This document shows, in pieces, positions 1 to 64,000 of a stretch of DNA of 64,000 nucleotides. Each line of letters begins with the position of its first letter. The first letter of the stretch is position 1. The DNA comes from an uncultured Planctomycetales bacterium (GTDB lineage: Bacteria; Omnitrophota; Gorgyraeia; Zapsychrales; JANLHA01). The notes beneath the pieces were generated by a model. The model was not told the origin of the DNA. It was given only the letters and a program-made list of their open reading frames with translations, and did not search any database. The stretch covers positions 199,743-263,742 of the forward strand of contig CAYJXI010000001.1 of the NCBI GenBank assembly GCA_964374105.1, read 5' to 3'. A program made the translations under genes and the position numbers.

Positions 1-1
1 G

Positions 2-3000
2 ATGGGACTCAAACTGGGCATAGGAATTGGCAGTGATTACGAGGGTGAATCGGTCACCTATCTTGAGGAAGAAAAAACTGTCCTAGAGCCGCATATGTAC
101 TTGATTGAATTCAATAAAAATAGCGGGCAATTGAATGTTAATGAATTCGATAGTATGAAAGATCTCGCTAAATTCATTAATTCACCAGAATTCTTAAAGA
201 GAAGACAAAAGGATAAACGCAATCAAGGTTTTTCATCGGGAACACCGTTTGGCACCAAAGAGGCTTATAACTCATCTTATCAAGGGATCACGATCAACGA
301 TCAAAAGATGAATCTCGATCAAGCCCAGAAGGTCTTTGTCCGTCAATATCGACTGAATCCGGAAACAGTTATTTTGGTGGCTACCCAGAACGGAATTCAA
401 GTCCAGATGAACGCCAATGCCCCACCGGAACTTGCAGAGAAAGTCAATCTCTCCAGTCAGAAGCTTAAAGATATTCTTTCTTCCCTCCCTCTTAAAGTTG
501 ATGAGTCCGTTTTCATCTATCTATTCAAAGGTGCAATCAAAGAAAAACATTTTGGTTCGGATCCTTTTGCCCTGATCGATGTGGCGGAGGAAAAGCTTTA
601 TGCTGAAGCCGGGGCTGCTAATGAAATGAAAATCCCATCCGTGTATCTAACGTTTGAACTTTTTCAAGTCTTGGGAGATGAGTCGTTGGTAGATCTCCTT
701 CAAGAAGAAATCCAGCACGCCTTCGCCAAGGTTGCGGGAATTTTCTATCAAGAGACATTTGAAGAAGATCCTTTAAGACCTCAGAAGTTAGAGAGAGTTC
801 AAAATGAGATCAACAGCTACAAGGAGCAATCCCAACGCAAACCTTTAAGTGACGAAGATATCAATCAATTTAAGTTTGAAAAAAGTCTACTTAAACAAAG
901 GGACATCATAAACGGGGTCATCAAGGACCGCGCCGGTTATGACAATCAAGTGAGCTCTTTTGTGGCGCAGAGATGGATTCATATGCAAGAAAAGAATCTT
1001 AAAAGTGATTCTTATAGTGCCAAGGTCTTATTGAGGATTTATGATTCGTATGAAAAAGGTTTTGATCATTTTCGATTTTTTGATGATCAAACCTTAAGTG
1101 TCCAAATGCTATCCCAGACTTTCCGTTTAGTGCAAACAACGAATTTTACCGATCTTGATTTCAAAGAATCATGGCTTGGCATCGAGAAACCCACCTGGAG
1201 GAGTAAAGGACACGTTTTAGCTGATGTCGGATATCGGTTGATTATCAGCATGGGGTTTCAGTTGTTGGCGATGGGGTGGAAACCAGATCGCCGTTTTCTG
1301 GAAAAGGCCTTGAGCATTGTCGAGGATGTTTTAAGCCAGGAGGAATTCACCGTCGAAAGTCCTAAGATCTTCTTTAGTATCATGAAGGCCCATTTCGCCG
1401 CATGGTTAGGGGATGTGAAGAAATTTAAGGATGCCGAAAGGCAATATCAAGAAATTATCGAGAATCAAGAAAAATCTCAACGACAAGATAGTTCCCTTTG
1501 GGGGAGTATCACCCTGTTTGATTCATTCAAGATTTATGGTCTTGCGATTAAAGCGGTCTTACATTATTTCAGTGACAGGACCCAAGAAGCTTTAAAAAGC
1601 TTCCAAGAGGCTGGGGAATACCTAGTTAAGAAATCCATGAATATTGAAAACTTTTTTAGTGCAGCAAGATTTTACTATCACCGTCAAAGATATAAGGAGG
1701 CTTTGGAGTTTATCAATTTAGCCTTGAACGCTAATCAGAAAACAAGGGCTTTTGTGGATCTCTTTTCGGCAAGGGCGCGAATCCACCTCTTGTTGGGTGA
1801 AGAAGCCAAGGCTCTTTCTGATTACAGTGAAGCCATCAAAATGGGGATGAAGACAGAATACAAACGTCCTAAAGATATCAACAGTATCGTTACGGTCGAA
1901 TACATGATACGAATCCTCATTGAGCGATTGCGGATTTTTATTCGCTATCTTGAGGAGCCGGACAAGAAAGAAAAGGTCGCTTTACTCTTGATCGATCATC
2001 TCAATAGCCTTTTTCCAATGATTAAGGCGGTTCGTGATCAGACAGTTAGGCAATTGGTATTTCGTATTGTCCTTGAGGAGTCCCGGAATCGAGAGGAGGC
2101 CTTTTTACCGATATTAAGAGCTATTTTCTTAAGCGATATTCAAAGTGTTAGGGAATTGTTTGAGAGTGCCTTTAAGAATCCGAGTATTCATTTCCATCGA
2201 GCTCAATTGATGCAAGTCTTCAATGAACTTAAAAAAGAGGGCGGGAAAATTGAAGACCGCGTTTTAGCGTTCATCGATCGAATATCGACAAAAGAGTCCG
2301 CAGAACCCGTCACAGCTTTAAGACCCAAAGGAGAACTAAAACCACAAGAGAAAGAAGAAGTCAAAGAAGAAGTAAAAGCTCTATCAGAAGAAGAGAAATT
2401 GAAGAAAGACCTGGAAAAGAGATTAAGGAAGATTGAAGAACTTATTGTGGAATTTAAAATTCGCTTCGGCGAGCAACTAAGGGATCTGAGTCCCAATGAA
2501 GAAGAGGATTTTGCTCAATCGTCAAGGAGGATCATCAAGGAGGCCCAGTGGCTTAAGATTGAAATAGAAAAGAAAAAGGTTAATTGGGGTGAATTTGAAG
2601 ATCGATTCAGGGGCCTTGAGGTTTCCTTAAGATTTGTAATTGAATTTGAGAACTATGTCAAATCAAAACGAGATCGACTGAAAGGAGAATTAGACCAACT
2701 CCTTAAAGAAGCACAACAACTGACTGAAGAGATGGTTAATCAATTTACCCAAAGACATGAGGAGGCCGCTTTAGAAGAAGACCTGAAACGATGGATTGGT
2801 CAAGTTGCAGAAATGATCGATAAGATCCAAAAAGAAACTCAATGGTCTGACGATTCTAAAGACATTTTGGAGAATCTAAAGAAATTCATGGAATTGTTGG
2901 CGAGATTCAAAGAGATCTTAAAGAAGGTCTTTAAAGACGGTAAAGTCGAGGAAAACCTTTTAGAATTAAGAGCGGTCTTGGGAGAAATACCGCTTAAGAC

Positions 3001-6000
3001 TCCCAAAGAAGTTGTAGCCGGGACAATTGAGGGAGTTCTTGTGGAAAGGTATCTGCGATCGATCCTTGTCATCTTTCCCGAAGAAATTCAAAAGAAAGTC
3101 AACCATCAATACCAATCTCTTCCCGGAGTGGTTCGGGAAGATTTGGTCAATAAATGGGTGACGATCCAAAATGAGGCTGTTCGGCTGACGGTTGAATTCC
3201 TGATCCCGGCTATGTCTCAGGATTTAAGAAGAATCCTGGATATGGCTTATCCAGCTGGAGCTAGCGAATTTATTAAATCTTATCTTGCCAGGAAATTAGC
3301 GCTATTTAATAAGAAGGAAGACTCAGCGGTTGTTACGGCACAATATTTTAAAGATGGGAGTCAAGAGTTTAAGAAGCAAGTTATTCAGATTGTTATTGGC
3401 CTGCTAGAAGAACAATTGGAGAAGGCCAGAGAAAAGACCAGTGCTTCCGCAGAGGCCGTTAAGACCGTTAAGGATATCTATATTCGAAAGATAGAAAGCG
3501 AATTAACGCCGCAGCTTGTTTCTGATATCAAAGGAGGAATCCTGAATCGCCTATTGCGTGAGAGACAGAGTGGTCTTGATCTTGAAAAGCAGAGAGAAAA
3601 GGAAAAACAAAGACAGGAAGAGCAGAAACGTCATCTGGAAGAACAAAAGAAAAAAGAAGAAGCTAAAAGAAAAGCAATGATCCAAGAACAGGTGAAAAGG
3701 GCCAAAGAAGACATCCAAAGAATCATTGAGCAAGGCCAAAGGGTTGTAGCCGATTTTATGGCCGGCCTGTTAAAGAAAAAAGATCAGCAAAAGCTTAAAG
3801 AAGAATCGCAAAAGAAACTCGAAGACCTTTCGACACAACTCATGAATTTGGCGCAGGGTGTGGTGATGGTTCAATTAAGCCAGGAAGTCCTCAATGCCAA
3901 TCAAGCTTTAAATAAGATCAGTGAGACATTAACCGCATTGGCGCAATTCCCCATTAAAAATATTTTAAGCGAAGATGATCTTTTAGGACTTCTTGAAATC
4001 GTTTCTTCTTACCAAGAAGCAACTCACCTAATTGATCAGGAAATTCAAAGACGGGAGGAATTGCAAAGAAAGGTAGAGGAACAAAAACAGCCTAGTGCAT
4101 TAGAAAAAGAACAGGTTGAAGAAGAAATTCCGCAGCTACCTTCTGAGAAGGCTTTAGGGCTTTCTGATCAGCTTGAGGGCCGATGGAAGAGACTGGTGCG
4201 GGAAGTAGAGGATGCCGAAGATCCCTCGATGAAAGGCAATGCTTTAAAACGACTTGAGCGCGAGATCAATCGGGCCAAAGAAAAGGCTAAACCCAAAGGG
4301 AAACGGACCTTTGTCAATACTAAAGAGCGAAAGAAGCCGCGAATTCCCGATGGAGTCGAAGAATTTTATTTAAGAGAAATACAAAAGAAAGGGAAATTCC
4401 CACCCGGCAGACAAGGCTTCCAGGCGCGCATTAAAGAAGAGAGTTCTTGGTTTAGAAGTGCGGCGAACATTTCCAAGGTCGAAGAACTACCCTTTGTTTT
4501 ATCCCAGCAAAAGATGTCAAGGATTTTTGTTACCATCGAGGAGAAAAATAGTCTTTTCAAAATCTCCCAGCGATTCCCCAGGACATTTTTAAGTGACGGT
4601 AAACTCGCTAGTTTATTAAAGGAAGCCCTCTCGGCTTTAGGAGTCATTGACATTAAGTTTGCTCACCGCTTAAAAGAATTCCTCCAAGCCAATCATTCTT
4701 TCAATTTGTTGACCATCAATCATACCTTCCACCTTTTCGAAAATTATGAGGATTATTATCTCATTGTAGTCAATTTTGGTCTGATTGATCTCTACCGAAA
4801 ACGGGCCATCCAGGCAAGTAACTTTGAAATCGCTCTCACTGTGGGTCTCGTCCATGAGCTTGGTCACTGGGCCTCCCCTGAGCTTGAAGAAAAACAAAGG
4901 ATCGACATTGATGTCCAACTAACCCGTCGGCTCATTGAAAGCAAAAGCAACTCCTATCTTACTTTCCGCAAAATAGCGCACCAATATATCAATCATTTGC
5001 TCAATCTTATTGAAGAAGAAGGTTATATCAAAGCCCTTGTTAAGGATTTAGAAGAAAAACCCGCCAGCAATTTGTTTGTTCCTGAAGCTGGTCAGGAAGT
5101 CAAACCACCTGTTACGGAAACGGCTACTAAGGCGGTACCTGCGGCTACTGAGTCCCAGGCTGAATCTGTGATCGTCCCCACTAGAAACGGCTTCATAACC
5201 TCTGAATCTCACATCTCCGATGTCATTCCTGCGAAAGCAGGAATCCAGCTTGAGGACAATTCTATTTTGGATTCCCGATTAAGGCATTCGGGAATGACAA
5301 AGAAAGGTTATGAACCCGGTTCTAAAGAAGCTGAAGCGTTGTTAAAGGAAGATTCTCATAAAGGCGCCGTCATCTTTGAACATAATGATCGTCAGGATGA
5401 TCTCGTTTCCTCAGCCGAACCGGTTTTAAGTCAACCCCCATCAACTGAAGTAACTGAAAAACCAACGATCGAAGAACCCGCTCTCTTTGACCTCATTATC
5501 ATCGTTGAACCCAATGTGGGATCAAAGCTGAATCAAAGGGAAGCAGAGAATCTGAAGATGGAGATTCTTGAAATCTACAAAGAAGAATTAAAAGAATTAA
5601 AGATTACGCATTTGCGAGTTGTCAAAGGAGAAGGCCGTTCTGTCAAACTAAGATCATTAAAGGAATTTGTGGAGATCGAGGTCTCGATAACCCATAAAGA
5701 CATAAAATCCTTAAACAAAATTAAAGAAGCTATCAGAGCATTATTGATGAGCCATCTTAAAGAAGAGTCATCAAGAAAACAATTGTTAGAAACAAAAGAG
5801 GTTTTAAATGAACCCATTGAGGTTACAGATTATGGGAATATCGATTTCGGTGGGACATTGGTTGAGGAAAATGAACATCTTCAAGAAATCATTCGGCGGC
5901 TCTATAAACAATACGGACCGATCTTAGAGAAGTTAAGTATCGAAGAAGTCAATATCATTTATGAAAAGCAACAAACCTTTGAAATCCAAGGGAAGAGATT

Positions 6001-9000
6001 GATCTTACATTTAAGACATGCCGAAATCCTAAAACGGAAGCAGACCCCAATGTCATTTCAGACCGGGAGTGTTATGACCGGGAAAAGAATCATCGGTTTA
6101 GAACAAAGACCCGATGAATTTTCCACCCACAAATTCAAAGAGGAATTGACTGGGGTCTTAGAGATGCTCAAGGTTTATGTGGAAAGACAAGCGTCACCAC
6201 CAGGCATGCCCAATGCCATGGTGCCTTGGGTTTATGATCGTTTGGTTCAGAGAGGATGGTATCACAGGGCTATCGGTATAGCCATTATTTTGGAGGCTAT
6301 TTTGATCTTGAAAGTTGGTCAGGTATTAGGTCTTTCGGTTATTGGATTTGGGATTTTGAATTTTGTCATCCATTTGATGGGGCCGTTGTATCGGTGGATT
6401 GAAAAGGAAGGGAAATGGATCATCGAAAAGACCGATTGGCCGAAGGAAAGACTTGAGGCCTTCCGCTGGGCCATGAATTTTGTGGTGAGTGGCATGGTTA
6501 TCTATACCCAGAATGACAAATCCGCGCACTGGTTATTGGACTTATTTCTGCCTCCTCAATTCGCATTTCTCTTCGGATATCAGATTCTGGGTATTCCTGT
6601 TATATCGATACTCGTAGCGATGAGTTTGCATGCCCTTAGAAATTATTTACCGCGAGTATCCGGCTGGGACGTTCCCTTGTTGATGGCAGGCCTGCCTGAC
6701 CGGCAGGCAGGTTGGGTTAAGCTGGCTGCAAAGAAACGTACGTTTGGTAAAACATCCCATCCGCCTAAGCCTTCTCAATCTCCTCGAAAACCAAATCGGG
6801 CTTGGAAAGTGGCGTTTGACCGCGCCTTTAAAATTAAAAAACTATCTCAAAAGTTAAAGGCCTTGGATCGATTGGCAAAATCTTTACACAGCCCAGGTGT
6901 CCTTAAGACATGGAGGAAAGAATTTCATAAGGTTTATCGCGCGATTGTGGTTGAGGCGTTTCGCCGCAGCCTGTCTTACGAAGGCGCATCGAGAGTTTTA
7001 GGATTTGGGGATAACACAGAAAGGCTGTATCAGTTGATGTACCGCCTTAGGTTGACAGCTCATGAGCGAAAGATGATTGCTCAGTATGTTGCAAAGGCAA
7101 GACAAAAGCAATTTCGTTCCCGCCGAATGGCCATCAAAGAAATTTTCATGAAGAGTCAAACGCGGCAGGAGGCCTTAAGGAAGGTTAAGGCCATGGATCG
7201 GGTTAAACGCAAAGATGAGAATTTCCTGTGGAGTCTTGCAGACAATTATCGGCTTAAACGTGAATACAGGGCCCTGATGGAGCGTCATCGAAAGAATCAA
7301 TCCGAAAGTTTAACCCAAAAGAAGTTAAAGAAATTTAAACCTGTTCTTCAAAAAGCAATTCAAAAGAGCCGGGGCCGACCTGTCCTTATAGCTCAGTATT
7401 TTGGTTATCGATACTTCTCACTTCTCGTCAAATATAACAAAAATACAAGATTGATGGAAACATTGCGTCCGATCATTATTAAAGCGACTTTAAGATTTAT
7501 AGAGAAGGTCAAACAAAGGCCTATTGATGAACAGCACCGAATCTATGTTGAACTTCAAGATGTTACCCATTGGTTTGGCAAGGAGGAAAAAGACCACTTG
7601 GGAGTTATTTTCATTAGGACATTAAATAAGGCACACGCGAGAATTATGCAAAAGGCCTGGGTAAGGGGCAAAGGCGATAAGAAAGAGGCAGCTAAGAATC
7701 TCGGTGTATCAACTAATCGGATGGATGACTGGGCCTTGAGGTTTGATTTACCCTTGGCCAAAGATATCAAGATCATTGAGTCGTACCTGCAATTGATCAG
7801 TGAGCCGTTCCCGCCACCAAATCCGCTCAATCGGTTAGCTGAGCATTATCATGTGACAATCTATCGAATCCGGAGTCGATTACTCAATTTAAGTCAAAAA
7901 GGACAACAAATTGGTTTAGCCCCTCTGCCGCTTCTCCATCCCATAGGATGGTCAATGGATTTGGCAACAAGACTTTTGATTGGGGTGTCCTATGAGCTTT
8001 GGTTGAAAAATAAACATCGATTTGATTCATTAAGACAGAAGGAACAGGGGAAAGGGGAATCCAATACAGAAGAACAACTGAAAGCCGAGGTTATAAAAAT
8101 TAAACAGCAAGCACAGGAATTGGCTTTTTCTATGGCGAAACATTTCCTTCAGAAAGAGCGTTCTCTGATTTTAAGCAAGTTAAAGGAAAAGAAGGGGGAC
8201 CTCAATGAGGCTGCCTTAGATCTTGGGATTTCCTCAAAGAAATTAAAAGAGAAATTTGAAGAACAAAGATTATTAAAGATTTGGCAGTCCCTTTTGTTGA
8301 ATGCCCTTAGAACTCGAATCAAGATCATTGAACAAGATAAAGGTTTAACTCAAAAGGAGCGTTTGGAGGAGTTGAAGAAACTTTACGATCATCCGCAGGG
8401 GGATTTTAATCTCGGGCGTAAAACAGTTCTGTTGGCCATAAGGAGGATTTATCATTCCCTTTTCCTTAAGAAAGACACCTTGGCGCAGACGGCGGACTGG
8501 TTTGCAATAGATTTAGATGAACTGCTTAAGGACATAAGGAAATTTAGAATCAAGGGCGAGGTTGTTAAACAGCAGAGCCGGTCGAAAGCAAAACAGGAAC
8601 AACAGAGAACCCGTTCTCTTTCCAAACAAATCATGGACATTTTGAAATCCCAAGAATTAACTTTGCGTGAACGTTATCAGAAACTGACTCAATTGGATAA
8701 AGAAACCAAGGGTAAGAATAAAGCTGTATCCGATTTGTTTGAATCAGCCACGAAGCGTTTGGTGATTCTTGCGATAAATCAAGAATATACGATTACAGAC
8801 TCAGCCGAAACTTTGGGAGTCACAAGATCAGTGCTAAAAGCAAGGATTAATAAATATGGTCTGGTTTTATTGGTGGATAATCAAAAGAGACGTTTGGAGA
8901 TGAAAAACTTAAGAGAGGCGAAACAAACAAAGGAGAGAAAGAAAAAAGAACAACAACGAAGACAGTTAGAAATGGAAAGGCAGAGGAAGAACAAGGAAAA

Positions 9001-12000
9001 ATTAAAGAAAGAGGAAGACGAACACCAGGCGGTCAATATCCGTATGGCCGAAGGGGTCGTTGAGAAGGTCATCGGAGATTATGACTACCTTTTGCCTTCC
9101 TATCCGATTCTTAAAGGTTTAGATGAGGTTTGGAAACGCCTTGAGCAGATTGAGCAGCAGTACGGGCGTATGTGGGATGAAAGCCTCAAGAACATAACGT
9201 GGAGGGGTGTCGAAGGAAGATTAAGAAATCTAGGAATTGATTCTCGAAAAATGAGGCTGGTGAAAGAAGTGTTCGATCGAGCAGATTTTAAGGAGGCGCG
9301 AAAGAGAGTCCGGGATTTACAGAAAGAAATGAGTCAAGTGCTAGAGAGGAAAATCCTGCAAAAACTAAAGACCGATCCCCGTTTAAGAGAACTCATAATC
9401 CTAGGAAAATGGCAGAGTGTGAAAGACGAGGTTGTCAGTATATTAAAGGAGATGGCCAAAAGCAGGAGCCAACTCAAGGCCACTTATGAGGTGGGTTATC
9501 CACTCCCCCGATTCCTCTTAGATGATGATGAGGAGGTGCATGATTTTAGACCTCTGGATGCCCTCATGGCGGGATTATTGGTGGCTATCTGGGTAGGGAT
9601 TGGGATTGTGGTTTCCACTCTCATTTTAGGAGCGGGGACATTAACAAATGCGATTATGATCTTGGGGATGGTTTATTTAGGCATCGCATTTGTCAAGTTC
9701 AATTTAATTTATGAGGTCGCTTTCCGGGCGATTGCCTTATGGAAGATGTCAGAGAAGCTAGGGATTCTCGATGAAATGAGACAGGGATTTTCTGAAAATA
9801 GAGAGAAGGAAATATTATCTAAACTGGCACCTCAGGAGATTCAAGAAATTAAAACAATCTCCATCGCCCGATCCGATGGGACCTTAACACCCGCCTTTGT
9901 TGCGTTAAGAGAGGATTGGTCTATTCCATCTTTATGGGGTAGAAATCATATTTATCGATATGTCAAAAATCAAATCCTCTGGCATGAAGAATTCAAATCG
10001 CATTGGGTGGGGCTCTTTATGATGGCCCCTGGGTTTAAGTGGATTTTAAACATAGGTCGATTCTTATTTGCCCTTCGAGCGATTATTCCTCAATTGGTTA
10101 TTGGGACGTTAACAATTCTGATCGGCCGGCAGATATTAAGCCTTTTGGGGATCAATGTTTCCTCTTTGTGGTCTTATTTTCTTATTGGTGCCATGATGAT
10201 CTTTAACCTTTGGCTGTATCATGATCTGACTTTCGTCTCCCGCAAATTAAAGGAACTCAAGAGAGGGAGTCAGATGGAACAAATTCTGGCCCTTGAGGCG
10301 CTTGAAAAGAAAGAACGTAAGTGGAGTAAACGGCTCATTAACACCCTTGGCGAGATTATTATCGATCAAGAGAGTCCGTATGAGGCTCGAGTAAAAGCCT
10401 TTGAGGTATTTAATCGCATGCTGATTCGAAATCCGCATTTCTTAACCAGACAGATGTTTGCCGACATTGTCGCAAGTTTTGGATTTTTTGATCTGCACAA
10501 TATGTTTACTCGCTTGTCACACTCCGTACCCTTTCATCTTTTTAAATTAGGGGAGATCCTGCAGGACTTGATTAATTACATTTATCAATTGGTTGAGCCC
10601 TTTAGTCGAAAATTCCAGCAACAGGTGTTACAGGTCTTTCAAGATTATTATCTTAGGGTGATGGTGCATTTACCAGAAGATATCCAGTATAAGGAAGTCA
10701 GCTTTATCAAAAGATTGATGGGAGAAGATTTGAAAGAGAAACGCAATCAAGGAGAAATTCTCTATCCATTAGAGACAATTAAAGCGGCCATTGCTATGAA
10801 GATTCAATTGCATAGGTTGCAAGATTTAGAGAATGTTACCCCTCTTGGCTTGGGGACAATGGAAAGGATCATCCAGTTTCTCGGCCAGGGTTATCCTCAA
10901 CAAACGCGGCAGTTCCTCGAGATGTTTGGTATCGATGAGTTTCTAAGGATTATCAGGGAAATTCACCAGACAGAAACCCATCGCCGCAAATCAGGGGAGA
11001 AGGTCGTGCCGTTGTCAGGCCAAGAATATTATGAAGAGATTCAAAAGAAGATCGAAGAGCGTTTAAGACAAAAGGAAGAGGGAGCTGCAACTGCCGGATC
11101 CATTTCTCATCTGCCAAAACGAGATGATCTGGATTATGCTTTCCCGCGTTGGCAATCTTATCAGTTATCATTGAGTGTCTTATTAATTTTATTGATGGGG
11201 TCGGCCTGGTTCCAAGAAATCCCTCTTTTACGTCCTTGGGGTGATTTGGGCTGGATGTTTCTCTTAAAAGTTTTACTTCCTGCATGGGTGAGTTATTATC
11301 TTACCCTACCATTCATCAATTTTATTCATGAATTGGGTCACAAGATTATTTTGAAGAAATTCGGAGTCAAAAGCAAAATTTGGCATGACAGCGAACGACA
11401 AATTTTGCGAACCCATCCTGACCCAGCCCAATTTGGGAAATTGTCTCCCAAGAAAAAAATTATTGTTTATCTTGGCGGTTTATTGGCCGAGTTTATTTTA
11501 TATTCATTGTTTGCGGTAGGGTTTGGTTTGAATCCATGGAATATGATGAACGGGTTATTATTATTCGCGCCGTTTAAAATTTGGTTAATAATGACGACTC
11601 TGATTGTAAGTATCGGTGTCTTATCGCAATTCCCGCCTTTCAGCCGATGGAATTCATTAAAGACGGATATAGAGAGGGTGTTAGAGGAGATTCGAAAGCT
11701 AAGCGGGGGCCCCACTTCGAAGGAGAAAGATCAGGAATCTAGAGACTCTTTCCTCAATAGTCCTTCTTTAAATAATCTTAACAATGGATTCTCTTTGAGC
11801 AATGACAAGGAAGACCAAGGAGACGGTGATCATGGGAAAAATAGAAAGCATACTCGTTATCTTAACCGAGGCTCAAGCGTTTCGAAATCGGAATTGATTA
11901 ATGCCTTGATGAAAAGAAACGGTAATCAAGACCGGGCAGCTAAGGACTTAAGTGTTACGGGGGGGACACTCTCTTGGCTCATCAAGACAAAATATAAGCT

Positions 12001-15000
12001 TAAGCCCAAGGTTTTAGCTATCAAGAAAAGAGTCAGAGAGCTCCTTGGTGCCTTCCAGATAACTCAAGGGAATGAAGATAAGGCCCGTGCTGTTTTGGGA
12101 ATGACAAAGGTTGATTATCAAAGGGAGATCCGTGAATACGGGTTAGAAGATCAATTGGCCAAAGAGAAAGAGATTGTTTCTTATCTCATCCAAAAACTCG
12201 AGGCGGCCTCGGGGCAAATGACAACTGTGGCCAGGGAGTCAGAAGAGTTCTCGGAACATAATGTAAGAACACTTATCAGGCGATATCAATTAAAGGAAAT
12301 CATCAACAACGCCAAAAAGCGGACCGGTGAATTGACTCAAGGTTTATTGGAGCACAACCTCGATATCGATCAGGCAGCTTTAGCATTAAAGATATCCAAA
12401 GAGGATTTAGAGAAAGAGATGGCCCGTTTTGGGACCACAGTCGAAGCACTTTATCAAAAATATCAAGCTGAGCGTCAAGAAAAAGAAAAGCGAATTTTGG
12501 AGGCAGTAGAGAACCATGGCCTCGATTGGAAGAAGGTGGTCGAGGCTTCAGGTTTCAGCGAAAACTACATTTTTGATGCTATTCATCGTTATCACCTTGA
12601 ACTCAAAGTGGTAAAAATTTTGGTGGACCACTTGCAAAGATTGCAAAAGACTTTATCCGAAGTCAAAAGTTTCAAAGAACTAAAAGGAATGTATGACCAA
12701 ACGGATCGGTTTACAATGAGATTCTTAAAGAAGCCGATCATTTTAGAAATGGCTTTAGAAAAATATCGCGGGGAAATTCTTTTAGAGGGAATCCGACGCA
12801 AGCAAGGCAACGAAACTCATGCCGCTAAGGCCCTAGGATTTTCTTTGCCTGGATTCAGGCGGAATATTCGAGTTTATGGTTTGAAGGATAAAATAAAGGA
12901 GATGAGAGAATTTGTCAAAAAGTTAATCCATACCTTCAAGACTCTTCAAGGGGACAAACAAAAGGTTGCTAAGGCGCTAAAGATGAAGGTGGATAGATTT
13001 GAGGAAGAAGTTGATCGATATGGATTAAGCGATTCCTTTGAAGAGATTCAACTAAGGGTCGATGAACTGAAAAGCCTACTTAAGAAATCCGCAGGCAACC
13101 TTTACCAATTGGCCAAGGATTATCGTATACCATATGTCACTCTGCAGGAAGAAGTCAGTGGTCATGGATTAAAGGAGAAACTGCGCGCCATTCAGGATGA
13201 GACGAAACGCTTACGTCAGTCATTTGAAGCTGTGAGCGGCAACAAAATGAAGGCCGCTAATAAGCTGAAGATCACGGTTGAGGAATTTGACCATCGGATT
13301 GAGGAGTATGGATTGGCGGAGGTTATCCGTAAGACAAAAGAGAAGATCGATAATTTAAGGGATCTGATTGAGGAAACCGGAGGTAATCTTTCTAAAATCG
13401 TTCGGATGAAGATCAAAGGGATGTCTGAACCAATGGTATTTAGAGATGTTCAGCGTTACGGTTTGATGGGATTGGTTCAGCAATTGCGTCGGAAGGATAA
13501 GCCGAAGGTATCTGAAACTCCGTCTGTGACTGCCACGTTGTTTACTCAACGCAGGGCGTGGCTGAAAAACTTGCCGGCACGATTGATCTTCAGTGTCGCC
13601 ATTATAATTCAAGAATTGGTGCATTTGATTGCGGCGTCTCTTCGTGGATTACCCATTAAATACTTTGGGATTGGGCATCTGTTAAGTGCAGTCGAAATCG
13701 ATTACGCTCGCGCGCCACCGGTGGATGAAATGATCGTACGGTTGGTCGGCCCATTAGCCAATCTTTGGGCGGGTCTTGTGGGCCTTATCTTGATTGTTGC
13801 CTTTGACCTTTCTTTGATCCCACAGGGATTTCATTTGAGTTTGGCGACATTGCTCCAATTTTTCACTTTGATCAATTTCGGATTATTCATAAGTGATAGT
13901 GGCCTATCCCTTCTTTTTAAACGAGGGGATGTTTGGGAGGCTTGGGAGGCTTGGAATGAAACCCATTTGCAAAGGTATTTTGCTCAAAATCAAAATTGGC
14001 AAAGCGCCATCTATGAATTATCTGTCTTAAAAATGAATGGGATAATTGCGGGATTCGCTATTACCGGAAGCTTCTCCCGTGGACAGTTTCATTCAAAGAA
14101 AGGACATGACTTTGATCTCACCATCTTTCCCAAGACAGGATTGATGGGGGAAATGTACTTGGCTATCGAGAAGCTGGATAAAAAATACCGGGATCAACCC
14201 TTGCGTGTTCATATCACCCTTGAAGCCTATGGCCCAACTTACCAATTCTATGAAGAGGACCATCGGATAAAACTTGTTTATTACATGGTCCGAGGGGATC
14301 GAGTCCTTGAAAAGATGATCGAAAAAGATCAATACAAGAGCGATCGCCTCATTGATATCACTCATGAGAATTTAAGTATTTTCACCCCTGCCTTTTTGGC
14401 CAGATTGCATCGAGAATTAAGTTCACTGAAACGTCTCAGTTTGGATGAGCTTCAACATCTTATTCGTGAGCCACCGGTCATTAAGGTTCCTAAAGCCTAC
14501 GTTCCTCACTCTCAAAATCAACCCGGGGACGACACTCCGCAGACGCAAGAGGATTCAGAGGAGCATCCCATTAGATCAGAGAACATGTTTGCTCAAGGAG
14601 CGAAGGAAGAGGATCCATTCATCGCTGATCGATTCAATCTCTTAGGCAGGGCTTTGAAAACCCTCGAGGATAAATTAAGGGAGGATATCACCAAATCCGG
14701 CCAGATCATTGACCTTCCGGAATCGGCCTATTGGGTTGTCTACCGAACCAAAGAAGGACAAATTATTTGGAATCTGAGCAAAGAAAAGATTCGGGAGATC
14801 TTGCTCAATAATAGTTTTGAACCTGAAGAGATCGAGTTTGTCATCGATCAAATCGAACTGCATGAACAACAGCCTAACGAAGGGCTCGGCCTAAAGAAAC
14901 AACAGGAGAGCTTGATTGAGATCAGGAATTTAGAATTAGAAAAATTAAGACATGAAAAAGAAGTCCGAGGGGAAATGGCCCGTCTTGTCAAAGAAAGTTT

Positions 15001-18000
15001 TGATCTTGATAATCAGTTTCCTGAGTTTGAAGACCTGGCAACGCTTTTAAAGAAATTCAGAGACTTCAATGAAAAGAAATGGACATTAACAATTGGCAAG
15101 AGAGGAACAACCGCGATTACACCAGTTGTCGGGTTTGGGGTTATCCAATTTTATTCCTTAAGGCCCGGAGTAGAATACAGAATCTTTATGTCCTGGCTCC
15201 CTTTTAGCGGTATTCGGATTTATTTTGGGCATCCGTCACACGTGGTGGCCTTTGAGGTCAATGCTTATCGAGAGCATGTCGATAAGAAAATAAAGAAAAT
15301 GACCCACATTGGCGATCGGGTTGATTTATTTAAGACAGAAGTTCCTGAAGAAGAATCCTTGGAATTGTTTATCTTAAAAGATTTAATTGGTGATTTGGTT
15401 AAGACAGAAGAAGAGTTTGGCTTACTTCTGGAATTGAGAAATGAAGAGACCGCTCAAAGGATGTTAAACGATCTCATTGCGGAGAATATCGTCGAGGAAC
15501 TGGATCTGGAACAAAAAGCAAAACCGTATGTTATTGAAGATATTCCTCCGGGAGTCCAATTGAGCCTTGAGAGGTATTTAGCGCGCTTAAGGCAGGAAGA
15601 AAGGGCTTATCAGGAATCAATTCAACGAAAAGAAAAGGAAGTCATCACTCCCCCCATCCCCCAGGAGGACGTTTACGAGCTTCTTCAGAAAGCAGAGGAC
15701 AAAATCATTTTGGAAGAGCCAGAAAAGGTTCGGCTCGAAATCGAAGAAATCCCCGCCGAAAAGATGGAGGAGTATAAAACACAAATAGAACAAGAGGTTA
15801 AGGAGAAAGATGAAAAGGAGAAAGAAGTTGTTCTGGAATACCCATCGTTGAGTGATCAAGAGATCTTAGAGTTTGTTCAGAAGATCATTGAAGATGATAT
15901 CACTCTTCAAGGAACAAGGCTCCATCATCCACAATGGCTTAAGTATTATCTTTTCGAAGGGATGTCCTCAAGGAAGATCAGCACGTTAGTGAAAACTTCA
16001 GACTCCAACGTTCGTCGCAGGATCAGAGAAGATAAAAAGCGTCTTATGACAATCATGCGGATCAAGTATGGAATATCACAAGAACGGATGAGGGAAATTT
16101 TTAAAGAAAAGGCGGATAGGTCACACTGGCCCAAGGAATATGACTTCTTAGAAAAAATTATTGGAGAGGAAATCCCTCGGGAAGCAACAAGGCTAGCGCA
16201 TCCAGAATGGCTTAAATTCTATCTTTTTGAGGGGAAGTCCTTCAAGGAGATTGCCCGGATTGCCAATACCTCAAAATCGAATGTGATTCAACGGGTAAAA
16301 AATGATGAGGAGCGTATTACCACGATCATGAGAATCCAATATGGAATATCGGAAGATCGGATGAGGGAGATCCTTAAAGAAAAGGCACAGAGGGCTCGCT
16401 GGTCTGTGGAATATGATTTCTTAGATCAAGTCAATGCCTGGTTGAAACAGCCCAACCAATTCCCATTACCTTATAAATTCAATTTGAAGGATACTGATCG
16501 CAATAGTGTCTTGGTATTCAATTTTCTAGGCATTCCTTACCGAGATTTAAAATTCGGCAAGATCAGTCCCAGGAATGATTTTGAATTTGGATATGTTTTA
16601 GAAGTTTTTAGTGAGGCAAACAAAGCAACAGAAGCATACCTCATTGCTGATCAACGTGGTCGAAGACCCCAAGTCTTCTCTGATGATGATTTGATGTTTC
16701 AAGGCAAGGGGGCAGATACCCAATTGCTCAAATGGGCCCTGGCGAAAAGTTTGGCTATCAATATCACTTGGGCCGCAAAACCACGAAAGATCCATAAAGA
16801 TTATTCAGGAAAGGATACAACTGGATCCATTGATCTTTTTGAGATTAAAGATGGCAAACTGAAACCCACCCGCGCGCGGCTGCCTCCCACATACACCTCC
16901 CAAAGGCCTCTTATCCCTTATATCAGTGCAGAAGAATTCACGACCTTTTTAGAAAAAGGCTATTCTGTGATCTTGCTTAAGGAACAAGGGACAACGAAGG
17001 TGGTCATGAGGGTCATCATAGGACGATTAAATAATCAATGGGTCGTTGAAACCGATTGGGAGGGTGATTATACGGACTGGAAGGAGAGCAGTATTCGTGA
17101 AAGAATTTTTAGTGACTTGCAGAAATTTTTTGAAGGACAAAGGCTAACGGTCCCGAATCTGAAGGATCTTGTTGTTAATTTCACAGAAAGAAAAGGAAGA
17201 AAAGTGGCAACCGCTTACTTGGGCGGCTTGATCTATCTAGGGACTCGCTATCCGCACATTTCCGTTCAAATCGGAATTTTGCGATCTGCGCCAGGGGAAT
17301 GGCTTTTGGGTTTATGGGAACCCAATCGGGATAAGAGATTATCCCAACCTTTTAGGATTTTAAAGAAAAAGGGTGATGTTTGGATCAATGTGAAAAATGT
17401 TAAGGTTCGATACTTGAACCAAAGGGATCTTCTGCCAAGGGCCAGCCTTCAGACACCGATCGAATTTTTAGAAAGATTTAAAGAGACTGCCCAAGGATCG
17501 CATTTCATGAAAAATGATTTCATTGAAGAGGTCAAGAGACAGCTTATGATTAACCGAACTTATATTTTGGAAATCCTGTCTAAGGTTCTCAAGCTGATCC
17601 CTAAAGAGCATGGGGCCGTTGAATTCCTGGCTCAGATTGTCCGCGAGGTCAATGATCCCATTTTGACCAATCATATTCAACTTTATTCCTTGCCTTACTT
17701 TGGGACAGCCCTGATGCGTCAGAGAAGTTACGATTGGGGAGAGGAGATTAACAAAATTTTGTATCCCCAGGGACGGAAAGGTGAACATCAGGGTAATCAA
17801 AAGGATAAGAAAAGGAAAAGTAGAAATAGAAATAAGGATAAACTCAACGACAGCAAAGATGATGAACAAAGAAATGGCGGCCCTCACCTGACTGACGGTC
17901 GGGGCGGCCCCCGCCAAGGCGGGGCAGGCCGCTGGCCGTGGATGGTGCCGGTGTATGAGGGAATTGGTAAATTGTGGCCACGTGGCCACAATTGGTCCTG

Positions 18001-21000
18001 GAGTGGAGAATTCATCAACTGGGTTGTTGCGTCAAGCTTGATTGAATCCGGGCTTTTTGTCGGTGGTGGGATGATTGCGATTTTGAAATGGGCCTTCGGG
18101 TTGCCACTTATTTTAGGGCCTCCGCAAGCATTGGTCATTGTCGTTTCCTTCTTTATTCTGCAGTTGATGTGGCATCTCCTTCACGGCCCAGAGGCTTTCA
18201 CCAAAGATAAAATTGCTATTTCAAGATTAGCGGTTATCATCCTTGCCTTAACATTAAGTCTTATCAGATTTTTTGATTTAACGGGTATTGTGTTCTTAAC
18301 AAGTATTGTGCTGGCCATCATATTGCCACATGCGGTTATTAATGCTTTCAGGGAAGGACAACAATTGAGCAAATTCAGTGCGGGAGGCGGATCCCAAGCG
18401 GGAAGAATTCATAAGGCATTACGAAGGTTTCCAAACACGAATTTCATTGGTACGAATAAAATCCCGGTCGTTGGTGGCGATATTTTGAATCTTATGTTTG
18501 GACATGAGGGCCAGGTTCAAAGAGTCATTGGCCATGAGTCCGTATTTTTTACTCATCAACTGGGCAGAATACAAGACGTTGCCGGTCAAATTCCAAACTT
18601 TAATATTCATTTTGGGGATGAGCGAAACAGCTTCAGCGGTTTTAGTAAGCTGTTGGATACATTTGGGATGATTTCTAAGATAAGTGACGGCTTTGCGGGG
18701 AGTGAGGTCAAATGCTTCAATTGCTTCAGCGATCATCAGCCGATGCCAAACCTCGGCAAGAACGATCACCGAGGTAAAACCAGGAATTTCTTTATTCTCA
18801 ACGCGGATAAGAAAGTCAGTGCAGGAATCGATAATCCCGAGAAAATGGTAAATGAAGATATTGGAATCAATGAAAATCGATTGACCCTCAGGAACCTTCG
18901 AGAGCATTTAACCTCCCAGGGGGGTGAAATGGGGAGATTCGGCAATGATTTTACCGAATTTATTGCGGACATGAATGATCGCCTTGGTAAGCCGGGCTTT
19001 GCTCTTTTCATTTTCAATAATGAGCTCTACCTTTTGGTAGTTGCGCAAAGGCAATTTCTTGAGGGGGCGGATAATGCCTTTTTCGTAGATGCCAGCAATT
19101 TTGATCATAATTCATCTCCTTATGCAGTTTCGAGTATAGCTTCTTCGAAGAAGAAAGTCAACCCCCAAAATCGGCGAAAACAAGAAAAGGTGAATCTCCT
19201 CTTTAAGCCCGAATGGACGATTTTCTCTGACGATTCACGAACCCCGAATCACGATTCCAAAGAAGAAGGCGGCCCCCGCCAAGGCGGGGCAGGCCGCTGG
19301 CCGTGGATGAAGAAATTTTATAATTTCTTTGGTCAAAGATGGATGGGCCAGGCCTTGATGCCTTCCTTGGTTGAATCCGGCGGTTTTGTGGCGGGGATTG
19401 ATTGGCTATTATCTCTTGTCTTTGGTTTACCTTACGATTTGAGTCCACCGCATCTAGGCCGTATTGGGATTCTGCAGTTGGTCTGGCATCTGTTGCATAT
19501 CCCACGAGGAAAACCAAAAGAGTCTGTCAGTCCCGCCAAGGTCAGCATAACGGTTGTCAGTTTATTGTTGTTAGGATTCCTGCCTAGTTTTATGAACTTG
19601 TCTTATATCTTCTTAACTATTTCTTTCATTCTGAATTTCGTACATTTTATTGTTAATCTGTTTAACCCATGGGAGGAAAGTCCACAAGGATCATCCCTAG
19701 GCGAAATCAATCCTTTTGGTTTGAAATTAAAGATGGTCCTGGGTGTAAGCCTTTTAGGGATGGTGTTCATGGGATCTCTGTACGTGATGGGGGGATTGGA
19801 TTGGTATCTTACCTTAAAGAATACGCTCATTGAAGGAAATCTTGTGACTTGGAAAGTAGCGTTCATAGATATGGTGACTGGCGCATTTCTCTGGGGTTTT
19901 GGAAATGTGATTGGGCAATATTTGGTCAAACACCCGGCCCGTATAGATTGGCGCCATAATCGATTGGTAACGGCCTTTGGTTTGGCCGGCGGGTTGGGGA
20001 CGCATGTCCTTTACAATTTATTAATGGGACTGGCCATTACCGGTGGAATCAAAAGGATGTTATTTATCCTTATGGGGGGACTCGTGTTGACGCTGTTATT
20101 TACCGTTTCCGAATCCCTGGCCCGACGGTTATTTAACATCAAAAAGTTTTCGGTTAAGGATGAGCAGGCCAAAACGCTTGATGTCCTGGCCATCAAATTC
20201 CTCATCGCCTGGCCGAAGTCCTTCATTGTCGCTAATCTCTTACCTTTACCGCTGCAGGTCATCAGTGAACAGATTTGGGATTATTTCTTGAAACCGGTCG
20301 AGTCCTATCTGATGAACCGGGACAAACCATTATTTGTTGAACCAATATTGCATCGAGTTGTTTGGCCGATGTACCTAAGGGTCAGTTCGGTAATAAACGG
20401 TTTGCAAAAATTATTCCTGGATGACCGAGGTGTCCAAGTGAGAAATTTTGTTCAGGAGTTGTATAGATTACAGCCTCCGCTGCCCATTTTAGATGAAACA
20501 GGTGTTGATCACCAGCGTTACCCTGGGGATCATGAATATTTTTCGAATTTTAAACAGCTGTCCACATTACCGCGGCATAGCACCCTTGGACAACCCGCTG
20601 TCTTTAGTCCATCCGAGACCACATTTTTCCTGATGGCGCATCTTCCTGTCCAAAAAGGGGACTCTGTTTTGGATGTCGGTACCGGCACCGGGGCGTTGGC
20701 CTTTCATGTCCTAAGGCAGGGGGCTAAAGAAGTGTTGGCCATTGATATTGATGAACACGCCGTAGCCACGGCCAGAGATAATGTCAAAGATGCCGGCTAT
20801 GCCAGGCGCATCAAAGTTCGGCAAAGCGATGTGTATGCCAATATTCAAAGAGAAGAAAAATTCGATCTTATCGTATCAGCGCCGCCGTTATTTGCCGAGG
20901 GACGACGTTCTGATCCAGCCATCTATGATGAAGGGTACCGGATGATAAGCAATTTAATCCAAGGTGCCGGGGAACATCTGCGGATAAATGGACGGGTGGT

Positions 21001-24000
21001 CTTTCTCCATTTAATCGGCTCTTATGGCGGCCTGATGACTACGGCCGAAGCGGCAGGGTTTGATTTAATAACCTTGGCGGTTTCCTCTAATATGCCGTTT
21101 GCCATTTACCAATTAACCAGAAAGAAAGATGACTTAAGTTCACTGATGAAGGAGGAAGGCCGTGAGCCTCAGAAACTAAAAGAGATTATCCGGATAAAGC
21201 TTGAAAATTTGCCTCTCCCATCCGCTAAATTTATTCTTGAAAATTTAATCCTGAAATCCACGTATCAAGACCCAGAGATCAAGAACTATCTTTCGGCTCA
21301 GGCGCGAATGGCGCTTTTGGCCAAGGCCTTGGCGGTTTCCCTGAAAAGAAAGGATGCAAATGAGATGGCCGTTTACCTTGAATCTCTCCTTAAGGAATCT
21401 CGCCATTTGATCCTACCTTCTGCACTAATGTTTATCCGTTCTTATTTAACCGTGTATTATCTTAAACAACCGCTAAAGCTTGCCTTTGTGATTCCTGTTT
21501 ACGGCGGACAGAAGGCCTTCTTGGATTTTAAGGATGGCGGAGAGGGCTGGTTGAGGTTCAAGGTTGATCAGTTCTTTGTAGAATTGTTATCGGTCAATCC
21601 AAAGGTCAAGGGAAATTTCATCTTTGTCAATGACGGAGATGATTCAGCCAAGACCGGAAGAAAAACTAGTGATGTGATCCGCGACCTCCTTAAAGATCCT
21701 TTTTATGACAAGGTGCGTGGACAGATCTTTGTTCTCGATCTGCCGCAGGAGACCAAGGTTAAGATGAAAGGAAAGAAACATAGTGCGGTTGCGGCGGGAA
21801 TGAAGTTTGCCTTGGAAAGAGGAGTGGATATTGTCATGTACACCGACCCGGATCTGGCCAGTCATTTGGGATTGAGTGGACTCTTGGTTGATTCTTTGAT
21901 CAACCGCGGATTTGACATGGCGTTTGGTTCGATTGAAATGAAAGGTTCAATTGTTCCTATTCGTTCATTCAAACGCCGTGTTGGGACTCTTGCTTATAGT
22001 CTTTGGGTGAGGATTAATCTTATAAGATACATTCTTAAAGTGAAAGATACCCAAAGGTCTTTCAAGGCCTTTAAACGAGAGATATTAGAGAAGATTATGC
22101 CTATTAGGAAAATGAGTGCTGATCAAAATGGGATCATCCAGCTTAAGGATTATGATCCCGATTTCCATTATGATTACACCGGTGACACCGAATGGATGGG
22201 GCGCGTGAAGATTGTGGGAGGAGGTTTAGAAGAATTCCCGATCGTTTGGATTGATTCACCGCAAACCGCCCAAACAAGTCTAAAGAAAGATGCCTGGCCG
22301 ATGTTTAAGGCCCTAACAGGGCAGAGAAGATCTTTAAGGAATTTTGCCTTAAAGCATTCTGGATTACGATCAACAAATCACGACCCGCAAAACAAGGGCC
22401 GTAACGACAAGGCGTGGGTCTTAGAGGATTTCCGGGATGCTCCCAAGCTCGAGGTTCGGGATGAGAGAAGTCTAGGCTTCGATCCTTGGCGAGATTTGAT
22501 TAAGGAAGTGGATACTTCTTTATTGAAAGAAGCGATTGGTTTGATTCAGCACACTGATGAATTCCCAGGGCAAAAGAGTTTGGTGAATATCCTTAAAGAA
22601 CTCATGAACTTTAGGCGGATCTTTTTTGCTAAGAACCTGCCTGGGATGTTTAGGGCCGAGCGACTCAATGAGGGAGCATATTTGATTTTGATCGATCAAT
22701 CATTGCATTGGTTATTTGGCGGAGCGGACTCTCTGATTCGTATCCGCAGTCCTTCCCCCCGTCAGAGAAAAGCCCTCTTAGCTTTCCTTGCGGCCAAACT
22801 TCTGCATGAGGCCGCGGAAATCCTTATGTCGAATCATCCTAAAGTGCATTGGCATTTGGATGAAAAAGATCCCTCCCTCACTACAACCGAACAGGTTGCC
22901 TACTGGGTTGAGGTGATTTTCTTAAGCCGTATCCCCGCCTTCTGGTTTGATTTTAAGAAATTCCTTAATCCCACAACCGTCTCTCCCTTATTTGTTCTTT
23001 ATGAATCTGTTTTTAGTGGGGAAGAATCTTTAGGCCGTTCCCCGGATCAATCTCCCAAGCCGTTAAGGCAGTTCCTGGCTACTTTAGGTTATCTGGCACC
23101 TTTACAGACTAAACTCTCCCGGGAACTTTTCAAACATATCCTTCAGCAGTTCGATGTTAATCTAGCGGAATTTGAAAGGCAAGAGAATCTTCGGGATTTG
23201 ATTGAATCCACCGTTGGTATTGCCGCGGCGCATTTTGATGACAGTCCCATCGGACGGTTAGCAACTGGAGTAATGATCAGCCGGGATTTTCTTATGACCA
23301 GTCTTCATGTTGTTGAGGATGAACAGGTACGGTTGCAGTCCTTTTTCAAGATTTATATGTTTGTCCCGAGGTCAAATGGCAACAGCCTTTTAAGTAAGAA
23401 ACCCAAGATGTCTGAAGCGAAAGTCGTGGCTATGCATCTCAACCAGGATTTGATGTTATTGAAGATCGATCCAGCCTCGATCCCGTCAGGGATTGTCTTA
23501 AGAGAAGTTAAGCTGGGGTATCAGGAGAGCTTGAAGGGAGGAATGCCGTTAATCATTTCCACCCTTCGTTCAGATGAAAAAGCGATTGATGAGAAGGCAC
23601 CGAGAATTCAGATCACCTCCACTTTGATTCCTCCTGTCGAAGAGGACCTCATTTATATGAAATTTGCTTCATGGAAAGGAGTGAGTGGCTCGCCCGTTGC
23701 TGAACGAGGTGGGCGCTTGGTGGGGATTTATATCGCGACTGAAAAATTAGGCATGAAAGATAAGGGTGTCGCGCATTCCATTGGGGCTGTGCGCAGCATG
23801 ATCGAGACATTGAAGATTCCACTGTCGCAGAGTCACGGCCGTTCAGCAGATCATAAAAGTGACAGTCACTCCCGCCATGGCGGGATGACTGTCACCTTTA
23901 GAGAAAAAATTAAGAAATGGTTAGTGAAGGCAATCGAATTTCAGGATAATATAATTCGAACATCACGAATTCCTATCTTTAAGTTTTTAAGGCTGCTATC

Positions 24001-27000
24001 TTTTGTCCTCAGGAGTTTGGGGAGACAGACGTTCAACCTGCCGTGGCTGGTTGAGTGGTTCTCATCCTGGCGTTTTCTTGGGATGGGAAAGATAGCGGCC
24101 TTTGTATTCAAAGAAAAAGGTGATCCCGCCAAGGCGGGATCACCTTTCCCCGCTGAGATATCAAAAGAGCAGCATGGATTCCTTGGGAATTTGGATCAAG
24201 ACCACTTAAGGAGTCTTCAAAGAATCGTTGAGTCGAATCGTGGTTTTGAATCCGTTAAGGAATTTAATCGTATCCTAGGTTCCTATTATGGGATTAAAGT
24301 CGAATTCTATTATTTCACAGACCCCTTCTCACGTTTCCCACCGACGCCCTTTGTGGCGGCTTTCCATCGCCAAACTCAACTGAGAATCTTTTTCTCCTCA
24401 GTTCATTTCTTGAATCAATTCAAAGTTCATTTTAGGAATCAGTTGTCTTCTGTTTTACAGTTGATTACAACCCATGAATATATGGAAGTGGTCCAAAGGA
24501 AATCTCACCAAATGGTTGATAAACAAACCAGCCAACTTTATAAAGACAGAGAGCAAGGCACCTTAATTCTGGAAAAATTAGACGAATTCTTTGGGACTAT
24601 GTACCTTGTCAATGCGTTTCTTGATTTGGAGAAATTGACGAGTCCTTATTGGAATGTCCGCAAGAAGACGCAAAGGCTGGCAAAAAAGGGCGGCCTTCAA
24701 GGGGCGGTTATCCCGGCAACAATGCTCATTCGCCATCAAAATAAGGATGGCCCTGAGGCCAAGGTAGTGGATGAAATGTTCCGTCAGGGTTGGCTTAAAT
24801 TTGTTCATTTAAGTGAAGAGGTTGTTTTATCCCACAATCCCAGGTATACCTATCAAGCTGTTTATTTGATTGATATCCCAGAGGAAAAGATGACAAGCCG
24901 TGATGTTCCCCTCAAAAGCCTTAAAGAATATCTTAAATTGGGAGAAGAATACCTTGGAGAAGAATCTTCTTTGGAGGAAAGAAGAGGCCGTTCGAAAGAT
25001 CGTTCCCGCCCCCTTCCCGGCAAAGACATGCCTTCAGCGGATGACATCAAAAAAGAGCTCCTGAGAGTTTTAAAACCTTATAAAAATGTCATTAACGAGC
25101 TGCCCCTCTTGAAGCCCAATAGCCCTGCGATGATCCAAGCATGGGCATTTTTAAAGAGAGATAAAGATCATCCCACTTTGGCACCTGCGCTTGAAACCTT
25201 TGCCAGAGAAGGCCGTATCCGGGCCGGGCCATTTGAAGGCTTCTTGGCTACAGTTTATCGAGTGAAGAAAGGAGGAGAATACATCCTTCTTTCCACCGCC
25301 TATCCGGAATTCAATTCCACCATCCAGAGAGCAGCCTCTCTTATTCATGAAATTGGTGCAGTCAGCCTATTTCATCTAGATCATCCAATGAATGAAAATA
25401 GAGAAAGGACCTATTTGACCGAGAAGGTCAGTGAGCTGATTTATGAACTTCAGTATCGCTCCACCGATGAGATGTTCGCTGACTTGGCGAATCTGCGTCA
25501 TTATTTTTCCGAGGGACATCTCGAGCAATTGATCCATTTAATCTTAATCCAAAAGGGTCTCCCTCAGAAAACAATAGCTTATATCATTGGGATTATCTCA
25601 AGTTTAGCCGAAGCTAATAGGAAGATATTTACACCGAAAAATTTAAAGGCGGTGCTGGAATTGCTGGCAGAGAAAGAAAAACATCCCATGATGGATCAAT
25701 TGATTCTATTGTTTAAGGATGCCAATCCACCGGCTTTCACAATCGAGAATCTGGCCTTTGTCATTGACTTCATATTGACTGTAATTGAATTCCAAGAAAA
25801 AATTGTCGAGGTTATTTACATTTTTAAAAAGATCAATCCTCTTTCATTTGACACAACGAATTTTAATACTATTCTTCCCCTGGCCGAGGAGGACCGGACA
25901 GAGGTGCGGGAAACCATGTTACGCGTGGCTAGGATCTTTAGAGAGGCGAATCCTTCCGTGTTTACTGCGGCTGGATTGTCCCAGCAGTTTGTCCGATTAA
26001 GGACAGAAACAGAAATGAAGTTTCTCATCAGTCGACTAAGGCTAGTGGCTATTTATTTTGAGGCGGATCAGGGATTAGCACAAGAAAAAATCTGGAATGA
26101 TTTATGGGATCTGCCAGTCATCTTGGAATATGATGATTATTTGGTTGCTTTCTATGACACGTTGGCCTCACTGATCAAAGCCAATCATACCATCGTTAGC
26201 GAACCTCATCTTGAAAGATCCATTGGCAGCTGGATCAATGATTTTACGGATCCGGGAGGGATGTTAACGGGTGGTGATGTAAAAGTGATCGCGGCAAGAC
26301 TTAGACTGTTGCATGTCTTTTTACGCGCTAACAAGACCTTGGCTACCGAATCTCGATTCGCCCGGGTGATGATTTATTTATCGCAGGGGCTCAGTTTTGA
26401 TCCTTTGATCCTTCGGACCAGTTTTGAAATCTTAAAGACGTACGCAGAAATAAATCCTGATCCTAAGTTTTTCTCAGAAGATCATTTGAGCATTGTCATT
26501 AAAAGTTTGGTTGAAGAAGTACCCAAACCGGGAGAATTCGAAAAGCCAAAAAATCCCCACCGAGTTGATATTGTCAAAATATTTAAAAACATCAACCCGC
26601 AATCATTTTCTTATAAAAATTTATTGGCAGTGATTTACTTTTTTGCTCAATCGGATGAACTGGTACGACAACAGGCCAGTCAGATATTGGACATCTTTAT
26701 TGAGGTGAATCATCATATTATAGACGATTCGATCTTACGGGCCTTGGTGGTGGTTAATTTGATCGCTGAGGAATTGTATTCCGAAGCTATTCAGGCAACC
26801 CAAAGAGTCAGGGGGCTACTAGGAAGGGAGCCTTTTGATATTCAAGATTATGATCTCATCGTAAGAAATTATCTGCCGTTCCTGGAAACCTGGGAAGAGA
26901 AAATCCGTGCGTATCAACGCCTTAAGGCAGGGGAAATAGAAGGATTTGATTTTAAGGCCTGGCGGGAATTTATATTAGACCTTACGAAAGAACAGGGGCT

Positions 27001-30000
27001 TGTCTTTGTTTGGCTTTTGGTGTGGGATATGTTGGAATTAAGAGAAAGAACTGAGATTCTGGATGATTTGCCTGTCCGAATTGATTCTTCGGCAGATCGT
27101 TGGGACATCGAACTGATATTCGGAAGAAAAGGGATCTTTGATGCTTTAAGCTCATTGGAAGTCCATGATCGGCGCAATGCACAGACAGCTGTTTTAAACT
27201 ATTTCGGCAAAATCAAATGGATTCAGAAACGCTTGAGCCGTGATCCGCGGATGAGTTTCTTATGGGAACTGGATGAGCCATCCTTAAGGGACTTGATTAC
27301 GATTATTAAAATTACCCATACCAATAGCACCTTGGTCTTTAATGCCATGACCATGGCGGAAGTTTTACCTGAGGAAATTAGAAGTCTCATTAAGGTCATT
27401 CCGTTTAATAACACTTTAACTGCGGTGATCAACCTTTTCGGTGAATATGCCAATTTCATCATGGATTTGCGCAGTAACGGCAAACTCAAATTTTTAATCG
27501 AAATGCTGACCTTTGTTGGTTTAGAGAAGAAACAATACTCGCTCACTCAAATTGAAGGGATCTTGGGCTATCTTGCTGAACACAGATCCAAAGTTCTGAG
27601 TTGGAGTAAAAAAGATTTTCAAGATTTTGAACTGGATTGGTATTCCTATTCAAAGGCCATCCCGATCTTCCATTCTCGCCTGTTTGAGTATTTTATTAAG
27701 TATCAAGCTCAGGAGCACCTGATTCAGCAAATGAGTCAGGATGTCCAGGAGGAATTATTGGGCATCGCTTGGGGCAAATTTAAAGGATTAAAGGGAAATT
27801 TGCGAAAGTATGGGATGACCGATAGGGATGAATTTGTTTTGCTGCAAAAATACATCCCAATCAAGGGATACGGGCCTACCATTTATGCGGATGTCTTTCA
27901 GAAGTTGACCGAGGCTGTTGAAACAAGAAAGATAACAAGAGAGGATGAACCAGAATCTTATCTCTTAGATCAAATCCTTTTGGTGAGAGGAGAACGGGAG
28001 ATCAGACATCTTAAGGGATCAGAAAAATTGAATGATCAATGGATGGATCAGATGCTGAAACTTTTTGCTGAGCCGCCAGCGGAAAGTTTGTCTTTATCAG
28101 AGCGTATAAGTCAATATCTTAAGGAGGGTCTCTGGTCTAGAGAGCTAATGGAGCAGTCGGCGATCATGTGGCTGTTAGCAAAACCCACCTACCAAGAACG
28201 GTTGTCGAAATTAAAGAACAGATTAGAACAATTTGATCGTTCTGATATGACTTTGCAGATCGAAAGCTATCTACAATTGATGGAGGATATCCAAGTTTTC
28301 CTCTCGGATACCTGGGAAAATGATTTAAGGGATGCCCGCAGTCAACTCCTCAAAGAAGTGGTGGAAAAAGAAAGAAAGGCGGGTTTAATTAACTTATCAA
28401 CGGGTTTAGGAAAAATTGCTGTTGTCAAAATGCCCCGGAAGAAACTGAAAGCGGTCTTTGCAAAGATTGCATTGCCCTTTGATACCCTTTCTTTAAGTCA
28501 AACATGGGCCCAGGAATTAGGTCTAACGTTGTGTGATAGGAATTCTCTGAAGCGGCTGAAGGAAGAATGGAAAGTCAAAATGATTGAGTACATTATTTCA
28601 ATCTTTAAGAAAGAATCCAAAGGGGAGGTGGCCGAGGAGACTAAGGCAGCAATTAATGAAGCTTTTGATCTTATGATTTCAAAGGAAGAAGAACGAAGAA
28701 GCAAAAATGAGTTAACCAATGAAGAAATCCAAAAGATAACTTTAGATTTGGAAAGAAATTTACGGGAGATATTTAAATCCAAAGTTCTGTTATTGGAAGA
28801 AGAGACGCAGAAATTTGAGACTATCACACTTCCGGGGATGGGGAATACGGTGGTGATGGGACTCTTTGGGGATCCCTTGAATTTGATGTATTGTCAGGGA
28901 GAATGTACTTTCCGCGATTGGCCAAGGGCGATCCTTGATCAAAGATACTTTTATATGAAGTTATTGATTAAAGAGCCCGGGGTGGAAAGTGGAGGGCGTG
29001 TCTTAGGGGGAGCGCAAGTACAATTTTTAAAAGAGACAATCAGAGAAAGAAAAGTGAAAAGGATGCCCCGGGGTTGGGCGATTTTGAGTTTACCAGGGAT
29101 CAATATGGACGAAGGGATCGATAAGTATGGGATCGGAAAGCGCCAAGGGATAAGGTTCCTGTTAGAATTTGCCCAGCGGTTAGCCGAGGAAACCGGACTC
29201 CAAGGAGCAGTCATCCCCATCGATATTTTGATCCGCCACCAAAATTCTGAAGGACCCGAGGCAAAGGTGGTTGAAGAACTGATTCAAAAGGGGTGGTTGA
29301 AACCGGTCAAGTTGAGTTCAACCGTGGAACTAGCCCCTAAAACAGAATTCAATAATCAGTATACTTACGAAGATGTGTATCTAATAGATATTCCTAAAAA
29401 CGAGATGATGACAAAGGAGACACCTTTTTCAAATCTCAAGGAATATCTGGAAAGGGAGGAACAAACACCGTCCCTTGTTGCCAATCTTCCCGGGATCGGG
29501 GTGTGGATGCGGGTCTTATTGGCAGGGGGAATCTTGCCGCATGAGTTAGGACACCTCATCGTTGGGCCTCAAAAGGGTAGAAGGTTAGATTACGGCTTAA
29601 GGAGAATTCTGAAAGGCCTTTTCTATGCTATGCCCTGGCCAACCCGAGGGCCGCCGGCCTTGGTTGGTCTGGCGGTGAATCTCTTCTTGGCGGTTGTTTT
29701 AGGGCTTTTGATCTGGTCAGGTTTATTGAACTTTGGGTTTACATCGAATTCTTCGGCCTTTCTCTTCTACCTCTTTATTTCCAGCCTTATCGTATTTCTT
29801 TTGGAAATCCTGCTCACCCCATTTGCGGAAAGCTTAAAGATAAGCCGATTTGCGGATTTAAGACAGATGAAAGGTGATCCCGCCATGGCGGGATCACCTT
29901 TTTATATCCCAGGGCCGCTGCGAGTGTTCAACCGACCGTGGCTTCCTGCACCACACAGGGTGCAGGACCATGAACCCAATTCCGTACCACATAGGGTACG

Positions 30001-33000
30001 GGACGGTGAACCCTACGTGGTTCACCGTGTGGTTCATGGGGTTGAGCTCTTCCCGCCTCAGGCGGGAGCAGCGGCCCTGTATATATTTAAAGGAAGAAAT
30101 ATTATAGAGAAAGACAGTATAAGTATAACATCTGCCATTGAGGGGATGCCAAGGCCTAAGTCCAGTGATCAAAGCAGGCATCCCCTTGATTTAAAGGATA
30201 TGTCATTCCCGCGCCCGCCCGAGGCGGGTCCGCCTCTGGCGGAAAAGCAGAGATCCAGAAGGTACTTGTTTCCAAAATCCCGGATTCCTTCTTACGCAGG
30301 AATGATAAAGGTTGATAACGGGCCGCTACAGAACGTTCTTCACCTGGATCCGTGGCTGGGTGAGAGCACTTCGTCTGCGCTCAGCGCAGACGAACCACTT
30401 GCACCACCACAGGAAGGTAGCATCTCTGCTTTGAGGAGAGGCAGAATGCACCGAACACTTCCTATTAAGGAAGAACCTGTGGTGAGGGGTGTAGCGGCCC
30501 TACTCATAAAAAACTTTGTCCATCCACACGGTGGACAAATCTGCCAAAACTGTGTCGCTTTACTCCTTAAATCTGATATTGCTCAGGAACTTATTCAACA
30601 GTTGCGGGAAATCTCTGGTGCCATCCGCTGGATCAATGGCCATCCGTATTTTAAGATCGGCCCGATGGTTAAGATCCTTGAGGGTTTTGTTCGAAAAGGT
30701 CTCATGGCACAATCTGAGCTCGAGGCGATTTATGTTGAAGAAGACGAGCACGGTTACCACGCCACGCACATGAAGACAAGCACGCAACTCATCCACGCCC
30801 CCCAATACGCCTGGATTGGGGCAAAGAAGAAGGCTAAGGAGGATGAGGCACTCTTTGATTTTAATGAATTCCTGAAGTTAAAGGGCTGGAGGGCTCGTAA
30901 GGCCTTCAGGAAGCATTCCCAATTTTTAAACAACACTGAGAGGTTTGCCTTAGGGGCAAGAGACTTTATTTTGAGATTAAGGACGATCAGAGTGCCTTAC
31001 GAAGTCCAGTGGTGGGTTCTGGAATTTTTGGCACGATCAACCGGCTTTTGGAGTCTAAAGCAAATAGAAGCTTTGGTTCAAATCATTTTTAGTCGACAGG
31101 TTGATGATGAAGTCTTGAATTTATTATCTCGTTTTAACAATGTGAGAGGGATTCAACATGTCATTGGGAGGCTAGCGAAAGAATATCATCTGCGGCGCTC
31201 GGCAAGCATAGAACTTTATGTAGCGAAATATTTAGAGGATAAATATAAGGCCACGATTTTGGCTTTTAATGAAGAGATATTGGATAACAATAAAAAACCT
31301 ATTGCGGAATTTGATGTCATCTTTAAGCCTTATCGGCGAAAAACAATTGTCATCGCAGAGGTTTTCAGTTTCTTGCTTCAACCCGATCAAAGTTTTGTAT
31401 ATGAACGCACGATAGAAAAATTTGAAGAGAAGATCAGCAGGATAACTGATCCAAGAAACGATGATTGGATGATTTTAGAAAAGCTTAAATTTAGGGATAT
31501 CAAAATTTTATTGGTGTTTGAGCCAAGTCAAAAGCAATATTACGAAAGAGATTTATTTGGGGTGATCCAAGATGCATTGCAACAGAGCAGTTCAAAAAGA
31601 AAATTGGAAACGCTCTTTATTTCATTTCCGACATTAATCATTCAAAAAGAAGAAACATACGATCATGTGAGTTATACCAAACAGAAAGCGACTGATCGTA
31701 GTGTCTATTACGGTGTTTATTCTTACCGACCCTTCCATCAACAAACCACCTTAGAACAAGAAGGGAAAATGAGAAGAAACATCATCTGGTTGCGGTCAAA
31801 GATCTTAAAAGCGCTTATGAAACAAAAGGCTAAGGAAAGGAAGGAGCAGAAACTTAAGGAGAGACAAACATGCGCCAATTGTTTGACTAATCAACTCCAT
31901 CAAATGGGTTTGAGAGAAAAGTCCACAGATCTTATTCGACATTTAAGATCCAAGCTCGGGAGTATAAAAAGATTTCCTCATTTAAGTAATCCGGTTTTTA
32001 ATGCCAAAATCGTTAATGAATTTTTGCCTGAGGATATCACAAAAAAGATTTATCTTAAATATTTAGATCGAATTGATCAAGAGATCATTTATCACGTCAG
32101 TCAAATTCCCACCGCTATTACGCTCTGGGATCTGCGTCACGAAATTCATTTTTGGGTAGGGGCGAAGGTAAAAGAGGAAGAAAAAGGGGACAGTCCCCAA
32201 AGAAAAAGGGGACAGTCCCCAATTATCCAGTTGGATTTGTTCGATTTCATTGCTGAGAGCGCACTTAAGGCAAAAGAGGAAAAAGAATCACAAGTAGCAC
32301 AACAACCCAAAGGAGACTTTGTGTCAGCAGTCTTTAGCCAGATTGTTCCCCTTATTAAGAATAATCCACGGATTTCCATCATCCAGATTAATTATAAAAT
32401 TCAACCCTTTTATGATCCCCTCAGCGGGTGTGACCGATGCTTCGTAGAAGGAACCGTTGTTCATGAAAAGAATAGCCAACAGGAGAGAATAGGTTGGTTT
32501 GATTTTTATGTTTATCCTCAGGAGAAGATTACCATCGAACATTATTTCCCCATTGGAGTCCCAGGTTCTAAGACTTGGGAGGAATATCGTAACGTTGGTG
32601 TCAGTCAGACATTCCTCTTTTGGCTTTCGACCTTCGCTAAAACCATTGATGTTGATTTAATTACCATTAACTCCCAATGGCTGGTGGACATGTATATTTT
32701 TGGCAAATACTTTGCGGATCGGATTGGCATCCGTGATCCTAAAGAGCCAAAGATAAATTATTACGAACTTAAAGGTGGCGAACATAAAGGCATTTATGCT
32801 AACGAAAAGATAGGGGTGCTGACGGTTCATGATGTCGAAACCGTGCAAAGAATCGGTGCCGTAAAACTTAAATTTGATGCTTTAAAGGATGAATACGAAG
32901 TATCAGAGAAAATACTTGGGAGTATTCTGGAGGGAACAAAATTAACAATCATTAAGGGATTTGTTTATAAGGACAACGGACTTTTAGGATTCATCCACGA

Positions 33001-36000
33001 CCCCGCTGGGAATTCCATCTTTGAGGGGAAGCCCAGATTCCCGGAGGATATAAGGCCAGAGGCCTATGTCTTCAGCATTCCTCAGGAAGTGGTAAGAATG
33101 CTTAAACCTGTTTACGATGAATCGGAAAAGCAGAAAGAAGCAGGCGGAAACTTATCTCCCAAAGGAAACAGGGATGGCGCCCATTTTTCAAACGAATGGG
33201 AAAATTGTTTAACCCGCTGGCTTAACGCAAGGGAATTCAAGGAAGTGGCCGAGGAATTGGTCAAAGGACTTAAAGAAATTCCAGGGGCCATCATGCGGCT
33301 TAAACGCTACCAGGACCCCTTATTTAATCTTAAAGCCATCAAGGAAGCGTTGGAACAAATCATTCCTGGTTTCTCTGAACAGATTTACTTGAAAAAGATT
33401 GAAGAAGTGATGACTGACGACACTTGGCAAGTGGTTTATCATGTGGTTTCTCCAAAGGAATCCTTGAGCTTGGGTGAGGCAGATGTTATGACCAATGGCG
33501 CCAGGGCGACTTTACTTTCCGAAATCCGCGACCAAAACGCCTGGGTGGGGGCACAAGAAACAATAGATAAATCGCTTAAATCATTAAAACTGCAAAGAGC
33601 GATTTGGGATGCGAGAAAACATCCTTTGGATGCAACGATTTTGCTCAAAGCCGAAGAACTTTTGTTTGCATTCCAAAAAGAGTTTGGGGAAACTCATTTG
33701 AGTGAAAGGGGAAAGTTGCTGAGCCAGATCAGAGCTGGCCGATATCCTCATCATTCCCGCATCATCCGAAGATTTCGCTGGAAACTTCAAGGGAAAGACC
33801 GAAAGATAGAGGAATCCTTACGATTTTTCCATCGCGGCCGTGAGTTGTGGGGAGAAGAGGTTATTCGTGATGAAGATCGGGCGGACTTCCTTATTGCCGA
33901 GGCTAACTTTAAGGCTTTTAAAAGAGGGAGTTTGACACGCAAAGAACTGGCCTACGCTTTAAGCATATTAGGAAGCGGGAGAGAGGGGAAGTTGAAGCTG
34001 AAACTGCGAGATTTTGTGGTGAGTGCTCTGAGTTTAATTCCTGAGGATCCGCATGCGCTGATCTCAGAAACGGCTTTAAAATTACTTGCTCAATTTCGTG
34101 ACAGCAAGATTCAGGTTGTCTCCTCTGACAAAGGGACATATAGTGTTACGCCCTTTTTTAAACAAGCCCTCCAGTTTCATAACTTAAGTTCTCGGTGTCG
34201 ATATTTATTGCAGCCTTATTGGGAACCAGGCCGCGGCTTGATTCTTTATTGGATCTCTAATAAAGAAACGATAGGCTACGATATGACTCCTTATCGTTCG
34301 GCCAGGCCGTCATCGAAATTGAAAGTTATTCCTGCCCATGTTGTTGTTCGTGCCCAAGATTTAAAAACTGCTCGATGCAATCCTGGCCAGCTCTTAACAG
34401 ACCTGGTAAGAGAAGTTATCCCGATTGATCCTCTTAATCCCGATGAAGCAAGCTTAAAGGCATTGGAAGAATCTCTTAAAGATCGGCGCGATCAACCGCT
34501 AAATATTTTTGTTAAAGGAGGTTCTCATACGGTTAAGCCATGGGAAGATAACAATAAATATATCTCCTTCCAGCACCTGAAACCCAACAGCTCCTATACC
34601 ATTATGCCTTACTGGGAACCAAAAAAAGGTTTAAGGACCTTCTGGGTACGGGAGGGAGAAGTAGCTGTTTATGATCTTATTTTGTATCAACGTTTCCGAC
34701 CTGACAACTCACGGGAGTTAATCAGTGCTAAGAAAGAACGCGAGGATAAGCTCCCTGCAGCTGATCCGCAGCGGTTGAAGGTTTCCTTACTTTGCCGCAA
34801 TTGTTTCATCCTGGCCTTGCGGGAACTAGGATGGGATTATCAAAGATTGGAATCTTTTCTGGAGGCTTTAACAGAAGAAGAAAAACTTAAGGATTCCCCC
34901 AACAGTAAAACTCCTTTGATCAAGGCCCAGGCCATTGTCCGCATTTTGGCAGATGAGTTTGAGACAATCGCAAAGGAAATTTTTATGAGGGGGAGCGGGA
35001 CAGATGTGCAAGGGCGTAAAATTTATCATACTTTCTTATCTGAAAAAGGCACACGGGAAGCAGAAGCGTTATTAAACGTTATCCTCGATTCCAGCATGTG
35101 GGTAGGGGCGAAGGCTAATGAGGAAGAAAAAGGGGACAGTCCCCATCCGGGGCATCCGGGGACAGTCCCCACCGATCCCTTAGAAAAAGGACAATATCTG
35201 GTTATCGCCATGGAAACGGAAAGGTTGTCGGAATTAAGTGACCGGATGCGGGAAAGGGCGCTTTCTAAGGAGGGCCGAAAAATTAAAAGAAAAGGGCTTA
35301 ATGAAATTATCGCCTACTACGAGGAACGCAAAGCCGCTTACCAAGAGCTGGAAGAATTTATGAACAAGATCATTGCAATCGAGGACCCGTTTGACATTGA
35401 TTTTGAAAGACTGTTTGAATTGTATGTCCAGATCATTTCCTTTGCCCATATTCGGGCTGGATTCCGTCGGCGCGTGATCGGACCTTTAAGGTCACTGCTT
35501 TTTATGAAATTGCCCGGCTCCATAGCCCTTTTTGTACAACGGTGGATGTCGTTTATTTCCACCGGTCTTTCTGACATCACAACGCACCTCAGGGATGTGG
35601 AGTATAAGGAATTGTTATTTGTCATTGAACTTAATCCCAAGGCGAGAAAGATTATCCTAAGCCAAGAGAGTCCGCTGGTGCTCAAACAATTATCGCAAAG
35701 GGCAAAACCGGTTTATCAGAGTCTGGAGGATTTTGCCTTTCGCTATAAAATTGAACGTAACCAGAATGATGATATGACCAACCCCCTGCCTTTAGAAAAA
35801 CTGTTAAGCAATATCCGAAAAGACCTTGAATCCGGGGAATCCCGCAACCCGATCCCCCTATTGTTTAGCCGGACACCGCAGGGATATGCCTTTGAGTTTG
35901 AGCAGATCGGAAAATGGGTCAGACAGAAAGCGCCTCGTTTTGATGTAGAGGTTTTCCAAAAGATCATGATGATTTCTTGGGAGATGCCGGCCCAGCTCGA

Positions 36001-39000
36001 TAGGGAGCGCCATTGGCAGCATCGTTATCAGAACCAGTTACAGGGAATACTGTCATCGATAGAAAAGCGATTGAAGAAGGCCCGTTTGTTGAGTCAAAGA
36101 CAGAGCGTTTATGACCTTTCTGCGGAGGAATTGCTTAATCTGATTGAGAGGTACCGCCACTTAGACCCCCACCGCGCTAAGGCGGGCCTGCCTGCCGGAC
36201 AGGCAGGGAATCAATTGCCAAAAACAGAGCCGGAGCGGGAAGAGGCGATCCAGCAGGAAATTAGCGGCAATCGACCCCTATTTCTTGAACAGAGTCAATA
36301 CGTTCTCGAGGCAAATAAGGAAGCGAAAGAATTGGTGGGAGAGAAAGATCGGGATATTGTACGATCTTTAGAGCAGATGTCTTCTATGGAAATTCGCGCC
36401 GGGCCGATGCCGAATTTGTGGAGTGTTGTTCGGGAAGTGTCGCTTGTGAAGCGTGAAGCGTTAGGAGAAAAACGAGATACGAGTCCCGCCTCACGGGAGA
36501 CGAGATATGTCCTCCACCTCGATCGATCCCTCTTTGATTCCGCTAACCGCCATGAACTTCTTCTCACCCTCATCCACGAAGCAGGTGTCCTTCTGGGCCG
36601 AAGCGATGAAGACAATGAAAAATTTGCCCAGAAGGTTTTGGGTGATTTTGGTATAGAGAAAATTCATTTGCATTCATTAAAAGATATTGGAAAAGTTGAC
36701 CAATTGGTCAAAAAGATTAAAGAGCTCATTCAAAGTGGCTACTGGAAAAATGTTTTTGAGCTTTTAATGGAACATCTTGGCAAAGATCCAGAAATTGATT
36801 CAAGGTTGATAAGGGATGCTATTGAGTATGCATTCCGCGAGACTGCCTTGAAGTTATATGGGAATTTTATTCCTACCAAATTTATTCAGGCAGCAGGGGG
36901 TTTTCTGTTGAGGCTTACTCGGAAGGCTACAAAAGAAAAAAGGTATGATGTCTTGAGGGCTATCCTGGAACATTATGGGAATTCTTGGTCTAACAAAGAT
37001 TCTGGTGTGAAAAGATTGATTCTCCAAGAAGAGCCAGCCCTGTGGCCACTCCTTTATATTTTCGATATGGTAATTAAAATTTTAAAGAAAGATGATCCAA
37101 CATCTCACCCAGAGATCTTCGAGCATGTTCTTCCTTTCATTATCGATGTATTTCCACCCAAGACACTTTATTGGATTAAAACTCGACGGATTACTAGAGC
37201 ACCAGGATTCATAACATCTGATGATCGATTTGAGTCGAAGGAGAGTCCCTTTGTGCAAAAAATGGTTGAATTGTTTAGTCTGCTTGCTGAAAAGTATCCC
37301 GCTCATCCTTTATTACATTTGGCTTTAGAGAAATACATTGGTCTGCGAGAAAAGGTACAGGAGCAATTACAAAGAAAAAGTAGACTGATGGGGCCGTTTC
37401 GAGCGTTAGCTACATTGTTAGGTTTTAGGAGAGAGGGAAAGTCTTTGGAAATTCAAAGGTCTTTCACACTAACACCTGAAATGCAATCTCTTCTTCCTCG
37501 GATTGAATTGAAACCAGAAGAGATGAATTTAATATTAGATCAGAAAAGAGACATCGAGGAAACAGCGGTAACATTTTTGAAAACATGGGATGATTTTGTT
37601 ACGGCCTTTCAAGTCCTTTATAAGGCTCTACGTGATGAGACCTTGCGGATTTCTTATGATTTTGACGTGGAGGGCCGGCATACCCAAGGAGGGAGAATCA
37701 TTGAGAAAGCCTATCACGAAGGATGGATTCATGATACAGGTTTCGAGGCCTATATTCACCTTCCGGTCGGGATTCAGATACCTTTGAAAAAATGGTCAAG
37801 TATATCTGATTATAATTGGTGGGATGAGTATCATAAGCCTCTACGATATTATTTGAATTATTCTTTAGATATGGAAAGAATTCAGGAATTATTCCAAGGG
37901 CTCACATTCTCTGGTCTAAAGATAGGGGATCGTCTGGCCGAAGACGAAATTTGGGATGAGGGAATTATATGGGCTATGCTGGACAATAAGTTTAATGAAC
38001 AGTTAAATACAGTTCGCACTTTGAGAGAAGAATTAATTCGGTTAGCTATCAAACTCGAAGCCGTCAGTACAGGTCAGACAGAGGAAGAAATACGGAATCA
38101 ATACGATGGGAGTGCGTTGGTTAGAAAATGGCTTAAGAAATTTGGGATTCATGTTCGCGAGGCTAATAATCTTGATTTTAAGAAATTGACTTTTGATAAA
38201 TCTGCACAAACTGAAGAATCTTCAAAAGGTGATGAACAATCTGAGGATGATCGTGAATTCACCGATCCCCACCGCGCCAAGGCGGATAACAATCTGCCGA
38301 AAGATCCGGTTGAGCGCGAAGAGGCGATTCAGAAGGAAATCGCCGGTACTCAGAAATTGACGGGCTCCCAAAGGCAATACGTACTCAACGCTATCTGGCA
38401 AGCTCTGAAACTGGCCAAAGAAGATCAAGAAATCGTCCGCTCGTTTGAAGAGATGGTCAAAATGGAAATCCGCGCCGGGCCGTTTAGGTATATTTGGGGC
38501 ACCATTCGTACATTGTACAGCGTACTTCGTACGTCGAATGAACCGGGAACTTTACGAAGTACGATGGACGAAGTACGATGGACGTTATTCCTCGATCAAT
38601 CCCTCCTTGATCCTGTCAATTATCGCGAGCTTTTAATCACTCTCATTCATGAAGCCGGAGTCCTTCTGGGAAGAAGTGATGAAGATAACGAAAAATTCGC
38701 GCAACAAGTCATCCCCATTTTAAGCCAACCGGCCCAAGAACGGATCCTTGAGATGGTTCGAAAGTACTTCCTCTATCGAAAACCATTGAAGGATGAAGAA
38801 ATTATCCAACTTATCGGGTTTATTTCAGCTCAAATTCAGGTTCCTGTTGAAGAGCATGGCAAAGCTGTTCGTGAAATGCTGGCAGAGATAGTCAGGCATG
38901 ATCTTTTTGAACAAAACAGGTTCAATAGGATTTTAGAATTGGCAGGAATTTGGTACGAGCATTTTTATGTATTTTCAACTGAAGCGCAGGAGCCGAGAAC

Positions 39001-42000
39001 AAGAGGTTTAGAGTCAGTGCTTTTTGTGGACCAGCCAGCAGCCAAAAAAGAGTCAGTCAATCCTATCAAAGCAGCGCGTACTTTGAAAGAAAAAGGCGTC
39101 TCTTTAAAAGGATTAGAGCGAATGATTGGTTATTCCCGATTCGTTGTAGCTGTAAGGCAAAAGGAAACAATCGAACATCACAGTTCTTACCATGTCAAAG
39201 AACGAGAAAGAAAGAGCCAAGGCGATTTAAAACGATTGGAAGTCGTTCGATATATTTACAAAGCTGAAAGGTTTAAAGACGTAGAGATTGGCTCGTTAGA
39301 ATTGGGATTAACATCTGAAGGGATTGCTCTGGTCGCAGGTACGGTGTTCAATCAATTAGAGCGTTACCGGCAATTCAAGCCTGACCGGTTCAAAATTATT
39401 TTAGACACAATGAATGAAGTGTTTAAGATTTTTGTCCCAGAGGAAGGGATTTACGGCGAGGCATATCTCCGTTCAATGGGAGAGGTCATTGATCAGTTGT
39501 TAAAGCAAAGGGATTTCGGAAAAGAAGTCAACGACATCTTGGCAGGCGTGGCTTTATGGAATAAAGAGCTGCGTGGGCGGTTTAATCAATGGCTCGAGTA
39601 TCAAAAAGAACCCACAAAATATGTTAATCCAATCCTTGCTCTTGCCGCTCGGAATATTCCTGTATCTCAGCTGCAAGCTGTCATCAATTATTTAAGGATC
39701 AAACTGGGAGAAGTTCAGAATATCTTCTTCTTATTTTTAGAGCTGCGAGCGCAGAGTGATTCAGGTATTACAAAATCGCAAACAGCCAAAGAGCAGATGG
39801 ATGCATTCGAAGGAACTTCGCAGGCGGAAATTGAATTTGTCAAAGCCTTATTGGCAGCCATACAGGCACGCAAGCAAGAAGGAGACAATCTTGAATCCCG
39901 TGGATCCCCCGATCCCCACCGCGCCAAGGCGGGGAATCATCTGCCGGAAGATCCGGTGAAACGCGAGGAGGCGATTCAGAAGGAGATTGCTGGGAATCAG
40001 AAGATCCCCGATAAGGTAAGAGAATATGTGGTACGAGTTATCAGAGAAGCCCAAGGGATCGTGGGCAAAAAGGACCGAAAAATCGTCAGGGCCCTGGAGG
40101 AGATGGCCTCCATCGAGATCCGCGCGGGACCGTCGTTGAACTTGTGGGGAGTTATCCGTAATAGGTCAAAGGTCAAAGGTCATAGGTCAGTGGAAAATCC
40201 TATGAGCTATGACCTATCAGCTATGAGCTCCCCAGCTATCAGCTCTTCGGCTGAAGTTAACATAAAAAGGGACAGTCCCTTTTTATGTCAACCTGTTCTC
40301 TTCCTCGACACTTCCCTCCTTGATCCCGATAACCACCAGGAACTTCTCATCACCCTGATCCACGAAGCTGGCGTGCTCTTGGGCCGCGGCGACAAACGGA
40401 ATGAACGATTTGCCCAGCGGCTCTTTAAGACCCCCGCGCCTTCCCTGAGCTGGCACGCCTTCAAAACAGAGTTTATAAAGTATCCTTTGAAGAGACAGTT
40501 GTTCATGTTGACAGGTTTCATCACTGAGGTTGTGGGAATATTTCTGGGAAGCCAATTGTTAGTCCTTGCCGGGATAGGGGTCCTTATTCCCTGCGCGGTC
40601 ATCATGGTTCGATCGGCCATCAAACGTGAGGACATGACCCGCACCCTTTTAACCCAATGGATTTTAAAAAATATATATTTGAATGAGTTCTCAAGTCAGC
40701 ATTTGATGGACCTCAACGCGGTGATTCGATTGCTTGCCTCACTTGGGAAATTAAACCTCGAACTTAAAGAAGCGCTTCTCCATGACCTGCTGGAACGCTA
40801 CGCGTTAAGAAAACCAGGAAAATTTAATTTAGATCATCTTGATCAACTGACCCGTCATTTTGAACCGAAGGGATTGGTTCGTTATTTTCTATTTTATTTG
40901 TCGACCCGGCCCAAGGTCGCGGCTCAAGTTCGTTTCATGGTCAAGCAGTGGATAGAAGAGAACAAGCTCTTCCCCTTACATTCCGTCATCAAGAACAATC
41001 TTTCCATCGGCCCCAAAAAGGTTCTGGTGATTCACAACATTGCCGACGGAATGGGGGATGAGTTGATCCGTGTCGGGACATTGGTCCAGGCCTTATTAGA
41101 CTTCAATCCTGAATTAACGGTCACCATTATCACGACTAGAGATTACCTTTATGATCACTCCCGCGTGCGGCTTGATGTCGATGGCGAGCTCAAGGCATTG
41201 GAGCATGATTATGATGTCGTGGTTCATTACTACGACAAAAAACAAAGATTTTCCGATGTATTAGAAAAACGCGTTCAAGATTATCTGCAGACGCACCCTA
41301 AGATATTTCTGTATATTAGAGCCGACAAAGCCACCGATCTGTTTACCTTTTCTGAAGTCATTGTCGATCAGAAAGAGTACGCGGATGAGCTTAAACTCAA
41401 CCAGCCGCGAGGGAATCATCTGGCCTTCTCTAATAATGTCTATGAACCAATCTTTCGGTTTTTGGCTGAATTGGGGATTCCCTTCCGCGTGGGCGAGGAG
41501 GAACCGCAAGGTGAGTCGTTGTGGATTGGGAAACCCAATCCTGAGGCAGAGATTTTTTGGCAGGATGGTCTCAGCGCGTTCCGCAAGTTACAGGGGAGGT
41601 CTCAAGGAGACAATCGGCCGGTTGCCTTATTTATGCCTTTTGGAGGGATGCATCCCAGCAAGGGAATCGATGCTCTTGAGCCTGAGTCTCTCTACCTCTT
41701 CCTCACAATGGTCAGGCACCTCATCAGTAAGGGTTATGACATTATTATTATTCCCAATGGAGAAACGTGGGGATCTTCAGAGATTGCCGTCGCCATTGTT
41801 GAACGGCTTTTTAATCATGAGGAAAAGACGCACATCATCATAGGTCCGGAACCCAGGGAAATCCCCAGAGACCTCAAATATCTAATTTCCTACTCAGACT
41901 ATAATTTATTCTTTGAAGGGGGCATGGTTCATTTAGCCTATCATCTGGGATGTCCGTATCATTTTCTAACGATGCCCGGTTCAGGAGTTTTATCAAAATG

Positions 42001-45000
42001 GACACCCGTGGCCTTTGGTCCCCATCAGAGATTTATCATCTCAATGAGGAATTCTATGGCTCAGTTGGCTGATATGGTCCCCACAATGCTGGAGATCCAT
42101 GAGGAGAAGGAGAAATTTTTTGAAGATCTGTTTGAGGAGGAGGATGAAAAAAAGGACAGCCACTCTGCGGACATTCTCCCCCAAGACCCCCACTGCGCTA
42201 AATCGTGGGCGCGATGGCCGCTCGATAAAAAAGAAAAAGAAACGGCGATTCAAAAAGAAATCAGCGGGAATAAAGTTGTGACGCAAGAACAGAGAGACTA
42301 TGTTATCGGTGCAATACGCGAGGCGCAAAGGTTAACAACGATCGATCAAGAAATTGTCCGGGCGTTGGAAGAAATGGCCCGAATGGAAATCCGCGCCGGG
42401 CCGATGCCGAATCTTTTTGGGCTGGTCCGTGCTCAACGTGATCCTGCCTTTATGACTCGTGTGCTCAATAGACTCAGGAAGCATTCCTATAGTCATTATA
42501 TTCTGCATTTAGATACGACTTTAGGCCAATTCCTCCTTGATCCAGCCAACCGCATTGAACTCCTCAGAACTCTTATTCATGAAGCCGGAGTCCTGTTGGG
42601 CAAAAGCGATCAAAAAAATGAACAATTGGCAAAAGAATTTACCAAACATTTAAAGCCTTCAGCGGAATGGTTGCGCGAGAATTTCCAAAACCGCTGGATT
42701 CATCTTCAACAACCCAGAAGTGTCGCTCTGCCCGGGTTCCAGGGAGTCACTCCTGATCAGATTGATCGTGTTATTGAGCCATTTATTTATGATGCATTGG
42801 ACGGTGGGGCCAAGGAATTAAGATTTGAGATGAAATATGATTTTGATAAAGAGAAAGATGAGGAGAAGTTTGTCATTGATGTTTATGAAAAGGACGGGGA
42901 CAAAAAAGTAGGCTGGGATGATGAGCCTTTTAAGGATGTATCAAAAGGTATGGCTGAAACAGTTAAGAAATTGATTAAAGCCCGACAAGTTGCGCTAGAA
43001 TCTGGCAGTAAATCTCCTATTCCATTGGACCATCGCGAATCTTGGGAGAGTATTTTGGATTCGCTTCGAGGGATTAGGTTCGCGATCCTTCCTGGAGTAA
43101 TAACTTTGCTGGAGGGTGTTTTAACCCATGTGGGAACAGGTGAGCTGGGCCGGGAAATTTATATAGGAGAAAAATTGATTGAGGCGTTAAGCCAACGAGA
43201 CCTGGCGCTTTTGCTATTGGAATCTGCTCGCTACGATGCCCTGCCGCTGGTGATGCCAACAACAGCAATCCAGCATGACAAAATGCTTTTATCCAGGATT
43301 ACAAAAATGATTGGTCATCAGCCGGTAAGGGCATCGGTGAGACAAAAGAGGAAAGGTCCTCAAAGTCAAAGATTTTCCAGCCGCGGCACAAAAGATAAAA
43401 ATAAACTTCTCAATGAACTAGAGGGATTAATCAAGAAGATCGAATCGCGGGATGAGGGTGGTTGGAGACGATTTCGAGATTTTGATTTGTCCAGGGTCGA
43501 AAGAATTGTTCGGGAACTGCAGGAGAGTTTTGAGTTGGGTGTAGCGATGGCCAATCGTCTTGCCCGGGTGATTATTGATTTGACTGAAAGTCCAAATATT
43601 TTCGATTCTCTTGGCTCGTTAATCTGGGTGTTGCTCATGTCTCGGGAGCCTATGGACCCCTATTTAGTGAACCAATTGGCAAAAATCTCGTTAGAAAAAG
43701 TTCGGGGGGTTGATCATCACTTGGGGTATTCCAGCAGGTGGGGACCCAATCATCTTTATCATTTATTTTTGATGGCGGAGATTCATCATGCTGTATTAGA
43801 CATGGATACCGTAGAGGAGATTCTGAAATATGGTTTAGAGGATATCACGACTGGATCTTTCCGATCGGAAGTTTCTGAGTTCTGGCATAGGGTGCCGGTC
43901 ACGATTGGGACTTTGCTTTCCGGGCAGAGATGGTTTTCATCCGCATTTTTGGATCATTGGATTGAAAAGTGGAATGGAGACTTTAAGGATGTGATTTACA
44001 TGGAAGATCAGTTTGACGATATCCTGCAGAGCAATCAACCTATGACTGAACAGCAAATCAAAATGATTCAGGAAAAACTTTTGAAAAAAATTAAGAGAAG
44101 AGATCTGAGCTATAACAATTTGTACACCCTCGGTGCTCTTTTGGGCAGCGGCAGGCCACTTTATGAAGAGCAGCAATTTATCGCCAATGCGATCAAGGCG
44201 GTCAAACAACATCTTGATGAGATCGAGGCTGAAGGCCAGGAACTGCATTTTAGTTACTTAGTCTTCACCGTGGGCCTGCTCAAGAATCAGCGAGATCTTT
44301 CTCAAGAGGATCAAGATTATTTTGAGCGGTTGCTTTGGAAGATTTGGGGGAAGCATGCCGGCCATTATTGGCAAGATGGCCGTTTCGTCGATGCCTTTTC
44401 ACCTTATCTCTATGGATTGCAGGGAAAGATCAGGGATGATGTGCCTTTGGGACTGGAGGCTTTTAAGAAAAGGTTGGGTCCTCATTGGAGAACTGCCTTC
44501 AAGATTGCGAATCAAGTTTTCTTCAAGCTCAATCTTTCAGGATTGGCCATCGGTTCGCAGAGTTTGATTAAACTGGAATTACTCAAGGAGGCTCTTGGTC
44601 AAGGCCATCTTGACGAACAGTTTATTGAGAGGATTAAAAAGGAATTCATTCCATCCTTGCGGGTCATTGAGAAGGTGACCGATGTTTATCCAACGGTTGG
44701 GATCGAGACTAAAAAATTGATCCGTAATCACGATGATCTGATCACGGTCTCCTGGCAGGTAGCGATTATCAACTTTTTATCCGAGATCCAATTCCCGACA
44801 GGTTTAGGCAAGTCCTATGCTGAACTAGAGCATTCGGAACTGCGGATCCCTCCTTCGGTTTATCCCATATTCCGTCGGCTTTTGAAAGAAATCAAGCAAG
44901 TGCTGTTTGTGGAAGATGAAAAGGAGTTGGATTTCTATCATACCGCTGTTGCCGGCGATTACGCCGATGAAAGCCGGTTCCTTTTATCCAGCTTCTTTTT

Positions 45001-45727: not shown

Positions 45728-46228
45728 GCCCATGACCCGCACTTTGACCAAATCCGCAAAAATGCCTTTAATGGTGATGATCCCCAAAGATCACAAACCC
45801 AATCTCCCAACGACCCCCACCGCGCGAAGGAGGGCGACCGTGTTGAGACAGACCATCCTTTAAGACCAATCAGCCAGCTGGGCGCCGTTTTGTGGCGATT
45901 TTATCAGCCTCGGGTGGCATGGGGATTTTTAAGAATTGCCTTTTCAACGACCGTGGCGAATTACCGGCACCTGCGCCATCACGGTATTCGCGGGGCGCCA
46001 CTGGGACGAATCCAAGCCGCACTCCGCGCGCCCTTCTTCAAAACCGCCGAACGTATTGACGGCCTGCCGCGGTGGAATATCGACCGCCATCTCCTCCCCG
46101 AAGATATCCAGCGCCTCGTTGACATCCACGAATCGCAACCCTGCTGCCGCTTGGGTAACCGCGAGATGGCGATAACCATTCAGAAAAGGGAAAGCAGACA
46201 ACGATCTAAAGAAAATTCAGCAGATGTC
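45728..46228 (+). other. Junction between the two giant ORFs. The single in-frame TAG (45725-45727) is followed by 54 stop-free in-frame codons that include a DPHRAKEGDR motif copy (45812-45841), then a ~400-bp GC-rich (~60%) block, before AT-rich ORF2 proper (an in-frame ATG is at 46229).
   Basis: Frame arithmetic: positions 2, 45725, 45812 and 45890 are all 2 mod 3. The GC-rich block shows ORFs on both strands in the provided track. Confidence 0.6.
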
Positions 46229-49200
46229 ATGGGATCCCTGCAATTATATGTTTTGAAAAAGTTTCTCAAATTCATTCTGCCTCTCTTGATTTTGGCGGTC
46301 CTGAATCATATTTTTGCGGTCATAACGCTGCAATCCTCTGATCAGTTATGGGCGGCGATTGATACGGCTGAGGAGCTGGTTCAGGCCCGAGAACACTTTG
46401 AGCATTTTCCATTTCACTTTGAGAAAGGTATTGAGTTTATTATAGGTAATACTCCTTTGCCTGACATGCCCTTCCCATATCCGCTTATTACTTATGCTCC
46501 ACTGCAGCGGCACATTATTACGTCGCTTTTTACTTTAATTCCGGTCCCGTTTATTTATTGGGCGGTTGGCTTCATCAAATCACCAGATCTGAAAAAGCCA
46601 ATAAAATTATTCAGGCTATTCAGTCAACTTTGGTGGGTGGGAACTTTTCTCCAGGTTATTGACATGATCAAATTTGGGGGAGTTTTTGATTCATTCTGGG
46701 GCTTCTCCTTGGGTGATTTATTGATCTCTATAGGATATATAGGAACTGTTCTTGGTCTCTTGTCCCTATTACCGGAATTGATTTTTGATTTGCCCTTGTT
46801 ACTCTGGGTTAAATTAAGAGGGATCATAAATTCGTTACGAAAAAGAATTCGGGCTAACAATCAGGACGTTAAAAATATTAACAGCGTCCATTTTTCATCA
46901 GAAAAAGCAGCAGAAGAAGAAAAAGGTGATAGTTCTCATTTTTCAACTGATAGAAATGAACCCCAAACCCCGAACGATGAACGACCGCCCCAAGACCCCC
47001 ACCGCGCTGAACCAGGGGATAAAGCATCGCAAGATCCTACTCGAGCTAACCGGGTTTTACAGGAGGATGAGCGGTTTAAGTTAGAGGAGATTTTGCGCAA
47101 ATACGAGTTGGCTGTCCGTGAGGCACAGGAAACGCAGGAGAATTTAAAGACCGCGTTCTTGATTCGTTTAAGAAACCAAAAGGAATTTCTCGAAGAAGCC
47201 CAAATCCTCAGTCAGACGAAGTTAGTGCAGGCACCCGCAGCGATGGTCAAGGAAATCCTGACGCTGCAGTTTGAGGCTGCAGAGCCTTTGGTGATTTATG
47301 CTTTGAATCTCCAACTCGAAGAGCAGGATTACATCCTTCTTCTTCCCAAGGCGCGGGAGGATGAAAGGGAAGCCCAGAAATCGATTCTGCATGAGGTCAA
47401 GGCGATTCATCACCGTGGACAAGCGGATGCACAGACCATCCACGAAGAGGCCCTGCGCTTTGAGTCTTTGCTAGAGGACGAGGCAGAGCAAGAGGAAGAT
47501 GAGATTTATAAAGTTGAGAAGATTGGAACCGGAATTTTCTGGAAACGCCTGACACAGAATTGGGAAGAGGCGCTGAAGGAAATTGAAAAATTACAGAAGC
47601 GTTCTTGGTTCCAGAAGGCCCTGCAGGAATTCCGGGTCTATCAATCGCAGATTTTCCGTATGGGAAGCATTTTGACGTTGCTCGTGTTGGGGGGTGTGGC
47701 GATAACCTTTGGTTCGTGGGCCGCCCTCTTGGGAGGGATCCTCCTTTTATTGGTTATTGGGGAAATGGTGTTTGGGTTAGTGGAGAGCTTGGGAGAACTG
47801 TTGTACAGCACCCCGTATGACATCCAAGGAGTCGAAGGCCGTTTGGCTGTCCCTGCCATCTCGGAAAAAGATCTAAAAATTCTTTACGCTATGGAAGGCC
47901 AAGAGTTACTCTTGGTCAACACCGGGCAGTTTGTCCTGCCGCGGATTTCTTTCTACCGCGCCTGGCGCCACAGCTTCAAAGGATGGAACGGACCGCGGAT
48001 GTTTGAGGTGCCGCTCACCTCTTCGGATCACGGGATTCTTATGTTTCTATCCTATGCTTTGTTCAGCCTGATTGTTCCGCTGTTGATTCAGGTGGCGATT
48101 GGCATTTTTCATCTCGGGCAGGAAAACCTGATGGGAATCATTCGTTTTGGGTTTAGTGTCTTGGTCGTCCTAGCCCCTTTCAAACTCTTTATGGAACTAG
48201 CCAAGATGCATAAGGAAGTGACGATTTATGCCAGACGAATCGTTTACCTTTGCGAATTGGCAAAAAGATCTTCCGGGACCTTGCGCGTTAACGAGGCGAT
48301 TTATGAAGATATAGAGAAGTTTAAGCAGGAAACGGGCTGGAAGGTCTTATGGACAGATCATCCGTATCTTTTGGTTTATCCAATCTTGGCTAGTCAACAG
48401 CTGGTTCTAAATATCGGTTGGATCGTGGCGGGCTCTGAGCGGATCGATGATTACCGCATTCCTTATATGAGAGGGATCTTGCGCTCGGTCCGTCAGGCTA
48501 TCCCTAAGGGCTTGCGAGAAGAAATAGAAAAACAAAAACAGAGGCTTGAGATTGAAAGACTTCTTCAAGAGGTCGAAAGGTTAATGGATGTCGAAGACAT
48601 CCGCACATTATATGAAGAACAAATTAGTGAACCTAGAAAGAAGTTGGAGGCATTGAAGGAACAAGATTTGGAAAGCGGCTGGTGGGAAGCACGAATCAAT
48701 GCCGCCTTGGCGGCCCTTGATCTCATTGATGCCGCCCATTCGGGTACTAACGAAGAATTCCAAAGGGCAGAAAAACGTTTCCGCGATTCCGTGCGTATCG
48801 GCTTACAGTTGGATGAATGGATTGATCAGGGTTTAAGAATTATAGAAGATCGAAAGAGGACAACCTATACTCTAGGTGAAGAAGATTCTGCTCTCAGGGA
48901 TAAGGAGGCAATAGATTCAGAGGATCAAGAAACCCAACAACGAGATAATTCCCATCAAGGAGAATCGAATAATGATTTGCCAGATGAAAACAGAGATGCT
49001 AAAAAAGAGGCGAGTGCCTCATTCCCAGATGAGTCACAGGCCAGGGGACACAAGCCACCGCCTCAAGACCCCCATCGAGCCAAGACGGGGAAGAGGCCAA
49101 CGGAAAAGCAGATTCGAGAGGATATAAGAGGGGCAAGGGTCATGGGGCAAAGGTCAAGGGAAAAGATTAAGCAGGCGGTTAATCAAGTGATTGATCTTGT

Positions 49201-52200
49201 ACGTCAGGAAGATACGAATGTGGCGGTCGCCCTTGAACAAATCCGCGACACCATCGAAATCCGCGCTGGGCCGTTTGAGTATATTTGGGGGACTGTAAGA
49301 AAGTCACAAGTCACAAGTCATCCTTCGACAGGCTCAAGATCCCTTGCGAAGGAATCCCGAGCAAAGTCGAGGGACAAGCCACAAGCCACCGATTACATCC
49401 TTTACTTCGATGAATCCTTTTTGAACAACCCCGCCCTCCACACTGAATTACTTCTGACTCTTATTCACGAAGCCCGCGTCATCGCTTATCCGAAAAGTTT
49501 GGATGAGGACAATGAGTCCTTTGCCCAAAGGGTTTTTAAAAAATTAAATGCCTCTGTTGATGGGGGAAACTTACTGCAAAATTGGTGGGATCGGATTTGT
49601 CGTCTCTGTCACCAATTTGGAATTTATTTTCTGTTGGGTGGCCTTCTGATACTGGGATTAGCAACAGTGGGAATTGTTGTCCTTTATTTTTATCTTTTCT
49701 TTGATCTAGTAGGATATTTTGGGAATGAGCCGTTTAGTTACGGGGGGTTTAGAAGTTATGTTGCCAGCTTAGTTGTCTTGGGGATCATTGATGTCTTTTT
49801 AGTCAAGGTCGTAACATTTTTCCGCAGATCTCATGGCGAGAGGGAAGAGGAAAGAATCCCACTTGGATATTCTAAAGATGAAGTCGATGAAAGGGATGTC
49901 TTAACACGTTATCTTGTCATTGGGGGAGGCATAACCCTCATTAGTTTACCATTTATTTTTTATGCTAATTGGGGGTATATTGGGCAAGGGATCACAACGG
50001 CTTTACAGTATTTTCTAAGTTGGAAGCTGCATTATCTCTTGGGAATTTTGCTGATCGTTTCCTTTCTTTATCATCTTTATTTGAAATTCACTGACGAATA
50101 CGATATAAACGGCTTTGGAACGAAAATTTACCGGGCGGTTGTTGCGACTCTCTTTGCCCCCATTTGCGAAGAGGTCATTTTCCGTTTTATCTATTTCCAA
50201 GTGTCTTTGTGGTTTTGGACGAGTGTCTTTGGATTTTTCCAGCCTTTCAATTATCCGATTCCCTTTTTGGGCGTATCGATTGGCTTTGATCTTCCTTTAG
50301 GAGTCTTTATTGCCATTGCCAATAATGCGGAATTATTTTTCAAAGCCCATGGACGGGCCAAGTGGTTTCATCATTGGCTGATGGGGGTGGTGGCCTCTTA
50401 TGCCTATTATCAGACAAATTCCTTGATTGTTCCGATCGTTATCCATTTCATTTGGAATGGGATCGCCAGTGTGTTTTCCCTGATCATGAATGCGGTCTTT
50501 CCTTTGGAGTTAAGCATTTTTTCCGACCGATCGAAAGAAGAAAAGAAAGTGAAGAATGTCTTCCCTTTGAAAAATTTTGAATGGAAAAATATCATTGCCA
50601 GATCAATATTCCTCATCTCCATTTATTTTGGGATTGTTTCGTTAATGAATATTGCTCATTTTATTTCTTATCTTTTTATGATCAGCCTGCCGATTTTTAT
50701 TCATTTTATCTTTTCTATGAAAGGGAAAGGTATTTTTCTTACTATCGAAAGACAAAAATGGACGAATCTAAAACGATTGGGGTTAGGATTATTACTTTTC
50801 ATTATGATCTTCCCAGGTTTGTTTTATTCTTTAGATGGTCTGTTGGCGTTTTTCCATCCCCTTTGTTTAAAGTTTCTTAACGTCATTGCTTATGTCATTT
50901 TGGGGTTATTGATTACCCTCGTATGTCTTCAGCCGTTTGCTCAATTTCTTTACAATATCACTTTCAATCCTAAAATCAAAAAGGCACCTTGGAGTTTAGC
51001 ACGTTTTGTAGTTTATACCCTTGTCCCCACATTTTTGTCTTTGCCGATTATTTATCTTTCCCTATTTATCGATTTACAAAAAAATGTCTTTGATTGGATA
51101 TTCAATATCCTTTTAATCGCAACGATCTTTGGGATATTGCGCATGACGGATTATTTTCTTTATCGTTTCTTTTATCGACCGTTTAAAATCAAAGCCCTGT
51201 TTATGTTTTTATTGCAATTTTTGGCCATAGTCTTTGTCATGACTCAACTTTCTGTTAAGCGAGCCCTTAAGGATGAGGCGGTTTTGCAGGCCTTACCCTC
51301 ATCACCGTTAAAAACTTTTGAGGTGGCTCCTTTGGCTATCTTAATTGCGGCGGTTATTTCTCTCATCATCATTGTCAGTTATATCCATTCCTTTGAAACC
51401 AAAAGATTTCATAAAAGGGACCTCAAGGCCCTAGAAATATCTGCAATCAAAATTAATCCTCAACAATTTTCCTCAGAAATGAAAGACATCGCTTTTCATC
51501 AAATGGATATGCCATCTGTTCTAGCCTTTATCTTGATGAGTTCCAATACTATTGAGGAAGTGGAAAAAAAGTTCGCTGCTTTAGGAATTTTAAAGGATTA
51601 TCTTTATCCCCAAAGTCATCTTGACCGAAGAAAACTCGTTAAGATCATTCAAAGGCTCTGGCTAGAGGTTTATGACTTTCTACCATTTCAATACCCAATG
51701 GCCTTTAAAGAAAATAAACTGCCAACCGCTGAGGTTATATTAGGGGACTTAAAGATCGTCCTTCATGGATTTGCGCATATTCCATCTTACGAAAGACCAT
51801 TTCAGCAGACAGTTGATGAACTTATCCAGAAAAATTTATCGGTTTATTTTGAAGCCGGTATCAAACAGATGATGGGAGGGATTCAATACGGTTATGCATT
51901 AAGCGATCAGTTCGGTTCCACCACCAAGATCACGCAAAATTATTCTTGGCCGAGTCAATGCTATTTGATGATTAAAAATTTTTTAATGATGGTCATAATG
52001 GTTGTGGATATTTTTATCTCAACCATTAAAGCCCTGCTCCATTTGGAGGGAGAGGCTCCCATCAAGTTGTTTTCTACCCGCAAGACAAAGAGTGTTAAAG
52101 AAACGATTCCCCTATTTATCCAACAACAACTTCCCCAGCCTTTGGATTGGACGTGGGAGCTTTATATTGACCGCAATGAGACTTATGATTGGGTAGGGAT

Positions 52201-52798
52201 TCTACGGTCGCTGGCGATGTTAAAAGAAATGGTGGACGATGCCAAAGAACAAGGTTACCCAGAAGTCCATTGGATTGGTGGGTTTGGGCATCAGTTTCAA
52301 ATGAGCTGGGCCGTTGACCATCGCGATGAAATAGGAAAGTTGATTGTGGATCCCGATAACTATTATCCACAAAAGGAATTTGATTTAAAAGAGTTTAAGT
52401 TTGAGATCCTGTCATTTCTGGAAAATCTAAGACAAATGAGAGAACAGGCCCAGAAGGAAGTTTCCTTAGATAACTTTCAAAATGCTTTAGTCAAGGCCTT
52501 GCCAAAGGAAATTGCTCAGGAACTCATTCGGGTTTTAAATGTCAATCTGTTAAAGAATATCCGCAAGTTTCGGGGAAAGGACGAACATTGCTTTTTAGTT
52601 TGTGAGGTTGTGAGGATTCTCAAATTGATTTATGGCCAGGATAAATTAGAGAAAATTTATGTCAAGGAGATTTTAAAAGAAGGCAAGGAGGTCTATTACC
52701 TTGTCGTGAGTGAAGAAGAATCAAAACAAGCCAATGATGGCAAAGCCCTGGCGCTTCTTGATATCGATCATGGGCATTCTTGGATTGGGGGAAAATAA
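45890..52798 (+). CDS. Second giant membrane protein (2,302 aa as called from TTG 45890; an alternative ATG is at 46229). Many TM helices, one partial and one complete copy of the DPHRAK...IRAGP...LIHEA module, and a CPBP/CAAX-type intramembrane protease motif set. Ends TAA.
   Basis: Long stop-free frame. Module copies at 46994 (partial) and 49067-49540 (complete, with STR inserts ggcaagggtcatggggcaaaggtcaagg at 49121-49155 and agtcacaagtcacaagtcat at 49302-49322). Extensive hydrophobic helices 46230-46850, 47640-48200, 49600-51400. Confidence 0.8.
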   Translation: MWRFYQPRVAWGFLRIAFSTTVANYRHLRHHGIRGAPLGRIQAALRAPFFKTAERIDGLPRWNIDRHLLPEDIQRLVDIHESQPCCRLGNREMAITIQKRESRQRSKENSADVMGSLQLYVLKKFLKFILPLLILAVLNHIFAVITLQSSDQLWAAIDTAEELVQAREHFEHFPFHFEKGIEFIIGNTPLPDMPFPYPLITYAPLQRHIITSLFTLIPVPFIYWAVGFIKSPDLKKPIKLFRLFSQLWWVGTFLQVIDMIKFGGVFDSFWGFSLGDLLISIGYIGTVLGLLSLLPELIFDLPLLLWVKLRGIINSLRKRIRANNQDVKNINSVHFSSEKAAEEEKGDSSHFSTDRNEPQTPNDERPPQDPHRAEPGDKASQDPTRANRVLQEDERFKLEEILRKYELAVREAQETQENLKTAFLIRLRNQKEFLEEAQILSQTKLVQAPAAMVKEILTLQFEAAEPLVIYALNLQLEEQDYILLLPKAREDEREAQKSILHEVKAIHHRGQADAQTIHEEALRFESLLEDEAEQEEDEIYKVEKIGTGIFWKRLTQNWEEALKEIEKLQKRSWFQKALQEFRVYQSQIFRMGSILTLLVLGGVAITFGSWAALLGGILLLLVIGEMVFGLVESLGELLYSTPYDIQGVEGRLAVPAISEKDLKILYAMEGQELLLVNTGQFVLPRISFYRAWRHSFKGWNGPRMFEVPLTSSDHGILMFLSYALFSLIVPLLIQVAIGIFHLGQENLMGIIRFGFSVLVVLAPFKLFMELAKMHKEVTIYARRIVYLCELAKRSSGTLRVNEAIYEDIEKFKQETGWKVLWTDHPYLLVYPILASQQLVLNIGWIVAGSERIDDYRIPYMRGILRSVRQAIPKGLREEIEKQKQRLEIERLLQEVERLMDVEDIRTLYEEQISEPRKKLEALKEQDLESGWWEARINAALAALDLIDAAHSGTNEEFQRAEKRFRDSVRIGLQLDEWIDQGLRIIEDRKRTTYTLGEEDSALRDKEAIDSEDQETQQRDNSHQGESNNDLPDENRDAKKEASASFPDESQARGHKPPPQDPHRAKTGKRPTEKQIREDIRGARVMGQRSREKIKQAVNQVIDLVRQEDTNVAVALEQIRDTIEIRAGPFEYIWGTVRKSQVTSHPSTGSRSLAKESRAKSRDKPQATDYILYFDESFLNNPALHTELLLTLIHEARVIAYPKSLDEDNESFAQRVFKKLNASVDGGNLLQNWWDRICRLCHQFGIYFLLGGLLILGLATVGIVVLYFYLFFDLVGYFGNEPFSYGGFRSYVASLVVLGIIDVFLVKVVTFFRRSHGEREEERIPLGYSKDEVDERDVLTRYLVIGGGITLISLPFIFYANWGYIGQGITTALQYFLSWKLHYLLGILLIVSFLYHLYLKFTDEYDINGFGTKIYRAVVATLFAPICEEVIFRFIYFQVSLWFWTSVFGFFQPFNYPIPFLGVSIGFDLPLGVFIAIANNAELFFKAHGRAKWFHHWLMGVVASYAYYQTNSLIVPIVIHFIWNGIASVFSLIMNAVFPLELSIFSDRSKEEKKVKNVFPLKNFEWKNIIARSIFLISIYFGIVSLMNIAHFISYLFMISLPIFIHFIFSMKGKGIFLTIERQKWTNLKRLGLGLLLFIMIFPGLFYSLDGLLAFFHPLCLKFLNVIAYVILGLLITLVCLQPFAQFLYNITFNPKIKKAPWSLARFVVYTLVPTFLSLPIIYLSLFIDLQKNVFDWIFNILLIATIFGILRMTDYFLYRFFYRPFKIKALFMFLLQFLAIVFVMTQLSVKRALKDEAVLQALPSSPLKTFEVAPLAILIAAVISLIIIVSYIHSFETKRFHKRDLKALEISAIKINPQQFSSEMKDIAFHQMDMPSVLAFILMSSNTIEEVEKKFAALGILKDYLYPQSHLDRRKLVKIIQRLWLEVYDFLPFQYPMAFKENKLPTAEVILGDLKIVLHGFAHIPSYERPFQQTVDELIQKNLSVYFEAGIKQMMGGIQYGYALSDQFGSTTKITQNYSWPSQCYLMIKNFLMMVIMVVDIFISTIKALLHLEGEAPIKLFSTRKTKSVKETIPLFIQQQLPQPLDWTWELYIDRNETYDWVGILRSLAMLKEMVDDAKEQGYPEVHWIGGFGHQFQMSWAVDHRDEIGKLIVDPDNYYPQKEFDLKEFKFEILSFLENLRQMREQAQKEVSLDNFQNALVKALPKEIAQELIRVLNVNLLKNIRKFRGKDEHCFLVCEVVRILKLIYGQDKLEKIYVKEILKEGKEVYYLVVSEEESKQANDGKALALLDIDHGHSWIGGK
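50100..50480 (+). other. CPBP (CAAX protease/bacteriocin-processing, Abi-like) intramembrane metalloprotease domain in ORF2
   Basis: Motif 1 FAPICEEVIFRFIYF (EExxxR), then HHWLMGVVASYAYYQ, then motif 3 VIHFIWNGIASV (HxxxN). All lie in hydrophobic helices. Confidence 0.55.
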
Positions 52799-53008
52799 AA
52801 AGTGGGGATTCTGTGTTGAACACGGAATGACAGTGGGTGTTTAATAAATTGTCACTCCTGTCTCCCATTTGTTATTTTTTAAGTTTTTAAGAATTGTTTG
52901 TTCAAATATTCCTCTTCCATTTTCACAACCGTTGGCCGGCCGTAAGGCAGGGTAAAAGTCGTAACCCGCGCTGGGTTTAAGACCATGAACCCTATGCGGT
53001 TTACGGGA

Positions 53009-54868
53009 TCACTTGCGGAGGAATTGTTTATCTAAAAAAGACTCTGTCATTTCCACCACCGTGGGTCTTCCGTGGGGGCAAGTGAATGGATCCCGGCATT
53101 GCGTTAATTGGTCGCGCAGGTATTCAGCCTGTTCCGCCTTTAAGAAGTCTCCCGCCATGATCGAGCAGCGGCAGGCCCGCCGGGCGATTGTTTCATGATC
53201 ACAAAGGATGACACTCCCTCCGGAAAGGATATCATGAAAGGACTGGGCAGGGTCTTTGAGAAGGACAGGATAAGTATGAACGGCAACCGTCTCTTTATCA
53301 AAGAGGGTGGAATTGAATCCAATTTGATCGAGTTTTTCTTTGGCCTCTTCCCAATTCAGAAGTTCCTGGGGGGTAAGTTTGACAAGATAGGGACTCAACA
53401 AATGCTGGACTTCTACTTTTCCTTTTTGCAGTTGTTCAATCAGTTGTTCAAAGGTGATCCTCTCTTGGGCGGCATGCTGGTCGATAATCAACAAAGAATG
53501 ATGGGCTTCATACAGAAGAAATTTGTTGATAAATGAACCAATAAAATGGGCTTTCGATAATTTGTCCCTTAAGGTTTCTTGTTTATGTTGGGTGATTGCC
53601 TCACCAGCGAGGGAATAATAGGACTCCTGGGGAAAGGTGTATTGTTCGGTTGGCAGGGGTTTCAGGGTATCCGAGGCAAGGCTTTTTTCAAAACTGATTG
53701 GTAAAAGATCATCAAAGGCCTTCTCGGCCATCATCGTTTCGGACAAGGCCCGATGAATGGAAAGACGATCTTTAAGTTGGCCCAGAGGGGCTTTATCTTT
53801 CATTTCTTTGGGGGGACTTAAGGTCATGAGCGTCTGTTCGCAGATCTGCCGGATGATTGAGGTTATCACAAGTTCATCTTTGATTTTGACTTCACGTTTG
53901 GTGGGATGGATATTGACATCGACCTCGCTTGCCGGCAGTTGAAGATAGAGACAGAAAAAGGGATACTGTCCACTTGGTAAAAGCAACCGATAGACTTCAT
54001 TGAGGGCAAAACTCAAAGATTTATTCTGAACCGGGCGGTTATTGACAAAGATAAACTGAAGATCCCGCCGGGGACGATGGATGTTGATATTCCCTAAGAG
54101 CAAGCGGATGTCCGTATCCCGGTCAGTTAAATGTTGATTGACCTCAAGACAATGATTTTCTTCTAAATTCAGGGCGTAAGCCACCCTTTTTCGGAGGTTA
54201 TCCTGGGCTTTAAGATCGATCAGCGGCCTATCCTGATGAATCAAAAGAAACTGGCATTGATGATGAAGGAGGATATAGGGGACAACTGTATTTAAAATTT
54301 GATTCAATTCGGTTGTATCGGTCTTTAAAAATTTTCGCCGGGCCGGTGTGTTAAAAAATAATTCCCTCACCTCAATGTGTGTTCCGCAGGGCATCGCCAC
54401 CGGGCGAAGATCCAGCTTTTTCCCACCTCTTAAATGGATTTGAAGTCCTGTTTCCTGATTCTTTGTCCGGCTTCTTAATGTCACATCACAGATGGCAGCA
54501 ATGCTGTAGAGGGCTTCTCCCCGGAAGCCTAAGGATTGGATATTAAAAAGATCATTAAGATTGCTAATTTTGCTTGTGGTATGCCGGTTAAAGATTGTTT
54601 CGATATCATCGGGATCGATCCCCATCCCGGAATCTTTAACACTGATCAATGTTTTGCCGGCATTTTTAAGATGAATCTCAATAGTTTGGGTCTTGGCATC
54701 CAAGGCGTTCTCGATCAATTCCTTGATGACCGAGGCCGGGCGTTCGACCACCTCGCCGGCCGCGATTTTACTGATGATTTCTGGGGGGAGGGTATGGACT
54801 TTTTTCATATTTTTTATAACATAGATCGGCACAGATTTAAAGTAACGGATCATCACAGATGCGCCCAA
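53009..54868 (-). CDS. mutL: DNA mismatch repair endonuclease MutL
   Basis: 619 aa. N-terminal GHKL ATPase signature VIKELIENALDA. C-terminal endonuclease motif DQHAAQERI and FTCPHGRPT. Stop TGA. Confidence 0.9.
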   Translation of the reverse strand: MGASVMIRYFKSVPIYVIKNMKKVHTLPPEIISKIAAGEVVERPASVIKELIENALDAKTQTIEIHLKNAGKTLISVKDSGMGIDPDDIETIFNRHTTSKISNLNDLFNIQSLGFRGEALYSIAAICDVTLRSRTKNQETGLQIHLRGGKKLDLRPVAMPCGTHIEVRELFFNTPARRKFLKTDTTELNQILNTVVPYILLHHQCQFLLIHQDRPLIDLKAQDNLRKRVAYALNLEENHCLEVNQHLTDRDTDIRLLLGNINIHRPRRDLQFIFVNNRPVQNKSLSFALNEVYRLLLPSGQYPFFCLYLQLPASEVDVNIHPTKREVKIKDELVITSIIRQICEQTLMTLSPPKEMKDKAPLGQLKDRLSIHRALSETMMAEKAFDDLLPISFEKSLASDTLKPLPTEQYTFPQESYYSLAGEAITQHKQETLRDKLSKAHFIGSFINKFLLYEAHHSLLIIDQHAAQERITFEQLIEQLQKGKVEVQHLLSPYLVKLTPQELLNWEEAKEKLDQIGFNSTLFDKETVAVHTYPVLLKDPAQSFHDILSGGSVILCDHETIARRACRCSIMAGDFLKAEQAEYLRDQLTQCRDPFTCPHGRPTVVEMTESFLDKQFLRK

Positions 54869-54890
54869 TATCCGCGGTCATCTGTGCCGT

Positions 54891-57467
54891 TTATCTGCGA
54901 TCATCTTTAGAATCTATCGTTTCCTTCAGTTCCTGCAATTTATTCAAAGCCTCCAAGGGCGTTAAATGATTAACATCTGTGGCTTTGATCAATTCTTTTA
55001 TTTTTTCAACAGAAGGATCAGGGGCTTGAGAAAAAAAACTTAACTGTTGATTCTCTTTTTGATTCAAAGTCTGTGGTGTTAACTTTTCCTTGAGGTGAGT
55101 CTTTAATTCAAGTTGGGTTAGAATTTGTCGTGAGCGCTGAATGATCTCTTGGGGAATCCCCGCGAGTTTGGCGACATAGATCCCATAACTGTCATCGGTA
55201 CTGCCCGGTAAAATTTTATGTAAAAAAATGATTTCATCTTCCCATTCCTTGACGGCCACATTGTAGTTTTTGACTCCTTTGAAATAATCCGCAAGACCGG
55301 TGATTTCGTGGAAATGGGTGGCAAAAAGGGTTCGGGCCCTTGTTTTCTGTAAATGTTCCGCCAAGGCCCAGGCTAAACTCAAACCATCATAAGTACTCGT
55401 GCCGCGGCCGATTTCATCTAAAATGATCAGGCTTTTTTGGGTCAGGTTGTTTAAGATGTCCGCGGTTTCATTCATTTCCACCATAAAGGTGCTTTGCCCC
55501 CTGGTGATATCATCATGCGCTCCGATTCTGGTAAAGATTTTATCAACAACCCCAATGTGGGCAGAAGCGGCGGGAATGTAACTTCCCATCTGTCCTAGAA
55601 TAACCAGCAGGGCAGTTTGGCGGATATAAGTGGATTTGCCGGCCATGTTGGGGCCGGTTAAGATGATCAAATGGTTCTCTTCGCAGTCAAGATAGATATC
55701 ATTGGGTACAAAGATATCGGTTATTGTTTTTTCAACAACCGGATGACGACCTTCTGTGATATCAATAACGGTATCATCGGCAAGGGAAGGGGCCACGTAT
55801 TGCACAGATTGGGCGAGTAAACATAAGGAGTCAATCACATCAACGGTGGCGATGGCCTGACTAAAATTGTGAAGGTTCAGGGAATGATCAAGGATTATCT
55901 TTTGTAAATTTTCTAGAATTTCATTTTCAATTTTTAGGATTTTCTCTTGTGCGGTGAGGATTTTTTCTTCGTATTCTTTCAGTTCGGGGGTGATATAACG
56001 TTCTGCGTTCACCAAGGTTTGTTTGCGGATATAATCCTGAGGAACAAGATTGAGATTGGGATTCGAAATTTCAATATAATAACCAAAGACCCTATTGAAT
56101 CCTACTCTCAGGGAATGGATATGAGTACGTTTGATTTCTCGTTCTTGAAAATTTTTAAGCCAAAGGTTGCCGTTTTCCTGGATATCTTTTAGGGTATCCA
56201 ATTCCTGATGAAAGCCTTTTTTGATGACTTTGCCATCGGGATTGGATAAGGGTATATCCGGATTAATAGCCTTTTCTAAGAGAAGACGCAAAGAAGGGAT
56301 ATCCTCTAAAAAGAAAAGGCGGTTTTTCTCCATCAGCGGTTTTAGGGTTAAGATGATTTCTGGTAAAAGGCACAGGCAATTGCGGATCGCCAAAATGTCC
56401 TTAGCCTGACAGTACCCACAGCTGAGTTTGGAGATGGCTTTCTCAACATCTGGCAGACGGCTTAACAATTCTTTTAATTTCTTCTGGATTAAGAGTTCCT
56501 CTTTTAAGAGGGTCACGGCCGCTTGCCTCTGCAGGATCGGGGCGGGTTGTTTTAAAGGATGATAGAGCCAGAAACGCAATTTTCTTTTTCCCATGGCCGT
56601 TAGGGTGTGATTGATGGTTTTAAACAAGGTTTCCAGCTCCAGACCATAAGTGGCGGCCGGGGAGATATAAACATATTTATGATCCGCATAGAGCGATATT
56701 TTATCGATGTGACGAAGGGGTTGTTTGTTCATCTGCTTTAAGTATTCCAGAAGCGCTCCGCTGCTGGTGATCGAGAGAGGCCGTTCTTCAATCCCAAAAC
56801 CCTTCAAATTGAGGATATGGAAATGTTCCAAGAGAGTTTTCTTGGCGATATCGAGGTTAAAGCTCCAGTCTTCAAAAGGTGTTAAGGTGATCTCTTTGAT
56901 TTTTAGGAGAGGTGTTTTAAGGATTTCTTTGGATTTTTCTTCTTTGCCTTGCGGATAGATACATTCATAGAAGGGAAGTTTCAAAAGCAATTCAATCACC
57001 CTGTCCCGTTGATCATATTGATTGGTTTGGATTGTTCCTGAGGAGGGGTCCATAAAGGCTATGCCAATAGCATCTTCGTCAAAATTGATCGCTAAGACAT
57101 AACGGGAATCAGTTGAATTTTCATCAAGATAGGTCCCGGAGGTAATGACGCGGATCACATCCCTGCGAACTATTCCCTTGGCCAGGGCCGGGTCTTCCGT
57201 CTGTTCACAGATGGCTACTTTTTTGCCGGCCTTGATGAGCTTGGCAATGTAATTTTCCGCGGCATGATAGGGAAGTCCGCACATGGGAGTCTCATAGCTG
57301 GTGCCCTTTCCCCGGGAGGTCAAAACAAGATCCAAGATTTTTGAGGCGACTTTCGCATCCTCATAAAACATTTCATAGAAATCCCCTAAGCGGAAGAAGA
57401 GGATGCAATCCCGGTGTTGGGCCTTGATCCGCTGATACTGATGCAGCATGGGGCTAACCGATTCCAT
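54891..57467 (-). CDS. mutS: DNA mismatch repair protein MutS (MutS1 type)
   Basis: 858 aa. N-terminal mismatch-binding domain (TPMxxQY-like SPMLHQYQRIK...FFRLGDFYEMFYEDA). Walker A GPNMAGKSTYIRQ. 22-nt spacing to mutL, same strand. Stop TAA. Confidence 0.9.
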   Translation of the reverse strand: MESVSPMLHQYQRIKAQHRDCILFFRLGDFYEMFYEDAKVASKILDLVLTSRGKGTSYETPMCGLPYHAAENYIAKLIKAGKKVAICEQTEDPALAKGIVRRDVIRVITSGTYLDENSTDSRYVLAINFDEDAIGIAFMDPSSGTIQTNQYDQRDRVIELLLKLPFYECIYPQGKEEKSKEILKTPLLKIKEITLTPFEDWSFNLDIAKKTLLEHFHILNLKGFGIEERPLSITSSGALLEYLKQMNKQPLRHIDKISLYADHKYVYISPAATYGLELETLFKTINHTLTAMGKRKLRFWLYHPLKQPAPILQRQAAVTLLKEELLIQKKLKELLSRLPDVEKAISKLSCGYCQAKDILAIRNCLCLLPEIILTLKPLMEKNRLFFLEDIPSLRLLLEKAINPDIPLSNPDGKVIKKGFHQELDTLKDIQENGNLWLKNFQEREIKRTHIHSLRVGFNRVFGYYIEISNPNLNLVPQDYIRKQTLVNAERYITPELKEYEEKILTAQEKILKIENEILENLQKIILDHSLNLHNFSQAIATVDVIDSLCLLAQSVQYVAPSLADDTVIDITEGRHPVVEKTITDIFVPNDIYLDCEENHLIILTGPNMAGKSTYIRQTALLVILGQMGSYIPAASAHIGVVDKIFTRIGAHDDITRGQSTFMVEMNETADILNNLTQKSLIILDEIGRGTSTYDGLSLAWALAEHLQKTRARTLFATHFHEITGLADYFKGVKNYNVAVKEWEDEIIFLHKILPGSTDDSYGIYVAKLAGIPQEIIQRSRQILTQLELKTHLKEKLTPQTLNQKENQQLSFFSQAPDPSVEKIKELIKATDVNHLTPLEALNKLQELKETIDSKDDRR

Positions 57468-57676
57468 AGGGGAATAGGGGATAAAGAAGTATCTTTTTAT
57501 ATTTTAAAATTCTTTAGATACTATTTATAGCACAAATTTTATCACGGAGGAATAAAAGAATCGAGTCATTTGTAAGACGCAAGCAGAAAATAAAAATAGT
57601 ACTCTTTGCTTGGGAAAGGAAAATGTCCAAAGCACAGTGAATTAAAGACAATCATCTAAAATATATTGATCCTTCG

Positions 57677-57706
57677 TTGACTTCAATATTTTATGGATGA
57701 TATAAT
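57677..57706 (+). promoter_or_regulatory. Sigma70-like promoter (TTGACT 57677-57682, 18-nt spacer, TATAAT 57701-57706) in the divergent mutS/coiled-coil intergenic region, oriented toward the 57778 ORF
   Basis: Hexamers read directly. AT-rich 310-bp intergenic region. Confidence 0.45.
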
Positions 57707-57777
57707 TAACTTGTTATTTTTGTGAAAAGTTTTTACAGAAAAAGAAAGTATTTTTTAATTTCTGCGTTTACTGCACG

Positions 57778-59124
57778 ATGCTAAACAAGATCATCAAAAT
57801 TTTTTCTATTGTTTTTCTTTTAGGATCCTTCCTGGTGATTCCTGGGTCGGCAGGGCTTATTTCTCACGATCTTATCAATCGCGGTAAAAAATATTTAGAT
57901 GAAGGGAACTTAACCATGGCTATTCATGAATTTAGCAAGGCGATTCTGGCGGATCCTCAAGACCAAGAGGCAAGACATTACTTAAGGAAGCTTGGCTTAA
58001 AAGAAGGATTGTATAGTTGGGAAGAAACACCTCTGTCGTCCATGGGGCAGTTAACCGAAAAAGTTTATCGTTATAAACAGAAAATGAGCCAATTGAAAAA
58101 GGCCAATCAAGCCAAGGATGAATTAAATCAGTCCTTAAAGGAGAATCAAGAAAATTTAAAGAAGACCCTGCAATCCAAGGATGTCGAAAATCAGCAATTA
58201 CGTGGGAAAGTTAACGATAGGGAAAAAGAAGTGAGTAGCCTCACACAAAAAAATCAGGCTAGCATAAAAGATAAAGAGAAAATTCAGAGAAAGGCCAGGG
58301 ATGAGGTTGTCCGTTTGAATACGGATTTGTTCAAATTGAAAGATGAATTGGTGAAACAAAGAAAACTCAACGATGAAAAGGAATATCAAGCCAAAGAGGT
58401 TAAAAAGAGTTTGAAGGAAGCTGGAAAGAATTGGCAAAATCAAAGGCTTAATTACGAAGAGCAAATCCAAACAACGGATGAAGAATTTGATCAATTCCGG
58501 CACCGGTCTTTCAAGTTGGATAATGAAAAGAAGCAGTACATCAAAAGTTTAGAAGATGATTTAAGAAAAAATAAAGTGGAATTAGCTTACACAAACGATC
58601 GATTTCTGTTAGCAAATTTTAAACTTACGGATAGGGAAACGGAACTCTTTCAAAAGGATCAACAAGTCAACGAACTTAAAAGTCATCTGGATAATTTGGA
58701 AAGAGACCTCCAATATTATCAAACTAAAATTCAGGGAAGTCAGGCTAGGCCTAAGGAATTTGTTGAACGAGAAGATAGCGAAAAAATCGTCTTGATTAAA
58801 CAACAGGATAGGGTTATCGCAGAATTGAAAGAACAACTGGTCAAAGCCCGCCAAGGAGAAGAAGGTCCCTTATCGCAAAGGAAAGAAGATCGAAATAGAG
58901 TTGAGGTTTTAAAGAAACAATTGGAAGAAATGAGATTGCAACTCAAAGAGAGAGAAGACTCTTTTGAGAAGAAAGATGCAGAATACGAGACGTTAGCAGA
59001 ACAACTGAAAGATGCTAAGGAACGGTTAGATCTGGTAGAAAAGATTATTCAAGAGAAGGATGAGCAAATCAAAGAGCTGGAGAATCAATTATCGGAGTAT
59101 CCATTAGAAGAAAATTCTTTTTAG
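57778..59124 (+). CDS. Secreted coiled-coil protein (signal peptide, short TPR-like helix pair, then ~350 aa of Lys/Glu/Gln-rich coiled coil)
   Basis: MLNKIIKIFSIVFLLGSFLVIPGSAG signal-like N-terminus. A heptad-like charged repeat region. Stop TAG. Confidence 0.6.
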   Translation: MLNKIIKIFSIVFLLGSFLVIPGSAGLISHDLINRGKKYLDEGNLTMAIHEFSKAILADPQDQEARHYLRKLGLKEGLYSWEETPLSSMGQLTEKVYRYKQKMSQLKKANQAKDELNQSLKENQENLKKTLQSKDVENQQLRGKVNDREKEVSSLTQKNQASIKDKEKIQRKARDEVVRLNTDLFKLKDELVKQRKLNDEKEYQAKEVKKSLKEAGKNWQNQRLNYEEQIQTTDEEFDQFRHRSFKLDNEKKQYIKSLEDDLRKNKVELAYTNDRFLLANFKLTDRETELFQKDQQVNELKSHLDNLERDLQYYQTKIQGSQARPKEFVEREDSEKIVLIKQQDRVIAELKEQLVKARQGEEGPLSQRKEDRNRVEVLKKQLEEMRLQLKEREDSFEKKDAEYETLAEQLKDAKERLDLVEKIIQEKDEQIKELENQLSEYPLEENSF

Positions 59125-59390
59125 AAAAATTTTCTATTGACGAGGATCTTAGAATAAAGGCAATTCCAAACTTTTGAGGGATTGTCTTTTTTTATTGATC
59201 ATTGCTTAAGAAGGTTATCTTTTTAAAAATTTTAAGACCAACACGTTGCAAATTAAATTTGAAAATGATAAACTTGGAAAGGAGGAGGATAAAGATAACT
59301 TACGAAATTTCAAATGGTTGTGAAATAGTTTTGAAAGATAAATTTCTGGATCTGAAACCCCACAAGTTTCTTATTAAATGAAATATTTTT

Positions 59391-60131
59391 ATGATAGTCA
59401 ATCGTGAGACCATACTCAGAGAACTGAGCGCTTATCTTAACAATGAATTATCAAAGCAGGAAGTTTATGAGTGGGCGTTATCGGTTGCCGTCACTGATCA
59501 CTTTCAAGAATTAGCTAGAGGCGATGTGCTGATCAGGAGGACAATTCAGGCTATGATCGATATCAATCATGATGATTTAAAATTCATCCCAACCCGCAAG
59601 GCCCTAGAATATTATCGAAGGTGCTTGGTCGGGGAAGAAAAATTTGTTCCTTTGGAGATCAATAAAGATTTAAAAAATCTAAATATTCCGGATGATCCTG
59701 ATATTGTGAATCGGAAGAAGAAGCCCAAATATTTTATTTTTTTTAGAATTTATATCATCATTTTTAGCATTTGCTCTTTGACTATTCACATTGCCTCAAT
59801 GATTGATCCTGCTTTTTTTAATCTTGATCAAACAAGTCCTACTCGATTGGCCGTGATTAAGGAATCCTTTCCTCATGTCTTTTATGCTTTGTTTGTCCTG
59901 ATTCCTGTTCGCTATCTGGTGAGATGGGTACTTTTTTATCCGTCTTTTGTCTTTTTAAGTCTGGGGATGCTTTATTACTGGTATATTTCGTTTCAAATGG
60001 TCTTGAAATTATCTTTGAATATGGTTTTTATTTTTATGATATTGCCTTTGACTGCAATTCCGGCCACCTTGGCGTTATTTCTCTTGATGATGGGACGAGA
60101 AGAATTCAAAGAAAACCGCAAATCTGTCTAG
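59391..60131 (+). CDS. Hypothetical protein with a soluble N-terminal domain and a four-TM-helix C-terminus
   Basis: 246-aa ORF. Hydrophobic helices in the C-terminal 120 aa. Stop TAG. Confidence 0.5.
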   Translation: MIVNRETILRELSAYLNNELSKQEVYEWALSVAVTDHFQELARGDVLIRRTIQAMIDINHDDLKFIPTRKALEYYRRCLVGEEKFVPLEINKDLKNLNIPDDPDIVNRKKKPKYFIFFRIYIIIFSICSLTIHIASMIDPAFFNLDQTSPTRLAVIKESFPHVFYALFVLIPVRYLVRWVLFYPSFVFLSLGMLYYWYISFQMVLKLSLNMVFIFMILPLTAIPATLALFLLMMGREEFKENRKSV

Positions 60132-60166
60132 CTTTATTTTAAAATTATTTTAAACCTTCCATTAAT

Positions 60167-61918
60167 TTGAAAATGTTCAAGCCGACCCTTCAAAGAACTT
60201 CTATTTTTATTGCTACAGGGCTTCTTATGCTCATGTTGGGATTACTGATCTATTCGAATGCCCTGCATGCGAGCTTCCAATTCGATGACTATAAAACGAT
60301 AGTCAATAATCCCTCTGTTAAAAATCTAAGGAATATCCGGATCATGTGGGAAGCTTTTAATACAAGGATCTTGACGGGTTATAGTTTCGCCATCAATTAT
60401 GCCTTGGGTGGACTCAATGTCTTTGGATACCATTTAGTCAACATTTTAATTCACATTTTTAATTCCTATCTGGTTTATCTTCTTCTTAGATTGATTTTTT
60501 CAACTCCTTATTTCCGTAAAGAATTCCTGAGAAATAATATTCATCTTTTAGCTTTTTTTGCCGCGCTTGTATTTCTGGCCCATCCCATCCAAACCCAAGC
60601 CGTCACATACATCACCCAGCGGGCAAGTTGTTTGGGGGCATTTTTTTATCTTTTAGCTTTAATTTTTTATATAAAATTCCGATTAATCTCTAGAGGGTTT
60701 TACCTAGGGCTGGCAATGGCCATGACTATATTGGCGATGTTGACTAAAGAGATGACGGTAACAATCCCTTTTAGTATTGCGGTGTTAGAAATTTTCTTTT
60801 TAAAAGAACAAAGGGATCAAATCAAGACCATCTTTAAACGAATATCTCCTTTTCTATTATTAATTTTTCTCATCCCGATCCTTTTGTCATTTGATAAAGA
60901 TTATTCTATTCTTGGACTTAAAGAACAATTTTCATCCTCCCATTTGAGAATACTGAATCTATTAACAGAAATCAATGTTTTACGAACTTACTTGCGGCTG
61001 GTGTTTATCCCTATTCACCAAAATGTGGATTACGACTATCCGATGGTTAAACATATTTTGGATGCAAACACGATTTTTTCCGTGTGCCTATTCCTTGTTT
61101 TAATAGGAATCGCCATTTGGCAATTTAACCGAAAGAGAATGATCAGCTTTTGTATCATCTGGTTTTTTTTGAGTATGTCGGTAGAATTTATCGTTTGTTC
61201 CTTGGTAGCGGTCGATATGATCTTTGAACATTATCTCTATTTACCGATGGTCGGGTTTTCCATTTTCCTGTCATGTTTGCTGGCAGAGATTTTTAAAAAG
61301 GACCACGCATTTTCTGTTTCCATGGCCAGCATCATTGTTGTTTTGAGTATTTTGACTTTTAACCGAAATGATGTTTGGCGGAGTCCCTTGAATCTGTGGA
61401 CGGATGCAAAAACGAAATCTCCTAACAAGGCCCGTCCTTATATCAATGCCGGGGTAGCTTATCGCAAGATGGGACTCTATGAGAAGGCCATTGATCATTA
61501 CCATCATGCCCTTTCTTTAGGGTCCCTGGAGGATACAACCCGGGCCCAGATCCTGATCAATTTAGGAGCGGTTTATGGGTATTTGGGAAACTATAATAAA
61601 GAAATCGAGTATTGTCTTCAGGCGATCCAAGCCGATCATAAAAACCCTCAGGCTTATAGTAATTTGGGTTATGCTTATATGCTGATCAATGATTTTGAGA
61701 AGGCCCTTCAATACGGACATATGTCCTTAAAGATTAATCCTAATTTTGTGGAAGGAGCGGTCAATTTAGGAGTCATTTATGGGAGGTTGGGAAAATATGA
61801 AGGAGCAAGGAAATTATTCGAGAGGGCCCTTTTGCTTGATCCGGATAACGAACAGGCTAAAAGAAATTATAAAATTGCCAATGAATTGCGCAAAAAGGAT
61901 CTTGATGACGTTTTATAA
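60167..61918 (+). CDS. Polytopic membrane protein with C-terminal TPR repeats (PMT/GT39-like glycosyltransferase-family architecture)
   Basis: About 11 predicted TM helices in the first ~400 aa. C-terminal TPR-like repeats (AGVAYRKMGLYEKAIDHY; LGAVYGYLGNYNKEIEYCLQAIQ; LGYAYMLINDFEKALQY; LGVIYGRLGKYEGARKLFERALLLDPDN). Confidence 0.5.
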   Translation: MKMFKPTLQRTSIFIATGLLMLMLGLLIYSNALHASFQFDDYKTIVNNPSVKNLRNIRIMWEAFNTRILTGYSFAINYALGGLNVFGYHLVNILIHIFNSYLVYLLLRLIFSTPYFRKEFLRNNIHLLAFFAALVFLAHPIQTQAVTYITQRASCLGAFFYLLALIFYIKFRLISRGFYLGLAMAMTILAMLTKEMTVTIPFSIAVLEIFFLKEQRDQIKTIFKRISPFLLLIFLIPILLSFDKDYSILGLKEQFSSSHLRILNLLTEINVLRTYLRLVFIPIHQNVDYDYPMVKHILDANTIFSVCLFLVLIGIAIWQFNRKRMISFCIIWFFLSMSVEFIVCSLVAVDMIFEHYLYLPMVGFSIFLSCLLAEIFKKDHAFSVSMASIIVVLSILTFNRNDVWRSPLNLWTDAKTKSPNKARPYINAGVAYRKMGLYEKAIDHYHHALSLGSLEDTTRAQILINLGAVYGYLGNYNKEIEYCLQAIQADHKNPQAYSNLGYAYMLINDFEKALQYGHMSLKINPNFVEGAVNLGVIYGRLGKYEGARKLFERALLLDPDNEQAKRNYKIANELRKKDLDDVL

Positions 61919-62017
61919 ATTTAATAACCGTGAGTGCTCACTTAATTTGTCAACCTTGGAAGTTAGGAAATCTCTCGTTTTTATTTTATACTTAAATAAA
62001 GAAGGTCAGACAGGTCT

Positions 62018-63529
62018 ATGAAGATTTTCAATAAATGCATTTGTATTGGATTTATATTTTTAATTACTTTTCCCATTTTCCCGCAACAGTCGCAGGCACA
62101 GGTTCCCCCTGAACCTAGTCTTTCCCGCGTTGTGGGACATCAATTGATGGTGCGAAAACGTTTGCCCAACGGCGAACTTGACTTTGAATATCCTTATGTG
62201 ATGAAAGGGGTTACCTGGCAGCCGGCCACCCGGGCGACAAGCTTTTTTTTCGGGGATCCAACCGGCTTTGTCAATTGGTTAAGAAGCCAGCCCTTTATTC
62301 ATTACACCCTAGACGTCCCTCTCTTGAGAGATATGAATGTGAATACAGTGCGGGTTTACAATGATTTCGGGGATAACCAAGTTGCGTTTCGGCAGATCTT
62401 GGATGAATTTTATCGTAATGATATCATGGTTGTCATGACCATTGTGAATTCAAAGGCAGAAATTGATGTGAATAAACATTTAACTATCGTGAATGCCTTT
62501 AAGGATCATCCGGCCATCTTGATGTGGGCTATTGGCAATGAGTGGAACTTTGATTTTCATTTATTTTTTGACCGAACGACTATCCGTAATGTCCAAGAGG
62601 CAACCGCCTTGGTCAATCGCGTGGCGCAAGAGATTAAAGGTGCTGATCCCCAACATGCGGTGACCTCTGCCTTGGGTGATCGGTTTTCTGAAGGAACAAC
62701 GATGAGGGACATTGTCCTTAATGCCTTGAATATCGATATCTGGGGCCTTAATATTTATCGAGGCAGTAGTTTTAATAGTCCACAAGGAAATGTGTTTACC
62801 CAGTGGCAATCTCTATGGAACCAAGCTCCTGATGGAACGCCGTCAAAACCATTTTATTTCAGTGAGTTTGGGACAGATTCCTTTCAGACCACTGCCCGAC
62901 GGGTGGTCGATGGCAATAAGGCCGATGATGTTCAGGGAAGCGAGGATCCGGCTCTACAGGCAACTACCGACATTAATCTTTGGCTTCAAATTCAATCGCA
63001 TCTGGCGATCCCCGGGAATAATGAGCGATGTACCGGTGGTTTTGTTCACGAATTTAATGATGAATTATGGAAAGTCGGTAATCCGCATGTGGGGTTAGTA
63101 GGTCTCAATGACTTTGCCGATAGTTACCGCAGACAAGATAGAGAAGGATTTATTGCCGGTCATCCCGATGGAGTTGCCAATGAAGAATTTTTTGGTGTTG
63201 TGAACGCCGATCGGCAGCCCAAAGAGGCCTTTAACCAACTCACAGAGGTTTTTCATGAAAACACTTTCATTAGGGGCGACTCCAATTGTGATGGAGGCGT
63301 GGATCTCTCTGATCCCATCCATGCGTTGACTTATTTGTTTAAAGATGGGGCAACACCCTTGTGTTTGGATGCTGCCGATTCCAATGATGATGGAGGGGTT
63401 GATATCAGTGATGCTGTGAAAAGTCTGTTGGTCCTCTTTGTGGGGGCGCAGATGCCGTCTCCTTATCCTACTTTTGGGCGTGATCCTTCCTTGGATACCC
63501 TATCCTGTGAGGTGAGTTGTCCTCCTTAA
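62018..63529 (+). CDS. Secreted glycoside-hydrolase-like protein (clan GH-A TIM-barrel-like) with two C-terminal type-I dockerin repeats
   Basis: N-terminal signal-like hydrophobic segment. MWAIGNEWNFD (NE acid/base-like) and FYFSEFGTDSF (nucleophile-like). Dockerin repeats DSNCDGGVDLSDPIHALTYLF and DSNDDGGVDISDAVKSLLVLF. Confidence 0.55.
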   Translation: MKIFNKCICIGFIFLITFPIFPQQSQAQVPPEPSLSRVVGHQLMVRKRLPNGELDFEYPYVMKGVTWQPATRATSFFFGDPTGFVNWLRSQPFIHYTLDVPLLRDMNVNTVRVYNDFGDNQVAFRQILDEFYRNDIMVVMTIVNSKAEIDVNKHLTIVNAFKDHPAILMWAIGNEWNFDFHLFFDRTTIRNVQEATALVNRVAQEIKGADPQHAVTSALGDRFSEGTTMRDIVLNALNIDIWGLNIYRGSSFNSPQGNVFTQWQSLWNQAPDGTPSKPFYFSEFGTDSFQTTARRVVDGNKADDVQGSEDPALQATTDINLWLQIQSHLAIPGNNERCTGGFVHEFNDELWKVGNPHVGLVGLNDFADSYRRQDREGFIAGHPDGVANEEFFGVVNADRQPKEAFNQLTEVFHENTFIRGDSNCDGGVDLSDPIHALTYLFKDGATPLCLDAADSNDDGGVDISDAVKSLLVLFVGAQMPSPYPTFGRDPSLDTLSCEVSCPP

Positions 63530-63768
63530 CTCGTTAGTTTACAAAAAGTTATAGTCGGATAATTTCGAAGAAAACAGAGGGTGTTCGCTTATTTCAATCC
63601 TTCCTCTAGGGGTGATCTTAAGCTGAATTGTTATTTAACCCCTGCGTATGGCATACTTGAATTAGAGATGCCACCTTAGACTAGCCTACAAATTTTCGAT
63701 GGATTATTGAAAACGGGCATTAAAGATTTTATTCAGGATGGGAAGTCGTACAAAAGGAGGTGGTAAAA

Positions 63769-64000
63769 ATGAAAAGGGCCATTGCTTTTGCTCTTGCCTT
63801 TGCTATCATCGCCTTCACGACACCTTCGTTGGCTATGTCTGAGCCTGTCACCAAAATCAAAGATGGGGCAATCAGTATTATCTCCTCACCGTTAGAGATT
63901 GTTAATCATACGAAAGATGAACTGAACGCCTCGACTTTCAAACCGTTTGGGTTGATGGGAGGACTGCTCAAGGGCACGGTTTATTCAATTAAGAAATTAA
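63769..64000 (+). CDS. Small secreted protein, 3' partial at the window edge
   Basis: Strong SD AAAGGAGGTGG 6-8 nt upstream of the ATG. MKRAIAFALAFAIIAFTTPSLA signal peptide. Confidence 0.45.
   Translation, partial: MKRAIAFALAFAIIAFTTPSLAMSEPVTKIKDGAISIISSPLEIVNHTKDELNASTFKPFGLMGGLLKGTVYSIKKL

Follow-up and report, generated by a model that had tools for sequence, protein, structure and literature searches.

Site-2-protease-like membrane modules within a giant multi-enzyme protein of a probable Omnitrophota bacterium

Introduction

Bacterial proteins can reach giant lengths, from 10,000 to more than 100,000 amino acids, and the question is whether they function as single working chains or as cut pieces; the only earlier candidates for the cutting are C39 and S8 domains. 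Post-translational cleavage through such domains has been proposed for the giants of the Omnitrophota (bioRxiv 10.1101/2023.11.21.568195). The locus described here lies in a window of 64,000 nucleotides (the whole stretch of DNA that was analysed), in which a first-pass annotation had pointed to several metalloprotease-like motifs within one very long polypeptide. What are these modules, and could they cut the chain that carries them?

Results

The locus and its host

Two open reading frames are of concern here.

2-45727, + strand: ORF1, at least 15,241 aa in a single stop-free frame; a giant multi-pass membrane protein
45890-52798, + strand: ORF2, a 2302-aa polytopic membrane protein directly downstream of ORF1

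The N-terminus of ORF1 coincides with the edge of the window, so its 15,241 aa are a minimum length. Its hydrophobic helices are grouped in about nine to ten clusters, and three of these are the membrane modules referred to below as mod2, mod3, and mod4. A Pfam search of ORF1 found no SecA_DEAD, C39, or dockerin domain. The chain also carries a methyltransferase domain, which gives context for its multi-enzyme nature.

20591-21001, + strand: SAM-dependent methyltransferase domain, ORF1 aa 6864-7000 (Pfam MTS, 71.3 bits, E = 1e-19)

The MutS of this assembly is 64 per cent identical to that of one Omnitrophota MAG and one Planctomycetales-labelled MAG, with remaining matches at or below 44 per cent. 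Judging by these matches, the host is probably a member of the Omnitrophota, a phylum in which giant genes are already known.

Motif counts

ORF1 contains exactly three HExxH motifs, each reading HELGH, at aa 1618 (nt 4853, mod1), aa 3776 (nt 11327, mod2), and aa 9847 (nt 29540, mod4). QELVH starts at aa 4537 (nt 13610), with GPLANL further on at nt 13748. All these positions bear out those of the first-pass annotation. The motifs of mod2, mod3, and mod4 lie inside or adjoining hydrophobic segments, and that of mod1 lies outside them. The annotation had allowed one chance HExxH per 3,000-4,000 aa, which overstates chance by a factor of about six. From the composition of ORF1, 0.65 are expected over the 15,241 aa of its length (Poisson P(≥3) = 0.028), and 3.2 per cent of 2000 shuffled versions of the protein had at least three. 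The exact word HELGH occurs three times where 0.004 are expected (P(≥3) about 1e-8).

The membrane modules

The three membrane modules lie at these positions.

11165-11641, + strand: mod2, M50-like membrane module, aa ~3722-3880, HELGH at nt 11327-11341 (Pfam Peptidase_M50, sub-threshold)
13478-13990, + strand: mod3, QExxH-type M50/S2P-core module, aa 4493-4663 (Pfam M50, family alignment, AF2 fold)
29465-29860, + strand: mod4, HExxH-type M50/S2P-core module, aa 9822-9953 (hhalign to the mod3 family; one relative)

The sites of mod3 are QELVH (13610-13624), GPLAN (13748-13762), N4625 (13874), and D4632 (13895), and its core is preceded by a conserved stretch, 'ETPSVTATLF..AWLKNLPAR'. The family to which mod3 belongs is a rare mobile domain about 170 aa long, and its other members come from giant or partial proteins of unrelated assemblies. 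Three copies occur in one such protein (P0002) and two in another (P0003); in P0014 the module adjoins a Peptidase_S8 domain, and others share a protein with Glu dehydrogenase, AceK, or HD domains. In an alignment of thirteen copies at about 34-43 per cent identity, five positions do not vary (E46, H49, G91, N95, and D140), and three more (Q45, P92, and N133) reach at least 90 per cent conservation. Conservation of the catalytic residues in homologues was a check named in the first-pass annotation; in this family the first His of HExxH is replaced by Gln in twelve of the thirteen copies.

Pfam Peptidase_M50 matches mod3 at 23.6-23.8 bits (E = 3e-5), below the cut-off of 27.2 bits, and mod2 at 21.8 bits (E = 1.3e-4, aa 3767-3843); jointly, in a piece covering ORF1 aa 1-5000, the two reach 37.5 bits and exceed the 27.2-bit sequence cut-off. 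The same profile matches five of the thirteen family copies (best E = 3.3e-6), and one member (P0008) is named 'M50 family metallopeptidase' at NCBI. The top PDB match of the family profile is MjS2P (3b4r, E = 0.0012), with the family's QExxH aligned on HELGH and its GPlaN on GPLvs. An AF2 model of mod3 (pLDDT 80.8) has three long helices and a hairpin and predicts the S2P core fold, which combines three membrane helices with a membrane-re-entrant beta-hairpin. Its top Foldseek match in the PDB is SpoIVFB (probability 0.99, E = 0.048, with a modest TM of 0.45), and MjS2P ranks fourth.

No Pfam family matches mod4. Aligned to the mod3 family by hhalign, it gives a probability of 97.5 per cent (E = 7e-12), with its HELGH (29540-29554) on QExxH and E9935 (29804-29806, within 'LLEILLTP') at the place of the invariant Asp. 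The counterpart of GPxxN is 'VGLAVNL', in which the Pro is lost, and an upstream 'GPPAL' aligns with the 'APP' motif of the mod3 family. Its sole relative, P0001, is a partial Elusimicrobia-labelled protein that also has Glu dehydrogenase domains; the two are 44 per cent identical across 133 aa, confined to the module, and P0001 keeps HELGH, TRGPPAL, and EIxLTP. A mod3-family HMM finds P0001 at an i-E of 1.7e-8 and mod4 at 1.4e-3. By these profile comparisons, mod3 and mod4 are members of one rare mobile module family, which recurs two or three times in some giant multi-enzyme proteins.

Among 1.84 billion representatives, mod2 has no relatives. Besides its Pfam score, it matches the NCBIfam model TIGR00054 (RseP) at E = 0.0028, and its sole PDB match is a co-linear one to the Aquifex RseP homologue 9j82 (E = 0.62). 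Compared by hhalign, mod2 aligns weakly with the mod3 family (probability 15.6 per cent). Its second helix reads GGLLAEF at the GPxxN place, with both Pro and Asn missing, and no acidic candidate for a third ligand was found in the relevant helix.

In M50 enzymes the third zinc ligand is the Asp of NxxPxxxLDG in a later TM helix (PMC6411480). This motif is absent from mod2, mod3, and mod4. The mod3 family has its Asp 7 residues after Asn ('SNLALFVSD'), without Pro or LDG. None of the three modules carries the canonical set of HExxH plus Asp: mod3 has Gln for His, mod4 has Glu for Asp, and mod2 lacks an acidic candidate. The Asp of mod3 and the Glu of mod4, by their alignment positions, are possible functional equivalents of the third ligand.

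The first-pass annotation had described three M50/S2P-like modules, each with HExxH in one membrane helix and a GPxxN-type helix after it. The likeness to M50 is borne out by the Pfam scores of mod2 and mod3, by the MjS2P and SpoIVFB matches, and by the hhalign result for mod4, although none of the modules reaches 27.2 bits alone. HExxH in a membrane helix holds for mod2 and mod4 but not for mod3, and the GPxxN helix holds for mod3 but not for the other two, neither of which has the Pro. These data support mod2, mod3, and mod4 as divergent relatives of the M50/site-2-protease core, and the alignments and matches establish the homology, fold, site-residue conservation, and domain order of the modules.

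A soluble HELGH region

4388-5041, + strand: mod1, soluble region, aa 1463-1680, HELGH at nt 4853-4867 (one homologue with HExxH)

The claim of an additional soluble metalloprotease finds no peptidase-family support in mod1, which has no matches in Pfam, NCBIfam, or the PDB, and hence neither a zincin family HMM nor a zincin fold match; its AF2 model (pLDDT 41.5) is too poor for use. All that speaks for it is the HExxH kept in one homologue, P0013 (6443 aa), where HELRH aligns on the HELGH of mod1 within aa 2024-2222. The two are 25-29 per cent identical (pairwise E = 1e-8) and share 'ALxVGLxHELxH', as well as Glu and Asp residues downstream of HExxH.

Accompanying domains

11888-13501, + strand: about ten Fis/NtrC-type HTH_8 tandem repeats, aa 3963-4500, between mod2 and mod3 (Pfam HTH_8)
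23261-23728, + strand: trypsin-like serine peptidase domain, ORF1 aa 7754-7909 (Pfam Trypsin_2)
50126-50461, + strand: CPBP/Rce1-like intramembrane glutamic protease domain, ORF2 aa 1413-1524 (Pfam Rce1-like)

The trypsin-like domain scores 30.9 bits for Trypsin_2 (PF13365; cut-off 27.6), covering positions 1-144 of the 144 in the profile, and has no PDB sequence match at E ≤ 0.01. Its catalytic motifs are intact (His in TSLHVV, Asp in DLMLLKI, Ser in GVSGSPV), as assigned by eye rather than from an alignment to a solved structure. The CPBP domain scores 35.9 bits (PF02517; cut-off 22.4), also with intact motifs: EEVIFR, FKAH(G), and HFIWN for EExxxR, FxxxH, and HxxxN/D. Since both domains pass their cut-offs with motifs present, the annotation was right about each of them and about the presence of several protease-type modules of three classes at one locus.

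The HTH_8 array scores 33.3 bits (cut-off 22) and has a visible repeat, '..GN..AAk.L......YGL'. Its relatives (P0004, P0007, P0009, P0012, and P0016) are multi-HTH_8 proteins.

Discussion

The best reading, which we consider to have about an even chance of being right, is that the three M50-derived modules of ORF1, a giant multi-enzyme chain, serve intramembrane processing of the polyprotein. We infer catalytic activity, a metal, substrates, and a processing role for the modules. Each module would follow one plan of about 130-170 aa, in which an [H/Q]ExxH helix leads through a beta-hairpin loop to a GPxxN helix and then to one with N..D/E; no PDZ or CBS regulatory domains were found in any of the three. 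Cutting by the modules would free soluble stretches, among them the array of ten HTH_8 repeats between mod2 and mod3. Further cuts may come from the trypsin-like domain in ORF1 and the CPBP domain in ORF2. Several observations sit badly with intramembrane processing, among them the sub-threshold Pfam scores, the missing Pfam match of mod4, the modest fold match, the non-canonical ligand sets, and the lack of relatives for mod2. The acidic residue of the mod3 family follows Asn at a spacing of 7 rather than the 8 of NxxPxxxLDG, and the prolines are missing; and a three-helix core should place the flanks of a module on opposite sides of the membrane, which is awkward for the HTH array against the apparently cytoplasmic domains.

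A more specific version seems to us rather unlikely in its entirety. Here the modules would be cis-acting autoprocessing units that cut in or close to their own N-terminal junction ('ETPSxTATxF..WLKNLPAR') or a neighbouring TM anchor and so dice the 15,000-aa chain into separate enzymes, the HTH_8 block would be freed as a self-contained regulated intramembrane proteolysis circuit, and the conserved Gln would favour a metal other than zinc.

The modules could instead be M50-derived pseudoproteases that have kept the fold and lost catalysis, like the iRhoms and Derlins among rhomboid relatives, and would then act as membrane anchors, insertion units, or non-catalytic binders of TM segments. We regard this as possible but doubtful. 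No module has the canonical ligand set unchanged (mod2 lacks GPxxN as well), the M50 scores are all sub-threshold, and the modules are three among the TM clusters that punctuate ORF1. However, decay would not leave Q, E, H, G, N, and D unchanged, or nearly so, across thirteen copies as diverged as these, the catalytic Glu is never lost, and in mod4 and P0001 the HELGH is complete and accompanied by a conserved Glu. An active natural QExxH enzyme is also known: VMP3 of Volvox, a QEXXHXXGXXH matrix metalloproteinase, is active with Gln for the first His and prefers Cu(II) (PMC7717551). It differs from our modules in being a soluble metzincin-type enzyme of another clan and is a precedent for the chemistry only.

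Action in trans, with the modules as active S2P-type proteases of anti-sigma or other regulator proteins, of membrane quality control, or of prey membrane proteins, is improbable in our view. To our knowledge, all characterised M50 enzymes cut separate substrates. RseP is an example (PMC6411480), and a link to predation has been drawn for the giants of the Omnitrophota (bioRxiv 10.1101/2023.11.21.568195). Yet such action leaves unexplained why the modules occur almost exclusively in very long multi-domain chains, with several copies per chain. In the MjS2P and RseP structures, moreover, the active site faces the interior of the cell's own membrane, not that of a prey. Least probable by far is that the motifs arose by chance in an ORF of great length and low information, or that the ORF is an artefact of assembly or annotation. 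Long proteins do gather short motifs, the probability of three or more HExxH is only 0.028, and homologue support for mod1 and mod2 is scant or absent; against this stand the three identical HELGH words, the independent HMM, profile-profile, and fold matches, and the homologous modules in unrelated assemblies. For mod3 and mod4, an origin by chance does not survive these matches and homologues, and a stop-free frame of 45.7 kb is itself impossible by chance.

The nearest relatives of the modules are the M50/S2P enzymes (MjS2P 3B4R, SpoIVFB 8VJL, RseP 7W6X; PF02163), with which they share, to a degree that differs from module to module, the [H]ExxH in a membrane helix, the hairpin, the GPxxN helix, and the helix with Asn and an acidic residue. 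They differ in their small size, in the lack of PDZ or CBS domains, in sitting up to three at a time inside proteins of 2,000 to over 15,000 aa, and in the Gln of the mod3 family and the altered (mod4) or missing (mod2) acidic residue. For the intramembrane-protease field, this would be the smallest S2P core so far and the first embedded in multi-domain chains. We know of no polyprotein processed by intramembrane metalloprotease modules. The viral and bacterial polyproteins in which self-processing proteases are embedded likewise combine many enzymes and several protease modules per chain, although cleavage here is putative.

ORF1 resembles the Omnitrophota giants ('Archaeovorins', Dockerin-type proteins, and multi-enzyme metabolic clusters) in its extreme length, its many TM regions, its variety of enzyme domains, and its large share of unannotated sequence. 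The protease-type domains in published accounts are C39, S8, and signal-peptidase-II, whereas ORF1 is without C39. The main texts of both papers on Omnitrophota giant genes contain no mention of M50, PF02163, CPBP, or PF02517, nor the first of them of 'metalloprotease'. With its conserved constellation of active-site-like residues, a minimal S2P-type module that recurs in this way would offer concrete, mutable candidates for sites of processing, and its copies sit in multiple copies inside giant chains, adjoining trypsin-like, S8, and CPBP domains.

S2Ps classically free membrane-tethered transcription factors after a cut by a DegS-type serine protease (PMC6411480). The locus also joins a trypsin-fold protease, S2P-like modules, and a membrane-held HTH segment, but here the parts form one polypeptide, there is no anti-sigma/sigma pair, and the HTH is a ten-fold Fis-type repeat; the resemblance to DegS and RseP is one of logic only. 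The natural QExxH variant would itself bear on metal choice and on the origins of pseudoproteases.

Metalloprotease-like motifs in a giant gene

ORF1, the giant gene of the window, is one uninterrupted frame with no internal stop; its start coincides with the window edge, and its length of 15,241 aa is a lower bound. The domains recognized in ORF1 and in the polytopic membrane protein encoded downstream (ORF2) are listed here.

Features of the window (nt, window positions; aa, positions in the encoded protein)
nt 2-45727, plus strand: ORF1, 15,241 aa
nt 11888-13501 (ORF1 aa 3963-4500): HTH_8 array, about ten tandem Fis/NtrC-type repeats, '..GN..AAk.L......YGL'
ORF1 aa 6864-7000: SAM methyltransferase (Pfam)
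ORF1 aa 7754-7909: Trypsin_2, 30.9 bits (cut-off 27.6)
nt 8786-8863, 12491-12592 and 16223-16294 (ORF1 aa 2929-2954, 4164-4197 and 5408-5431): sub-threshold helix-turn-helix matches
nt 45890-52798, plus strand: ORF2, 2302 aa, after ORF1
ORF2 aa 1413-1524: Rce1-like/CPBP, 35.9 bits (cut-off 22.4)
beyond ORF2: mutL and mutS (minus strand, convergent with ORF2), plus a small number of ordinary genes

A motif scan confirmed the HELGH and QELVH motifs where the first-pass annotation had placed them in ORF1. HExxH occurs exactly three times, always as HELGH, at aa 1618 (mod1), 3776 (mod2) and 9847 (mod4), corresponding to nt 4853, 11327 and 29540. Mod3 has QELVH at aa 4537 (nt 13610), with GPLANL downstream at nt 13748. 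From the composition of ORF1, 0.65 HExxH motifs are expected (P(≥3) = 0.028; 3.2 per cent of shuffles reach three), so the one per 3-4 thousand residues originally assumed was about six times too high. For HELGH the expectation is 0.004, and P is ~1e-8 for three or more.

A hydropathy scan of ORF1 identified some nine to ten clusters of membrane-type helices, three of which coincide with modules (aa ~3722-3880, 4524-4631 and 9828-9947); mod1 has no hydrophobic character. No additional protease-type domain was found in the remaining transmembrane clusters of ORF1 and ORF2.

The annotation had read the locus as combining several metalloprotease-like modules with trypsin-like and CPBP domains. 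The latter two hold up, scoring over their Pfam cut-offs with catalytic motifs readable in the sequence (TSLHVV, DLMLLKI and GVSGSPV in the trypsin-like domain; EEVIFR, FKAH and HFIWN in the CPBP domain), while the single M50-like modules fall under the cut-off or have no match. Against a Peptidase_M50 cut-off of 27.2 bits, mod2 scores 21.8 bits (E 1.3e-4) and mod3 23.8 bits (E 3e-5), both over the N-terminal half of the profile only; ORF1 aa 1-5000, which holds both, has a sequence-level score of 37.5 bits. Neither mod4 nor mod1 has any Pfam match, and an NCBIfam search added only weak RseP matches. Across the ~6,200 residues of ORF1 aa 9001-15241 (window 27002-45724) there are no Pfam matches at E ≤ 0.01, and the sole recognizable element is mod4, via profile-profile comparison.

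A family of QExxH modules

An exhaustive comparison of ORF1 aa 3700-4700 with 1.84 billion representatives returned only seventeen proteins, of which twelve align solely with aa ~4490-4660, i.e. mod3. These twelve include proteins of 5218, 6443, 4574, 3117, 2270 and 1964 aa, and others that are shorter and come from short contigs; three copies of the module are present in P0002 and two in P0003. A word-indexed search (candidate list limited to 8000) with the same region and with A1, an alignment of thirteen module copies, found no relatives, nor did a search of genome contigs with aa 3700-4700. The only match to alignment A4 in metagenomes was the P0002 contig.

The copies in A1 are 34-43 per cent identical to mod3. 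In [Q/H]ExxH the Glu and the second His never vary, nor do Gly and Asn in GPxxN; two Asp residues are likewise invariant, one lying seven residues past a near-invariant Asn ('SNLALFVSD') and the other in a C-terminal 'RRGDVWE' helix. A stretch N-terminal to the first helix ('ETPSxTATxF..AWLKNLPAR') is also conserved. The first motif position is Gln in twelve of thirteen copies, the exception being P0013 (HELAH). P0013 also has His for the otherwise conserved Asn133. Judging from this single case, the two replacements may represent a coupled change at a putative metal site.

Pfam M50 matches five of the thirteen copies (best E 3.3e-6), and one family member is already named 'M50 family metallopeptidase' at NCBI. 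Against the PDB, the family profile best matches the Methanocaldococcus jannaschii site-2 protease (MjS2P; E 0.0012), with QExxH over HELGH and GPlaN over GPLvs, followed by RseP homologues. Modelled from A1 with AlphaFold2 (pLDDT 80.8), the module consists of three long helices, with a short hairpin past helix 1, and a terminal helix. The top hit of this model in a PDB fold search was SpoIVFB (probability 0.99, E 0.048, TM 0.45), with MjS2P fourth.

Just past mod3, 'GSFSRGQFHSKKGHDFDLTIF' (window ~14070-14130, ORF1 aa ~4690-4710) resembles the G-S...DxD pattern of Pol-beta-type nucleotidyltransferases. We rejected this candidate, which had no Pfam or PDB sequence support.

The remaining modules

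Mod4 has a single relative, P0001, an incomplete protein of 1108 aa whose MAG carries the label Elusimicrobia. The match is confined to the module (44 per cent over 133 aa) and retains HELGH, 'TRGPPAL' and 'EIxLTP'. Profile-profile comparison aligned mod4 with the mod3 family over 131 columns (probability 97.5 per cent, E 7e-12), placing HELGH on QExxH, G...N on GPxxN, and Glu on the invariant Asp, and the mod3-family HMM matches P0001 (i-E 1.7e-8). Mod3 and mod4 are therefore two branches of one module family. The candidate metal ligands at these positions would be Q4537, H4541 and D4632 in mod3, and H9847, H9851 and E9935 in mod4.

For mod2, no relatives were found among the 1.84 billion representatives. 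Its sole PDB match is an Aquifex RseP homologue (E 0.62), in two co-linear pieces covering the HEFGH helix and the 'GGPLFNF' helix, and hhalign gave a weak match to A1. Mod2 has GGLLAEF in place of GPxxN, and its third helix lacks an acidic residue. Mod1 aligns with P0013 aa 2024-2222 (25 per cent identity, pairwise E 1e-8), keeping 'ALxVGLxHELxH'; attempts at family, PDB and structure assignment yielded none (predicted model pLDDT 41.5).

That mod3 and mod4 are homologous to the site-2 protease (S2P) core is well supported, and for mod2 such homology is likely. That part of the original interpretation stands; mod1, by its sequence, is a conserved HExxH region and no more. We rejected recent internal duplication as the origin of the modules, as pairwise BLAST among the three gave E values of only 0.065-1.

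Proteins carrying the module

The proteins bearing the module are multi-enzyme chains, in keeping with the 'multi-enzyme metabolic cluster' class described among Omnitrophota giants.

Domains of module-bearing proteins
P0001: Glu dehydrogenase, into which the chain runs on after the module
P0002: adenosine-deaminase-like domain (Pfam, sub-threshold)
P0014 (2270 aa): Peptidase_S8 at aa 1650-1813, with the QExxH M50-like module directly downstream at aa 1839-2005
P0015: AceK, histidine phosphatase and HD domain

P0014 is another case of two protease types paired on a single chain. Weak matches to the ChaN/Tiki superfamily (Cofac_haem_bdg) lie upstream of the module in all three of P0001 (aa 165-207), P0014 (aa 459-505) and P0015 (aa 443-500). 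By eye, the N-terminus of P0013 resembles these segments, and the window ORF yielded no counterpart.

The HTH_8 array fills 540 residues exactly between mod2 and mod3, and is related to five stand-alone multi-HTH_8 repeat proteins (P0004, P0007, P0009, P0012 and P0016). The sub-threshold helix-turn-helix matches are dispersed in ORF1, with HTH_23 inside the array and RWP-RK and Sigma70_r4_2 outside it.

Possible roles of the modules

Taken together, sequences and models describe a mobile M50-like module of minimal size, QExxH in most copies and repeatedly embedded in giant proteins; support for this reading is computational throughout, with some scores sub-threshold. We give roughly even weight to a mechanism, our preferred one, in which the modules would cleave the giant protein's own membrane anchors within the membrane, freeing soluble segments, the HTH array among them, while the trypsin-like and CPBP domains might supply additional processing activities. 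The logic would be similar to that of DegS followed by RseP (PMC6411480).

Activity is favoured by the residues that stay invariant across very divergent copies, which coincide exactly with the positions of the M50 site, and by the catalytic Glu, lost in no copy. Volvox VMP3 is a natural, active QExxH metalloprotease that prefers copper (PMC7717551). Activity is disfavoured by the canonical His-His-Asp set being present in none of the modules, by the missing NxxPxxxLDG motif (defined in PMC6411480), and by a topology problem that a three-helix core poses for the flanking domains of cytoplasmic type. The main rival, that the modules are pseudoprotease anchors, is possible though less probable. 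Proteases acting in trans seem rather unlikely. Chance occurrence is highly improbable; a few shuffles do reach three HExxH motifs, and the HELGH expectation speaks against it.

Two papers on giant genes name C39, S8 and signal-peptidase-II domains, and the first of them proposed post-translational cleavage of giants (bioRxiv 10.1101/2023.11.21.568195). M50, PF02163, CPBP and PF02517 are absent from the main text of both, as is 'metalloprotease' from that of the first. The module gives a tangible starting point for asking if, and by what means, giant bacterial proteins undergo processing.

Host and genomic neighbourhood

A MutS identical to that of the window is on record only in NCBI assembly GCA_947085705.1, where its contig measures 22.7 kb. 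The nearest relatives of this MutS, both at 64 per cent identity, come from two MAGs, one named 'Candidatus Omnitrophota' and the other labelled Planctomycetales (the remainder ≤44 per cent). These identities make Omnitrophota, or a near relative, the probable host. Giant genes with many transmembrane regions have already been described in Omnitrophota (bioRxiv 10.1101/2023.11.21.568195), and a set of 5,761 proteins ≥10 kAA is on record for this phylum (bioRxiv 10.64898/2026.06.07.730766).

In the locus of the closest MutS relative (L002), the same slot is occupied by a giant ORF (14393-22558, minus strand) of no fewer than 2721 aa that converges with mutL, and a second related locus (L003) has genes of ordinary size there. 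The L002 ORF encodes protein-kinase and adenylate-kinase-like domains. Neither it nor the L003 locus showed detectable similarity to ORF1 or ORF2, and the M50-like module is absent from both. Turnover at this giant-gene position seems to be fast.

Within the window, G+C drops to 0.35-0.37 at 50001-52000 and 58001-62000, compared with ~0.43 elsewhere; these stretches correspond to the transmembrane-rich part of ORF2 and to the genes past mutS.

Follow-up and report, generated by a model that had tools for sequence, protein, structure and literature searches.

The HTH_8 domain (PF02954) is known from Fis, NtrC, NtrC4 and ZraR, and in its known members, which are soluble dimeric regulators, it occurs once, at the C-terminus. 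The tandem array described here has the three-helix unit and the core and turn residues in common with these proteins, but consists of eleven fused copies inside a membrane protein, and the Fis contact residues Arg85 and Arg89/Lys90 are not retained at the corresponding positions. Among the long proteins of Omnitrophota, tandem-repeat scaffolds have been recognised as one architectural class (bioRxiv 10.64898/2026.06.07.730766). The repeat families given for these proteins are TSP3, NHL, WD, HEAT, TPR, lectin and dockerin, and the main texts of the two reports contain no HTH_8, sigma region 4 or M50 (bioRxiv 10.1101/2023.11.21.568195, 10.64898/2026.06.07.730766).

The window, that is, the whole stretch of 64,000 nt analysed here, is Omnitrophota chromosome and also encodes a MutS that is 100% identical to a protein on an NCBI contig and whose relatives carry the name Ca. 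Omnitrophota. Translation and hydropathy reveal 10 or more hydrophobic clusters in its giant ORF (Table 1), which resembles the giant membrane proteins known from Omnitrophota, those of the 'Archaeovorin-type' and the 'tandem-repeat scaffold' class. It has in common with them a very long reading frame, many transmembrane (TM) helices, methyltransferase and peptidase domains, and internal duplications that are old and show no repeats at the DNA level. SecA_DEAD, glycosyl-transferase and C39 domains were not found in as much of the giant ORF as the window covers. An MTS methyltransferase lies near the HTH regions, a Trypsin_2 domain is present, and an Rce1-like protease gene is a neighbour. The first-pass annotation of this DNA had placed arrays of HTH motifs in a giant membrane protein, sandwiched between TM clusters; the length of the ORF and the TM clusters on both sides of the array bear this out, and all parts were recovered at the positions it gave or at most about 50 nt away.

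Table 1. Positions of the giant ORF, its HTH units and the neighbouring TM modules in the window
Feature	Position (nt)	Strand	Details
Giant ORF	2..45727	+	at least 15,241 aa; left end open (ORF list, translation)
TM-free, very basic segment	6617..9544	+	aa 2206-3181 (976 aa); net charge +92, pI 10.2; contains three isolated units
Isolated weak HTH_8-like unit	7667..7750	+	GDKKEAAKNLGVSTNRMDDWALRFDL; marginal (independent HMM i-E 0.0092, own HMM i-E 0.12)
Isolated HTH_8-like unit	8168..8272	+	ILSKLKEKKGDLNEAALDLGISSKKLKEKF...; independent HMM i-E 1e-4
Isolated HTH_8 unit	8792..8863	+	SAETLGVTRSVLKARINKYGL; HMM i-E 3.5e-4
Four-TM module upstream of array, M50-like	11156..11644	+	HELGH intact (nt 11327-11341), then K/R-rich 44-aa loop
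Tandem HTH_8 (Fis/NtrC-type) array	11888..13507	+	aa 3963-4502; 10 clear and 1 degenerate unit, ~48 aa each
Degenerate sixth array unit	12632..12775	+	aa 4211-4258; spacing retained, motif lost
Three-TM module downstream of array, M50-like	13571..13918	+	QELVH replaces HExxH (nt 13610)
Sigma-70 region-4.2-like unit A	15836..16135	+	HTH core WLKYYLFEGMSSRKISTLVKTSDSNVRRRIREDKKRL, nt 15935-16045
Sigma-70 region-4.2-like unit B	16136..16408	+	HTH core WLKFYLFEGKSFKEIARIANTSKSNVIQRVKNDEERI, nt 16208-16318

The array scored 34.6 bits (E 1.6e-8) against Pfam HTH_8, for which the gathering cut-off (GA) is 22, and matched positions 63-97 of the 98 of NCBIfam Fis; the individual units score low on HTH_8, and the cut-off was passed by their summed score only. 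An independent unit HMM, built solely from units of unrelated stand-alone proteins and with the giant protein kept out of the training set, gave 117.6 bits (E 2e-38) and 10 domain matches at i-E <0.01 in the giant protein, and no match in any of 20 residue shuffles. The degenerate unit, to which no HMM match was obtained, was placed by the uniform 48-aa spacing to both sides. The conserved columns of the array are exactly the core and turn residues of HTH_8 (G-N, A-A, L-G-I, L, I, Y-G-L). Identity to the reference unit g7 is 20-38%, and self-BLAST among stretches of units gave E values of 1e-6 to 1e-8. The array shows no tandem repeat at the DNA level, and the duplication is therefore old. No AAA+ or receiver domain adjoins the array. 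About nine Fis-like units had been annotated at nt 11880-13470, a count that now rises to ten clear units and a degenerate one, and three scattered units noted near nt 7660, 8190 and 8800 were found upstream, where the segment reached 25.9 bits on Pfam HTH_8 with its best stretch in the unit at nt 8792.

The AF2 model of units g7-g10, computed with the unit alignment, had a pLDDT of 93.4 and a pTM of 0.79, though the input alignment was made of overlapping windows from five proteins only, and the inter-unit packing may be over-confident. With this pTM, the four-unit model is in keeping with units packed into a rod and less so with loosely strung beads. Each unit is modelled with helices of about 20, 7-8 and 10-11 residues, and in this predicted fold the 48-aa unit corresponds to the three C-terminal helices of Fis, the long, the short and the 'recognition' helix. 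Foldseek superposed one unit on the DNA-binding domain of NtrC4 (2m8g) with an rmsd of 0.8 Å over 40 columns at 35% identity; Fis structures were matched over 74 columns with TM-scores of 0.55-0.59, and a phage Fis-type HTH at 1.9 Å. The whole array had no global match in PDB or BFVD (best E 1.3 and 0.08, respectively). Pfam HTH_8, NCBIfam Fis, the independent HMM and the predicted fold thus agree on the Fis/NtrC-type identity proposed in the first-pass annotation, which had suggested profile searches and structure prediction as checks and a lack of significant HTH hits, with a generic coiled coil in their place, as the outcome that would speak against it. The HTH matches were significant and the model showed three-helix units, and the identification of the motif therefore stands.

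The residues through which Fis reads DNA have fared differently from those that determine the fold. At the position equivalent to the base-contacting Arg85, the ten array units have G, K, E, K, E, L, V, Y, V and E, that is, Arg in none and Lys in two, and at the equivalents of Arg89/Lys90 most units have an acidic or neutral residue, often an acidic one; the recognition helix is acidic in four or more of the units. The core is retained at G72, N73, A77/78, L81, I83, L88, L92 and Y95-G96-L97. Among four orthologous stand-alone arrays, orthologue identity within the unit is lowest in the Arg85 and Arg89 columns (0.10 and 0.16), whereas it is 0.68-0.94 in the core columns. A helical scaffold is thus a more probable role for the array than gene regulation, and the idea of a repurposed scaffold, one half of the earlier suggestion, is favoured. 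These observations weaken the other half, multivalent capture of DNA or tethering of prey DNA.

A search of 1.84 billion representative proteins returned only five relatives of the array, all Omnitrophota proteins or fragments (P0121-P0125; E 1.4e-26 to 9.6e-8). They are 552-833 aa long, except for P0125, a 231-aa fragment, and MCM8765310.1 (NCBI), which belongs to this group, is annotated solely as 'helix-turn-helix domain-containing protein'. The full-length relatives have a signal-like or anchor N-terminus followed by the array alone, with 16 HTH_8 units, and the signal-like N-termini would fit an extracytoplasmic location. The relatives come from the same phylum as the giant and have the same head-to-tail order; however, their units are of two alternating types with 44/48-aa spacing, whereas the spacing in the giant is a uniform 48 aa without clear alternation, and their pI of 5.2-8.0 makes them acidic to neutral, whereas the array of the giant is basic (net charge +25, pI 9.6; units g1, g7 and g11 carry +10, +8 and +6).

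The TM clusters that flank the array look like site-2-protease (M50) modules, judging from their sequences. The upstream module ends 81 aa before the array and the downstream one starts 21 aa past it. Both matched positions 4-106 of the 221 of Pfam Peptidase_M50, with 21.6 bits (E 1.5e-4) and 25.1 bits (E 1.3e-5), respectively, each singly under GA (27.2) and jointly above it with 36.2 bits; the upstream module also matched positions 10-35 of NCBIfam RseP. This corresponds to the N-terminal half of the profile of site-2 proteases such as RseP, SpoIVFB and MjS2P, with which the upstream module further shares HELGH in a TM helix and a basic loop after it. Unlike in these proteases, the C-terminal half with its LDG motif is unmatched, PDZ and CBS domains are absent, and the modules lie within one giant chain; the downstream module, which also has GPLAN and ISDSG motifs, has QELVH, and its first zinc ligand, a His, is therefore gone.

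Considering these results, we propose the following scenario. The array is best read as a helical repeat module derived from a Fis/NtrC-type HTH domain, with the fold-determining residues kept and the DNA-reading side chains of Fis lost. Its eleven units follow head to tail and, as a probable rod, make up a loop of the giant membrane protein that the two site-2-protease-like TM modules anchor in the membrane on either side. The rod may serve as a rigid spacer or as a scaffold for docking, a reading to which we give about an even chance, and would then keep adjacent portions of the giant protein, or partner molecules, at a fixed distance from the membrane. The strong basic charge of the array may in addition allow it to retain polyanions such as nucleic acid or anionic lipid, irrespective of their sequence. 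Against the scaffold reading counts that, to our knowledge, every characterised HTH_8 domain binds DNA.

Downstream of the array, in a TM-free stretch from nt 13918 to about nt 18011, lies a pair of sigma region-4-like units (about 91-100 aa each) that are 54.6% identical (self-BLAST, E 1e-32). The excised segment scored 29.0 bits on Pfam Sigma70_r4_2 (cut-off 25.7; two stretches reported) and 25.0 bits on Sigma70_r4 (cut-off 24.1), and unit B matched positions 125-156 of the 165 of NCBIfam sigma70-ECF; in a 4,001-aa chunk, Sigma70_r4_2 gave 20.2 bits, under its cut-off. This duplicated unit had been annotated at nt 15890-16420 as of sigma-70 region-4/LuxR type. Its sigma region 4 part holds, whereas the GerE/LuxR identity was not supported at 12.8 bits (cut-off 23.5); the first-pass reading is thus supported in part. 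With …FEGKSFKEIA…SKSNV..RV…, the unit matches region 4.2 of ECF sigma factors, from which the pair differs in consisting of two tandem copies within a giant membrane protein without region 2. Neither region 2 nor any other sigma region was found alongside the pair, which therefore cannot act as a sigma factor, and a word-indexed protein search returned no homologue of it. The pair is a separate duplication, more recent than the array, and not a sigma factor.

A less probable alternative, which we hold as tentative, is multivalent nucleic-acid binding of low specificity, in which the array, the very basic segment and the sigma-like pair would make up a membrane-anchored surface holding DNA or RNA. 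The nucleoid or transcripts would be tethered to the giant protein if this surface were cytoplasmic, as the K/R-rich flanks of the array suggest; if it were external, as the N-termini of the relatives suggest, outside or prey DNA would be captured in the manner of ComEA, the membrane-anchored DNA receptor in competence. The basic array, the +92 segment with its canonical-looking HTH_8 unit (at nt 8792, which by alignment to Fis retains the Arg85 equivalent and has Lys at the Arg89 position) and a second type of HTH look like the outcome of selection for nucleic-acid binding. The recognition helices of the sigma-like pair are likewise basic (SNVRRRIREDKKR and SNVIQRVKNDEER), two unrelated HTH families occur inside about 1,500 aa, and the MTS methyltransferase and a nucleotidyltransferase-like motif are nearby. 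However, this motif is far under threshold (13.3 bits vs 21), net charge alone equally fits anionic lipid beside the membrane, the relatives are not basic, and the missing contact Arg, the acidic recognition helices and a recognition-helix surface that is less conserved in the relatives than the rest of the unit argue against DNA reading by the array.

It is improbable that the site-2-protease-like modules cut the chain and free HTH fragments, either the array or the sigma-like pair, to act on DNA or RNA polymerase, as in the release of tethered transcription factors or anti-sigma factors, except that protease and substrate would here belong to a single polypeptide. The substrates of site-2 proteases are typically membrane-tethered transcription regulators. 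The joint M50 match, the intact HELGH and RseP N-terminus match upstream, the Trypsin_2 domain and the neighbouring Rce1-like gene are consistent with such cleavage, and of other peptidase domains it has been proposed that they cut giant proteins into smaller polypeptides (bioRxiv 10.1101/2023.11.21.568195). However, each module singly stays under the Pfam threshold and covers the profile in its N-terminal half alone, the upstream one has no clear LDG third ligand in addition to the loss of the first ligand downstream, and the freed fragments would be a pair unable to act as a sigma factor and an array whose DNA-reading residues are lost.

Least probable is a generic charged helical or coiled-coil spacer in which composition and repetition produce the HTH_8 and sigma matches by chance: although single units score low, the sigma match weakens in the long chunk, the profile also matches designed helical repeat proteins (8vd6, dTor designs) and the relatives also match UBA-like families, this reading is contradicted by the AF2 model, the Foldseek superposition on NtrC4, the shuffle control and the exact coincidence of the conserved columns with the HTH_8 core and turn, and the relatives themselves score 128-147 bits on HTH_8.

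The array in the giant protein (aa 3963–4502, nt 11888–13507) consists of 10 clear HTH_8 (Fis/NtrC-type) units of ~48 aa and one degenerate unit (aa 4211–4258), with the unit consensus L-x8-G-N-x4-A-K-x-L-x10-I-x-R-Y-G-L. The first-pass annotation had described about nine Fis-type units in tandem; the tandem array was present, and its count and coordinates were adjusted to these values. Pfam HTH_8 matched the 530-aa array segment (34.6 bits, gathering cut-off 22, E 1.6e-8), and unit g7, used as the reference unit, aligned with positions 63–97 of 98 of Fis in NCBIfam. A control HMM, trained only on units of the stand-alone relatives and thus independent of the giant protein, scored 117.6 bits against it (E 2e-38) with ten domain matches at i-E <0.01, and gave 0 matches against twenty residue shuffles of the same protein. 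The Fis-type identity of the units was confirmed, and the explanation that they are chance matches with no real HTH is effectively excluded. The control HMM also recovered isolated units at nt 7667, 8168, and 8792, in agreement with the scattered units first placed near 7660, 8190, and 8800. Pfam HTH_8 gave 25.9 bits on the upstream segment containing them, the best stretch being the last unit; besides HTH_8, the sole Pfam match at E <0.01 in this segment (nt 6617–9544) was a sub-threshold RWP-RK on the same stretch. One unit weakly matched the Ku70 SAP domain in the PDB (E 0.0019), a reading not adopted here, since HTH_8 was favoured by Pfam, NCBIfam, and the fold search alike. The units showed just 20–38% identity to g7, and Tandem Repeats Finder detected no repeat in the array DNA, from which we conclude that the duplication is old and that the fold has been maintained.

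The AlphaFold model of units g7–g11 from a single sequence had a pLDDT of 52.7 and was discarded. With an alignment of 39 windows, each spanning four units of the giant protein or of its relatives, units g7–g10 (aa 4260–4451) were modelled by AF2 with a pLDDT of 93.4 and a pTM of 0.79. Helices of ~20, 7–8, and 10–11 residues were predicted in each unit, arranged like Fis helices B, C, and D. Foldseek searches against the PDB yielded local matches to 2m8g, the DNA-binding domain of NtrC4 (rmsd 0.8 Å over 40 columns, 35% identity, probability 0.97), and to many Fis chains (74 columns, TM-score 0.55–0.59 relative to Fis), with no global counterpart of the array model (best E 1.3). The best local match among viral models was a phage 'Fis-type HTH' (1.9 Å). 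By its predicted fold the unit is thus a Fis/NtrC-type HTH, with three helices in HTH geometry, as first proposed, and the whole array is without a counterpart among the solved structures of the PDB searched with Foldseek. The high pTM, which rests on a narrow alignment, is consistent with the units packing as one body.

A HMMER pass over 1.84 billion representative proteins returned six matches, five of which (P0121–P0125) form one family of stand-alone Omnitrophota proteins homologous to the array (E 1.4e-26, 5.6e-24, 9.8e-23, 3.8e-15, and 9.6e-8). P0122 is NCBI MCM8765310.1, labelled just 'helix-turn-helix domain-containing protein [Candidatus Omnitrophota bacterium]', an automatic annotation and the sole public label. 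The full-length stand-alone members comprise a short basic stretch, a hydrophobic segment of 12–21 residues, and then 16 HTH_8 units with spacing alternating between 44 and 48 aa (Pfam HTH_8, 128–147 bits); an RRI[RK] motif is conserved, and two unit types alternate, one acidic and one more basic. Unlike this 16-unit family, the array of the giant protein is internal and has 11 units at a uniform 48-aa spacing with no clear alternation of two types. Scoring with separate HMMs gave no support for a two-type alternation of the giant's units, and this claim was therefore dropped. The sixth match, P0126 (ENA, 597 aa), is unrelated and carries ~12 repeats of another HTH type (YTVNGFTGNLTQIAKHFxINYxTLxxRI) that match Pfam DUF2089-HTH, HTH_psq, and HTH_8, indicating that multi-HTH arrays exist elsewhere too. 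A word-indexed protein search with the array, in a collection that lacks the giant protein itself, was empty; a representative-genome scan with aa 3700–4700 and both scans of JGI metagenomes gave no match, and the family alignment recovered just the known Omnitrophota MAG contig from the genome collection. When the array was aligned with its relatives, no stretch was sufficiently conserved to serve as a scanning query. With five related sequences among the 1.84 billion representatives, HTH_8 arrays of 11–16 copies seem to be very rare and, to date, confined to Omnitrophota.

The units retain the fold residues G72, N73, A77/A78, L81, G82, I83, L88, L92, and Y95-G96-L97 (Fis numbering). Arg85, Arg89, and Lys90 of Fis are taken here to be the DNA contacts of the recognition helix. 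In ten array units the Arg85 equivalent is G, K, E, K, E, L, V, Y, V, and E (Arg in 0/10, Lys in 2/10), and the Arg89/Lys90 equivalents are SW, QR, RT, EK, FD, RR, EE, QE, DH, and FR, thus often acidic. Among four orthologous stand-alone proteins, identity between orthologues is lower at the Arg85 and Arg89 columns (0.10 and 0.16) than anywhere else in the unit, with core columns at 0.68–0.94, and the stand-alone relatives are acidic to neutral (pI 5.2–8.0). Judged from the sequences, conservation and charge in the stand-alone relatives are the opposite of what would be expected for a sequence-reading surface. We propose, at about even confidence, that the array is a helical repeat of HTH origin in which the fold persists but the reading surface has been lost, and that it may provide a rigid spacer or a scaffold for docking within a loop anchored to the membrane. 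In the giant protein, whose copy is basic, charge-based binding of polyanions would also be possible.

The main rival explanation, which we regard as possible but rather doubtful, is that the array is a real multivalent nucleic-acid binder of low specificity. The recognition positions listed for the ten units weigh against it, and several features speak for it. The giant's array is basic (net +25, pI 9.6; per-unit charge −3 to +10), and so is the TM-free segment upstream of it (aa 2206–3181, net +92). The isolated unit at nt 8792 looks canonical: it alone among all units has Arg as its Arg85 equivalent, and its Arg89 equivalent is Lys. Furthermore, two HTH families co-occur in the protein, the second being a sigma-like pair whose units have basic recognition helices.

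This pair (nt 15836–16135 and 16136–16408) has a 91-aa offset and 54.6% identity (E 1e-32). The excised 177-aa segment scored 29.0 bits (vs. 25.7) with Sigma70_r4_2 and 25.0 bits (vs. 24.1) with Sigma70_r4, whereas a 4,001-aa query scored just 20.2 bits with Sigma70_r4_2; in NCBIfam, the pair aligns to positions 125–156 of 165 of an ECF sigma model. Of the first-pass description as two sigma-70 region-4/LuxR-type units, the region-4-like duplication holds, but the LuxR/GerE identity is not supported (GerE 12.8 bits, below the cut-off of 23.5). Region 2, which provides core binding and −10 recognition, is required for a sigma factor, and Sigma70_r2 had no match at E ≤0.01 throughout the giant ORF within the window. 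The word-indexed protein search with the pair was empty, and a PDB sequence search gave no usable match.

The array does lie between TM clusters, as had been suggested, and its flanks are M50-like TM modules (modules 1 and 2, upstream and downstream, respectively). Both match Peptidase_M50 at positions 4–106 of 221, with 21.6 and 25.1 bits singly and 36.2 bits within one query against a cut-off of 27.2. The third zinc ligand of M50 peptidases is the Asp in an NxxPxxxLDG motif. By inspection of the sequences, no such motif was recognisable in module 1, and module 2 carries INFGLFISDSG, a possible degenerate form. Sequence searches of the PDB with the modules gave no usable match. An S/N/G/D-rich linker of 81 aa joins module 1 to the array, and a gap of 21 residues separates the array from module 2; with TM modules at either side, the array is thus a loop held by the membrane at both ends. 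Further HELGH motifs occur by hydrophobic stretches at window positions 4853 (aa 1618) and 29540 (aa 9847), and Pfam calls neither of them M50.

A cytoplasmic array is favoured by the positive-inside rule, applied to either flank, and by module 1 in its canonical S2P orientation. An external array is favoured by module 2 in its canonical orientation, by the relatives, whose N-termini are signal-like, and by helix parity (3 + 4 + 6 helices, hand count) with respect to the SAM-dependent methyltransferase. The canonical orientations of the two modules conflict unless one is inverted. Trypsin_2 and SAM methyltransferase domains, both encoded further downstream (Table), are normally expected across the membrane from each other. 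Topology predictions for Omnitrophota giant proteins disagree (bioRxiv 10.1101/2023.11.21.568195). External display is possible because the N-termini of the relatives are signal-like and the orientation of module 2 is canonical. That HTH_8 arrays outside the cytoplasm bind DNA, so that a host-dependent or predatory nanobacterium captures or holds extracellular or prey DNA on its envelope, is improbable in our view; if true, the array would represent a ComEA-like receptor made from a regulator fold, with multivalent Fis-fold repeats. A further rival, more speculative than low-specificity nucleic-acid binding and likewise improbable, is that the S2P-like modules act in cis and release HTH fragments. 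The pairing of the array with site-2-protease-like modules suggests self-processing of the giant protein as a testable idea.

The Fis/NtrC HTH is among the best known single-copy DNA-binding domains, and the family of the HTH_8 unit is well known; what appears to be undescribed is the tandem array of 11–16 copies. The same applies to its location, flanked by S2P-like modules within a giant membrane protein. A literature search on tandem HTH_8 arrays and on HTH in Omnitrophota found nothing relevant, and HTH_8, M50, and sigma region 4 are unmentioned in the main text of two reports on giant proteins (bioRxiv 10.1101/2023.11.21.568195; bioRxiv 10.64898/2026.06.07.730766). Should the array be a scaffold, it would clearly exemplify how a DNA-reading fold can become a structural repeat and would add one more domain family to the largely unannotated Omnitrophota giant proteins. 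If it binds nucleic acids, these proteins would gain a direct DNA/RNA link that is missing from current models, in which they are surface polysaccharide degraders or membrane-anchored enzyme assemblies.

Table. Coordinates of features in and around the giant gene (window positions) and of the locus of the stand-alone relative P0122 (positions in loci L002 and L003)
Feature	Position (nt)	Size or score	Remarks
TM-free basic segment	6617–9544	976 aa; K+R 21.9%, pI 10.2	Contains three isolated HTH_8-like units
Module 1 (M50-like)	11156–11644	Four TM helices	HELGH intact at helix end (aa 3776, nt 11327), then 44-aa loop with ten K/R
Module 2 (M50-like)	13571–13918	Three TM helices	QELVH at aa 4537 (nt 13610); GPLAN and ISDSG motifs
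Nucleotidyltransferase-like motif	14051–14119	NTP_transf_2 13.3 bits, cut-off 21	GSFSRG-x8-DFDL, just after module 2
MTS-type SAM methyltransferase	~20590–21010	70.1 bits	Motif I VLDVGTGTG intact; SAPPLF replaces NPPY/DPPF, the usual motif at this site
Trypsin_2 peptidase domain	~23260–23730	31.3 bits	Shares a TM-free segment with the SAM methyltransferase
Four copies of a block	~36164–42640	~150 aa; 46–53% identity	Starts at aa 12055, 12755, 13304, and 14062
Second large ORF	45890–52798	2,302 aa	Directly 3′ of the giant gene; Rce1-like CPBP intramembrane protease domain, 35.9 bits
P0122 locus	L002 1023–3350; L003 287–2614		Neighbours are housekeeping genes, uninformative

By translation, the giant ORF is stop-free from nt 2 to 45727 on the forward strand and encodes at least 15,241 aa with its left end open; hydropathy analysis indicated at least 10 hydrophobic clusters. 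It is the kind of giant membrane protein previously described for Omnitrophota (bioRxiv 10.1101/2023.11.21.568195; Nat Microbiol PMC10066038; bioRxiv 10.64898/2026.06.07.730766). The Archaeovorin type is defined by Omnitrophota origin, many TM helices, and methyltransferase and peptidase domains, and further features are SecA_DEAD, glycosyl transferase/hydrolase, and NUDIX domains and a gene of >90 kb (West-Roberts et al. 2023, bioRxiv 10.1101/2023.11.21.568195). Like these giants, the ORF is from Omnitrophota and encodes many TM helices with methyltransferase and peptidase domains. In the 45.7 kb of the ORF covered by the window, none of the SecA_DEAD, glycosyl transferase/hydrolase, and NUDIX domains was detected; the N-terminal part of the ORF lies beyond the window. 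The window is a segment of an Omnitrophota chromosome and encodes MutS and MutL. The MutS has 100% identity to one NCBI protein, and its next relatives, many of them named Candidatus Omnitrophota, have ≤73%. A second, fragmentary assembly of the region is GCA_947085705.1 (22.6-kb contig). No cysteine occurs in the tabulated TM-free segments of the first ~6,000 residues (window 2–18000), and a few occur in later segments. In addition, a TM module of the giant protein is duplicated (aa 6012–6129 and 6455–6567), and a further duplicated pair lies at aa 8223–8316 and 9724–9821.

Follow-up and report, generated by a model that had tools for sequence, protein, structure and literature searches.

Long open reading frames (ORFs) antisense to other genes have been described in Pseudomonas aeruginosa, where an evolutionarily novel ORF is embedded in an ordinary gene (PMC8850804). 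Rickettsia palindromic elements are short palindromes that occur in several copies, in frame within coding sequence, and are translated (PMC10969869), and toxin–antitoxin (TA) loci in integron cassette arrays are thought to oppose deletion (PMC11551772). Giant genes have been reported from Omnitrophota (bioRxiv 10.1101/2023.11.21.568195, 10.64898/2026.06.07.730766), and the texts of the two reports make no mention of antisense or nested genes, of PIN or TA genes inside giant genes, or of hairpin repeats.

The window analysed here, a stretch of 64,000 nucleotides assigned to an Omnitrophota chromosome by MutS similarity, likewise contains a multi-domain ORF of more than 15,000 residues with transmembrane segments and enzymatic domains (Table 1). 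As in P. aeruginosa, opposite-strand frames lie on one DNA and both are open; here, however, the embedded unit is an old two-gene operon recognisable by Pfam, and the frame that is not conserved is that of the host, which appears merely to read through. The operon resembles type II VapBC-like TA systems in its antitoxin-then-toxin order, its abutting genes, its own sigma-70-type promoter and ribosome-binding site and its PIN acidic residues, but differs from them in lying wholly within another gene, codon-aligned antisense and free of the three codons that are stops in the host frame, an arrangement that its closest relatives appear to share. Like Rickettsia palindromic elements and REP sequences, short palindromes occur in the giant gene in multiple in-frame copies that would be translated. 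Unlike those, they are 32–42 nt rather than about 150 nt long and very GC-rich in a 43% GC genome, and those of one subfamily fall on a conserved protein motif at the edge of a domain; the window holds neither RAYT nor transposase, and mobility is putative. As in integrons, a TA module sits between direct repeats able to fold as hairpins, but integrase, attC architecture (R''/L''/L'/R' boxes, GTTRRRY) and array are all lacking, and the interval includes part of the host gene, all within one ORF.

Table 1. Positions of the repeats, membrane modules, antisense operon and hairpin family members in the window.
Feature	Position	Strand	Description
Giant ORF	2..45727	+	at least 15,241 aa; encloses the repeats, TM-A, TM-B and TA
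42-mer copy A	17903..17944	+	hairpin stem lengthened here by ACGGTCGG pairing with CTGGCCGT
TM-A	17909..18367	+	four-helix membrane domain, N-terminal motif GGRWPW[ML]; native-looking + strand codon usage
Read-through stretch	18371..19267	+	299 stop-free giant-ORF codons across the antisense TA unit and flanks
PIN-domain toxin	18419..18907	-	162 aa; PF01850, E=1.9e-12
AF2212-like antitoxin	18908..19108	-	66 aa; PF01954, E=5e-8
Ribosome-binding site AAGGAG	19116..19121	-	7 nt upstream of antitoxin ATG; read from sequence; kept in L089
TA promoter TTGACT-17-TATACT	19133..19161	-	both hexamers kept in L089 (TTGACA/TATACT)
42-mer copy B	19268..19309	+	107 nt upstream of TA -35 box (minus-strand sense)
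TM-B	19274..19681	+	ancient paralogue of TM-A, same domain family
Hairpin family member	23862..23893		in frame; inner stem CCCGCC-AT-GGCGGG, own outer stem
Hairpin family member	24116..24147		in frame; AAAGGTGATCCCGCCAAGGCGGGATCACCTTT read as KGDPAKAGSPF, other frame than 42-mer
Hairpin family member	29870..29901		31/32 nt same as 24116 copy; flanks non-homologous

The giant ORF, a single open frame around the whole interval that an earlier note on this DNA did not mention, includes Peptidase_M50, HTH_8, SAM methyltransferase and Trypsin_2 among its Pfam domains, and its openness suggests that it is translated. Its codon-usage strand score is positive in all background windows (0.65 ± 0.19, minimum 0.22), and only the TA part deviates from this native + strand usage (−0.02 and +0.08). 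A Pfam domain of a recombinase, integrase, transposase or RAYT was found neither in the giant ORF nor in the other ORFs of the window.

The nested TA cassette described in the earlier note is genuine: genes of the PF01850 and PF01954 families lie on the minus strand between the repeats. The antitoxin stop directly adjoins the ATG of the toxin, which shares its frame; the pairing of this antitoxin with a PIN domain recurs in nine related loci, and the catalytic acidic PIN residues D14, E52, D128, D147 and D149 are invariant in 12 homologues. Domains and gene order point to a VapBC-like type II pair, with putative toxicity, neutralisation and autoregulation. The closest relative (L089) shares about 75% nucleotide identity from the PIN gene through the −35 box, beyond which identity falls to background. 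Because likeness to relatives stops just upstream of the promoter, the promoter marks the 5′ edge of a conserved TA unit comprising promoter, ribosome-binding site, antitoxin and PIN toxin (about 18419–19165). Free-standing homologues are located among other TA genes.

The operon is codon-aligned antisense to the giant ORF, and TTA, CTA and TCA are absent from its 22 Leu and 13 Ser codons (P ~5e-5); free-standing homologues have 7–13 such codons. The aligned antisense frames of L081, L083/L084, L089, L090 and L091 are fully open over 185–331 codons, 393 flank codons included, and that of L082 is not open on one flank. The pattern recurs across six sequences, on seven contigs, that come from different samples; none of the related TA contigs exceeds 1 kb, and nesting inside a giant gene is seen in the window only. 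Comparison of the window with L089 gives 27, 22 and 81 differences at codon positions 1, 2 and 3, a distribution that shows purifying selection on both TA proteins, and an identity of 77% for TA as against 48% for the antisense frame. The two opposed frames are open far more than chance allows, with purifying selection on one or both, which is the pattern of an embedded antisense pair, and expression of both products is predicted. Judged by codon statistics, selection appears to act on both strands.

The 42-mer GGCGGCCCCCGCCAAGGCGGGGCAGGCCGCTGGCCGTGGATG occurs exactly twice on the + strand without a mismatch, and no such pair is expected from 100 shuffles. The copies are spaced 1,365 nt (455 codons) apart, and each coincides with exactly 14 in-frame codons of the giant ORF, encoding the peptide GGPRQGGAGRWPWM. 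The 5′ part of the 42-mer is a GC-rich hairpin with the stem CCCGCC/GGCGGG, nested within nucleotides 1–31, and its 3′ 18 nt specify GRWPWM, a motif conserved at the N-terminus of a family of membrane domains. Folding yields the nested hairpin that had been anticipated, at a predicted −24 kcal/mol, though it is no more stable than shuffles of equally GC-rich composition (z=-0.7), and Rfam covariance models give no match to positions 17000–20500 at E<=1. Two perfect copies do flank the TA genes, as the earlier note observed, but they are not the ends of the TA unit, whose edge lies about 100 nt from copy B and, counted from the PIN stop, about 475 nt from copy A.

Each repeat opens a diverged membrane segment, and the paralogy reported for these segments is upheld: they share 35% amino-acid identity over 164 residues (E=4e-24), and 34% with the motif removed. 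Stripped of the motif, A matches P0062 at 90 bits and B matches P0069 at 92 bits, whereas A and B match each other at only 54 bits, so the paralogy of TM-A and TM-B is ancient. The family has 43 other homologues, mostly in proteins of 2,000–8,000 residues; the domain begins with GGRWPW[ML] and is preceded by a linker that varies. Other proteins also contain several diverged modules with non-homologous spacers between them, and the module is a shuffled domain whose neighbours differ in every protein. Outside the 42-mer, identity between the two copies drops at once to background on both sides (48% of aligned columns), and the identical codon choice within it has a probability of about 3e-7 even under full peptide constraint. 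Neither protein constraint nor descent from the module duplication can account for its perfect identity. Given the antiquity of the paralogues, the identity is secondary, and the copies were presumably made identical recently; it reflects recent copying or nucleotide-level constraint, the alternatives that the earlier note had rightly posed as sequence-level constraint or recent recombination.

The hairpin is not confined to the repeat pair. Its core has 10 matches within the window against 0.13 expected, and the pattern CCCGCC-N2-5-GGCGGG is found at seven sites in the window, in frame in the giant ORF, and at a single site in 1.47 Mb of other loci. That sole outside site, which counts as one independent observation, coincides exactly with the codons for GGRWPWM in the homologous module of a distant homologue (L092). 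Upstream of the motif, the peptides of the other 40 homologues show no conserved Pro-Arg, so that the hairpin may not be general. Within the family, the inner stem CCCGCC-WW-GGCGGG is common, while the outer stems differ and are each self-complementary; the core is read in two frames, as PRQGG or SRHGG in one and PAKAG or PAMAG in the other. Multiple dispersed copies with a common palindromic core, as expected of REP- or RPE-like elements, are present within the window, and the giant ORF holds other REP-like peptides too. The suggestion that the hairpins act as convergent terminators survives for the minus strand of copy B, where the hairpin is followed by TTCTTCTTTG in a terminator-like arrangement upstream of the TA promoter, but not for copy A, where a T tract is absent on either strand, nor for the + strand of copy B, where it is likewise absent. 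Minus-strand terminator-like sites are found at three family members, copy B among them; overall, such sites number 19 versus 15.2 ± 4 in shuffles and are not in excess.

We tentatively favour an explanation in which two things are superimposed, a 42-mer junction element and an independent antisense VapBC-like operon. The 42-mer would be a junction element at the N-terminal edge of the conserved four-helix membrane domain, its first 24–31 nt and the motif's Gly and Arg codons jointly forming a GC-rich hairpin that belongs to a small family of in-frame palindromes. As regards timing and mechanism, we infer that a short tract was recently copied from one junction to the other, either by ectopic gene conversion or by REP/RPE-like hairpin spread, and left the copies identical, to which nucleotide-level selection on the hairpin possibly adds. 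Gene conversion normally requires flanking homology; this is absent here, and conversion would need seeding by the motif codons and hairpin alone. Between the modules, the self-contained operon would be transcribed antisense to, and codon-aligned with, the giant gene. Selection would keep the TA proteins functional while purging TTA, CTA and TCA, the stops in the giant frame, a purge which suggests that the giant protein is translated straight across TA as a linker of about 300 residues whose sequence is not conserved. The minus-strand hairpins may serve as terminators or insulators of antisense transcription, with copy B shielding the TA promoter, and the perfect direct repeats would make TM-A and TA deletable in frame, a deletion that TA addiction may penalise. 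It is quite possible, if short of probable, that a VapBC-like TA lineage has long resided backwards inside very long ORFs under selection on both strands, that the giant protein carries the mirror image of the module as a linker, and that the module may guard a recombination-prone giant gene against in-frame deletions between repeated junction hairpins.

The earlier note had instead read the repeats as possible recombination sites that captured the cassette or can excise it. In such a scheme, a block of 42-mer, TM-A and TA would have entered by single-crossover (Campbell-type) or site-specific recombination at a pre-existing 42-mer preceding TM-B, duplicating the site and leaving precise in-frame excision possible. 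Sharp-edged perfect direct repeats around foreign-looking genes are what it predicts, an interval of exactly 455 codons means that excision leaves the frame intact, and the shuffled nature of the TM module, with different neighbours in each protein, suits it. A length of 42 bp is one that att cores can have, and it exceeds the minimum for RecA recombination. Against these points, the limits of the conserved unit fall well within the interval, and neither the 42-mer nor the hairpin core is present in L089 and L081, the two relatives with flanks long enough to cover the equivalent position. The same architecture without the repeats, which the earlier note had itself set against the capture of a cassette, is in this respect partly in evidence. 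The interval also includes TM-A, which has native codon usage and belongs to a widespread family, and the 3′ part of the repeat encodes a domain motif expected in both modules anyway. The window holds no detected integrase or recombinase, and a stop-free insert argues for long-term translated residence over routine excision. Direct reading finds no integron attC boxes (GTTRRRY / RYYYAAC) within the 42-mer, and neither an orthologous locus nor an empty site nor a further genomic copy of the 42-mer turned up in the collections searched. On the favoured reading the 42-mers would not be target-site duplications of the TA cassette or its att sites, and entry by recombination at the repeats is unlikely.

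The palindrome family raises a second alternative, that a small mobile palindrome, REP-like or Rickettsia palindromic element-like and spread in frame by a transposase acting in trans, inserted twice independently to give the 42-mers, or their 5′ 24–31 nt. In-frame, translated palindromic elements of this kind are documented for Rickettsia (PMC10969869), and the window offers a GC-rich palindrome family with a common inner stem, further REP-like peptides in the giant ORF and a second near-identical pair set in non-homologous flanks (Table 1). Two independent insertions sit poorly, however, with copies at the homologous position of two paralogues and with identity running on through the protein-constrained motif. 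The elements are only 32–42 nt long and lack terminal repeats or target duplications, neither RAYT nor transposase was found in the window, and a 30-mer of the repeat is absent from three public collections. The hairpin in L092 suggests, moreover, that a hairpin at this motif is old rather than a recent insertion. We consider independent insertion decidedly unlikely.

Very unlikely, too, is that strong purifying selection on a functional nucleic-acid structure is all that keeps the copies identical, without recent copying, whether as an antisense terminator or insulator pair around TA or as a translation or transcription pause site ahead of the membrane domain. Hairpins tolerate compensatory and loop changes, and an identity of 42/42 that takes in loop, bulge and the 11 unpaired nt at the 3′ end exceeds structural need; a T tract is missing from copy A, the fold is no stabler than its composition-matched shuffles and Rfam offers no match. 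This must be set beside the same-stem hairpin at the same motif in the distant homologue, the covariation of outer stems within the hairpin family and the terminator-like minus strand of copy B, all of which speak for such selection. GC-rich hairpins are error-prone, and similar junctions could have been homogenised by mis-mapped reads or a graph loop threaded through the common 42-mer during assembly or polishing, but such an artefact is barely credible, since the motif is expected in both modules at precisely these places, the frame is intact over 45.7 kb and a stop-free TA also occurs in independent assemblies, so that the TA part cannot be artefactual.

Bacterial genes are normally assumed to hold their DNA exclusively. 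Here a complete two-gene operon of known families, with its own promoter, lies inside another gene on the opposite strand. If the superimposed reading set out above is correct, the locus would provide a clean natural system for studying dual-strand coding constraints, and gene callers that retain only the giant ORF or only the small genes would miss half of the biology. It would also suggest a way in which giant genes can live with selfish modules and with palindromic repeats at their domain junctions, or even turn them to use, and the hairpin at the edge of a shuffled membrane domain may have a bearing on the modular assembly of giant genes.

The 42-mer GGCGGCCCCCGCCAAGGCGGGGCAGGCCGCTGGCCGTGGATG occurs as two perfect copies on the forward strand, copy A at 17903–17944 and copy B at 19268–19309. 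The earlier note's claim of a perfect repeat at two sites is thus confirmed, with sharp identity edges: outside the 42 nt, identity between the copies drops at once to background (48% of aligned columns in a pairwise alignment). The window holds no third copy, and shuffled sequence gave 0 matches. The copies lie 1365 nt (455 codons) apart, form the highest-GC islands of the window (overall GC 42.8%) and each coincide exactly with 14 codons in the local frame, encoding the peptide GGPRQGGAGRWPWM. Folding, proposed with the original observation, does yield a nested hairpin of -24 kcal/mol, but one no more stable than same-composition shuffles. No Rfam family matches the 42-mer, and scans of GTDB genomes, JGI metagenomes and IMG/VR returned 0 matches to its 30-nt hairpin core. 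The 42-mer opens with GGCGGCCC, and these 8 nt recur at 17877–17884, 26 nt upstream of copy A; the copy A hairpin is extended by pairing of ACGGTCGG with CTGGCCGT (Trp-Pro-Trp codons).

Each copy opens a membrane module of four hydrophobic helices, TM-A or TM-B, and the two modules are diverged paralogues as previously claimed, with 35% identity over 164 aa (E=4e-24) and 34% identity (54 bits) once the shared motif is removed. Since each scores better against an outside homologue (TM-A against P0062, 90 bits; TM-B against P0069, 92 bits) than against the other, the modules are ancient paralogues, and the identity of the 42-mers cannot be a relic of their duplication. A full HMMER search with both modules gave 43 homologues. 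Most belong to proteins of 2,000–8,000 aa, some of which have several modules; the first module-family alignment was too diverse for use as a query. The domain starts with G-G-R-W-P-W-[ML] in nearly all 43, after a hydrophilic, variable linker. The 42-mer thus divides into 24 nt at the 5' end, which fall in the unconserved linker, and 18 nt at the 3' end, which code for the conserved motif at the N-terminus of the family. Chance identity of the 24 unconstrained nt has P ~2e-8, and identical codons in both copies have P ~3e-7 even with all 14 residues fixed by selection. With a duplication relic excluded, the original proposal of sequence-level constraint or recent recombination holds.

One homologue, P0061 (6578 aa), carries three modules (at aa 2134, 2721 and 3258) that are 32–37% identical and separated by unrelated spacers, their best-conserved patch being the junction motif GGRWPW[ML]Q.xYD. 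As this protein shows, it is normal in the family to have several diverged modules set apart by non-homologous spacers. Outside the module, 0/43 proteins show collinearity with the window, and a scanned viral collection contained no match to the module. Having four helices, an extra module copy would leave membrane topology unchanged. The suspicion, raised by E...WxxxH...HxxxN residues, that the module is a CPBP/Rce1-type intramembrane protease was dropped: hhalign gave a probability of 0.1 when the module was compared with the Rce1-like domain of the window, and no PDB profile matched. The AlphaFold model of TM-A (pLDDT 47.5) was too poor for use.

With up to one mismatch allowed, the hairpin core CCGCCAAGGCGG is matched 10 times, where 0.13 matches are expected. 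The inner stem CCCGCC-AA/AT-GGCGGG is common to five strong hairpins (17903, 19268, 23862, 24116 and 29870), whose outer stems vary but are self-complementary in every case. The copies at 24116 and 29870 are identical at 31/32 nt within non-homologous flanks. The core is translated in two frames, as PRQGG/SRHGG in one and PAKAG/PAMAG in the other, which suggests that conservation acts on the nucleic acid. The pattern CCCGCC-N2-5-GGCGGG is found seven times in the window, always within the giant open reading frame (ORF) described below, and once in 1.47 Mb of fetched loci. This single occurrence is in L092, the sole module homologue examined as DNA (63% GC, 37% amino-acid identity), which reads CCCCGCC-CATCC-GGCGGG-CGA-TGG-CCG-TGG-ATG: the same stem as in the window, directly at the motif, and the only GC-only 6-bp hairpin of that locus. 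Rickettsia provides a known example of palindromic repeats translated in frame (PMC10969869). More REP-like hairpins are read in frame at 5222–5299 and 29600–30400 (VIPAKAGIQ, RLRHSGMT, SFPRPPEAG, IPSYAGM), and the region at 29.6–30.4 kb looks like a onetime intergenic palindrome cluster taken into the ORF.

The suggestion that the hairpins could serve as terminators fits, of the two copies, only copy B on the minus strand. On the minus strand, terminator-like sites include three members of the hairpin family, and the list is topped by 29901–29870 and copy B, whose hairpin is followed by TTCTTCTTTG, upstream of the toxin–antitoxin (TA) promoter. Copy A, and both copies on the plus strand, do not fit, having no T tract, and overall, terminator-like sites are no more numerous than in shuffled sequence. 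Between the TA promoter and copy B, ACGATT occurs three times (19217, 19230, 19251), which may be a binding site or chance.

The minus strand between the copies encodes a VapBC-like TA operon (table) with AAGGAG as its ribosome-binding site and a PIN toxin in which D14, E52, D128 and D147/D149, the invariant acidic residues, are retained. PADLOC and NCBIfam hold a model for neither protein, and the PIN protein has no exact match in the assembly index. The whole repeat interval lies inside a single open plus-strand frame, 2..45727, of 15,241 aa, with Pfam matches to an M50 peptidase, HTH_8, a SAM methyltransferase and a trypsin-like peptidase; Omnitrophota are a phylum known for giant genes.

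Components of the TA operon, and antisense frames of its relatives on metagenomic contigs
Feature	Position or extent	Strand	Evidence
AF2212-like antitoxin	18908–19108	minus	PF01954, E=5e-8
PIN toxin	18419–18907	minus	PF01850, E=1.9e-12
TA promoter, TTGACT-17-TATACT	19161–19133	minus	hexamers in sequence
L081	aligned antisense frame open 320 codons, whole contig		other antisense frames 14–23 stops
L083/L084	aligned antisense frame open 331 codons, whole contig		other antisense frames 15–25 stops
L089	aligned antisense frame open 267 codons, whole contig		other antisense frames 16–32 stops
L090	aligned antisense frame open 185 codons, whole contig		other antisense frames 7–20 stops
L091	aligned antisense frame open 225 codons, whole contig		other antisense frames 10–19 stops

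The codons of both TA genes are in register with those of the giant frame, so that TTA, CTA and TCA are the only TA codons able to stop it. These codons are used by 0/22 Leu and 0/13 Ser codons of the operon (P ~4–9e-5, from window usage of 30% of Leu and 14% of Ser codons). Elsewhere, aligned antisense runs stay open for at most 187 codons in the giant ORF and 134 in other genes. Background windows of the giant ORF have a codon-usage strand score of 0.65 +/- 0.19 (minimum 0.22). The score is native-like for plus-strand coding over TM-A (0.67), the spacer (0.41) and TM-B (0.58); over the PIN gene it falls to -0.02 and over the antitoxin to +0.08. Only the TA genes depart from the native score, which identifies the foreign piece as the TA unit rather than the whole 1365-bp interval. 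Of the other antisense open stretches, the ten longest gave 0 Pfam matches, leaving the operon as the only recognisable nested gene. Reports on Omnitrophota giant genes (bioRxiv 10.1101/2023.11.21.568195, 10.64898/2026.06.07.730766) make no mention of nested or antisense genes. Known embedded antisense genes (PMC8850804) are novel ORFs in ordinary genes, whereas the window's TA is an old, Pfam-recognisable operon.

The earlier note's proposal that the repeats could be recombination sites that captured the cassette is not supported. The related contig L089 is ~75% identical to the window in nucleotides from within PIN through the antitoxin, ribosome-binding site and both promoter hexamers, and identity falls to 27–50% just past the -35 box (~19165–19175); at the other edge, similarity to relatives stops at the PIN stop codon. 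This leaves gaps of ~100 and ~475 nt between the conserved unit and the repeats. The 248-nt upstream flank of L089 covers the position of copy B (160–201 nt upstream) and lacks the 42-mer, which is also absent from L081; the hairpin core is in none of the related TA contigs, and a search of the window turned up no recombinase. A 7-nt repeat, AATTCAT, close to the TA ends is not taken for a target duplication, as its right copy sits between the ribosome-binding site and the start codon.

PIN and antitoxin searches recovered TA relatives at 57–83% identity on short metagenomic contigs, where the aligned antisense frame is likewise open (table), including 393 flank codons outside the TA genes. 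The tabulated contigs derive from samples SRR22387786, ERZ27254759, ERZ4903185, ERZ27276474, ERZ23498622 and ERZ2433807. In L083, PIN is followed in its own strand and frame by a DUF2283 gene (805–993, E=2e-15), across which the antisense frame is open as well. The exception is L082, whose TA genes lack antisense stops but which has one flank closed, a 3' fragment of a truncated PCMT methyltransferase gene abutting the operon (641–895). Given the amino-acid sequence and window codon usage, zero antisense stops would arise by chance with a probability of 1.5e-5 to 2e-4 per contig. More distant homologues (43–51% identity) sit on longer contigs as free-standing units between ordinary genes, and the three pairs examined as DNA (L085, L086, L087/L088) contain 7–13 antisense-stop codons each. 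Between the window and L089, differences in the TA frame number 27/22/81 at codon positions 1/2/3, codon changes comprise 60 synonymous and 43 non-synonymous, and identity is 77% for TA and 48% for the antisense-frame peptide. These comparisons place the TA proteins under purifying selection and show that the opposite frame is kept open without conservation of its sequence.

MutL and MutS lie downstream of the giant ORF. The nearest MutS relatives, at 64% identity, are in L002, from a Candidatus Omnitrophota MAG, and L001, labelled Planctomycetales; both loci stop short of any region equivalent to the TA locus. A 1000-aa giant-ORF segment across the locus has 0 homology matches, and the mirror image of TA occurs in no called protein among 5.8 billion clusters. 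In L001, an ORF of >2,721 aa (14393–22558) beside MutL runs off the contig end, in a position matching the window's large ORFs. The next ORF of the window (45890..52798, 2302 aa, Rce1-like domain) is in frame with the giant ORF, separated by a lone TAG (45725–45727), and NDPHRAKEG, a motif of the repeated modules, appears in the read-through peptide past TAG (45806). The arrangement resembles a ~17,600-codon frame split by one stop, whether nonsense mutation, read-through site or sequencing error. The peptide IRAGP, whose sequence equals the core of the SecM ribosome-arrest motif, occurs six times (25217, 36392, 38468, 40118, 42389, 49259), 5/6 within MEIRAGP or IEIRAGP, the best-conserved nucleotide patch of ~2 kb repeated modules (families D1, D3, D4, D5). 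At 15881–16426 a 273-nt unit in tandem duplicate (71% identity) gives two HTH-like segments.

We conclude that two things are combined at this locus, a junction hairpin element and an independent TA operon lying antisense in a giant gene. The hairpin element stands at the start of two ancient membrane-domain paralogues, and its copies may have become identical by recent copying between each other, or possibly through nucleotide-level constraint; this homogenisation, like the functions ascribed to the hairpins, is proposed from the sequence. The TA operon, independent of the repeats, resides antisense within the giant gene, where it may penalise in-frame deletion between them.

Follow-up and report, generated by a model that had tools for sequence, protein, structure and literature searches.

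A stop-free VapBC toxin-antitoxin operon nested antisense inside a giant gene of a probable Omnitrophota bacterium

How can a complete operon occupy the opposite strand of a gene whose frame stays open across it? The question is raised by a stretch of 64,000 nucleotides (the window) of contig CAYJXI010000001.1, from an uncultured bacterium placed in the Omnitrophota. Its plus strand carries an open reading frame of 15,241 codons (2..45727; 15,241 aa) without any in-frame stop, inside which a first-pass annotation had placed an antisense vapBC module. The openness of the giant frame across the module was borne out. The length of 1.3 kb attributed to the antisense stretch was not: the cassette, whose bounds were set by homology to other nested copies, measures 786 nt (18383..19168, minus strand) and runs from the promoter to ~35 nt beyond the vapC stop, while the two copies of a flanking 42-nt repeat are spaced by 1365 nt. 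The segment 18383..19168 is the only one common to the giant ORFs of the window and of four other loci, L089, L090, L091 and L150.

The two minus-strand genes have the organization of a VapBC type II toxin-antitoxin (TA) system, with two small genes in one operon and the antitoxin first. The vapC ORF (18419..18907, minus strand; 162 aa) matches the Pfam PIN family PF01850 (E 1.9e-12, 48 bits for a cut-off of 23.6). Its AF2 model (pLDDT 93.9, pTM 0.88) has the PIN fold, and the best Foldseek matches of this model in the PDB are VapC toxins of Shigella, Klebsiella, Rickettsia and M. tuberculosis; a sequence search of the PDB gave no match for VapC. The acidic residues of the PIN nuclease, D14, E52, D128 and D149, are invariant in an alignment of 11 sequences, as is N146. 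With only 13.1 bits against the NCBIfam model TIGR00028 (Mtu_PIN_fam VapC subfamily; cut-off 73.6), the protein can be called VapC in the broad meaning of a PIN toxin but falls outside that subfamily. The vapB ORF (18908..19108, minus strand; 66 aa) matches the AF2212-like family PF01954, the former DUF104 (E 5e-8), and VapB otherwise gave no more than a weak match, to AF_2212. The pairing of an AF2212-like/DUF104 antitoxin with a PIN protein is common in archaea and uncultured bacteria. The TAA stop of vapB is followed directly, in frame, by the vapC ATG, an architecture also seen in the free-standing homologues and in all nested copies. The Shine-Dalgarno sequence AAGGAG (19116..19121, read 19121-19116 on the minus strand) lies 7 nt upstream of the vapB ATG. 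It is preceded by a sigma-70-like promoter (19133..19161, minus strand), the best match of the region with 10 of 12 positions, in which TTGACT (19161-19156) and TATACT (19138-19133) are separated by a 17-nt spacer. This spacer encloses a perfect 12-nt palindrome, TTCTTCGAAGAA (19141-19152, minus strand), as a candidate operator. All seven nested copies having upstream sequence keep the Shine-Dalgarno sequence and a comparable promoter (9-11 of 12 matches). The toxin, the antitoxin and each of the signals announced at first pass were recovered in this way; scans of the window with Rfam, tRNA and PADLOC defence models were all negative. Judged by its sequence, the vapBC operon is intact and is conserved as protein; its transcription, the toxicity of VapC and the passage of ribosomes across the cassette during translation of the giant ORF are predicted.

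The answer to the question lies in the register. Both genes share their codon boundaries with the giant frame (the lowest coordinate modulo 3 is 2 for all three), and this antisense -0 register is common to all nested copies. Each reverse-strand stop would then correspond to one whole sense codon, TTA, CTA or TCA, for which synonymous alternatives exist. As the first-pass annotation had asserted, none of the three occurs in the 230 codons of vapB and vapC (0/0/0, among 22 Leu and 13 Ser), where 8.6 would be expected under the giant gene's own codon usage (P(0) = 10^-4.4, ~4e-5). The TAA stop of vapC is read by the plus frame as TTA, a leucine. Openness extends to the region's 65 non-coding codons, with a chance of ~0.02, and the two remaining plus frames across 18360-19320 contain 13 and 28 stops. 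The genome had also been called AT-rich, which at a GC content of ~43% holds only moderately. A genome-wide lack of the three codons was rejected, since the giant gene uses them all (TTA 3.0%, CTA 0.6% and TCA 0.9% of codons). High-GC ancestry as the sole cause of the avoidance was rejected as well, the cassette having a GC3 of 0.44-0.52 and third positions near saturation.

The plus frame is a real coding frame both before and after the cassette, because the modules that flank the latter are similar at the protein level. Module A1 (17903..18382, plus strand), a multi-transmembrane module, ends at the cassette, and its paralogue A2 (19268..19750, plus strand) shares 34% protein identity with it (E 3e-25). 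This paralogy, together with a length of 15,241 codons, places the window ORF among the giant genes (>10,000 codons). The giant-frame translation of the cassette corresponds to residues 6128-6389 and includes ...MVNEDIGINENR.... Further nested antisense genes were sought in the five giant ORFs, where ten of the longest antisense ORFs gave no significant Pfam match except the decayed PIN of L150. A 173-aa aligned minus-strand ORF at 17468-17989 was discarded as a nested gene, since it faces a K/R/D/E-rich stretch and its openness is compositional.

The arrangement is found again in at least nine further related sequences. The closest relatives of VapC form a single clade of ten copies, none of which has an antisense stop (0 in 10/10). 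Sister free-standing homologues contain 2-12 antisense stops, and distant free-standing ones have a median of ~5 in vapC alone; of 144 distant homologues, only 5 have none. The antisense frame stays open along the entire contig or locus in L001, L006/L007, L008 and L169 (~1 kb each), and over all of the 15.9-20.5 kb fetched for each of L089, L090, L091 and L150; L005, apparently at the edge of a long antisense ORF or outside it, is still stop-free. Omnitrophota genomes account for four of the five long relatives, and one of them (L090) is a single-cell genome; L089 comes from Hainich groundwater. For each locus, no TTA, CTA or TCA was found against 8.6-12.5 expected (P(0) from 10^-4.4 to 10^-6.6), and the combined P(0) over four long loci is ~10^-23. 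The eight copies that were pooled comprise 1,828 codons, of which 181 encode Leu and 128 encode Ser; again not one of the three occurs. By the evidence of these copies, the cassette lineage has avoided TTA, CTA and TCA completely over a divergence that saturates third positions, which leaves the host ORF uninterrupted.

These data are probably best explained by a selfish "ambigrammatic" VapBC cassette, tolerated by giant genes since ribosomes can read through it. A compact type II TA cassette of ~790 nt, with its own promoter, VapB and VapC, would sit head-on inside the giant ORF. Ribosomes on the giant mRNA would cross it to reach the ~9,300 codons downstream, adding to the protein, between membrane modules, ~260 aa of poorly conserved sequence, and antisense stops would be purged by selection acting on the giant protein. 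Primarily an addiction module, the cassette would owe its persistence to its 'transparency' to the host ORF, and also to the fact that its imprecise loss would either shift the frame of the giant gene or release the toxin. It may shift between positions in giant ORFs by frame-preserving recombination, which would leave in-frame direct repeats at its flanks. Stabilization of the giant gene against deletion, and mutual regulation by antisense or transcription collision, are plausible by-products.

A distinctly less likely reading, the one suggested at first pass, promotes these by-products to the main role, the host having recruited the nested TA module to guard a 45-kb gene from deletion or to regulate it. 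In the regulatory form, transcription of the giant gene would silence vapBC, through antisense pairing or through colliding polymerases, thereby releasing VapC, or the reverse. TA cassettes stabilise large gene arrays, a head-on full overlap guarantees sense/antisense complementarity, and the arrangement has been kept across deep divergence within giant ORFs. A role for the host is nevertheless made less likely by three observations: of the 80 genome loci returned, only 4, from Omnitrophota, have the cassette; it lies at non-homologous sites of unrelated giant ORFs; and in L150 the host ORF remains open although the cassette has decayed. The same observations fit the status of a tolerated passenger.

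The surroundings of the cassette point to its mobility. The flanks of the giant ORFs are unrelated between loci, and L005 and L006, ~88% identical at the nucleotide level inside the cassette, become unalignable from ~25 nt past the stop; the cassette would therefore relocate. In the window it is bracketed by a perfect 42-nt GC-rich direct repeat, found in two copies where none is expected: R1 (17903..17944, plus strand), with the translation GGPRQGGAGRWPWM, and R2 (19268..19309, plus strand), 1365 nt or 455 codons after R1. The hairpin core of this repeat, CCCGCC-AA-GGCGGG, makes it a member of a dispersed in-frame hairpin family. In-frame flanking direct repeats, 42 nt long and 100% identical in the window, are also present at L090 (117 nt, 91% identity, spacing 903), L091 (spacing 792) and L089 (spacing 1845). 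They consist of host coding sequence of variable length and vary in kind among loci, some being dispersed hairpin or REP-like elements. The 42-nt repeat was rejected as a consistent terminator, since a minus-strand T-rich tail exists at R2 only and the folding is no better than that of shuffled sequences. Neither a recombinase, nor terminal inverted repeats, nor att-like or attC-like sites were found at the cassette, which contains vapB and vapC only; it has none of these marks of a classical insertion sequence, transposon or integron cassette.

A single ancient insertion followed by vertical inheritance would dispense with mobility altogether, the cassette staying in place while the surrounding giant genes diverged or were shuffled beyond recognition. 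The monophyly of the stop-free copies is compatible with such an insertion and a later reshuffling of giant-gene segments. Giant proteins are also poorly conserved, and the window flank has no detectable homologue: a search with residues 6417-7000, downstream of the cassette, returned two marginal methyltransferase matches only, and no empty-site orthologue of the window's giant gene. This scenario appears unlikely, given that the similarity between L005 and L006 falls to background so close to the stop, that the domain content on both sides of the cassette is completely different among loci, and that the flanking repeat of L090, at 91% identity, is far younger than the divergence of its cassette from its relatives.

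Pairwise substitutions in the vapC frame are most frequent at the third codon position (0.57), followed by the first (0.31) and the second (0.21). Because substitutions track the vapC frame in this manner, VapC must be under protein-level selection. The antisense, giant-frame translation of the cassette is only ~33% identical between copies; a word-indexed protein search with the alignment of these translations gave no match, and an exhaustive HMMER search with the same alignment gave 10, mostly fragments. The pattern argues that VapC is under purifying selection and that the giant frame across the cassette is simply kept open. Selection on both strands, as proposed at first pass, is upheld in this sense, the combination recurring in the ten-cassette clade. 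It is accordingly very improbable that the giant ORF has engulfed vapBC as a pseudo-operon, with the giant frame alone functional and the minus-strand ORFs surviving by chance. The gene callers behind the public protein collection did overlook it, since the exact VapB and VapC are absent from a collection of 15 billion proteins in which MutS of the same contig is present. The codon-position pattern, however, follows the vapC frame and not the giant one, full-length ORFs, catalytic residues, promoter and Shine-Dalgarno sequence are retained in every clade copy complete on its contig, and L150 illustrates the appearance of a genuinely decayed copy. A chimeric join at the perfect 42-nt repeat, which brackets the region in what is an uncultured-genome assembly, is the least credible explanation of all, as the nested, frame-open arrangement is found in assemblies made independently from other samples, one of them a single-cell genome, and a chimera would explain neither the total absence of TTA, CTA and TCA nor the in-frame spacing (1365 = 455 x 3).

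How far is such an arrangement new? The first-pass annotation knew of no well-characterised antisense TA module fully overlapped by a protein-coding gene; taken as the lack of any precedent for a fully nested antisense module, this is too strong a statement in view of the set1A/set1B genes of Shigella and of the ambigrammatic narnaviruses. VapBC-type modules share with the cassette the abutting antitoxin stop and toxin start, the PIN-fold toxin with its conserved acidic residues and the palindrome-bearing promoter; the window cassette differs by lying wholly within a gene of the opposite strand, recoded so that its reverse strand is stop-free. In Shigella flexneri 2a, the genes set1A/set1B (ShET1) lie nested in pic/she on the opposite strand, at one locus of one species group; they are not a TA module and are not known to recur in unrelated host genes as a mobile cassette. 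In ambigrammatic narnaviruses, a long -0 antisense ORF opposite the RdRp gene is kept open by avoidance of UUA, CUA and UCA, the reverse-frame protein being poorly conserved and its openness selected (bioRxiv 10.1101/2020.12.18.423567). The device is identical, but these are RNA viruses of eukaryotes whose reverse ORF has no known protein homology, whereas in the window, which is cellular DNA, a complete bacterial operon equipped with a promoter of its own takes the place of the 'forward' unit and the open frame belongs to a host giant gene that is bona fide coding on both sides. Long antiparallel ORFs opposite conserved genes such as dnaK have also been described (Moshensky & Alexeevski, bioRxiv 10.1101/724807). 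They have in common with the cassette the avoidance of stops opposite a conserved gene and an antiparallel translation without strong purifying selection. There, however, the ORF is a stand-alone 'shadow' of doubtful function, while the open stretch opposite vapBC covers just 786 nt of a 45.7-kb ORF and has an obvious reason to stay open in the part of this ORF that lies downstream. Rickettsia palindromic elements, which are short, non-coding and selfish palindromes, are tolerated in protein-coding genes by keeping the frame open; the window element is instead a protein-coding operon on the other strand. With the giant genes of Omnitrophota (West-Roberts et al. 2023, bioRxiv 10.1101/2023.11.21.568195; 2026 preprint 10.64898/2026.06.07.730766, with 176 complete Omnitrophota genomes), the window host ORF shares a length of >10,000 aa, a large number of membrane segments and enzymatic domains at scattered places, and the closest relatives of the cassette are in Omnitrophota genomes. 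Both reports are silent on antisense, nested or PIN/TA genes within the giant ones.

The comparison of the ten copies argues that the nested, stop-free TA module is maintained by selection and represents a hitherto undescribed mode in which one gene unit lives within another. In prokaryotes, long antisense overlaps in which both units really encode protein are rare, and they are disputed. An unusually clean comparative case is offered here, with protein-level purifying selection on one strand and strict stop avoidance on the other, in ten copies from independent samples. Giant genes can evidently carry complete, independently promoted operons on their opposite strand, and 'ambigrammatic' coding, described before for narnaviruses, can evolve in a TA module. 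Nested genes like VapB and VapC are hidden by standard gene callers. Peptides from residues 6128-6389 of the giant protein would prove read-through and would give a handle on the end-to-end translation of giant ORFs, and the opposition of a TA promoter to a 45-kb gene provides a natural system for head-on transcription. More tentatively, this TA lineage might be specialised for giant ORFs and represent a new, 'ORF-transparent' class of cellular selfish elements, which would spread from one giant gene to another through recombination that preserves the frame and, by addiction and head-on transcription, may shape the stability and the expression of the largest bacterial genes known.

The giant ORF of the window (2-45727, + strand, 15,241 codons) carries a complete two-gene operon on its - strand. 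The first gene, vapB (66 aa, 18908-19108, - strand), encodes an AF2212-like protein (PF01954, formerly DUF104; Pfam E 5e-8), and its TAA stop immediately adjoins the ATG of vapC (162 aa, 18419-18907, - strand), which encodes a PIN protein (PF01850; Pfam E 1.9e-12). The AlphaFold model of VapC is confident (pLDDT 93.9, with an input of 11 sequences), its top structural matches in the PDB are VapC toxins, and residues D14, E52, D128 and D149 do not vary across the family alignment. Upstream of vapB, the best sigma-70-like match of the region (TTGACT-17-TATACT, 10/12) contains in its spacer the perfect 12-nt palindrome TTCTTCGAAGAA, and the gene is preceded by the Shine-Dalgarno sequence AAGGAG. 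The anatomy described in the first-pass annotation (PIN toxin, DUF104-type antitoxin, promoter, palindrome and Shine-Dalgarno) was recovered entirely, including profile matches for both - strand ORFs; the 1.3 kb ascribed to the antisense stretch shrank to a cassette of about 0.8 kb, and the setting, called AT-rich, has a measured GC content of about 43%. The module is a VapBC-type toxin-antitoxin (TA) system in the broad sense, all of the testable defining features being present. The window VapC does not reach the threshold of the narrow NCBIfam VapC subfamily model.

The codon boundaries of vapB and vapC coincide with those of the giant frame, as had been claimed. In this -0 register, TTA, CTA and TCA are read as stops on the opposite strand, and none of them occurs in the 230 codons of the two genes, 22 Leu and 13 Ser included. 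Since the giant gene uses these codons freely ((TTA+CTA)/Leu = 0.30, TCA/Ser = 0.15), 8.6 antisense stops are expected in the cassette, with a probability of observing none of ~4e-5 under this usage; the suspected depletion is thus real. No stop interrupts the region's 65 non-coding codons either (chance ~0.02), and the remaining two + frames contain 13 and 28 stops over 18360-19320, the interval initially delimited.

Proteins of ~162 aa like the window VapC make up a widespread family, whose free-standing members always have an AF2212-like gene directly upstream, its stop abutting the toxin start. DNA was fetched for the closest VapC relatives (52-65% identical). Other samples yielded four independent contigs of ~1 kb (L001, L006/L007, L008 and L169) whose codon-aligned antisense frame is stop-free from end to end (305-369 codons), with 10-31 stops in the other frames. 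When one genome per species was scanned, the closest matches were found in four Omnitrophota genomes, at loci L089 (Hainich-Omni-XXI), L090 (single-cell genome AM-311-K22), L091 and L150 (a partial copy), where the antisense frame is open throughout the 15.9-20.5 kb fetched. The same nested arrangement recurs in these giant ORFs. With host codon usage, the probability of zero stops ranges from 10^-4.4 to 10^-6.6 per locus and amounts to ~10^-23 for the four long loci combined. More distant homologues (n=144; archaea, Nitrospirota and others) have a median of ~5 antisense stops in vapC alone, and only five of them, mostly high-GC, have none. By neighbour joining, the ten stop-free copies group as a single clade, whose sisters carry 2-12 stops.

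Two further sequences deserve mention. Residues 2685-2905 of P0064, a partial giant protein of 5,223 aa from a high-GC sequence, resemble the antisense translation of the cassette (25% identity, pairwise E 3e-15), from which the phenomenon may extend past the low-GC clade; a second look-alike stretch near residue 3700 was not significant. Locus L171 (9999-11116; ENA ERZ27245622 k141_18763, GC 57%) contains an intact, more distant vapBC (VapC 39% identical), which lies directly past the TAG stop of a giant ORF (at least 3,932 aa) and is convergent with it. Opposite this vapBC, the antisense frame is open for 371 codons, as an ORF whose GTG start overlaps the giant-ORF stop by 1 nt (TAGTG), and this locus may represent an intermediate state, one frameshift short of engulfment.

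The two strands of the cassette diverge differently. Among nested vapC copies (n=8), mean pairwise differences in the vapC frame are 0.31 at codon position 1, 0.21 at position 2 and 0.57 at position 3, a pattern classically indicative of purifying selection, here on VapC. Identity across the nested copies is ~60% for VapC versus ~33% when the same DNA is translated in the giant frame, and no TTA, CTA or TCA occurs among the 1,828 codons pooled from them (Leu 181, Ser 128), third positions being near saturation. The + strand thus appears to be selected across the cassette for openness only, which would be expected if ribosomes must pass through it to translate the rest of the giant protein. The promoter is retained in all seven nested copies having upstream sequence (9-11/12 matches), as is the Shine-Dalgarno (7/7); together with the selection on VapC, this points to a - strand operon that is maintained and probably expressed.

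The surroundings of the cassette vary. It is the sole similar segment between any two of five giant ORFs (window aa ~6128-6389, nt 18383-19168), the ~3,300 residues on each side showing no similarity between giant ORFs at E < 1e-3, and flank content appears unrelated from locus to locus. L005 and L006 are ~88% identical over the cassette and fall to background within ~25 nt past the vapC stop, which indicates a recent change of context. Direct repeats of host coding sequence flank the cassettes, always spaced by a multiple of three: a perfect 42-nt repeat in the window (17903 and 19268, spacing 1365), heading the membrane modules A1 and A2, paralogues with just 34% identity; a 117-nt repeat of 91% identity in L090 (spacing 903), encoding a duplicated transmembrane segment; and repeats spaced by 792 in L091 and 1845 in L089. 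Neither a recombinase nor terminal inverted repeats were found at the window cassette. Relocation might tentatively be attributed to recombination within giant-gene sequence, by which orientation and frame would be kept automatically. The giant protein of L089 is rich in repeat elements that are translated as part of it and bordered by SSP motifs, such as 'GAVVANWLTVHSSRFTE' and 'LLCRQHSGTVPCGDSPYNGFLAMT'; one of these elements, a REP-like hairpin with a T-run, lies immediately past the vapC stop and another 1845 nt upstream.

The window giant ORF itself contains at least eight in-frame hairpins, GC-rich and built on the core CCCGCC-AW-GGCGGG (13 core matches versus 0.67 expected), at 23858-23895, 24112-24142, 29866-29900, 36175, 38275 and 39922, and also at 17903 and 19268. 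In some, a perfect 15-bp stem precedes a T-run, as in AAAGGTGATCCCGCCATGGCGGGATCACCTTTTT, which has the form of a textbook intrinsic terminator and is read as KGDPAMAGSPFY mid-way through the 45-kb ORF. These hairpins may have arisen as in-frame insertions of MITE/REP-like elements or may be intergenic-terminator relics of gene fusions. The C-terminal third (36100-45700) contains several repeated modules starting 'DPHRAKAG...' or 'DPHCAKSW...', then 'EREEAIQKEI(A/S)GN ... MEIRAGP ... LITLIHEAGVLLGRSDEDNEKFAQ', which suggests growth through tandem module duplication. After a 160-nt gap follows, on the same strand, a second very large gene (45890-52798, 2,302 aa), whose product carries an Rce1-like CAAX protease domain. 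Contig L172 (GCA_947085705.1, CAMTXN010000015.1; 22.7 kb), compared with 45890-64000, has a MutS identical to that of the window and ends within the 2,302-aa gene, which leaves the giant-gene region fragmented in that assembly.

The best-supported reading is that of a selfish VapBC cassette turned 'ambigrammatic'. The codon-aligned antisense register is the only placement embedding a complete operon without truncating the host ORF: a sense insertion would carry in its own stops, and in the other two antisense frames stops straddle codon boundaries and cannot all be eliminated by synonymous changes. The host would put up with an added, weakly conserved loop of ~260 aa between membrane modules, and the cassette would gain in that imprecise deletion is penalised twice, through a frameshift in the giant gene and through toxin release. 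It is possible instead that, as first proposed, the host recruited the TA to serve the giant gene as a device for addiction or regulation. This is not favoured by the sporadic distribution and non-homologous positions of the cassettes, nor by the decayed copy in L150 (9998-10420; Omnitrophota MAG JBDRIY010000058.1). There, only vapB and VapC residues 1-61 are recognisable (PIN match E 7e-4, below threshold) and the host ORF is open across the full 20 kb, so openness, not the TA, is what the host requires. Recurrence across loci, one of them in a single-cell genome, effectively excludes an assembly artefact, and the substitution pattern does the same for a dead pseudo-operon.

The ambigrammatic cassette uses the same codon trick as narnaviruses, in which UUA/CUA/UCA avoidance opens the -0 frame and the reverse protein is poorly conserved, yet its translation is required (bioRxiv 10.1101/2020.12.18.423567). 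A bacterial precedent for a two-gene unit opposite a large gene is set1AB/pic of Shigella. Long antiparallel ORFs facing conserved genes are common 'shadows' (bioRxiv 10.1101/724807), whereas the open frame here belongs to a 45.7-kb gene. No other antisense-nested gene was recognisable by Pfam among ten of the longest antisense ORFs in the five giant ORFs, and two Omnitrophota giant-gene papers (bioRxiv 10.1101/2023.11.21.568195; 10.64898/2026.06.07.730766) mention no antisense, nested, PIN or TA genes inside giant genes. The exact window VapB and VapC (18419-19108) are missing from a collection of 15 billion proteins that contains the MutS of the same contig (54891-57467), which is consistent with gene callers dropping genes nested in a longer ORF. 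Such genes being systematically discarded, cases of this kind are invisible in protein databases.

Follow-up and report, generated by a model that had tools for sequence, protein, structure and literature searches.

Three enzyme domains in series within a probable giant membrane protein from an Omnitrophota-like bacterium

What might a methyltransferase, a glycosyltransferase and a serine protease do side by side within a single gene of about 45 kb? The question is raised by the window analyzed here, a stretch of 64,000 nucleotides, in which a preliminary description had recognized these three folds in series, along with a GT9-like domain farther downstream, and had read them as a self-contained machine for envelope remodeling or attack, not a simple adhesin. 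The three domains span positions 20591-23728 (about 3.2 kb), entirely inside one giant open reading frame (ORF; Table 1), and the region has no rival ORF on the opposite strand and no tandem repeats. The nearest homologs are labeled Omnitrophota or Omnitrophica. A hydropathy scan places 28 hydrophobic segments, clustered, along the ORF and BLASTP finds no internal repeats in it, which, with the enzymes present, agrees with the view that it is not a simple adhesin. On balance, and as part of the overall explanation that we favor, the product is a multi-pass membrane protein from an Omnitrophota-like bacterium.

Table 1. Features of the giant ORF (positions in the window; residues numbered along the ORF).
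Feature	Position	Strand	Residues	Basis or remark
Giant ORF	2..45727	+	at least 15,241 aa	5' end at window edge; gene possibly longer upstream
Conserved multi-TM module, ~215 aa	19709..20356	+	6570-6785	Family without annotation
Class I SAM-dependent methyltransferase, MTS/HemK type	20591..21121	+	6864-7040	Pfam MTS PF05175
Helical N-terminal extension of glycosyltransferase module	21215..21445	+	7072-7148	Conserved
GT-A fold GT2 glycosyltransferase domain	21446..22360	+	7149-7453	Profile, AF2, Foldseek, conserved residues
NDGDD motif of glycosyltransferase	21623-21643	+		Within 7149-7453
DxD motif (YTDPDL) of glycosyltransferase	21839-21856	+	D7282-P-D7284	
Invariant DTQ..FK of glycosyltransferase	22046-22066	+		Within 7149-7453
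Linker, ~300 aa	22361..23260	+	7454-7753	No recognizable domain, no convincing TM helix
Chymotrypsin-fold (Trypsin_2) serine protease domain	23261..23728	+	7754-7909	Pfam and triad motifs
Triad codon, His	23306-23308	+	H7769	
Triad codon, Asp	23447-23449	+	D7816	
Triad codon, Ser	23684-23686	+	S7895	
Segment called GT9-like in the preliminary description	41010..42030	+		Assignment without search support

The methyltransferase domain matches PF05175 well above the Pfam cut-off (E 8.3e-21, 74.8 bits against 23), and so do about 35 further class I methyltransferase models give a match here. Its relatives in the PDB are PH1915, MJ0882 and HemK, and it shares with the HemK/PrmC, Mtq2, RsmC/RsmD and MJ0882-type (PF05175) enzymes the class I Rossmann fold, a GxGxG motif I, the acidic end of beta-2, and domain length and order. 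Motifs I-III are intact, with motif I reading LDVGTGTG (residues 6890-6897, nucleotides 20669-20692), and this putative enzyme probably binds SAM. Motif IV, which in HemK/PrmC-type amino-methyltransferases positions the target nitrogen, is non-canonical: SAPPLF (nucleotides 20876-20893) aligns with DPPAF of PH1915, NPPI of MJ0882 and the NPPY form, with Ala in place of N/D, so that A-P-P-L stands where HemK/MJ0882-type systems have (N/D)-P-P-(Y/F/I), and it does not fit the amino-methyltransferase pattern (N/D/S)PP(Y/F/W). The matches to NCBIfam PRK14968, PrmC and HemK-type models all fall far under the equivalog cut-offs (85.2 against 162 for PRK14968.1-3, 67.2 against 199.1 for PrmC) and, unlike the HemK/MJ0882-type MTS methyltransferases, the domain sits within a giant protein. 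Since the N/D of motif IV is missing, the domain is only a putative methylating enzyme, whatever its target. Two relatives (P0004 and P0039) likewise have no clean motif IV.

The glycosyltransferase is identified through its family. For the window copy itself, neither Pfam nor NCBIfam gives a match even at E ≤ 10, PF00535 included, while 12 of 28 aligned members among its 1258 relatives match PF00535 (best E 5.7e-11) and three small members (P0053, P0080, P0107) exceed the cut-off of that model; the family is clearly GT2, and the window copy is assigned to it by transitivity through these relatives. Among the same 28 members, NCBIfam models for AglJ (8), PpgS (6) and Dol-P hexose transferase (5) are matched, every such match being to a polyprenyl-P sugar synthase, and the family profile A2 matches the Pyrococcus furiosus DPMS structure 5mlz (E 2.5e-12). 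The AF2 model of the domain (pLDDT 91.8, pTM 0.92) yields 278 Foldseek matches in the PDB at E ≤ 1e-3, GT2 enzymes first and at probability 1.00, the best being GtrB, DPMS and ArnC (E ~1e-10), at TM-scores of only 0.5-0.6 and identities of 13-19%. By both profile and fold, its nearest relatives are therefore the polyprenyl-phosphate hexose synthases DPMS (5mlz), GtrB (5ekp/9nyd), ArnC (9asc), AglJ and PpgS, with which it has in common the GT-A fold, a DxD placed where beta-4 ends, and the conserved Asp of a D-x-x-x-G-F-(K/R)-like motif. Every acidic or basic residue conserved in the family is retained in the window copy (D7211, D7282-x-D7284, D7349, K7355); the DxD aligns with the DAD of DPMS, and its two columns hold Asp in 101 (D7282) and 99 (D7284) of 118 family segments, some copies lacking the motif.

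The module also departs from these enzymes. Compared with DPMS, GtrB and ArnC it has an additional helical N-extension of ~75 residues, kept in P0001-P0003 and at profile positions 1-80 of many relatives with helices predicted at low confidence only, and an inserted beta-hairpin, and it is part of a giant protein and scores under every curated HMM cut-off. Unlike DPMS and GtrB, the window copy has no transmembrane (TM) helices fused to its C-terminus; the multi-TM module instead lies 290 residues upstream, with the methyltransferase in between.

Judged by its sequence, the third domain is an S1/PA-clan protease of the chymotrypsin fold with an intact triad. The match to Trypsin_2 (PF13365) runs from position 1 to position 144 of the 144-position model (E 1.2e-8), and its 36.3 bits exceed the cut-off of 27.6; Trypsin PF00089 also clears its cut-off (22.5 against 20.6). 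The triad, located by reading, consists of H7769 (TSLHVV), D7816 (DLMLLKI) and S7895 (GVSGSP), in the order His-Asp-Ser and at the typical spacing of 47 and 79 residues, with GxSGxP present. The motifs TxxHVV, DLxLLK and GxSGxP and the order of the triad are those of HtrA/DegP-like and other Trypsin_2 proteases, whereas the domain has no PDZ domain, no PDB or database homolog detectable by sequence and probably a cytoplasm-facing position, where HtrA/DegP-like enzymes are periplasmic.

Three of the four folds claimed for the giant ORF are thus found where the preliminary description put them, the methyltransferase and protease above Pfam cut-offs and the glycosyltransferase by profile and AF2 model without a Pfam match of its own. 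The GT9 heptosyltransferase assignment is not borne out by the searches: the segment has no match in Pfam or NCBIfam, and no meaningful match in the PDB, at E ≤ 10, its one partial homolog is without annotation, and its resemblance to GT9 is visual, at the motif level (VLVIHNIADGMGDE..., ...FFEGGMVHLAYHLGCP). In the flanking DNA, the next ORF after the giant one contains an Rce1-like protease domain, and a glycoside-hydrolase-like gene lies at positions 62018-63529.

As for motif completeness, the DxD of the glycosyltransferase, the triad spacing of the protease and motifs I-III of the methyltransferase are in order; substituted catalytic residues, which the preliminary description named as grounds against its reading, are seen in part, in motif IV of the methyltransferase. 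The substitution, with Ala where amino-methyltransferases need N/D and with two relatives similarly affected, could suggest that at least one of the domains is a pseudo-enzyme, retained within a giant scaffold for structure or binding, as could the loss of DxD from some family copies and the absence of protease homologs in which constraint could be compared. We consider this very unlikely, given that the window glycosyltransferase keeps all of the acidic and basic residues conserved in its family, the protease keeps His, Asp and GxSGxP at typical spacing, and methyltransferase motifs I-III are intact.

The trio itself is not a conserved unit. In no relative examined do the methyltransferase, glycosyltransferase and protease occur together; only the GT2 module is common to the relatives, recurring in more than 1000 proteins, often within giant ORFs, in many of them as two or three tandem copies. 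Its neighbors vary and include APH kinases, nucleotide-sugar and sugar-phosphate enzymes, GT4 and the multi-TM module: in the giant ORF of L002 no TM helix separates the GT2 module from domains for GDP-mannose dehydratase/epimerase and UDP-glucose dehydrogenase, L005 carries GPI, PGM/PMM, HAD and APH, and P0006 carries GT4 and APH. Relative to the closest locus (L001), the methyltransferase is ~200 residues of extra sequence, and the protease is an orphan. The domain order is therefore not shared with the relatives examined, and the self-contained machine that had been proposed is not supported; the GT2 module looks like a conserved, mobile unit, and the trio resembles a combination particular to this lineage and brought about by domain shuffling more than a machine dedicated to attack.

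The likely side of the membrane follows from a crude hydropathy scan combined with cofactor logic. No TM helix is predicted from residue ~6745 to 8575, and hence none between the three domains, the peak hydropathy of this stretch being 1.51, in an amphipathic helix. The last strong TM segment (residues 6686-6704) is followed by a K/R-rich segment; residues 6726-6744 (hydropathy 1.56) could form another helix, in which case the predicted side would flip. SAM and NDP-sugars are cytoplasmic and are not available outside the cell. From the uninterrupted stretch and the need for these substrates, we infer a membrane-tethered, cytoplasm-facing array, with all three enzyme domains most likely on one side of the membrane, at its cytoplasmic face.

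An outward-facing role, in which the domains would lie outside the cell or be delivered to prey and would glycosylate, methylate and cleave the prey envelope, has precedent in the literature, where Omnitrophota giant proteins ("Archaeovorins") with glycosyltransferase, methyltransferase and peptidase domains are interpreted as acting extracellularly in prey attachment and cell-wall degradation, and one such protein is more abundant in V. archaeovorus attached to prey (West-Roberts et al., 2023; 10.1101/2023.11.21.568195). The many TM clusters imply some external loops, and the glycoside-hydrolase-like gene and the Rce1-like domain nearby would fit such a role. Nonetheless, attack on prey is unlikely for this trio because its substrates are cytoplasmic, no TM helix separates the domains, and in L002 the GT2 module and NAD-dependent nucleotide-sugar enzymes lie on a single stretch without TM helices. 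Moreover, to our knowledge the closest glycosyltransferase relatives (GtrB, DPMS, ArnC, AglJ, PpgS) all act at the cytoplasmic face, and the trio is no conserved unit. Envelope remodeling in the sense of the cell's own surface is compatible with the data, as GtrB, ArnC, DPMS and AglJ, the nearest relatives of the GT2 domain, charge lipid carriers for envelope glycosylation.

The acceptor of the glycosyltransferase is less certain. The multi-TM module, which has no Pfam or PDB match, is 30-40% identical to segments in P0057, P0145, P0069 and P0047 and occurs in L001 as well; it accompanies the GT2 module on either side and directly adjoins it in at least five proteins (these same five), in some of them following it, an arrangement also seen in DPMS and GtrB. 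However, of 81 family members only 11 have at least two hydrophobic segments (≥1.6) within 300 residues of the GT2 module (about 70 have fewer), and in the window no segment reaches 1.6 for ~1100 residues downstream of it. With so few TM segments near the module, a lipid-carrier acceptor is not established. The enzyme could instead use a soluble or protein acceptor or be polymerizing, and belong, together with the kinases and sugar enzymes around it, to a cytoplasmic pathway for sugars or a storage polymer: most family members have no adjacent TM helices and many have tandem copies, an APH-type kinase lies directly upstream in L002, L005 and P0006, and Foldseek also pairs the model with mannosyl-3-phosphoglycerate synthase and the wall-teichoic glycosyltransferases RmlT and TarP (E 1e-8 to 1e-6). 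We give this reading a minor share of the probability, since the top matches, by profile as well as by fold, are without exception polyprenyl-phosphate glycosyltransferases and the multi-TM module abuts the glycosyltransferase in at least five proteins.

Collectively, we somewhat favor an explanation in which three genuine enzyme domains lie together, on one side of the membrane, in a long cytoplasm-facing loop of a giant membrane protein. The mobile GT2 module would take an NDP-sugar made nearby and transfer it at the membrane surface, the leading candidate acceptor being a lipid-phosphate carrier for the cell's own envelope glycoconjugates, and the methyltransferase and protease would be lineage-specific additions through domain shuffling. 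The protease may cleave the giant polypeptide itself or neighboring proteins; it is lodged in a very long polypeptide, as are the chymotrypsin-like proteases 3C and NS3 of viruses, and self-processing is conceivable by this analogy only.

Two bolder readings, which even jointly we regard as improbable, would have wider consequences. The DPMS-like GT2 and the ~215-residue multi-TM module may represent a new permutable unit for charging lipid carriers with sugar and possibly flipping them, in which case Omnitrophota would embed it beside nucleotide-sugar enzymes to form, within a single polypeptide, a membrane-tethered assembly line that begins with hexose phosphate and ends with lipid-linked sugar. 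Additionally or alternatively, the orphan chymotrypsin-fold protease may be a processing enzyme that acts in cis; the giant gene would then encode a bacterial counterpart of viral polyproteins.

The giant ORF fits a published kind, the multi-enzyme giant proteins of Omnitrophota: it is a single ORF of tens of kilobases with many TM clusters, in which glycosyltransferase, methyltransferase and peptidase domains are scattered amid long unannotated stretches. A 2026 preprint describes "multi-enzyme metabolic clusters" and proposes to read multi-enzyme giants as TM-only and cytoplasm-facing (10.64898/2026.06.07.730766). Both papers stress GT5, GT1 and C39/S8 peptidases and neither mentions trypsin, whereas the present ORF has a DPMS-like GT2 and an S1/Trypsin_2 protease; SecA-DEAD, HEAT, NUDIX and GH domains, which mark the Archaeovorin type, are absent from its in-window part at Pfam E ≤ 0.01, a threshold that divergent copies could escape. 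Sugar enzymes such as PGM/PMM and GPI are found in relatives, matching the descriptions in both papers (10.1101/2023.11.21.568195; 10.64898/2026.06.07.730766).

The window is dominated by a single plus-strand ORF (2..45727) that reaches the window's first base, so that the length of its product, at least 15,241 aa, is a lower bound. A hydropathy scan found 28 strongly hydrophobic segments, arranged in clusters, and a BLASTP self-comparison found no internal repeats; the product is therefore a multi-pass, non-repetitive giant protein, and its reading as a repetitive adhesin was dropped. Within 20000-24500 there is neither a competing ORF of at least 80 aa overlapping the enzyme-coding stretch nor a tandem repeat. 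The preliminary description had placed four enzymatic folds in this protein and had judged that it does not look like a simple adhesin, a judgement that the real enzymes it carries bear out. Profiles, AF2 modelling and a catalytic triad uphold three of the folds, a methyltransferase, a GT2 glycosyltransferase and a serine protease in series, but not the fourth, a GT9-like segment.

Features of the window and of related loci (positions refer to the window unless a relative is named)
Feature	Position	Strand	Giant-protein aa	Remarks
HTH-type matches	8786-8863, 11885-11971, 12488-12592, 16223-16294		~2929-2954, 3962-3990, 4163-4197, 5408-5431	weak
Peptidase_M50 (site-2 protease) matches	~11303-12082, 13583-13858		~3768-4027, 4528-4619	two, weak, in TM clusters
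Multi-TM module, ~215 aa	19709-20356		6570-6785	conserved; adjoins GT2 in relatives
Class I SAM methyltransferase	20591-21121	+	6864-7040	Pfam MTS PF05175
GT2 glycosyltransferase module	21215-22360	+	7072-7453	
Trypsin_2 serine protease	23261-23728	+	7754-7909	
Second very large ORF, 2302 aa	45890-52798	+		begins 163 nt past giant gene
mutL and mutS	53009-57467	-		convergent to giant operon
503-aa ORF near giant gene	62018-63529	+		weak TIM-barrel glycoside hydrolase matches: GH2_C (E 2.5e-7), GH72
APH-type phosphotransferase	L002 ~9350-9575; L005 ~8950-9580; P0006 aa 2020-2261			
GDP-mannose 4,6-dehydratase/epimerase and UDP-glucose/GDP-mannose dehydrogenase	L002 ~13370-15600			complete; E 1e-121 and 1e-68

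The window copy of the GT2 module has no match in Pfam or NCBIfam even at E<=10, and its identity was obtained only through homolog profiles and AF2. Three fragments from Omnitrophota (P0001-P0003) came out of a word-indexed search, with 42-50% identity limited exactly to this module, and an exhaustive HMMER search with the alignment that includes them (A1) returned 1258 representatives at E<=1e-3, 52 of them at E<=1e-30. Many members are embedded in proteins 1000-7800 aa long; two or three copies per protein occur in several cases. Some small family members pass the Pfam GT2 cut-off, PF00535 matches 12 of the 28 aligned members, and the NCBIfam matches of family members are polyprenyl-phosphate sugar synthases throughout (AglJ, PpgS, Dol-P hexose transferase, PgfS). 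The profile of the 28-sequence alignment (A2) matches DPMS of P. furiosus (5mlz) at E 2.5e-12, with the DxD and D..GF region aligned. An AF2 model from a 4-sequence alignment was unusable (pLDDT 50.5) and was replaced by one from A2 (pLDDT 91.8, pTM 0.92), for which Foldseek ranked GtrB, DPMS and ArnC at the top of the PDB (E ~1e-10, probability 1.00, TM-score 0.5-0.6). All family-conserved residues are kept in the window copy (D7211, D7282-x-D7284, the invariant D7349, K7355 and D7395/E7397), by which the domain looks catalytically competent; the original GT2 call was right. Tandem GT2-like modules, two or three per protein, occur in the large proteins P0010, P0011, P0012, P0013, P0014, P0018 and P0021, and the DxD is lost in some tandem copies (e.g., ...FINAVAAYH...). 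A zincin in the linker was also considered and dropped; the segment aligned to HEFLH of P0001 reads HPKVH in the window.

The methyltransferase matches MTS with E 8.3e-21 and 74.8 bits (cut-off 23), and dozens of further class I models in Pfam also match. Its best NCBIfam matches (PRK14968-type 'putative methyltransferase', PrmC, TrmN, PrmA, HemK) all score well under the equivalog cut-offs, and its PDB relatives are PH1915, MJ0882, TTHA1280 and HemK. Motif I (LDVGTGTG) and the acidic end of beta-2 are both intact, whereas motif IV reads S-A-P-P-L-F against D-P-P-A-F or N-P-P-I in the PDB relatives, with Ala replacing N/D. In the PrmC/HemK-like clade this N/D positions the target nitrogen. Judged from these matches and motifs, the domain is a genuine SAM-methyltransferase fold that probably binds SAM, and it is no PrmC/HemK orthologue. 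Motif completeness, raised as a check in the preliminary description, thus holds for the GT DxD, the protease triad and motif I, but not for motif IV.

The Trypsin_2 match spans the full model (E 1.2e-8; 36.3 bits against a cut-off of 27.6), and PF00089 also passes (22.5 against 20.6). By reading, the triad is TSLH7769VV, D7816LMLLKI and GVS7895GSP, with spacings of 47 and 79 residues; no homolog of the domain was found in the PDB (phmmer), in 5.8e9 proteins or among 150 GT-family proteins.

To assess the trio as a unit, we compared the window with its relatives, including five genomic loci (L001-L005), the closest being L001 with 61% identity. No methyltransferase or protease lies near the GT in L001-L005, P0001-P0003 or P0006, and a conserved three-enzyme cassette was dropped on this ground; the proposed self-contained machine fares no better, as the order of the trio is absent from the relatives compared. 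Among the best 150 GT-family proteins, a related methyltransferase occurs in only two giant relatives (P0004 and P0039), elsewhere in the protein and likewise without a clean motif IV. In L001 the TM module is followed by a charged linker of ~75 aa and directly by the GT module, so that the methyltransferase represents ~200 aa extra in the window's lineage. At the same position upstream of GT2, where the window has the methyltransferase and L001 the linker, three relatives (L002, L005, P0006) carry an APH-type phosphotransferase ~100-150 aa from the module, an alternation that points to domain swapping at a fixed junction. The wider company of the GT module also varies: the giant ORF of L002 encodes APH, GDP-mannose dehydratase/epimerase and UDP-glucose dehydrogenase; L005 has PGM/PMM, HAD, GPI, APH, metallophosphatase and M50; and P0006 has GT4 and APH. 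The multi-TM module accompanies GT2, on either side, in at least five proteins (P0057, P0145, P0047, P0069 and L001). It has invariant motifs (W-Y, GQY, T-H, Q..DY) and no Pfam or PDB match; an Mpv17_PMP22 identity was dropped, as a single weak match in one member (E 0.0095) was insufficient. On these sequence comparisons, the methyltransferase and protease are accessory, lineage-specific additions.

Across aa ~6745-8575 no window of the hydropathy scan reaches 1.6 (the maximum, 1.51, is an amphipathic helix), and the three domains therefore share the same membrane side. SAM and NDP-sugars are found in the cytoplasm, and the nearest GT relatives work at the cytoplasmic face. Because of this cofactor location and these relatives, together with a K/R-rich segment after the last strong TM and the single TM-free stretch that NAD-dependent nucleotide-sugar enzymes and GT2 module share in L002, we infer that the trio is a membrane-tethered, cytoplasm-facing enzyme array. 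The attack role proposed earlier loses ground accordingly, since cytoplasmic cofactors, the one-sided loop and the L002 context make outward-facing domains improbable. The GT2 module would transfer sugar at the membrane surface, and the leading candidate acceptor would be a polyprenyl-phosphate carrier serving the cell's own envelope glycoconjugates; it is only a candidate, because most family members are missing adjacent TM helices and the window GT has none fused.

The closest homologs carry the label Candidatus Omnitrophica/Omnitrophota, a group whose giant proteins combine many TM regions with sugar-phosphate enzymes and have been read as predation tools (West-Roberts et al., 10.1101/2023.11.21.568195). 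A 2026 preprint, which counts 916 Omnitrophota giant proteins, classes many giants as 'multi-enzyme metabolic clusters' and argues that TM-only giants hold enzymatic content at the cytoplasmic face (10.64898/2026.06.07.730766). The window locus belongs to these already described multi-enzyme giants. 'Trypsin', PF00535 and PF13365 are absent from both texts, and neither of them was found to describe the DPMS-like GT2 module family, the TM module that goes with it or a protease of S1 type. Giant Omnitrophota genes were discovered recently and are poorly understood, with continuing debate over prey- versus cytoplasm-facing enzymes and over polypeptide cutting; SAM- and NDP-sugar-dependent enzymes with a protease on one TM-free loop offer a concrete, testable case for sidedness. 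As the GT2 family (>1200 representatives, often tandem, in giant ORFs) is partly missed by Pfam, domain censuses of giants under-count glycosyltransferases. Speculatively, the protease might process the giant polypeptide, by analogy with what West-Roberts et al. proposed for C39/S8, and S1 would be a third class after C39 and S8 among candidates for such processing. These findings refine current views and overturn none.

Elsewhere in the giant protein, the TM helix at aa 4528-4546 has QELVH at the place of the M50 HExxH; the M50 match recurs in L005. The several weak HTH-type Pfam matches, to HTH_8/Fis (above cut-off, best E 1.3e-8), RWP-RK, HTH_23 and Sigma70_r4_2, are odd in a membrane giant. 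The C-terminal 6500 aa (aa 8701-15241, window 26102-45724) have only four strongly hydrophobic segments and no Pfam match at E<=0.01. Here lies the GT9-like segment (41010-42030), in which heptosyltransferase-like N- and C-terminal motifs can be seen by eye; with no Pfam or NCBIfam match at E<=10, only noise in the PDB search, no occurrence in the GT-family set and one partial, unannotated homolog, these motifs are a lead only.

Downstream of the giant ORF follow the 2302-aa ORF, the convergent mutL and mutS, TPR genes and the glycoside hydrolase-like gene. The 2302-aa product has an Rce1-like CAAX prenyl-protease domain (its aa 1413-1524, E 9e-9), and GC falls to 0.37 at 50-52 kb within this ORF. 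The MutS protein is identical to that of a gene on contig CAMTXN010000015.1 (GCA_947085705.1, 22.7 kb) and is present also on a 268,627-bp contig; both contigs are probably from other assemblies of the same organism.

Follow-up and report, generated by a model that had tools for sequence, protein, structure and literature searches.

REP/BIME elements of enterobacteria and pseudomonads are GC-rich palindromes of 20-40 nt that form mosaic arrays, typically lie 3' of genes, and have a terminator-like shape; by definition they lie outside genes, and RAYT transposases are associated with them. Rickettsia palindromic elements (RPEs) are single insertions of ~100-150 bp with a conserved peptide per family. 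These palindromic repeats, of which a genome carries several families, are found in frame in protein genes and are translated, the host protein remaining intact (PMC10969869). In pneumococci, the small repeat families BOX, RUP and SPRITE are bunched and inserted into each other, and SPRITE elements are shaped like rho-independent terminators (PMC10969869). The giant genes of Omnitrophota exceed 10,000 codons and are characterized by many transmembrane segments, scattered enzyme domains, internal paralogous modules, and few homologues (bioRxiv 10.1101/2023.11.21.568195; 10.64898/2026.06.07.730766); the words hairpin, terminator, antisense, intergenic and stop codon occur in neither of these two reports.

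Here we describe a palindrome cluster of ~670 bp (29870-30540) that lies in frame inside a 15,241-codon open reading frame (ORF) of an uncultured bacterium; positions refer to the window, that is, the whole 64-kb stretch of DNA that was analysed. The ORF encodes methyltransferase, trypsin-like and M50-like peptidase, and Fis-type helix-turn-helix domains, together with many transmembrane segments. By examining folding, repeat copies, reading frames and homologues, we hypothesize, with modest confidence, that this is a REP/BIME- or MITE-type cluster of DNA palindromes at a module junction, tolerated in frame and read as a linker.

Six closed palindromic units in a chain (U0-U5; Table 1) make up the cluster, with U1 and U4 together accounting for more than half of it. 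On the + strand the 671 nt fold at -317 kcal/mol, against -212 +/- 6.5 for shuffled sequences (z = -16), and the - strand also folds better than its shuffles (z = -12). No other stretch within the window is as structured: U1 (z = -10.9) and U4 (z = -9.1) rank as the top two among its 200-nt bins, U0 alone folds as DNA at -16.7 kcal/mol (z = -7.6), and five perfect hairpins of at least 8 bp are found in the cluster where 0.09 would be expected. The two strands have nearly the same fold energy (-317.3 and -316.6 kcal/mol), 93% of the pairs are Watson-Crick, and G-U pairs make up 6.6% of the cluster fold, half of the 12.4% in background folds; near-pure Watson-Crick pairing, equal strand stability, and the lack of an Rfam match at the gathering threshold indicate DNA palindromes and not a strand-specific RNA. 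Nearly all stems are perfect, which fits recent insertion and selection on structure equally well. A sequence-only reading of this DNA had described a terminator-like palindrome with a T-run at the start, a 170-bp unit closed by 12-bp terminal inverted repeats with three 6-nt-loop hairpins inside, and more hairpins downstream, all of which are present at the positions given there.

Table 1. Palindromic units of the cluster, flanking modules, and repeat copies elsewhere in the window.
Feature	Position	Strand	Description
Second U3-type copy	5222..5298		Different frame from U3: VIPAKAGIQ...DSRLRHSGMT
Second U0 copy	24116..24147		Identical stems, CAAG loop, unrelated flanks
Upstream protein module B	29462..29872	+	Transmembrane-rich; PHELGH...MPWPTRGPPA...LTPFAE...ADLRQMK; last stretch with detectable homologues
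U0	29870..29901		32-nt perfect palindrome AAAGGTGATCCCGCC/GGCGGGATCACCTTT; 14-bp stem, 4-nt CATG loop; then TTTTTATAT
U1	29910..30079		170 bp; perfect 12-bp arms CAGGGCCGCTGC/GCAGCGGCCCTG; nested helices and four hairpins inside
U1 hairpins, 6-nt loops	29944-29967; 29981-30002; 30003-30028		Stems of 9 bp; 7 bp plus one G-T; 10 bp
U1 fourth hairpin	30051..30067		TCCCGCC-TCA-GGCGGGA
Spacer	30080..30140		AT-rich, without palindromes, TATATATTTAAAGGAAGAAATATTATAGAG...; resembles intergenic DNA
U2	30141..30186		Perfect 10-bp stem AGGGGATGCC/GGCATCCCCT; 26-nt loop
U3	30203..30305		Copy of ~75-nt GTCATTCC...GGAATGA(C/T) palindromic element (also GTCATTCC...GGAATGAC)
U4	30320..30500		181 bp; closed by 11-bp arms GGGCCGCTACA/TGTAGCGGCCC
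U5	30515..30539		Small hairpin TTTGTCCA-N9-TGGACAAA; last structured unit before next module (ICQNC...)
Downstream module	30542..30830	+	First copy of repeated CxNC...W[VI]GAK module; coding score normal again
Hairpin 3' of mutL	52966..53003	-	ACC-GCATAG-GGT top; GGGTTCATGGTC common to U1; true intergenic DNA

Components of the cluster are members of families of small repeats dispersed in this genome. The second U0 copy is read in the same frame as U0 (KGDPAKAGSPF and KGDPAMAGSPF, respectively), and in an unrelated MAG (L005) two convergent genes flank a near-identical palindrome. Without its 30-nt insertion, U3 matches 5218-5304 at 70% identity (nhmmer E = 7e-17); as the element is read in different frames at the two sites, its peptide is not conserved. 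The hairpin top ACC-RCRYAG-GGT, found on three of the four U1 hairpins, has four exact copies against 0.54 expected, one of them in the intergenic hairpin 3' of mutL, which shows a weak match to U1 (E = 0.39). U1 and U4 have the core GGGCCGCTRC in common; their interiors differ and only the closing stem is shared. The earlier proposal of a repeat element stands for U0, U3 and the hairpin top, but the 170-bp unit did not prove to be a MITE: the search for further copies recovered the U0 palindrome at 24116 and no second copy of U1 (nor of U4) in ~70 kb of this organism's sequence, no target-site duplication is evident at the units, and a scan for the U1 arm pattern in metagenome and viral contigs gave, among the matches listed, only chance ones in GC-rich DNA. 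No homologues of the cluster appear among the matches listed from plasmid, phage, viral and metagenome collections, and the window contains no transposase or RAYT gene.

Palindromic elements enter the giant gene by in-frame insertion, including nesting in the loops of earlier hairpins. Alignment of paralogous module copies shows the 21-nt hairpin CCTGCCTGCCGGACAGGCAGG, which has a twin at 6691, as a clean in-frame insertion in one of five, and module copy 3 carries ~60 nt of additional palindromic sequence. The insertion in U3 (30214-30243), consisting of two CCGCC-loop-GGCGG hairpins, is nested in the loop of that unit's first hairpin and is again clean and in frame by alignment. Across the giant ORF there are 21 perfect hairpins (8.0 +/- 2.7 expected), which are absent from ordinary genes nearby, and the DPHRAKAG motif corresponds to a CCGCGCCAAGGCGG hairpin that has degenerated, older copies having decayed to ordinary coding sequence.

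The frame joining the two modules is kept free of stops across the cluster. No stop occurs in the ORF frame, whereas the remaining two + frames have 10 and 15 and the three - frames have 5, 8 and 8, and the ORF frame stays open in just one of 20,000 dinucleotide shuffles; over the whole ORF, the off-frames hold 934-1126 stops. An antisense VapBC pair within the ORF has no TTA, CTA or TCA among 230 codons (P = 6.5e-5), a codon usage bent because the + frame of the giant ORF is kept open. Judged by its open frame, the cluster is probably translated, and the product is probably a proline-rich, disordered, floppy linker. The peptide quoted in the sequence-only reading is indeed the in-frame translation and differs in composition from the remainder of the protein, proline making up 13.4% of it against 4.1%; the ORFs claimed there for both strands exist (77 and 95 aa) but are trivial, with no Pfam match. 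The coding score is below zero across 30065-30660 and average over U1, and no relatives of the cluster peptide were found among 5.8 billion protein clusters. AlphaFold predicts helices for module B (pLDDT 50-75) and no secondary structure for the insert (pLDDT 25-43), the latter a run with no alignment and weak evidence.

The earlier view of palindromic DNA of a non-coding type, tolerated in frame in a giant ORF and possibly serving as a linker, is supported by these results. The cluster would have originated not as protein-coding sequence but as DNA palindromes placed exactly between two protein modules, and would be tolerated because the frame remains open. Ribosomes would read through it to produce a linker of ~220 residues rich in Pro, Arg, Ser and His, probably disordered, with an incidental sequence; selection would then act on uninterrupted translation and not on the peptide, in order to reach the 15 kb of downstream gene or to avoid polarity. 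The hairpins may be mainly a by-product of palindromic DNA that is selfish or neutral, with the likely side effect that the terminator-shaped U0 and the later stems would fold only while transcription runs ahead of translation.

A gene fusion is possible, if rather doubtful, as another origin of the junction: module B would have ended a separate gene with U0 as its terminator, the AT-rich stretch and hairpins would be a spacer or the 5' region of the next gene, and loss of a stop codon would have welded two genes and their spacer, the palindromes being resident intergenic hairpins and not later insertions. This account overlaps with a palindrome cluster tolerated in frame, because REP clusters normally reside in such spacers. 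Distant protein homology ends exactly ahead of the terminator-shaped hairpin, at K9957 (nt 29872), the final codon before U0, where all phmmer and blastp alignments of homologues (P0019, P0023, P0024, P0028, P0044; 41-46% identity) stop; the homologues, however, continue for 165-227 residues after module B, which is therefore not C-terminal, and this tail is missing after the cluster. The shared end point and the missing tail also speak for a palindrome cluster at a module junction. Fusion would suit the AT-rich, non-palindromic stretch and the sustained negative coding score, but no fossil ribosome-binding site and start codon are visible ahead of the downstream module, and it is very unlikely that 650 nt of spacer would be open in the required frame had selection not acted beforehand. 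Other traits of the gene point towards fusion: the next ORF (2,302 codons) is in the same frame, parted from the giant ORF by one TAG codon and 163 nt of stop-free spacer with which another DPHRAKxG module begins; the + frame is open across the antisense VapBC operon, which sits between two tandem paralogous modules; and giant Omnitrophota proteins have been described as many-enzyme tilings (bioRxiv 10.64898/2026.06.07.730766). Against resident hairpins, U0 and U3 recur elsewhere as dispersed repeats and their flanks are unrelated.

We think it unlikely that the stems are a selected cis-acting nucleic-acid structure, kept as a translation-dependent terminator or attenuator aborting uncoupled transcription of the 45-kb gene, a pause site after the membrane module, a site at which the mRNA is stabilised or processed, or a terminator of antisense transcription. 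U0 has the canonical stem and T-run and both its copies directly follow hydrophobic segments, yet the T-run is not conserved between them (TTTTTAT at 29870, TTTCCCC at 24116). Elsewhere in the ORF, A-runs precede GGGGACAGTCCCC hairpins, which thus have a terminator shape on the minus strand, but terminator-like sites overall show no enrichment (24 against 20.8 +/- 5.9). Stems that are near-perfect although the peptide is unconstrained, and the enrichment of perfect hairpins in the giant ORF over its ordinary neighbours, are consistent with a function; the symmetry between strands and the decay of older copies (DPHRAKAG) argue against one.

It is very improbable that here the giant ORF is no genuine translation unit, or that the segment is misassembled, with an accidental open frame: the region is rich in repeats, but 15,241 open codons cannot arise by chance given the stops in the off-frames, the shuffles and the VapBC codon usage speak against accident, and assembly chimeras would not look like these palindromes, which are small and belong to several distinct families. 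A strand-specific non-coding RNA gene embedded in the ORF (sRNA, ribozyme, riboswitch-like or antisense sRNA), to which two units of ~170-180 nt with very low fold energy and a long closing stem each might point, is extremely unlikely and already weakly refuted by equally stable strands, scarce G-U pairs, Rfam hits at E <= 10 that are only noise, the lack of a tRNA or tmRNA, the absence of a consensus promoter from the spacer at 30080-30140 and the cluster, and the lack of homologous sequence among the matches listed. The cis-acting RNA and the antisense sRNA of the sequence-only reading likewise gain no support from the strand energies, the G-U pairs or Rfam.

As a DNA palindrome cluster read in frame, the locus combines traits of several known systems and hints at how giant genes take up foreign DNA. 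U0 resembles an intrinsic (rho-independent) terminator in its GC-rich 11-14-bp stem, 4-nt loop and five T, but it is part of a frame that is probably translated, in which ribosomes should normally keep it from folding, and its copy at 24116 is without a T-run on the + strand. Like REP/BIME, the cluster consists of short GC-rich palindromes repeated at the DNA level, with a U0 relative between convergent genes and a U1-type hairpin 3' of mutL; unlike them, it lies within an ORF, where it is predicted to be translated, and no RAYT is seen in the window. Different small repeat families are bunched and nested in one another as in BOX/RUP/SPRITE, although the pneumococcal clusters are in intergenic regions and pseudogenes and this one is in frame in an intact gene. 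With RPEs it shares palindromic repeat DNA of several families in frame in a coding gene; by contrast, it has no sequence similarity to RPEs, its units are 21-181 bp long and, stacked and nested, form a 670-bp cluster, one element is read in different frames, and the host is not Rickettsia but an uncultured bacterium. The ORF itself resembles the giant Omnitrophota genes in size class, transmembrane segments, enzyme mosaic, paralogous modules, and few homologues.

The palindrome cluster, a pile of about 670 bp at window positions 29870-30540, lies in frame inside a giant open reading frame (ORF) on the plus strand and is made up of six closed palindromic units, U0 to U5. The features that the sequence-only reading had listed were all found where it had placed them. 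Its expectation that the segment would fold better than shuffled controls also held on both strands: the 671 nt at the cluster fold at -317 kcal/mol, where dinucleotide shuffles reach -212 +/- 6.5 (z = -16), and the minus strand gives z = -12. The two most structured bins of the whole window are 29901-30100 (-6.9 SD) and 30301-30500 (-4.9 SD). The units bounded by inverted repeats (U1, U3 and U4) measure 103-181 bp; the arms of U1 and U4 have a GGGCCGCTRC core in common, and the interior of U4 is unrelated to that of U1. Tandem Repeats Finder (TRF) detected no tandem repeats, and a scan of the AT-rich spacer for a consensus promoter found none. The small ORFs noticed earlier on both strands do exist, none with a Pfam match. 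The earlier placement of the segment in frame is borne out: the frame of the giant ORF crosses the cluster without a stop, the other five frames contain 5-15 stops each, and a single one of 20,000 dinucleotide shuffles of the cluster was left open.

Palindromic units of the cluster and the antisense toxin-antitoxin genes (window coordinates)
Feature	Position	Strand	Description
U0	29870-29901		32-nt perfect palindrome, then TTTTTATAT
U1	29910-30079		170 bp, perfect 12-bp arms; nested helices and four hairpins; fold z = -10.9
Spacer after U1			61 nt, AT-rich, non-palindromic
U2	30141-30186		
U3	30203-30305		inverted repeats of 11 bp with one mismatch
U4	30320-30500		11-bp arms; fold z = -9.1
U5	30515-30539		
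PIN domain	18419-18907	minus	E = 1.9e-12
AF2212-like antitoxin	18908-19108	minus	E = 5e-8

The position of the cluster within the protein was established by running full phmmer on aa 9500-10699 against 1.84 billion representatives; full phmmer yields 47 relatives, with E-values down to 1e-35. Distant relatives were found for three stretches: module A (about aa 9090-9830), module B (aa 9821-9957) and module C (aa 10262-10601). All module-B alignments end at K9957, the codon preceding U0, and aa 9958-10261 lie outside every phmmer alignment. Three homologues continue past module B with a tail of 165-227 residues and then end; a profile of this tail had no match 3' of the cluster or in any of the cluster's six frames, and the idea that the cluster interrupts a conserved domain was therefore rejected. 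Given the stop of homology at K9957 and the missing tail, the cluster marks a junction between modules. With aa 9800-10400, the insert by itself and aa 9580-9957 as queries, a word-indexed protein search gave no hit; since it missed relatives that the full phmmer search finds (three queries came back empty), such negatives are weak for the flanks and unreliable for this protein. Metagenome contigs searched with the joined flanks yielded no related locus. The encoded peptide is rich in proline (13.4% vs 4.1%), and a 3-periodic Markov coding score is negative over 30065-30660. A single-sequence AlphaFold model gives a weak indication that the peptide may be unstructured; the predicted linker includes the stretches VFNRPWLPAPHR, YLFPK and GVAALLIK.

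Several components of the cluster are dispersed repeats. A second copy of U0 at 24116-24147 has identical stems, a loop differing by one base, unrelated flanks, and a T-run on the minus strand only; a degenerate relative lies at 23860-23897. The stretch 23860-24150, 3' of the trypsin-like domain, looks like a second, smaller intergenic-like spacer within the ORF, with a terminator-like hairpin (23860-23897), about 220 nt of low coding score, and then the U0 copy. A search for U0 in GTDB genomes (a set without the source genome) gave two matches only, both unrelated. At 3874-3902 of JBKPCS010000048.1, a contig of an unrelated metagenome-assembled genome (MAG), GGTGATCCCGCCAAGGCGGGATCACC matches the U0 copy at 24116 base for base over its 26-nt core, and sits in a 130-nt gap between convergent genes, the place expected of a bidirectional terminator. 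U3 is a copy of an element of about 75 nt also present at 5222-5298 (70% overall identity; nhmmer E = 7e-17). The ends of the two are almost identical (ATGTCATTCCYGCGAAAGCAG...GGAATGAYAAAG) and their frames differ (VIPAKAGIQ vs SFPRPPEAG), so that no peptide is conserved. The three 6-nt-loop hairpins of U1 all carry the top ACC-RCRYAG-GGT. Beyond U1 the window has just one exact copy of this top, in true intergenic DNA directly 3' of mutL, where GGGTTCATGGTC is in common with U1; these four exact copies compare with 0.54 expected with one mismatch permitted. Shorter motifs recur as well: eight CCGCC-loop-GGCGG hairpins in the giant ORF and, within the window, five occurrences of GGGACAGTCCC and two of CCTGCCTG-N5-CAGGCAGG (36187-36207 and 6691-6711). 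The repeat character proposed earlier stands for U0 and U3, which recur in the window; U1, like U4, has no further copy in the roughly 70 kb comprising the window and one additional locus.

Outside this DNA, the arm pattern GGGCCGCTRC...GYAGCGGCCC has at least 120 matches in metagenome contigs and at least 14 in viral contigs; among the matches listed, the median contig GC is 0.66 and none resembles the unit interior, and we therefore regard them as chance or unrelated short hairpins. Searches of plasmids and phages with blastn gave no match. GGGGACAGTCCCC hairpins stand in tandem pairs behind A-runs at 32177-32222 and 35123-35172, right after the ends of two copies of the repeated W[VI]GAK protein module; they translate as EEKGDSP, and on the minus strand have the shape of an intrinsic terminator. 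A further palindromic block at 40142-40291 is unique to copy 3 of the DPHRAKAG module and includes ACATAAAAAGGGACAGTCCCTTTTTATGT (13-bp stem) and the repeats AGGTCAAAGGTCAAAGGTCATAGGTCA / CTATGAGCTATGACCTATCAGCTATGAGCT; its coding score is the lowest in the ORF, and its structure score among the ORF's strongest.

Paralogous modules of the giant protein record palindromes entering in frame. Five copies of the DPHRAKxG module align cleanly, and copy 1 has exactly 21 extra nt, CCTGCCTGCCGGACAGGCAGG (36187-36207), a hairpin with an 8-bp stem spanning seven codons that is missing from the four other copies and has its twin at 6691-6711. Copy 3 carries about 60 nt of additional palindromic sequence. 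Relative to the copy at 5222, U3 has an additional 30 nt, a pair of CCGCC-loop-GGCGG hairpins that sit inside the loop of U3's first hairpin. The DPHRAKAG motif is itself a decayed CCGCGCCAAGGCGG hairpin, which shows that palindrome copies wear down with age into ordinary coding sequence. The giant ORF has 21 perfect hairpins of at least 8 bp where 8.0 +/- 2.7 are expected, and the rest of the window has none.

The giant ORF is a single open frame at nt 2-45727 of the plus strand (15,241 codons), whose product has many hydrophobic segments, internal paralogous modules and only scattered Pfam domains: a Fis-type helix-turn-helix, a methyltransferase, a trypsin-like peptidase and a weak M50 peptidase. 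This architecture resembles that of Omnitrophota giant genes (bioRxiv 10.1101/2023.11.21.568195; 10.64898/2026.06.07.730766); neither paper mentions hairpins, terminators, antisense genes or stop codons. Ordinary genes adjoin it (mutS, mutL, and genes for a TPR protein and a radical-SAM protein), and proteins identical to these neighbours are present in MAG GCA_947085705.1 and two Logan assemblies. The exact matches to MutS and a 448-aa protein lie on a 22.6-kb contig of GCA_947085705.1 and on short Logan contigs, which stop short of the cluster region. An exact-protein look-up had no record for the PIN protein, the antitoxin, a 95-aa antisense ORF or a 2,302-aa ORF. At 45725-45889, one TAG closes the giant ORF, whose frame is shared by the ORF that follows (2,302 codons as listed); the 163-nt spacer after the TAG contains no further stop, and a DPHRAKEG module starts there. 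This one stop codon is all that keeps the two ORFs from being a continuous frame of about 17,600 codons.

Inside the giant ORF and antisense to it lies a complete VapBC-like toxin-antitoxin pair (18419-19108, minus strand), with an AAGGAG ribosome-binding site and codons aligned to the plus frame. Codons TTA, CTA and TCA are absent from its 230 codons, as compared with 4.1% in neighbouring genes (P = 6.5e-5), and the plus frame across the pair has a negative coding score; the stretch looks like dual-use DNA selected to keep the giant ORF open. The pair is bracketed by two tandem paralogous transmembrane modules, each preceded by a copy of the direct repeat GGCGGCCCCCGCCAAGGCGGGGCAGGCCGCTGGCCGTGGATG (17903-17945 and 19268-19310; read as GGPRQGGAGRWPWM), and each copy ends in ATG, followed by a plausible N-terminus (MKKFYNFF...). 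Two independent statistical signs, from the cluster (P about 5e-5) and from the VapBC pair (P about 6e-5), indicate that an unbroken reading frame is selected as such, even across non-coding or foreign DNA. Selection appears to keep the giant ORF open through DNA that is plainly not its own coding sequence, as exemplified by the palindrome cluster, the antisense VapBC operon, and the stop-free spacer with its single TAG.

We consider it somewhat probable that the segment is a REP/BIME- or MITE-like palindrome cluster at a module junction, translated as an incidental disordered linker. The cluster would have persisted because the joining frame remained open, and the open frame would be the part under selection, for which codon usage in the antisense VapBC pair provides independent support. 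Such selection may act on continuous ribosome coverage of the 45-kb message, rather than on covalent linkage of the modules. A less likely reading, which overlaps with the palindrome-cluster reading, is that the segment is a fossil intergenic spacer left by a gene fusion; the lone TAG and stop-free spacer before the next ORF, in the same frame, speak for it. That the cluster is a selected cis-acting structure within the gene seems doubtful: near-perfect stems would fit, but the T-run differs between the U0 copies and terminator-like sites show no overall enrichment. An artefact is very improbable.

A strand-specific non-coding RNA gene embedded in the ORF is the least credible account. A functional RNA of this kind should accept G-U pairs and differ between its two strands; in the cluster, Watson-Crick pairs account for 93% of those predicted and G-U pairs for 6.6% (vs 12.4% when random coding stretches from the same gene are folded), and the strand energies are near-equal (-317.3 vs -316.6 kcal/mol). 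The structured RNA suggested from sequence inspection matches no known family: Rfam 15 has no match at the gathering threshold anywhere in the window; at E <= 10 there is only noise (best in 29700-30700, mir-789, E = 0.72), and ARAGORN detects no tRNA or tmRNA. Watson-Crick pairing, strand symmetry, and the lack of Rfam, tRNA or tmRNA matches together argue for DNA palindromes rather than RNA.

How genes with tens of thousands of codons arise, and whether they are truly read as single units, are questions for the field as a whole. The marks of growth on this segment are concrete: palindromes inserted in frame, elements nested in one another, and a lone stop before the next module. With them the growth of giant genes becomes testable. 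Speculatively, and with little confidence, we suggest that this lineage enlarges and remodels its giant genes through read-through capture, taking in adjacent genes, spacers and mobile palindromes, the junction clusters being active and not passengers. If so, the clusters could be sites of module insertion or shuffling, or translation-dependent terminators policing full-length expression of the 45-kb message. Functional hairpins would represent a new kind of intragenic checkpoint; if the hairpins are not functional, the 'selfish DNA in coding genes' of Rickettsia would reach into a lineage far removed from it and take in entire clusters of elements.

Among known systems, two resemblances were dropped because defining features are lacking: to integron attC sites (GTTCAAC at 29926 and GTTGAGC at 30041 agree by eye with the degenerate R'' (RYYYAAC) and R' (GTTRRRY) boxes, and about one such fit is expected by chance) and to single-strand origins of rolling-circle replication (RCR). 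No integrase, transposase or RAYT (Y1 transposase) was found within the window. U0 has the shape of an intrinsic terminator, a GC-rich stem-loop with a U-run, and covariance models place the segment in no Rfam family. Like MITEs, U1, U4 and U3 are short, have terminal inverted repeats and lack a transposase or any Pfam-matched ORF. Perfect 12-bp inverted repeats fit the MITE-like nature proposed for the 170-bp unit, a candidate mobile element with no second copy in the roughly 70 kb covered. To the left of U1 stands ...TTATATCC, and to its right TATATATT...; the TATAT there belongs to an extended imperfect inverted repeat instead of forming a clean direct repeat against the arms, and no target-site duplication is evident at U4. 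Short GC-rich imperfect palindromes (about 20-40 nt), repeated and clustered in mosaics, are the hallmark of REP/BIME elements and are found here (within this window); unlike those extragenic elements, all copies but one, the U1-type hairpin 3' of mutL, lie inside the 15,241-codon ORF, stop-free and in frame. Rickettsia palindromic elements are known to insert in frame into genes, and REP/BIME or BOX/RUP/SPRITE clusters to consist of elements inserted into one another (PMC10969869). The cluster shares with the Rickettsia elements the in-frame insertion of a palindrome into an otherwise intact coding sequence, but not membership of their sequence family with its conserved peptide: the encoded peptide has no homologue, and the frames of U3 differ. 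Rickettsia palindromic elements and REP/BIME or BOX/RUP/SPRITE clusters are its closest parallels in behaviour; what is distinctive here is that stacked, nested palindromic repeats lie in frame within a giant gene and are predicted to be translated.
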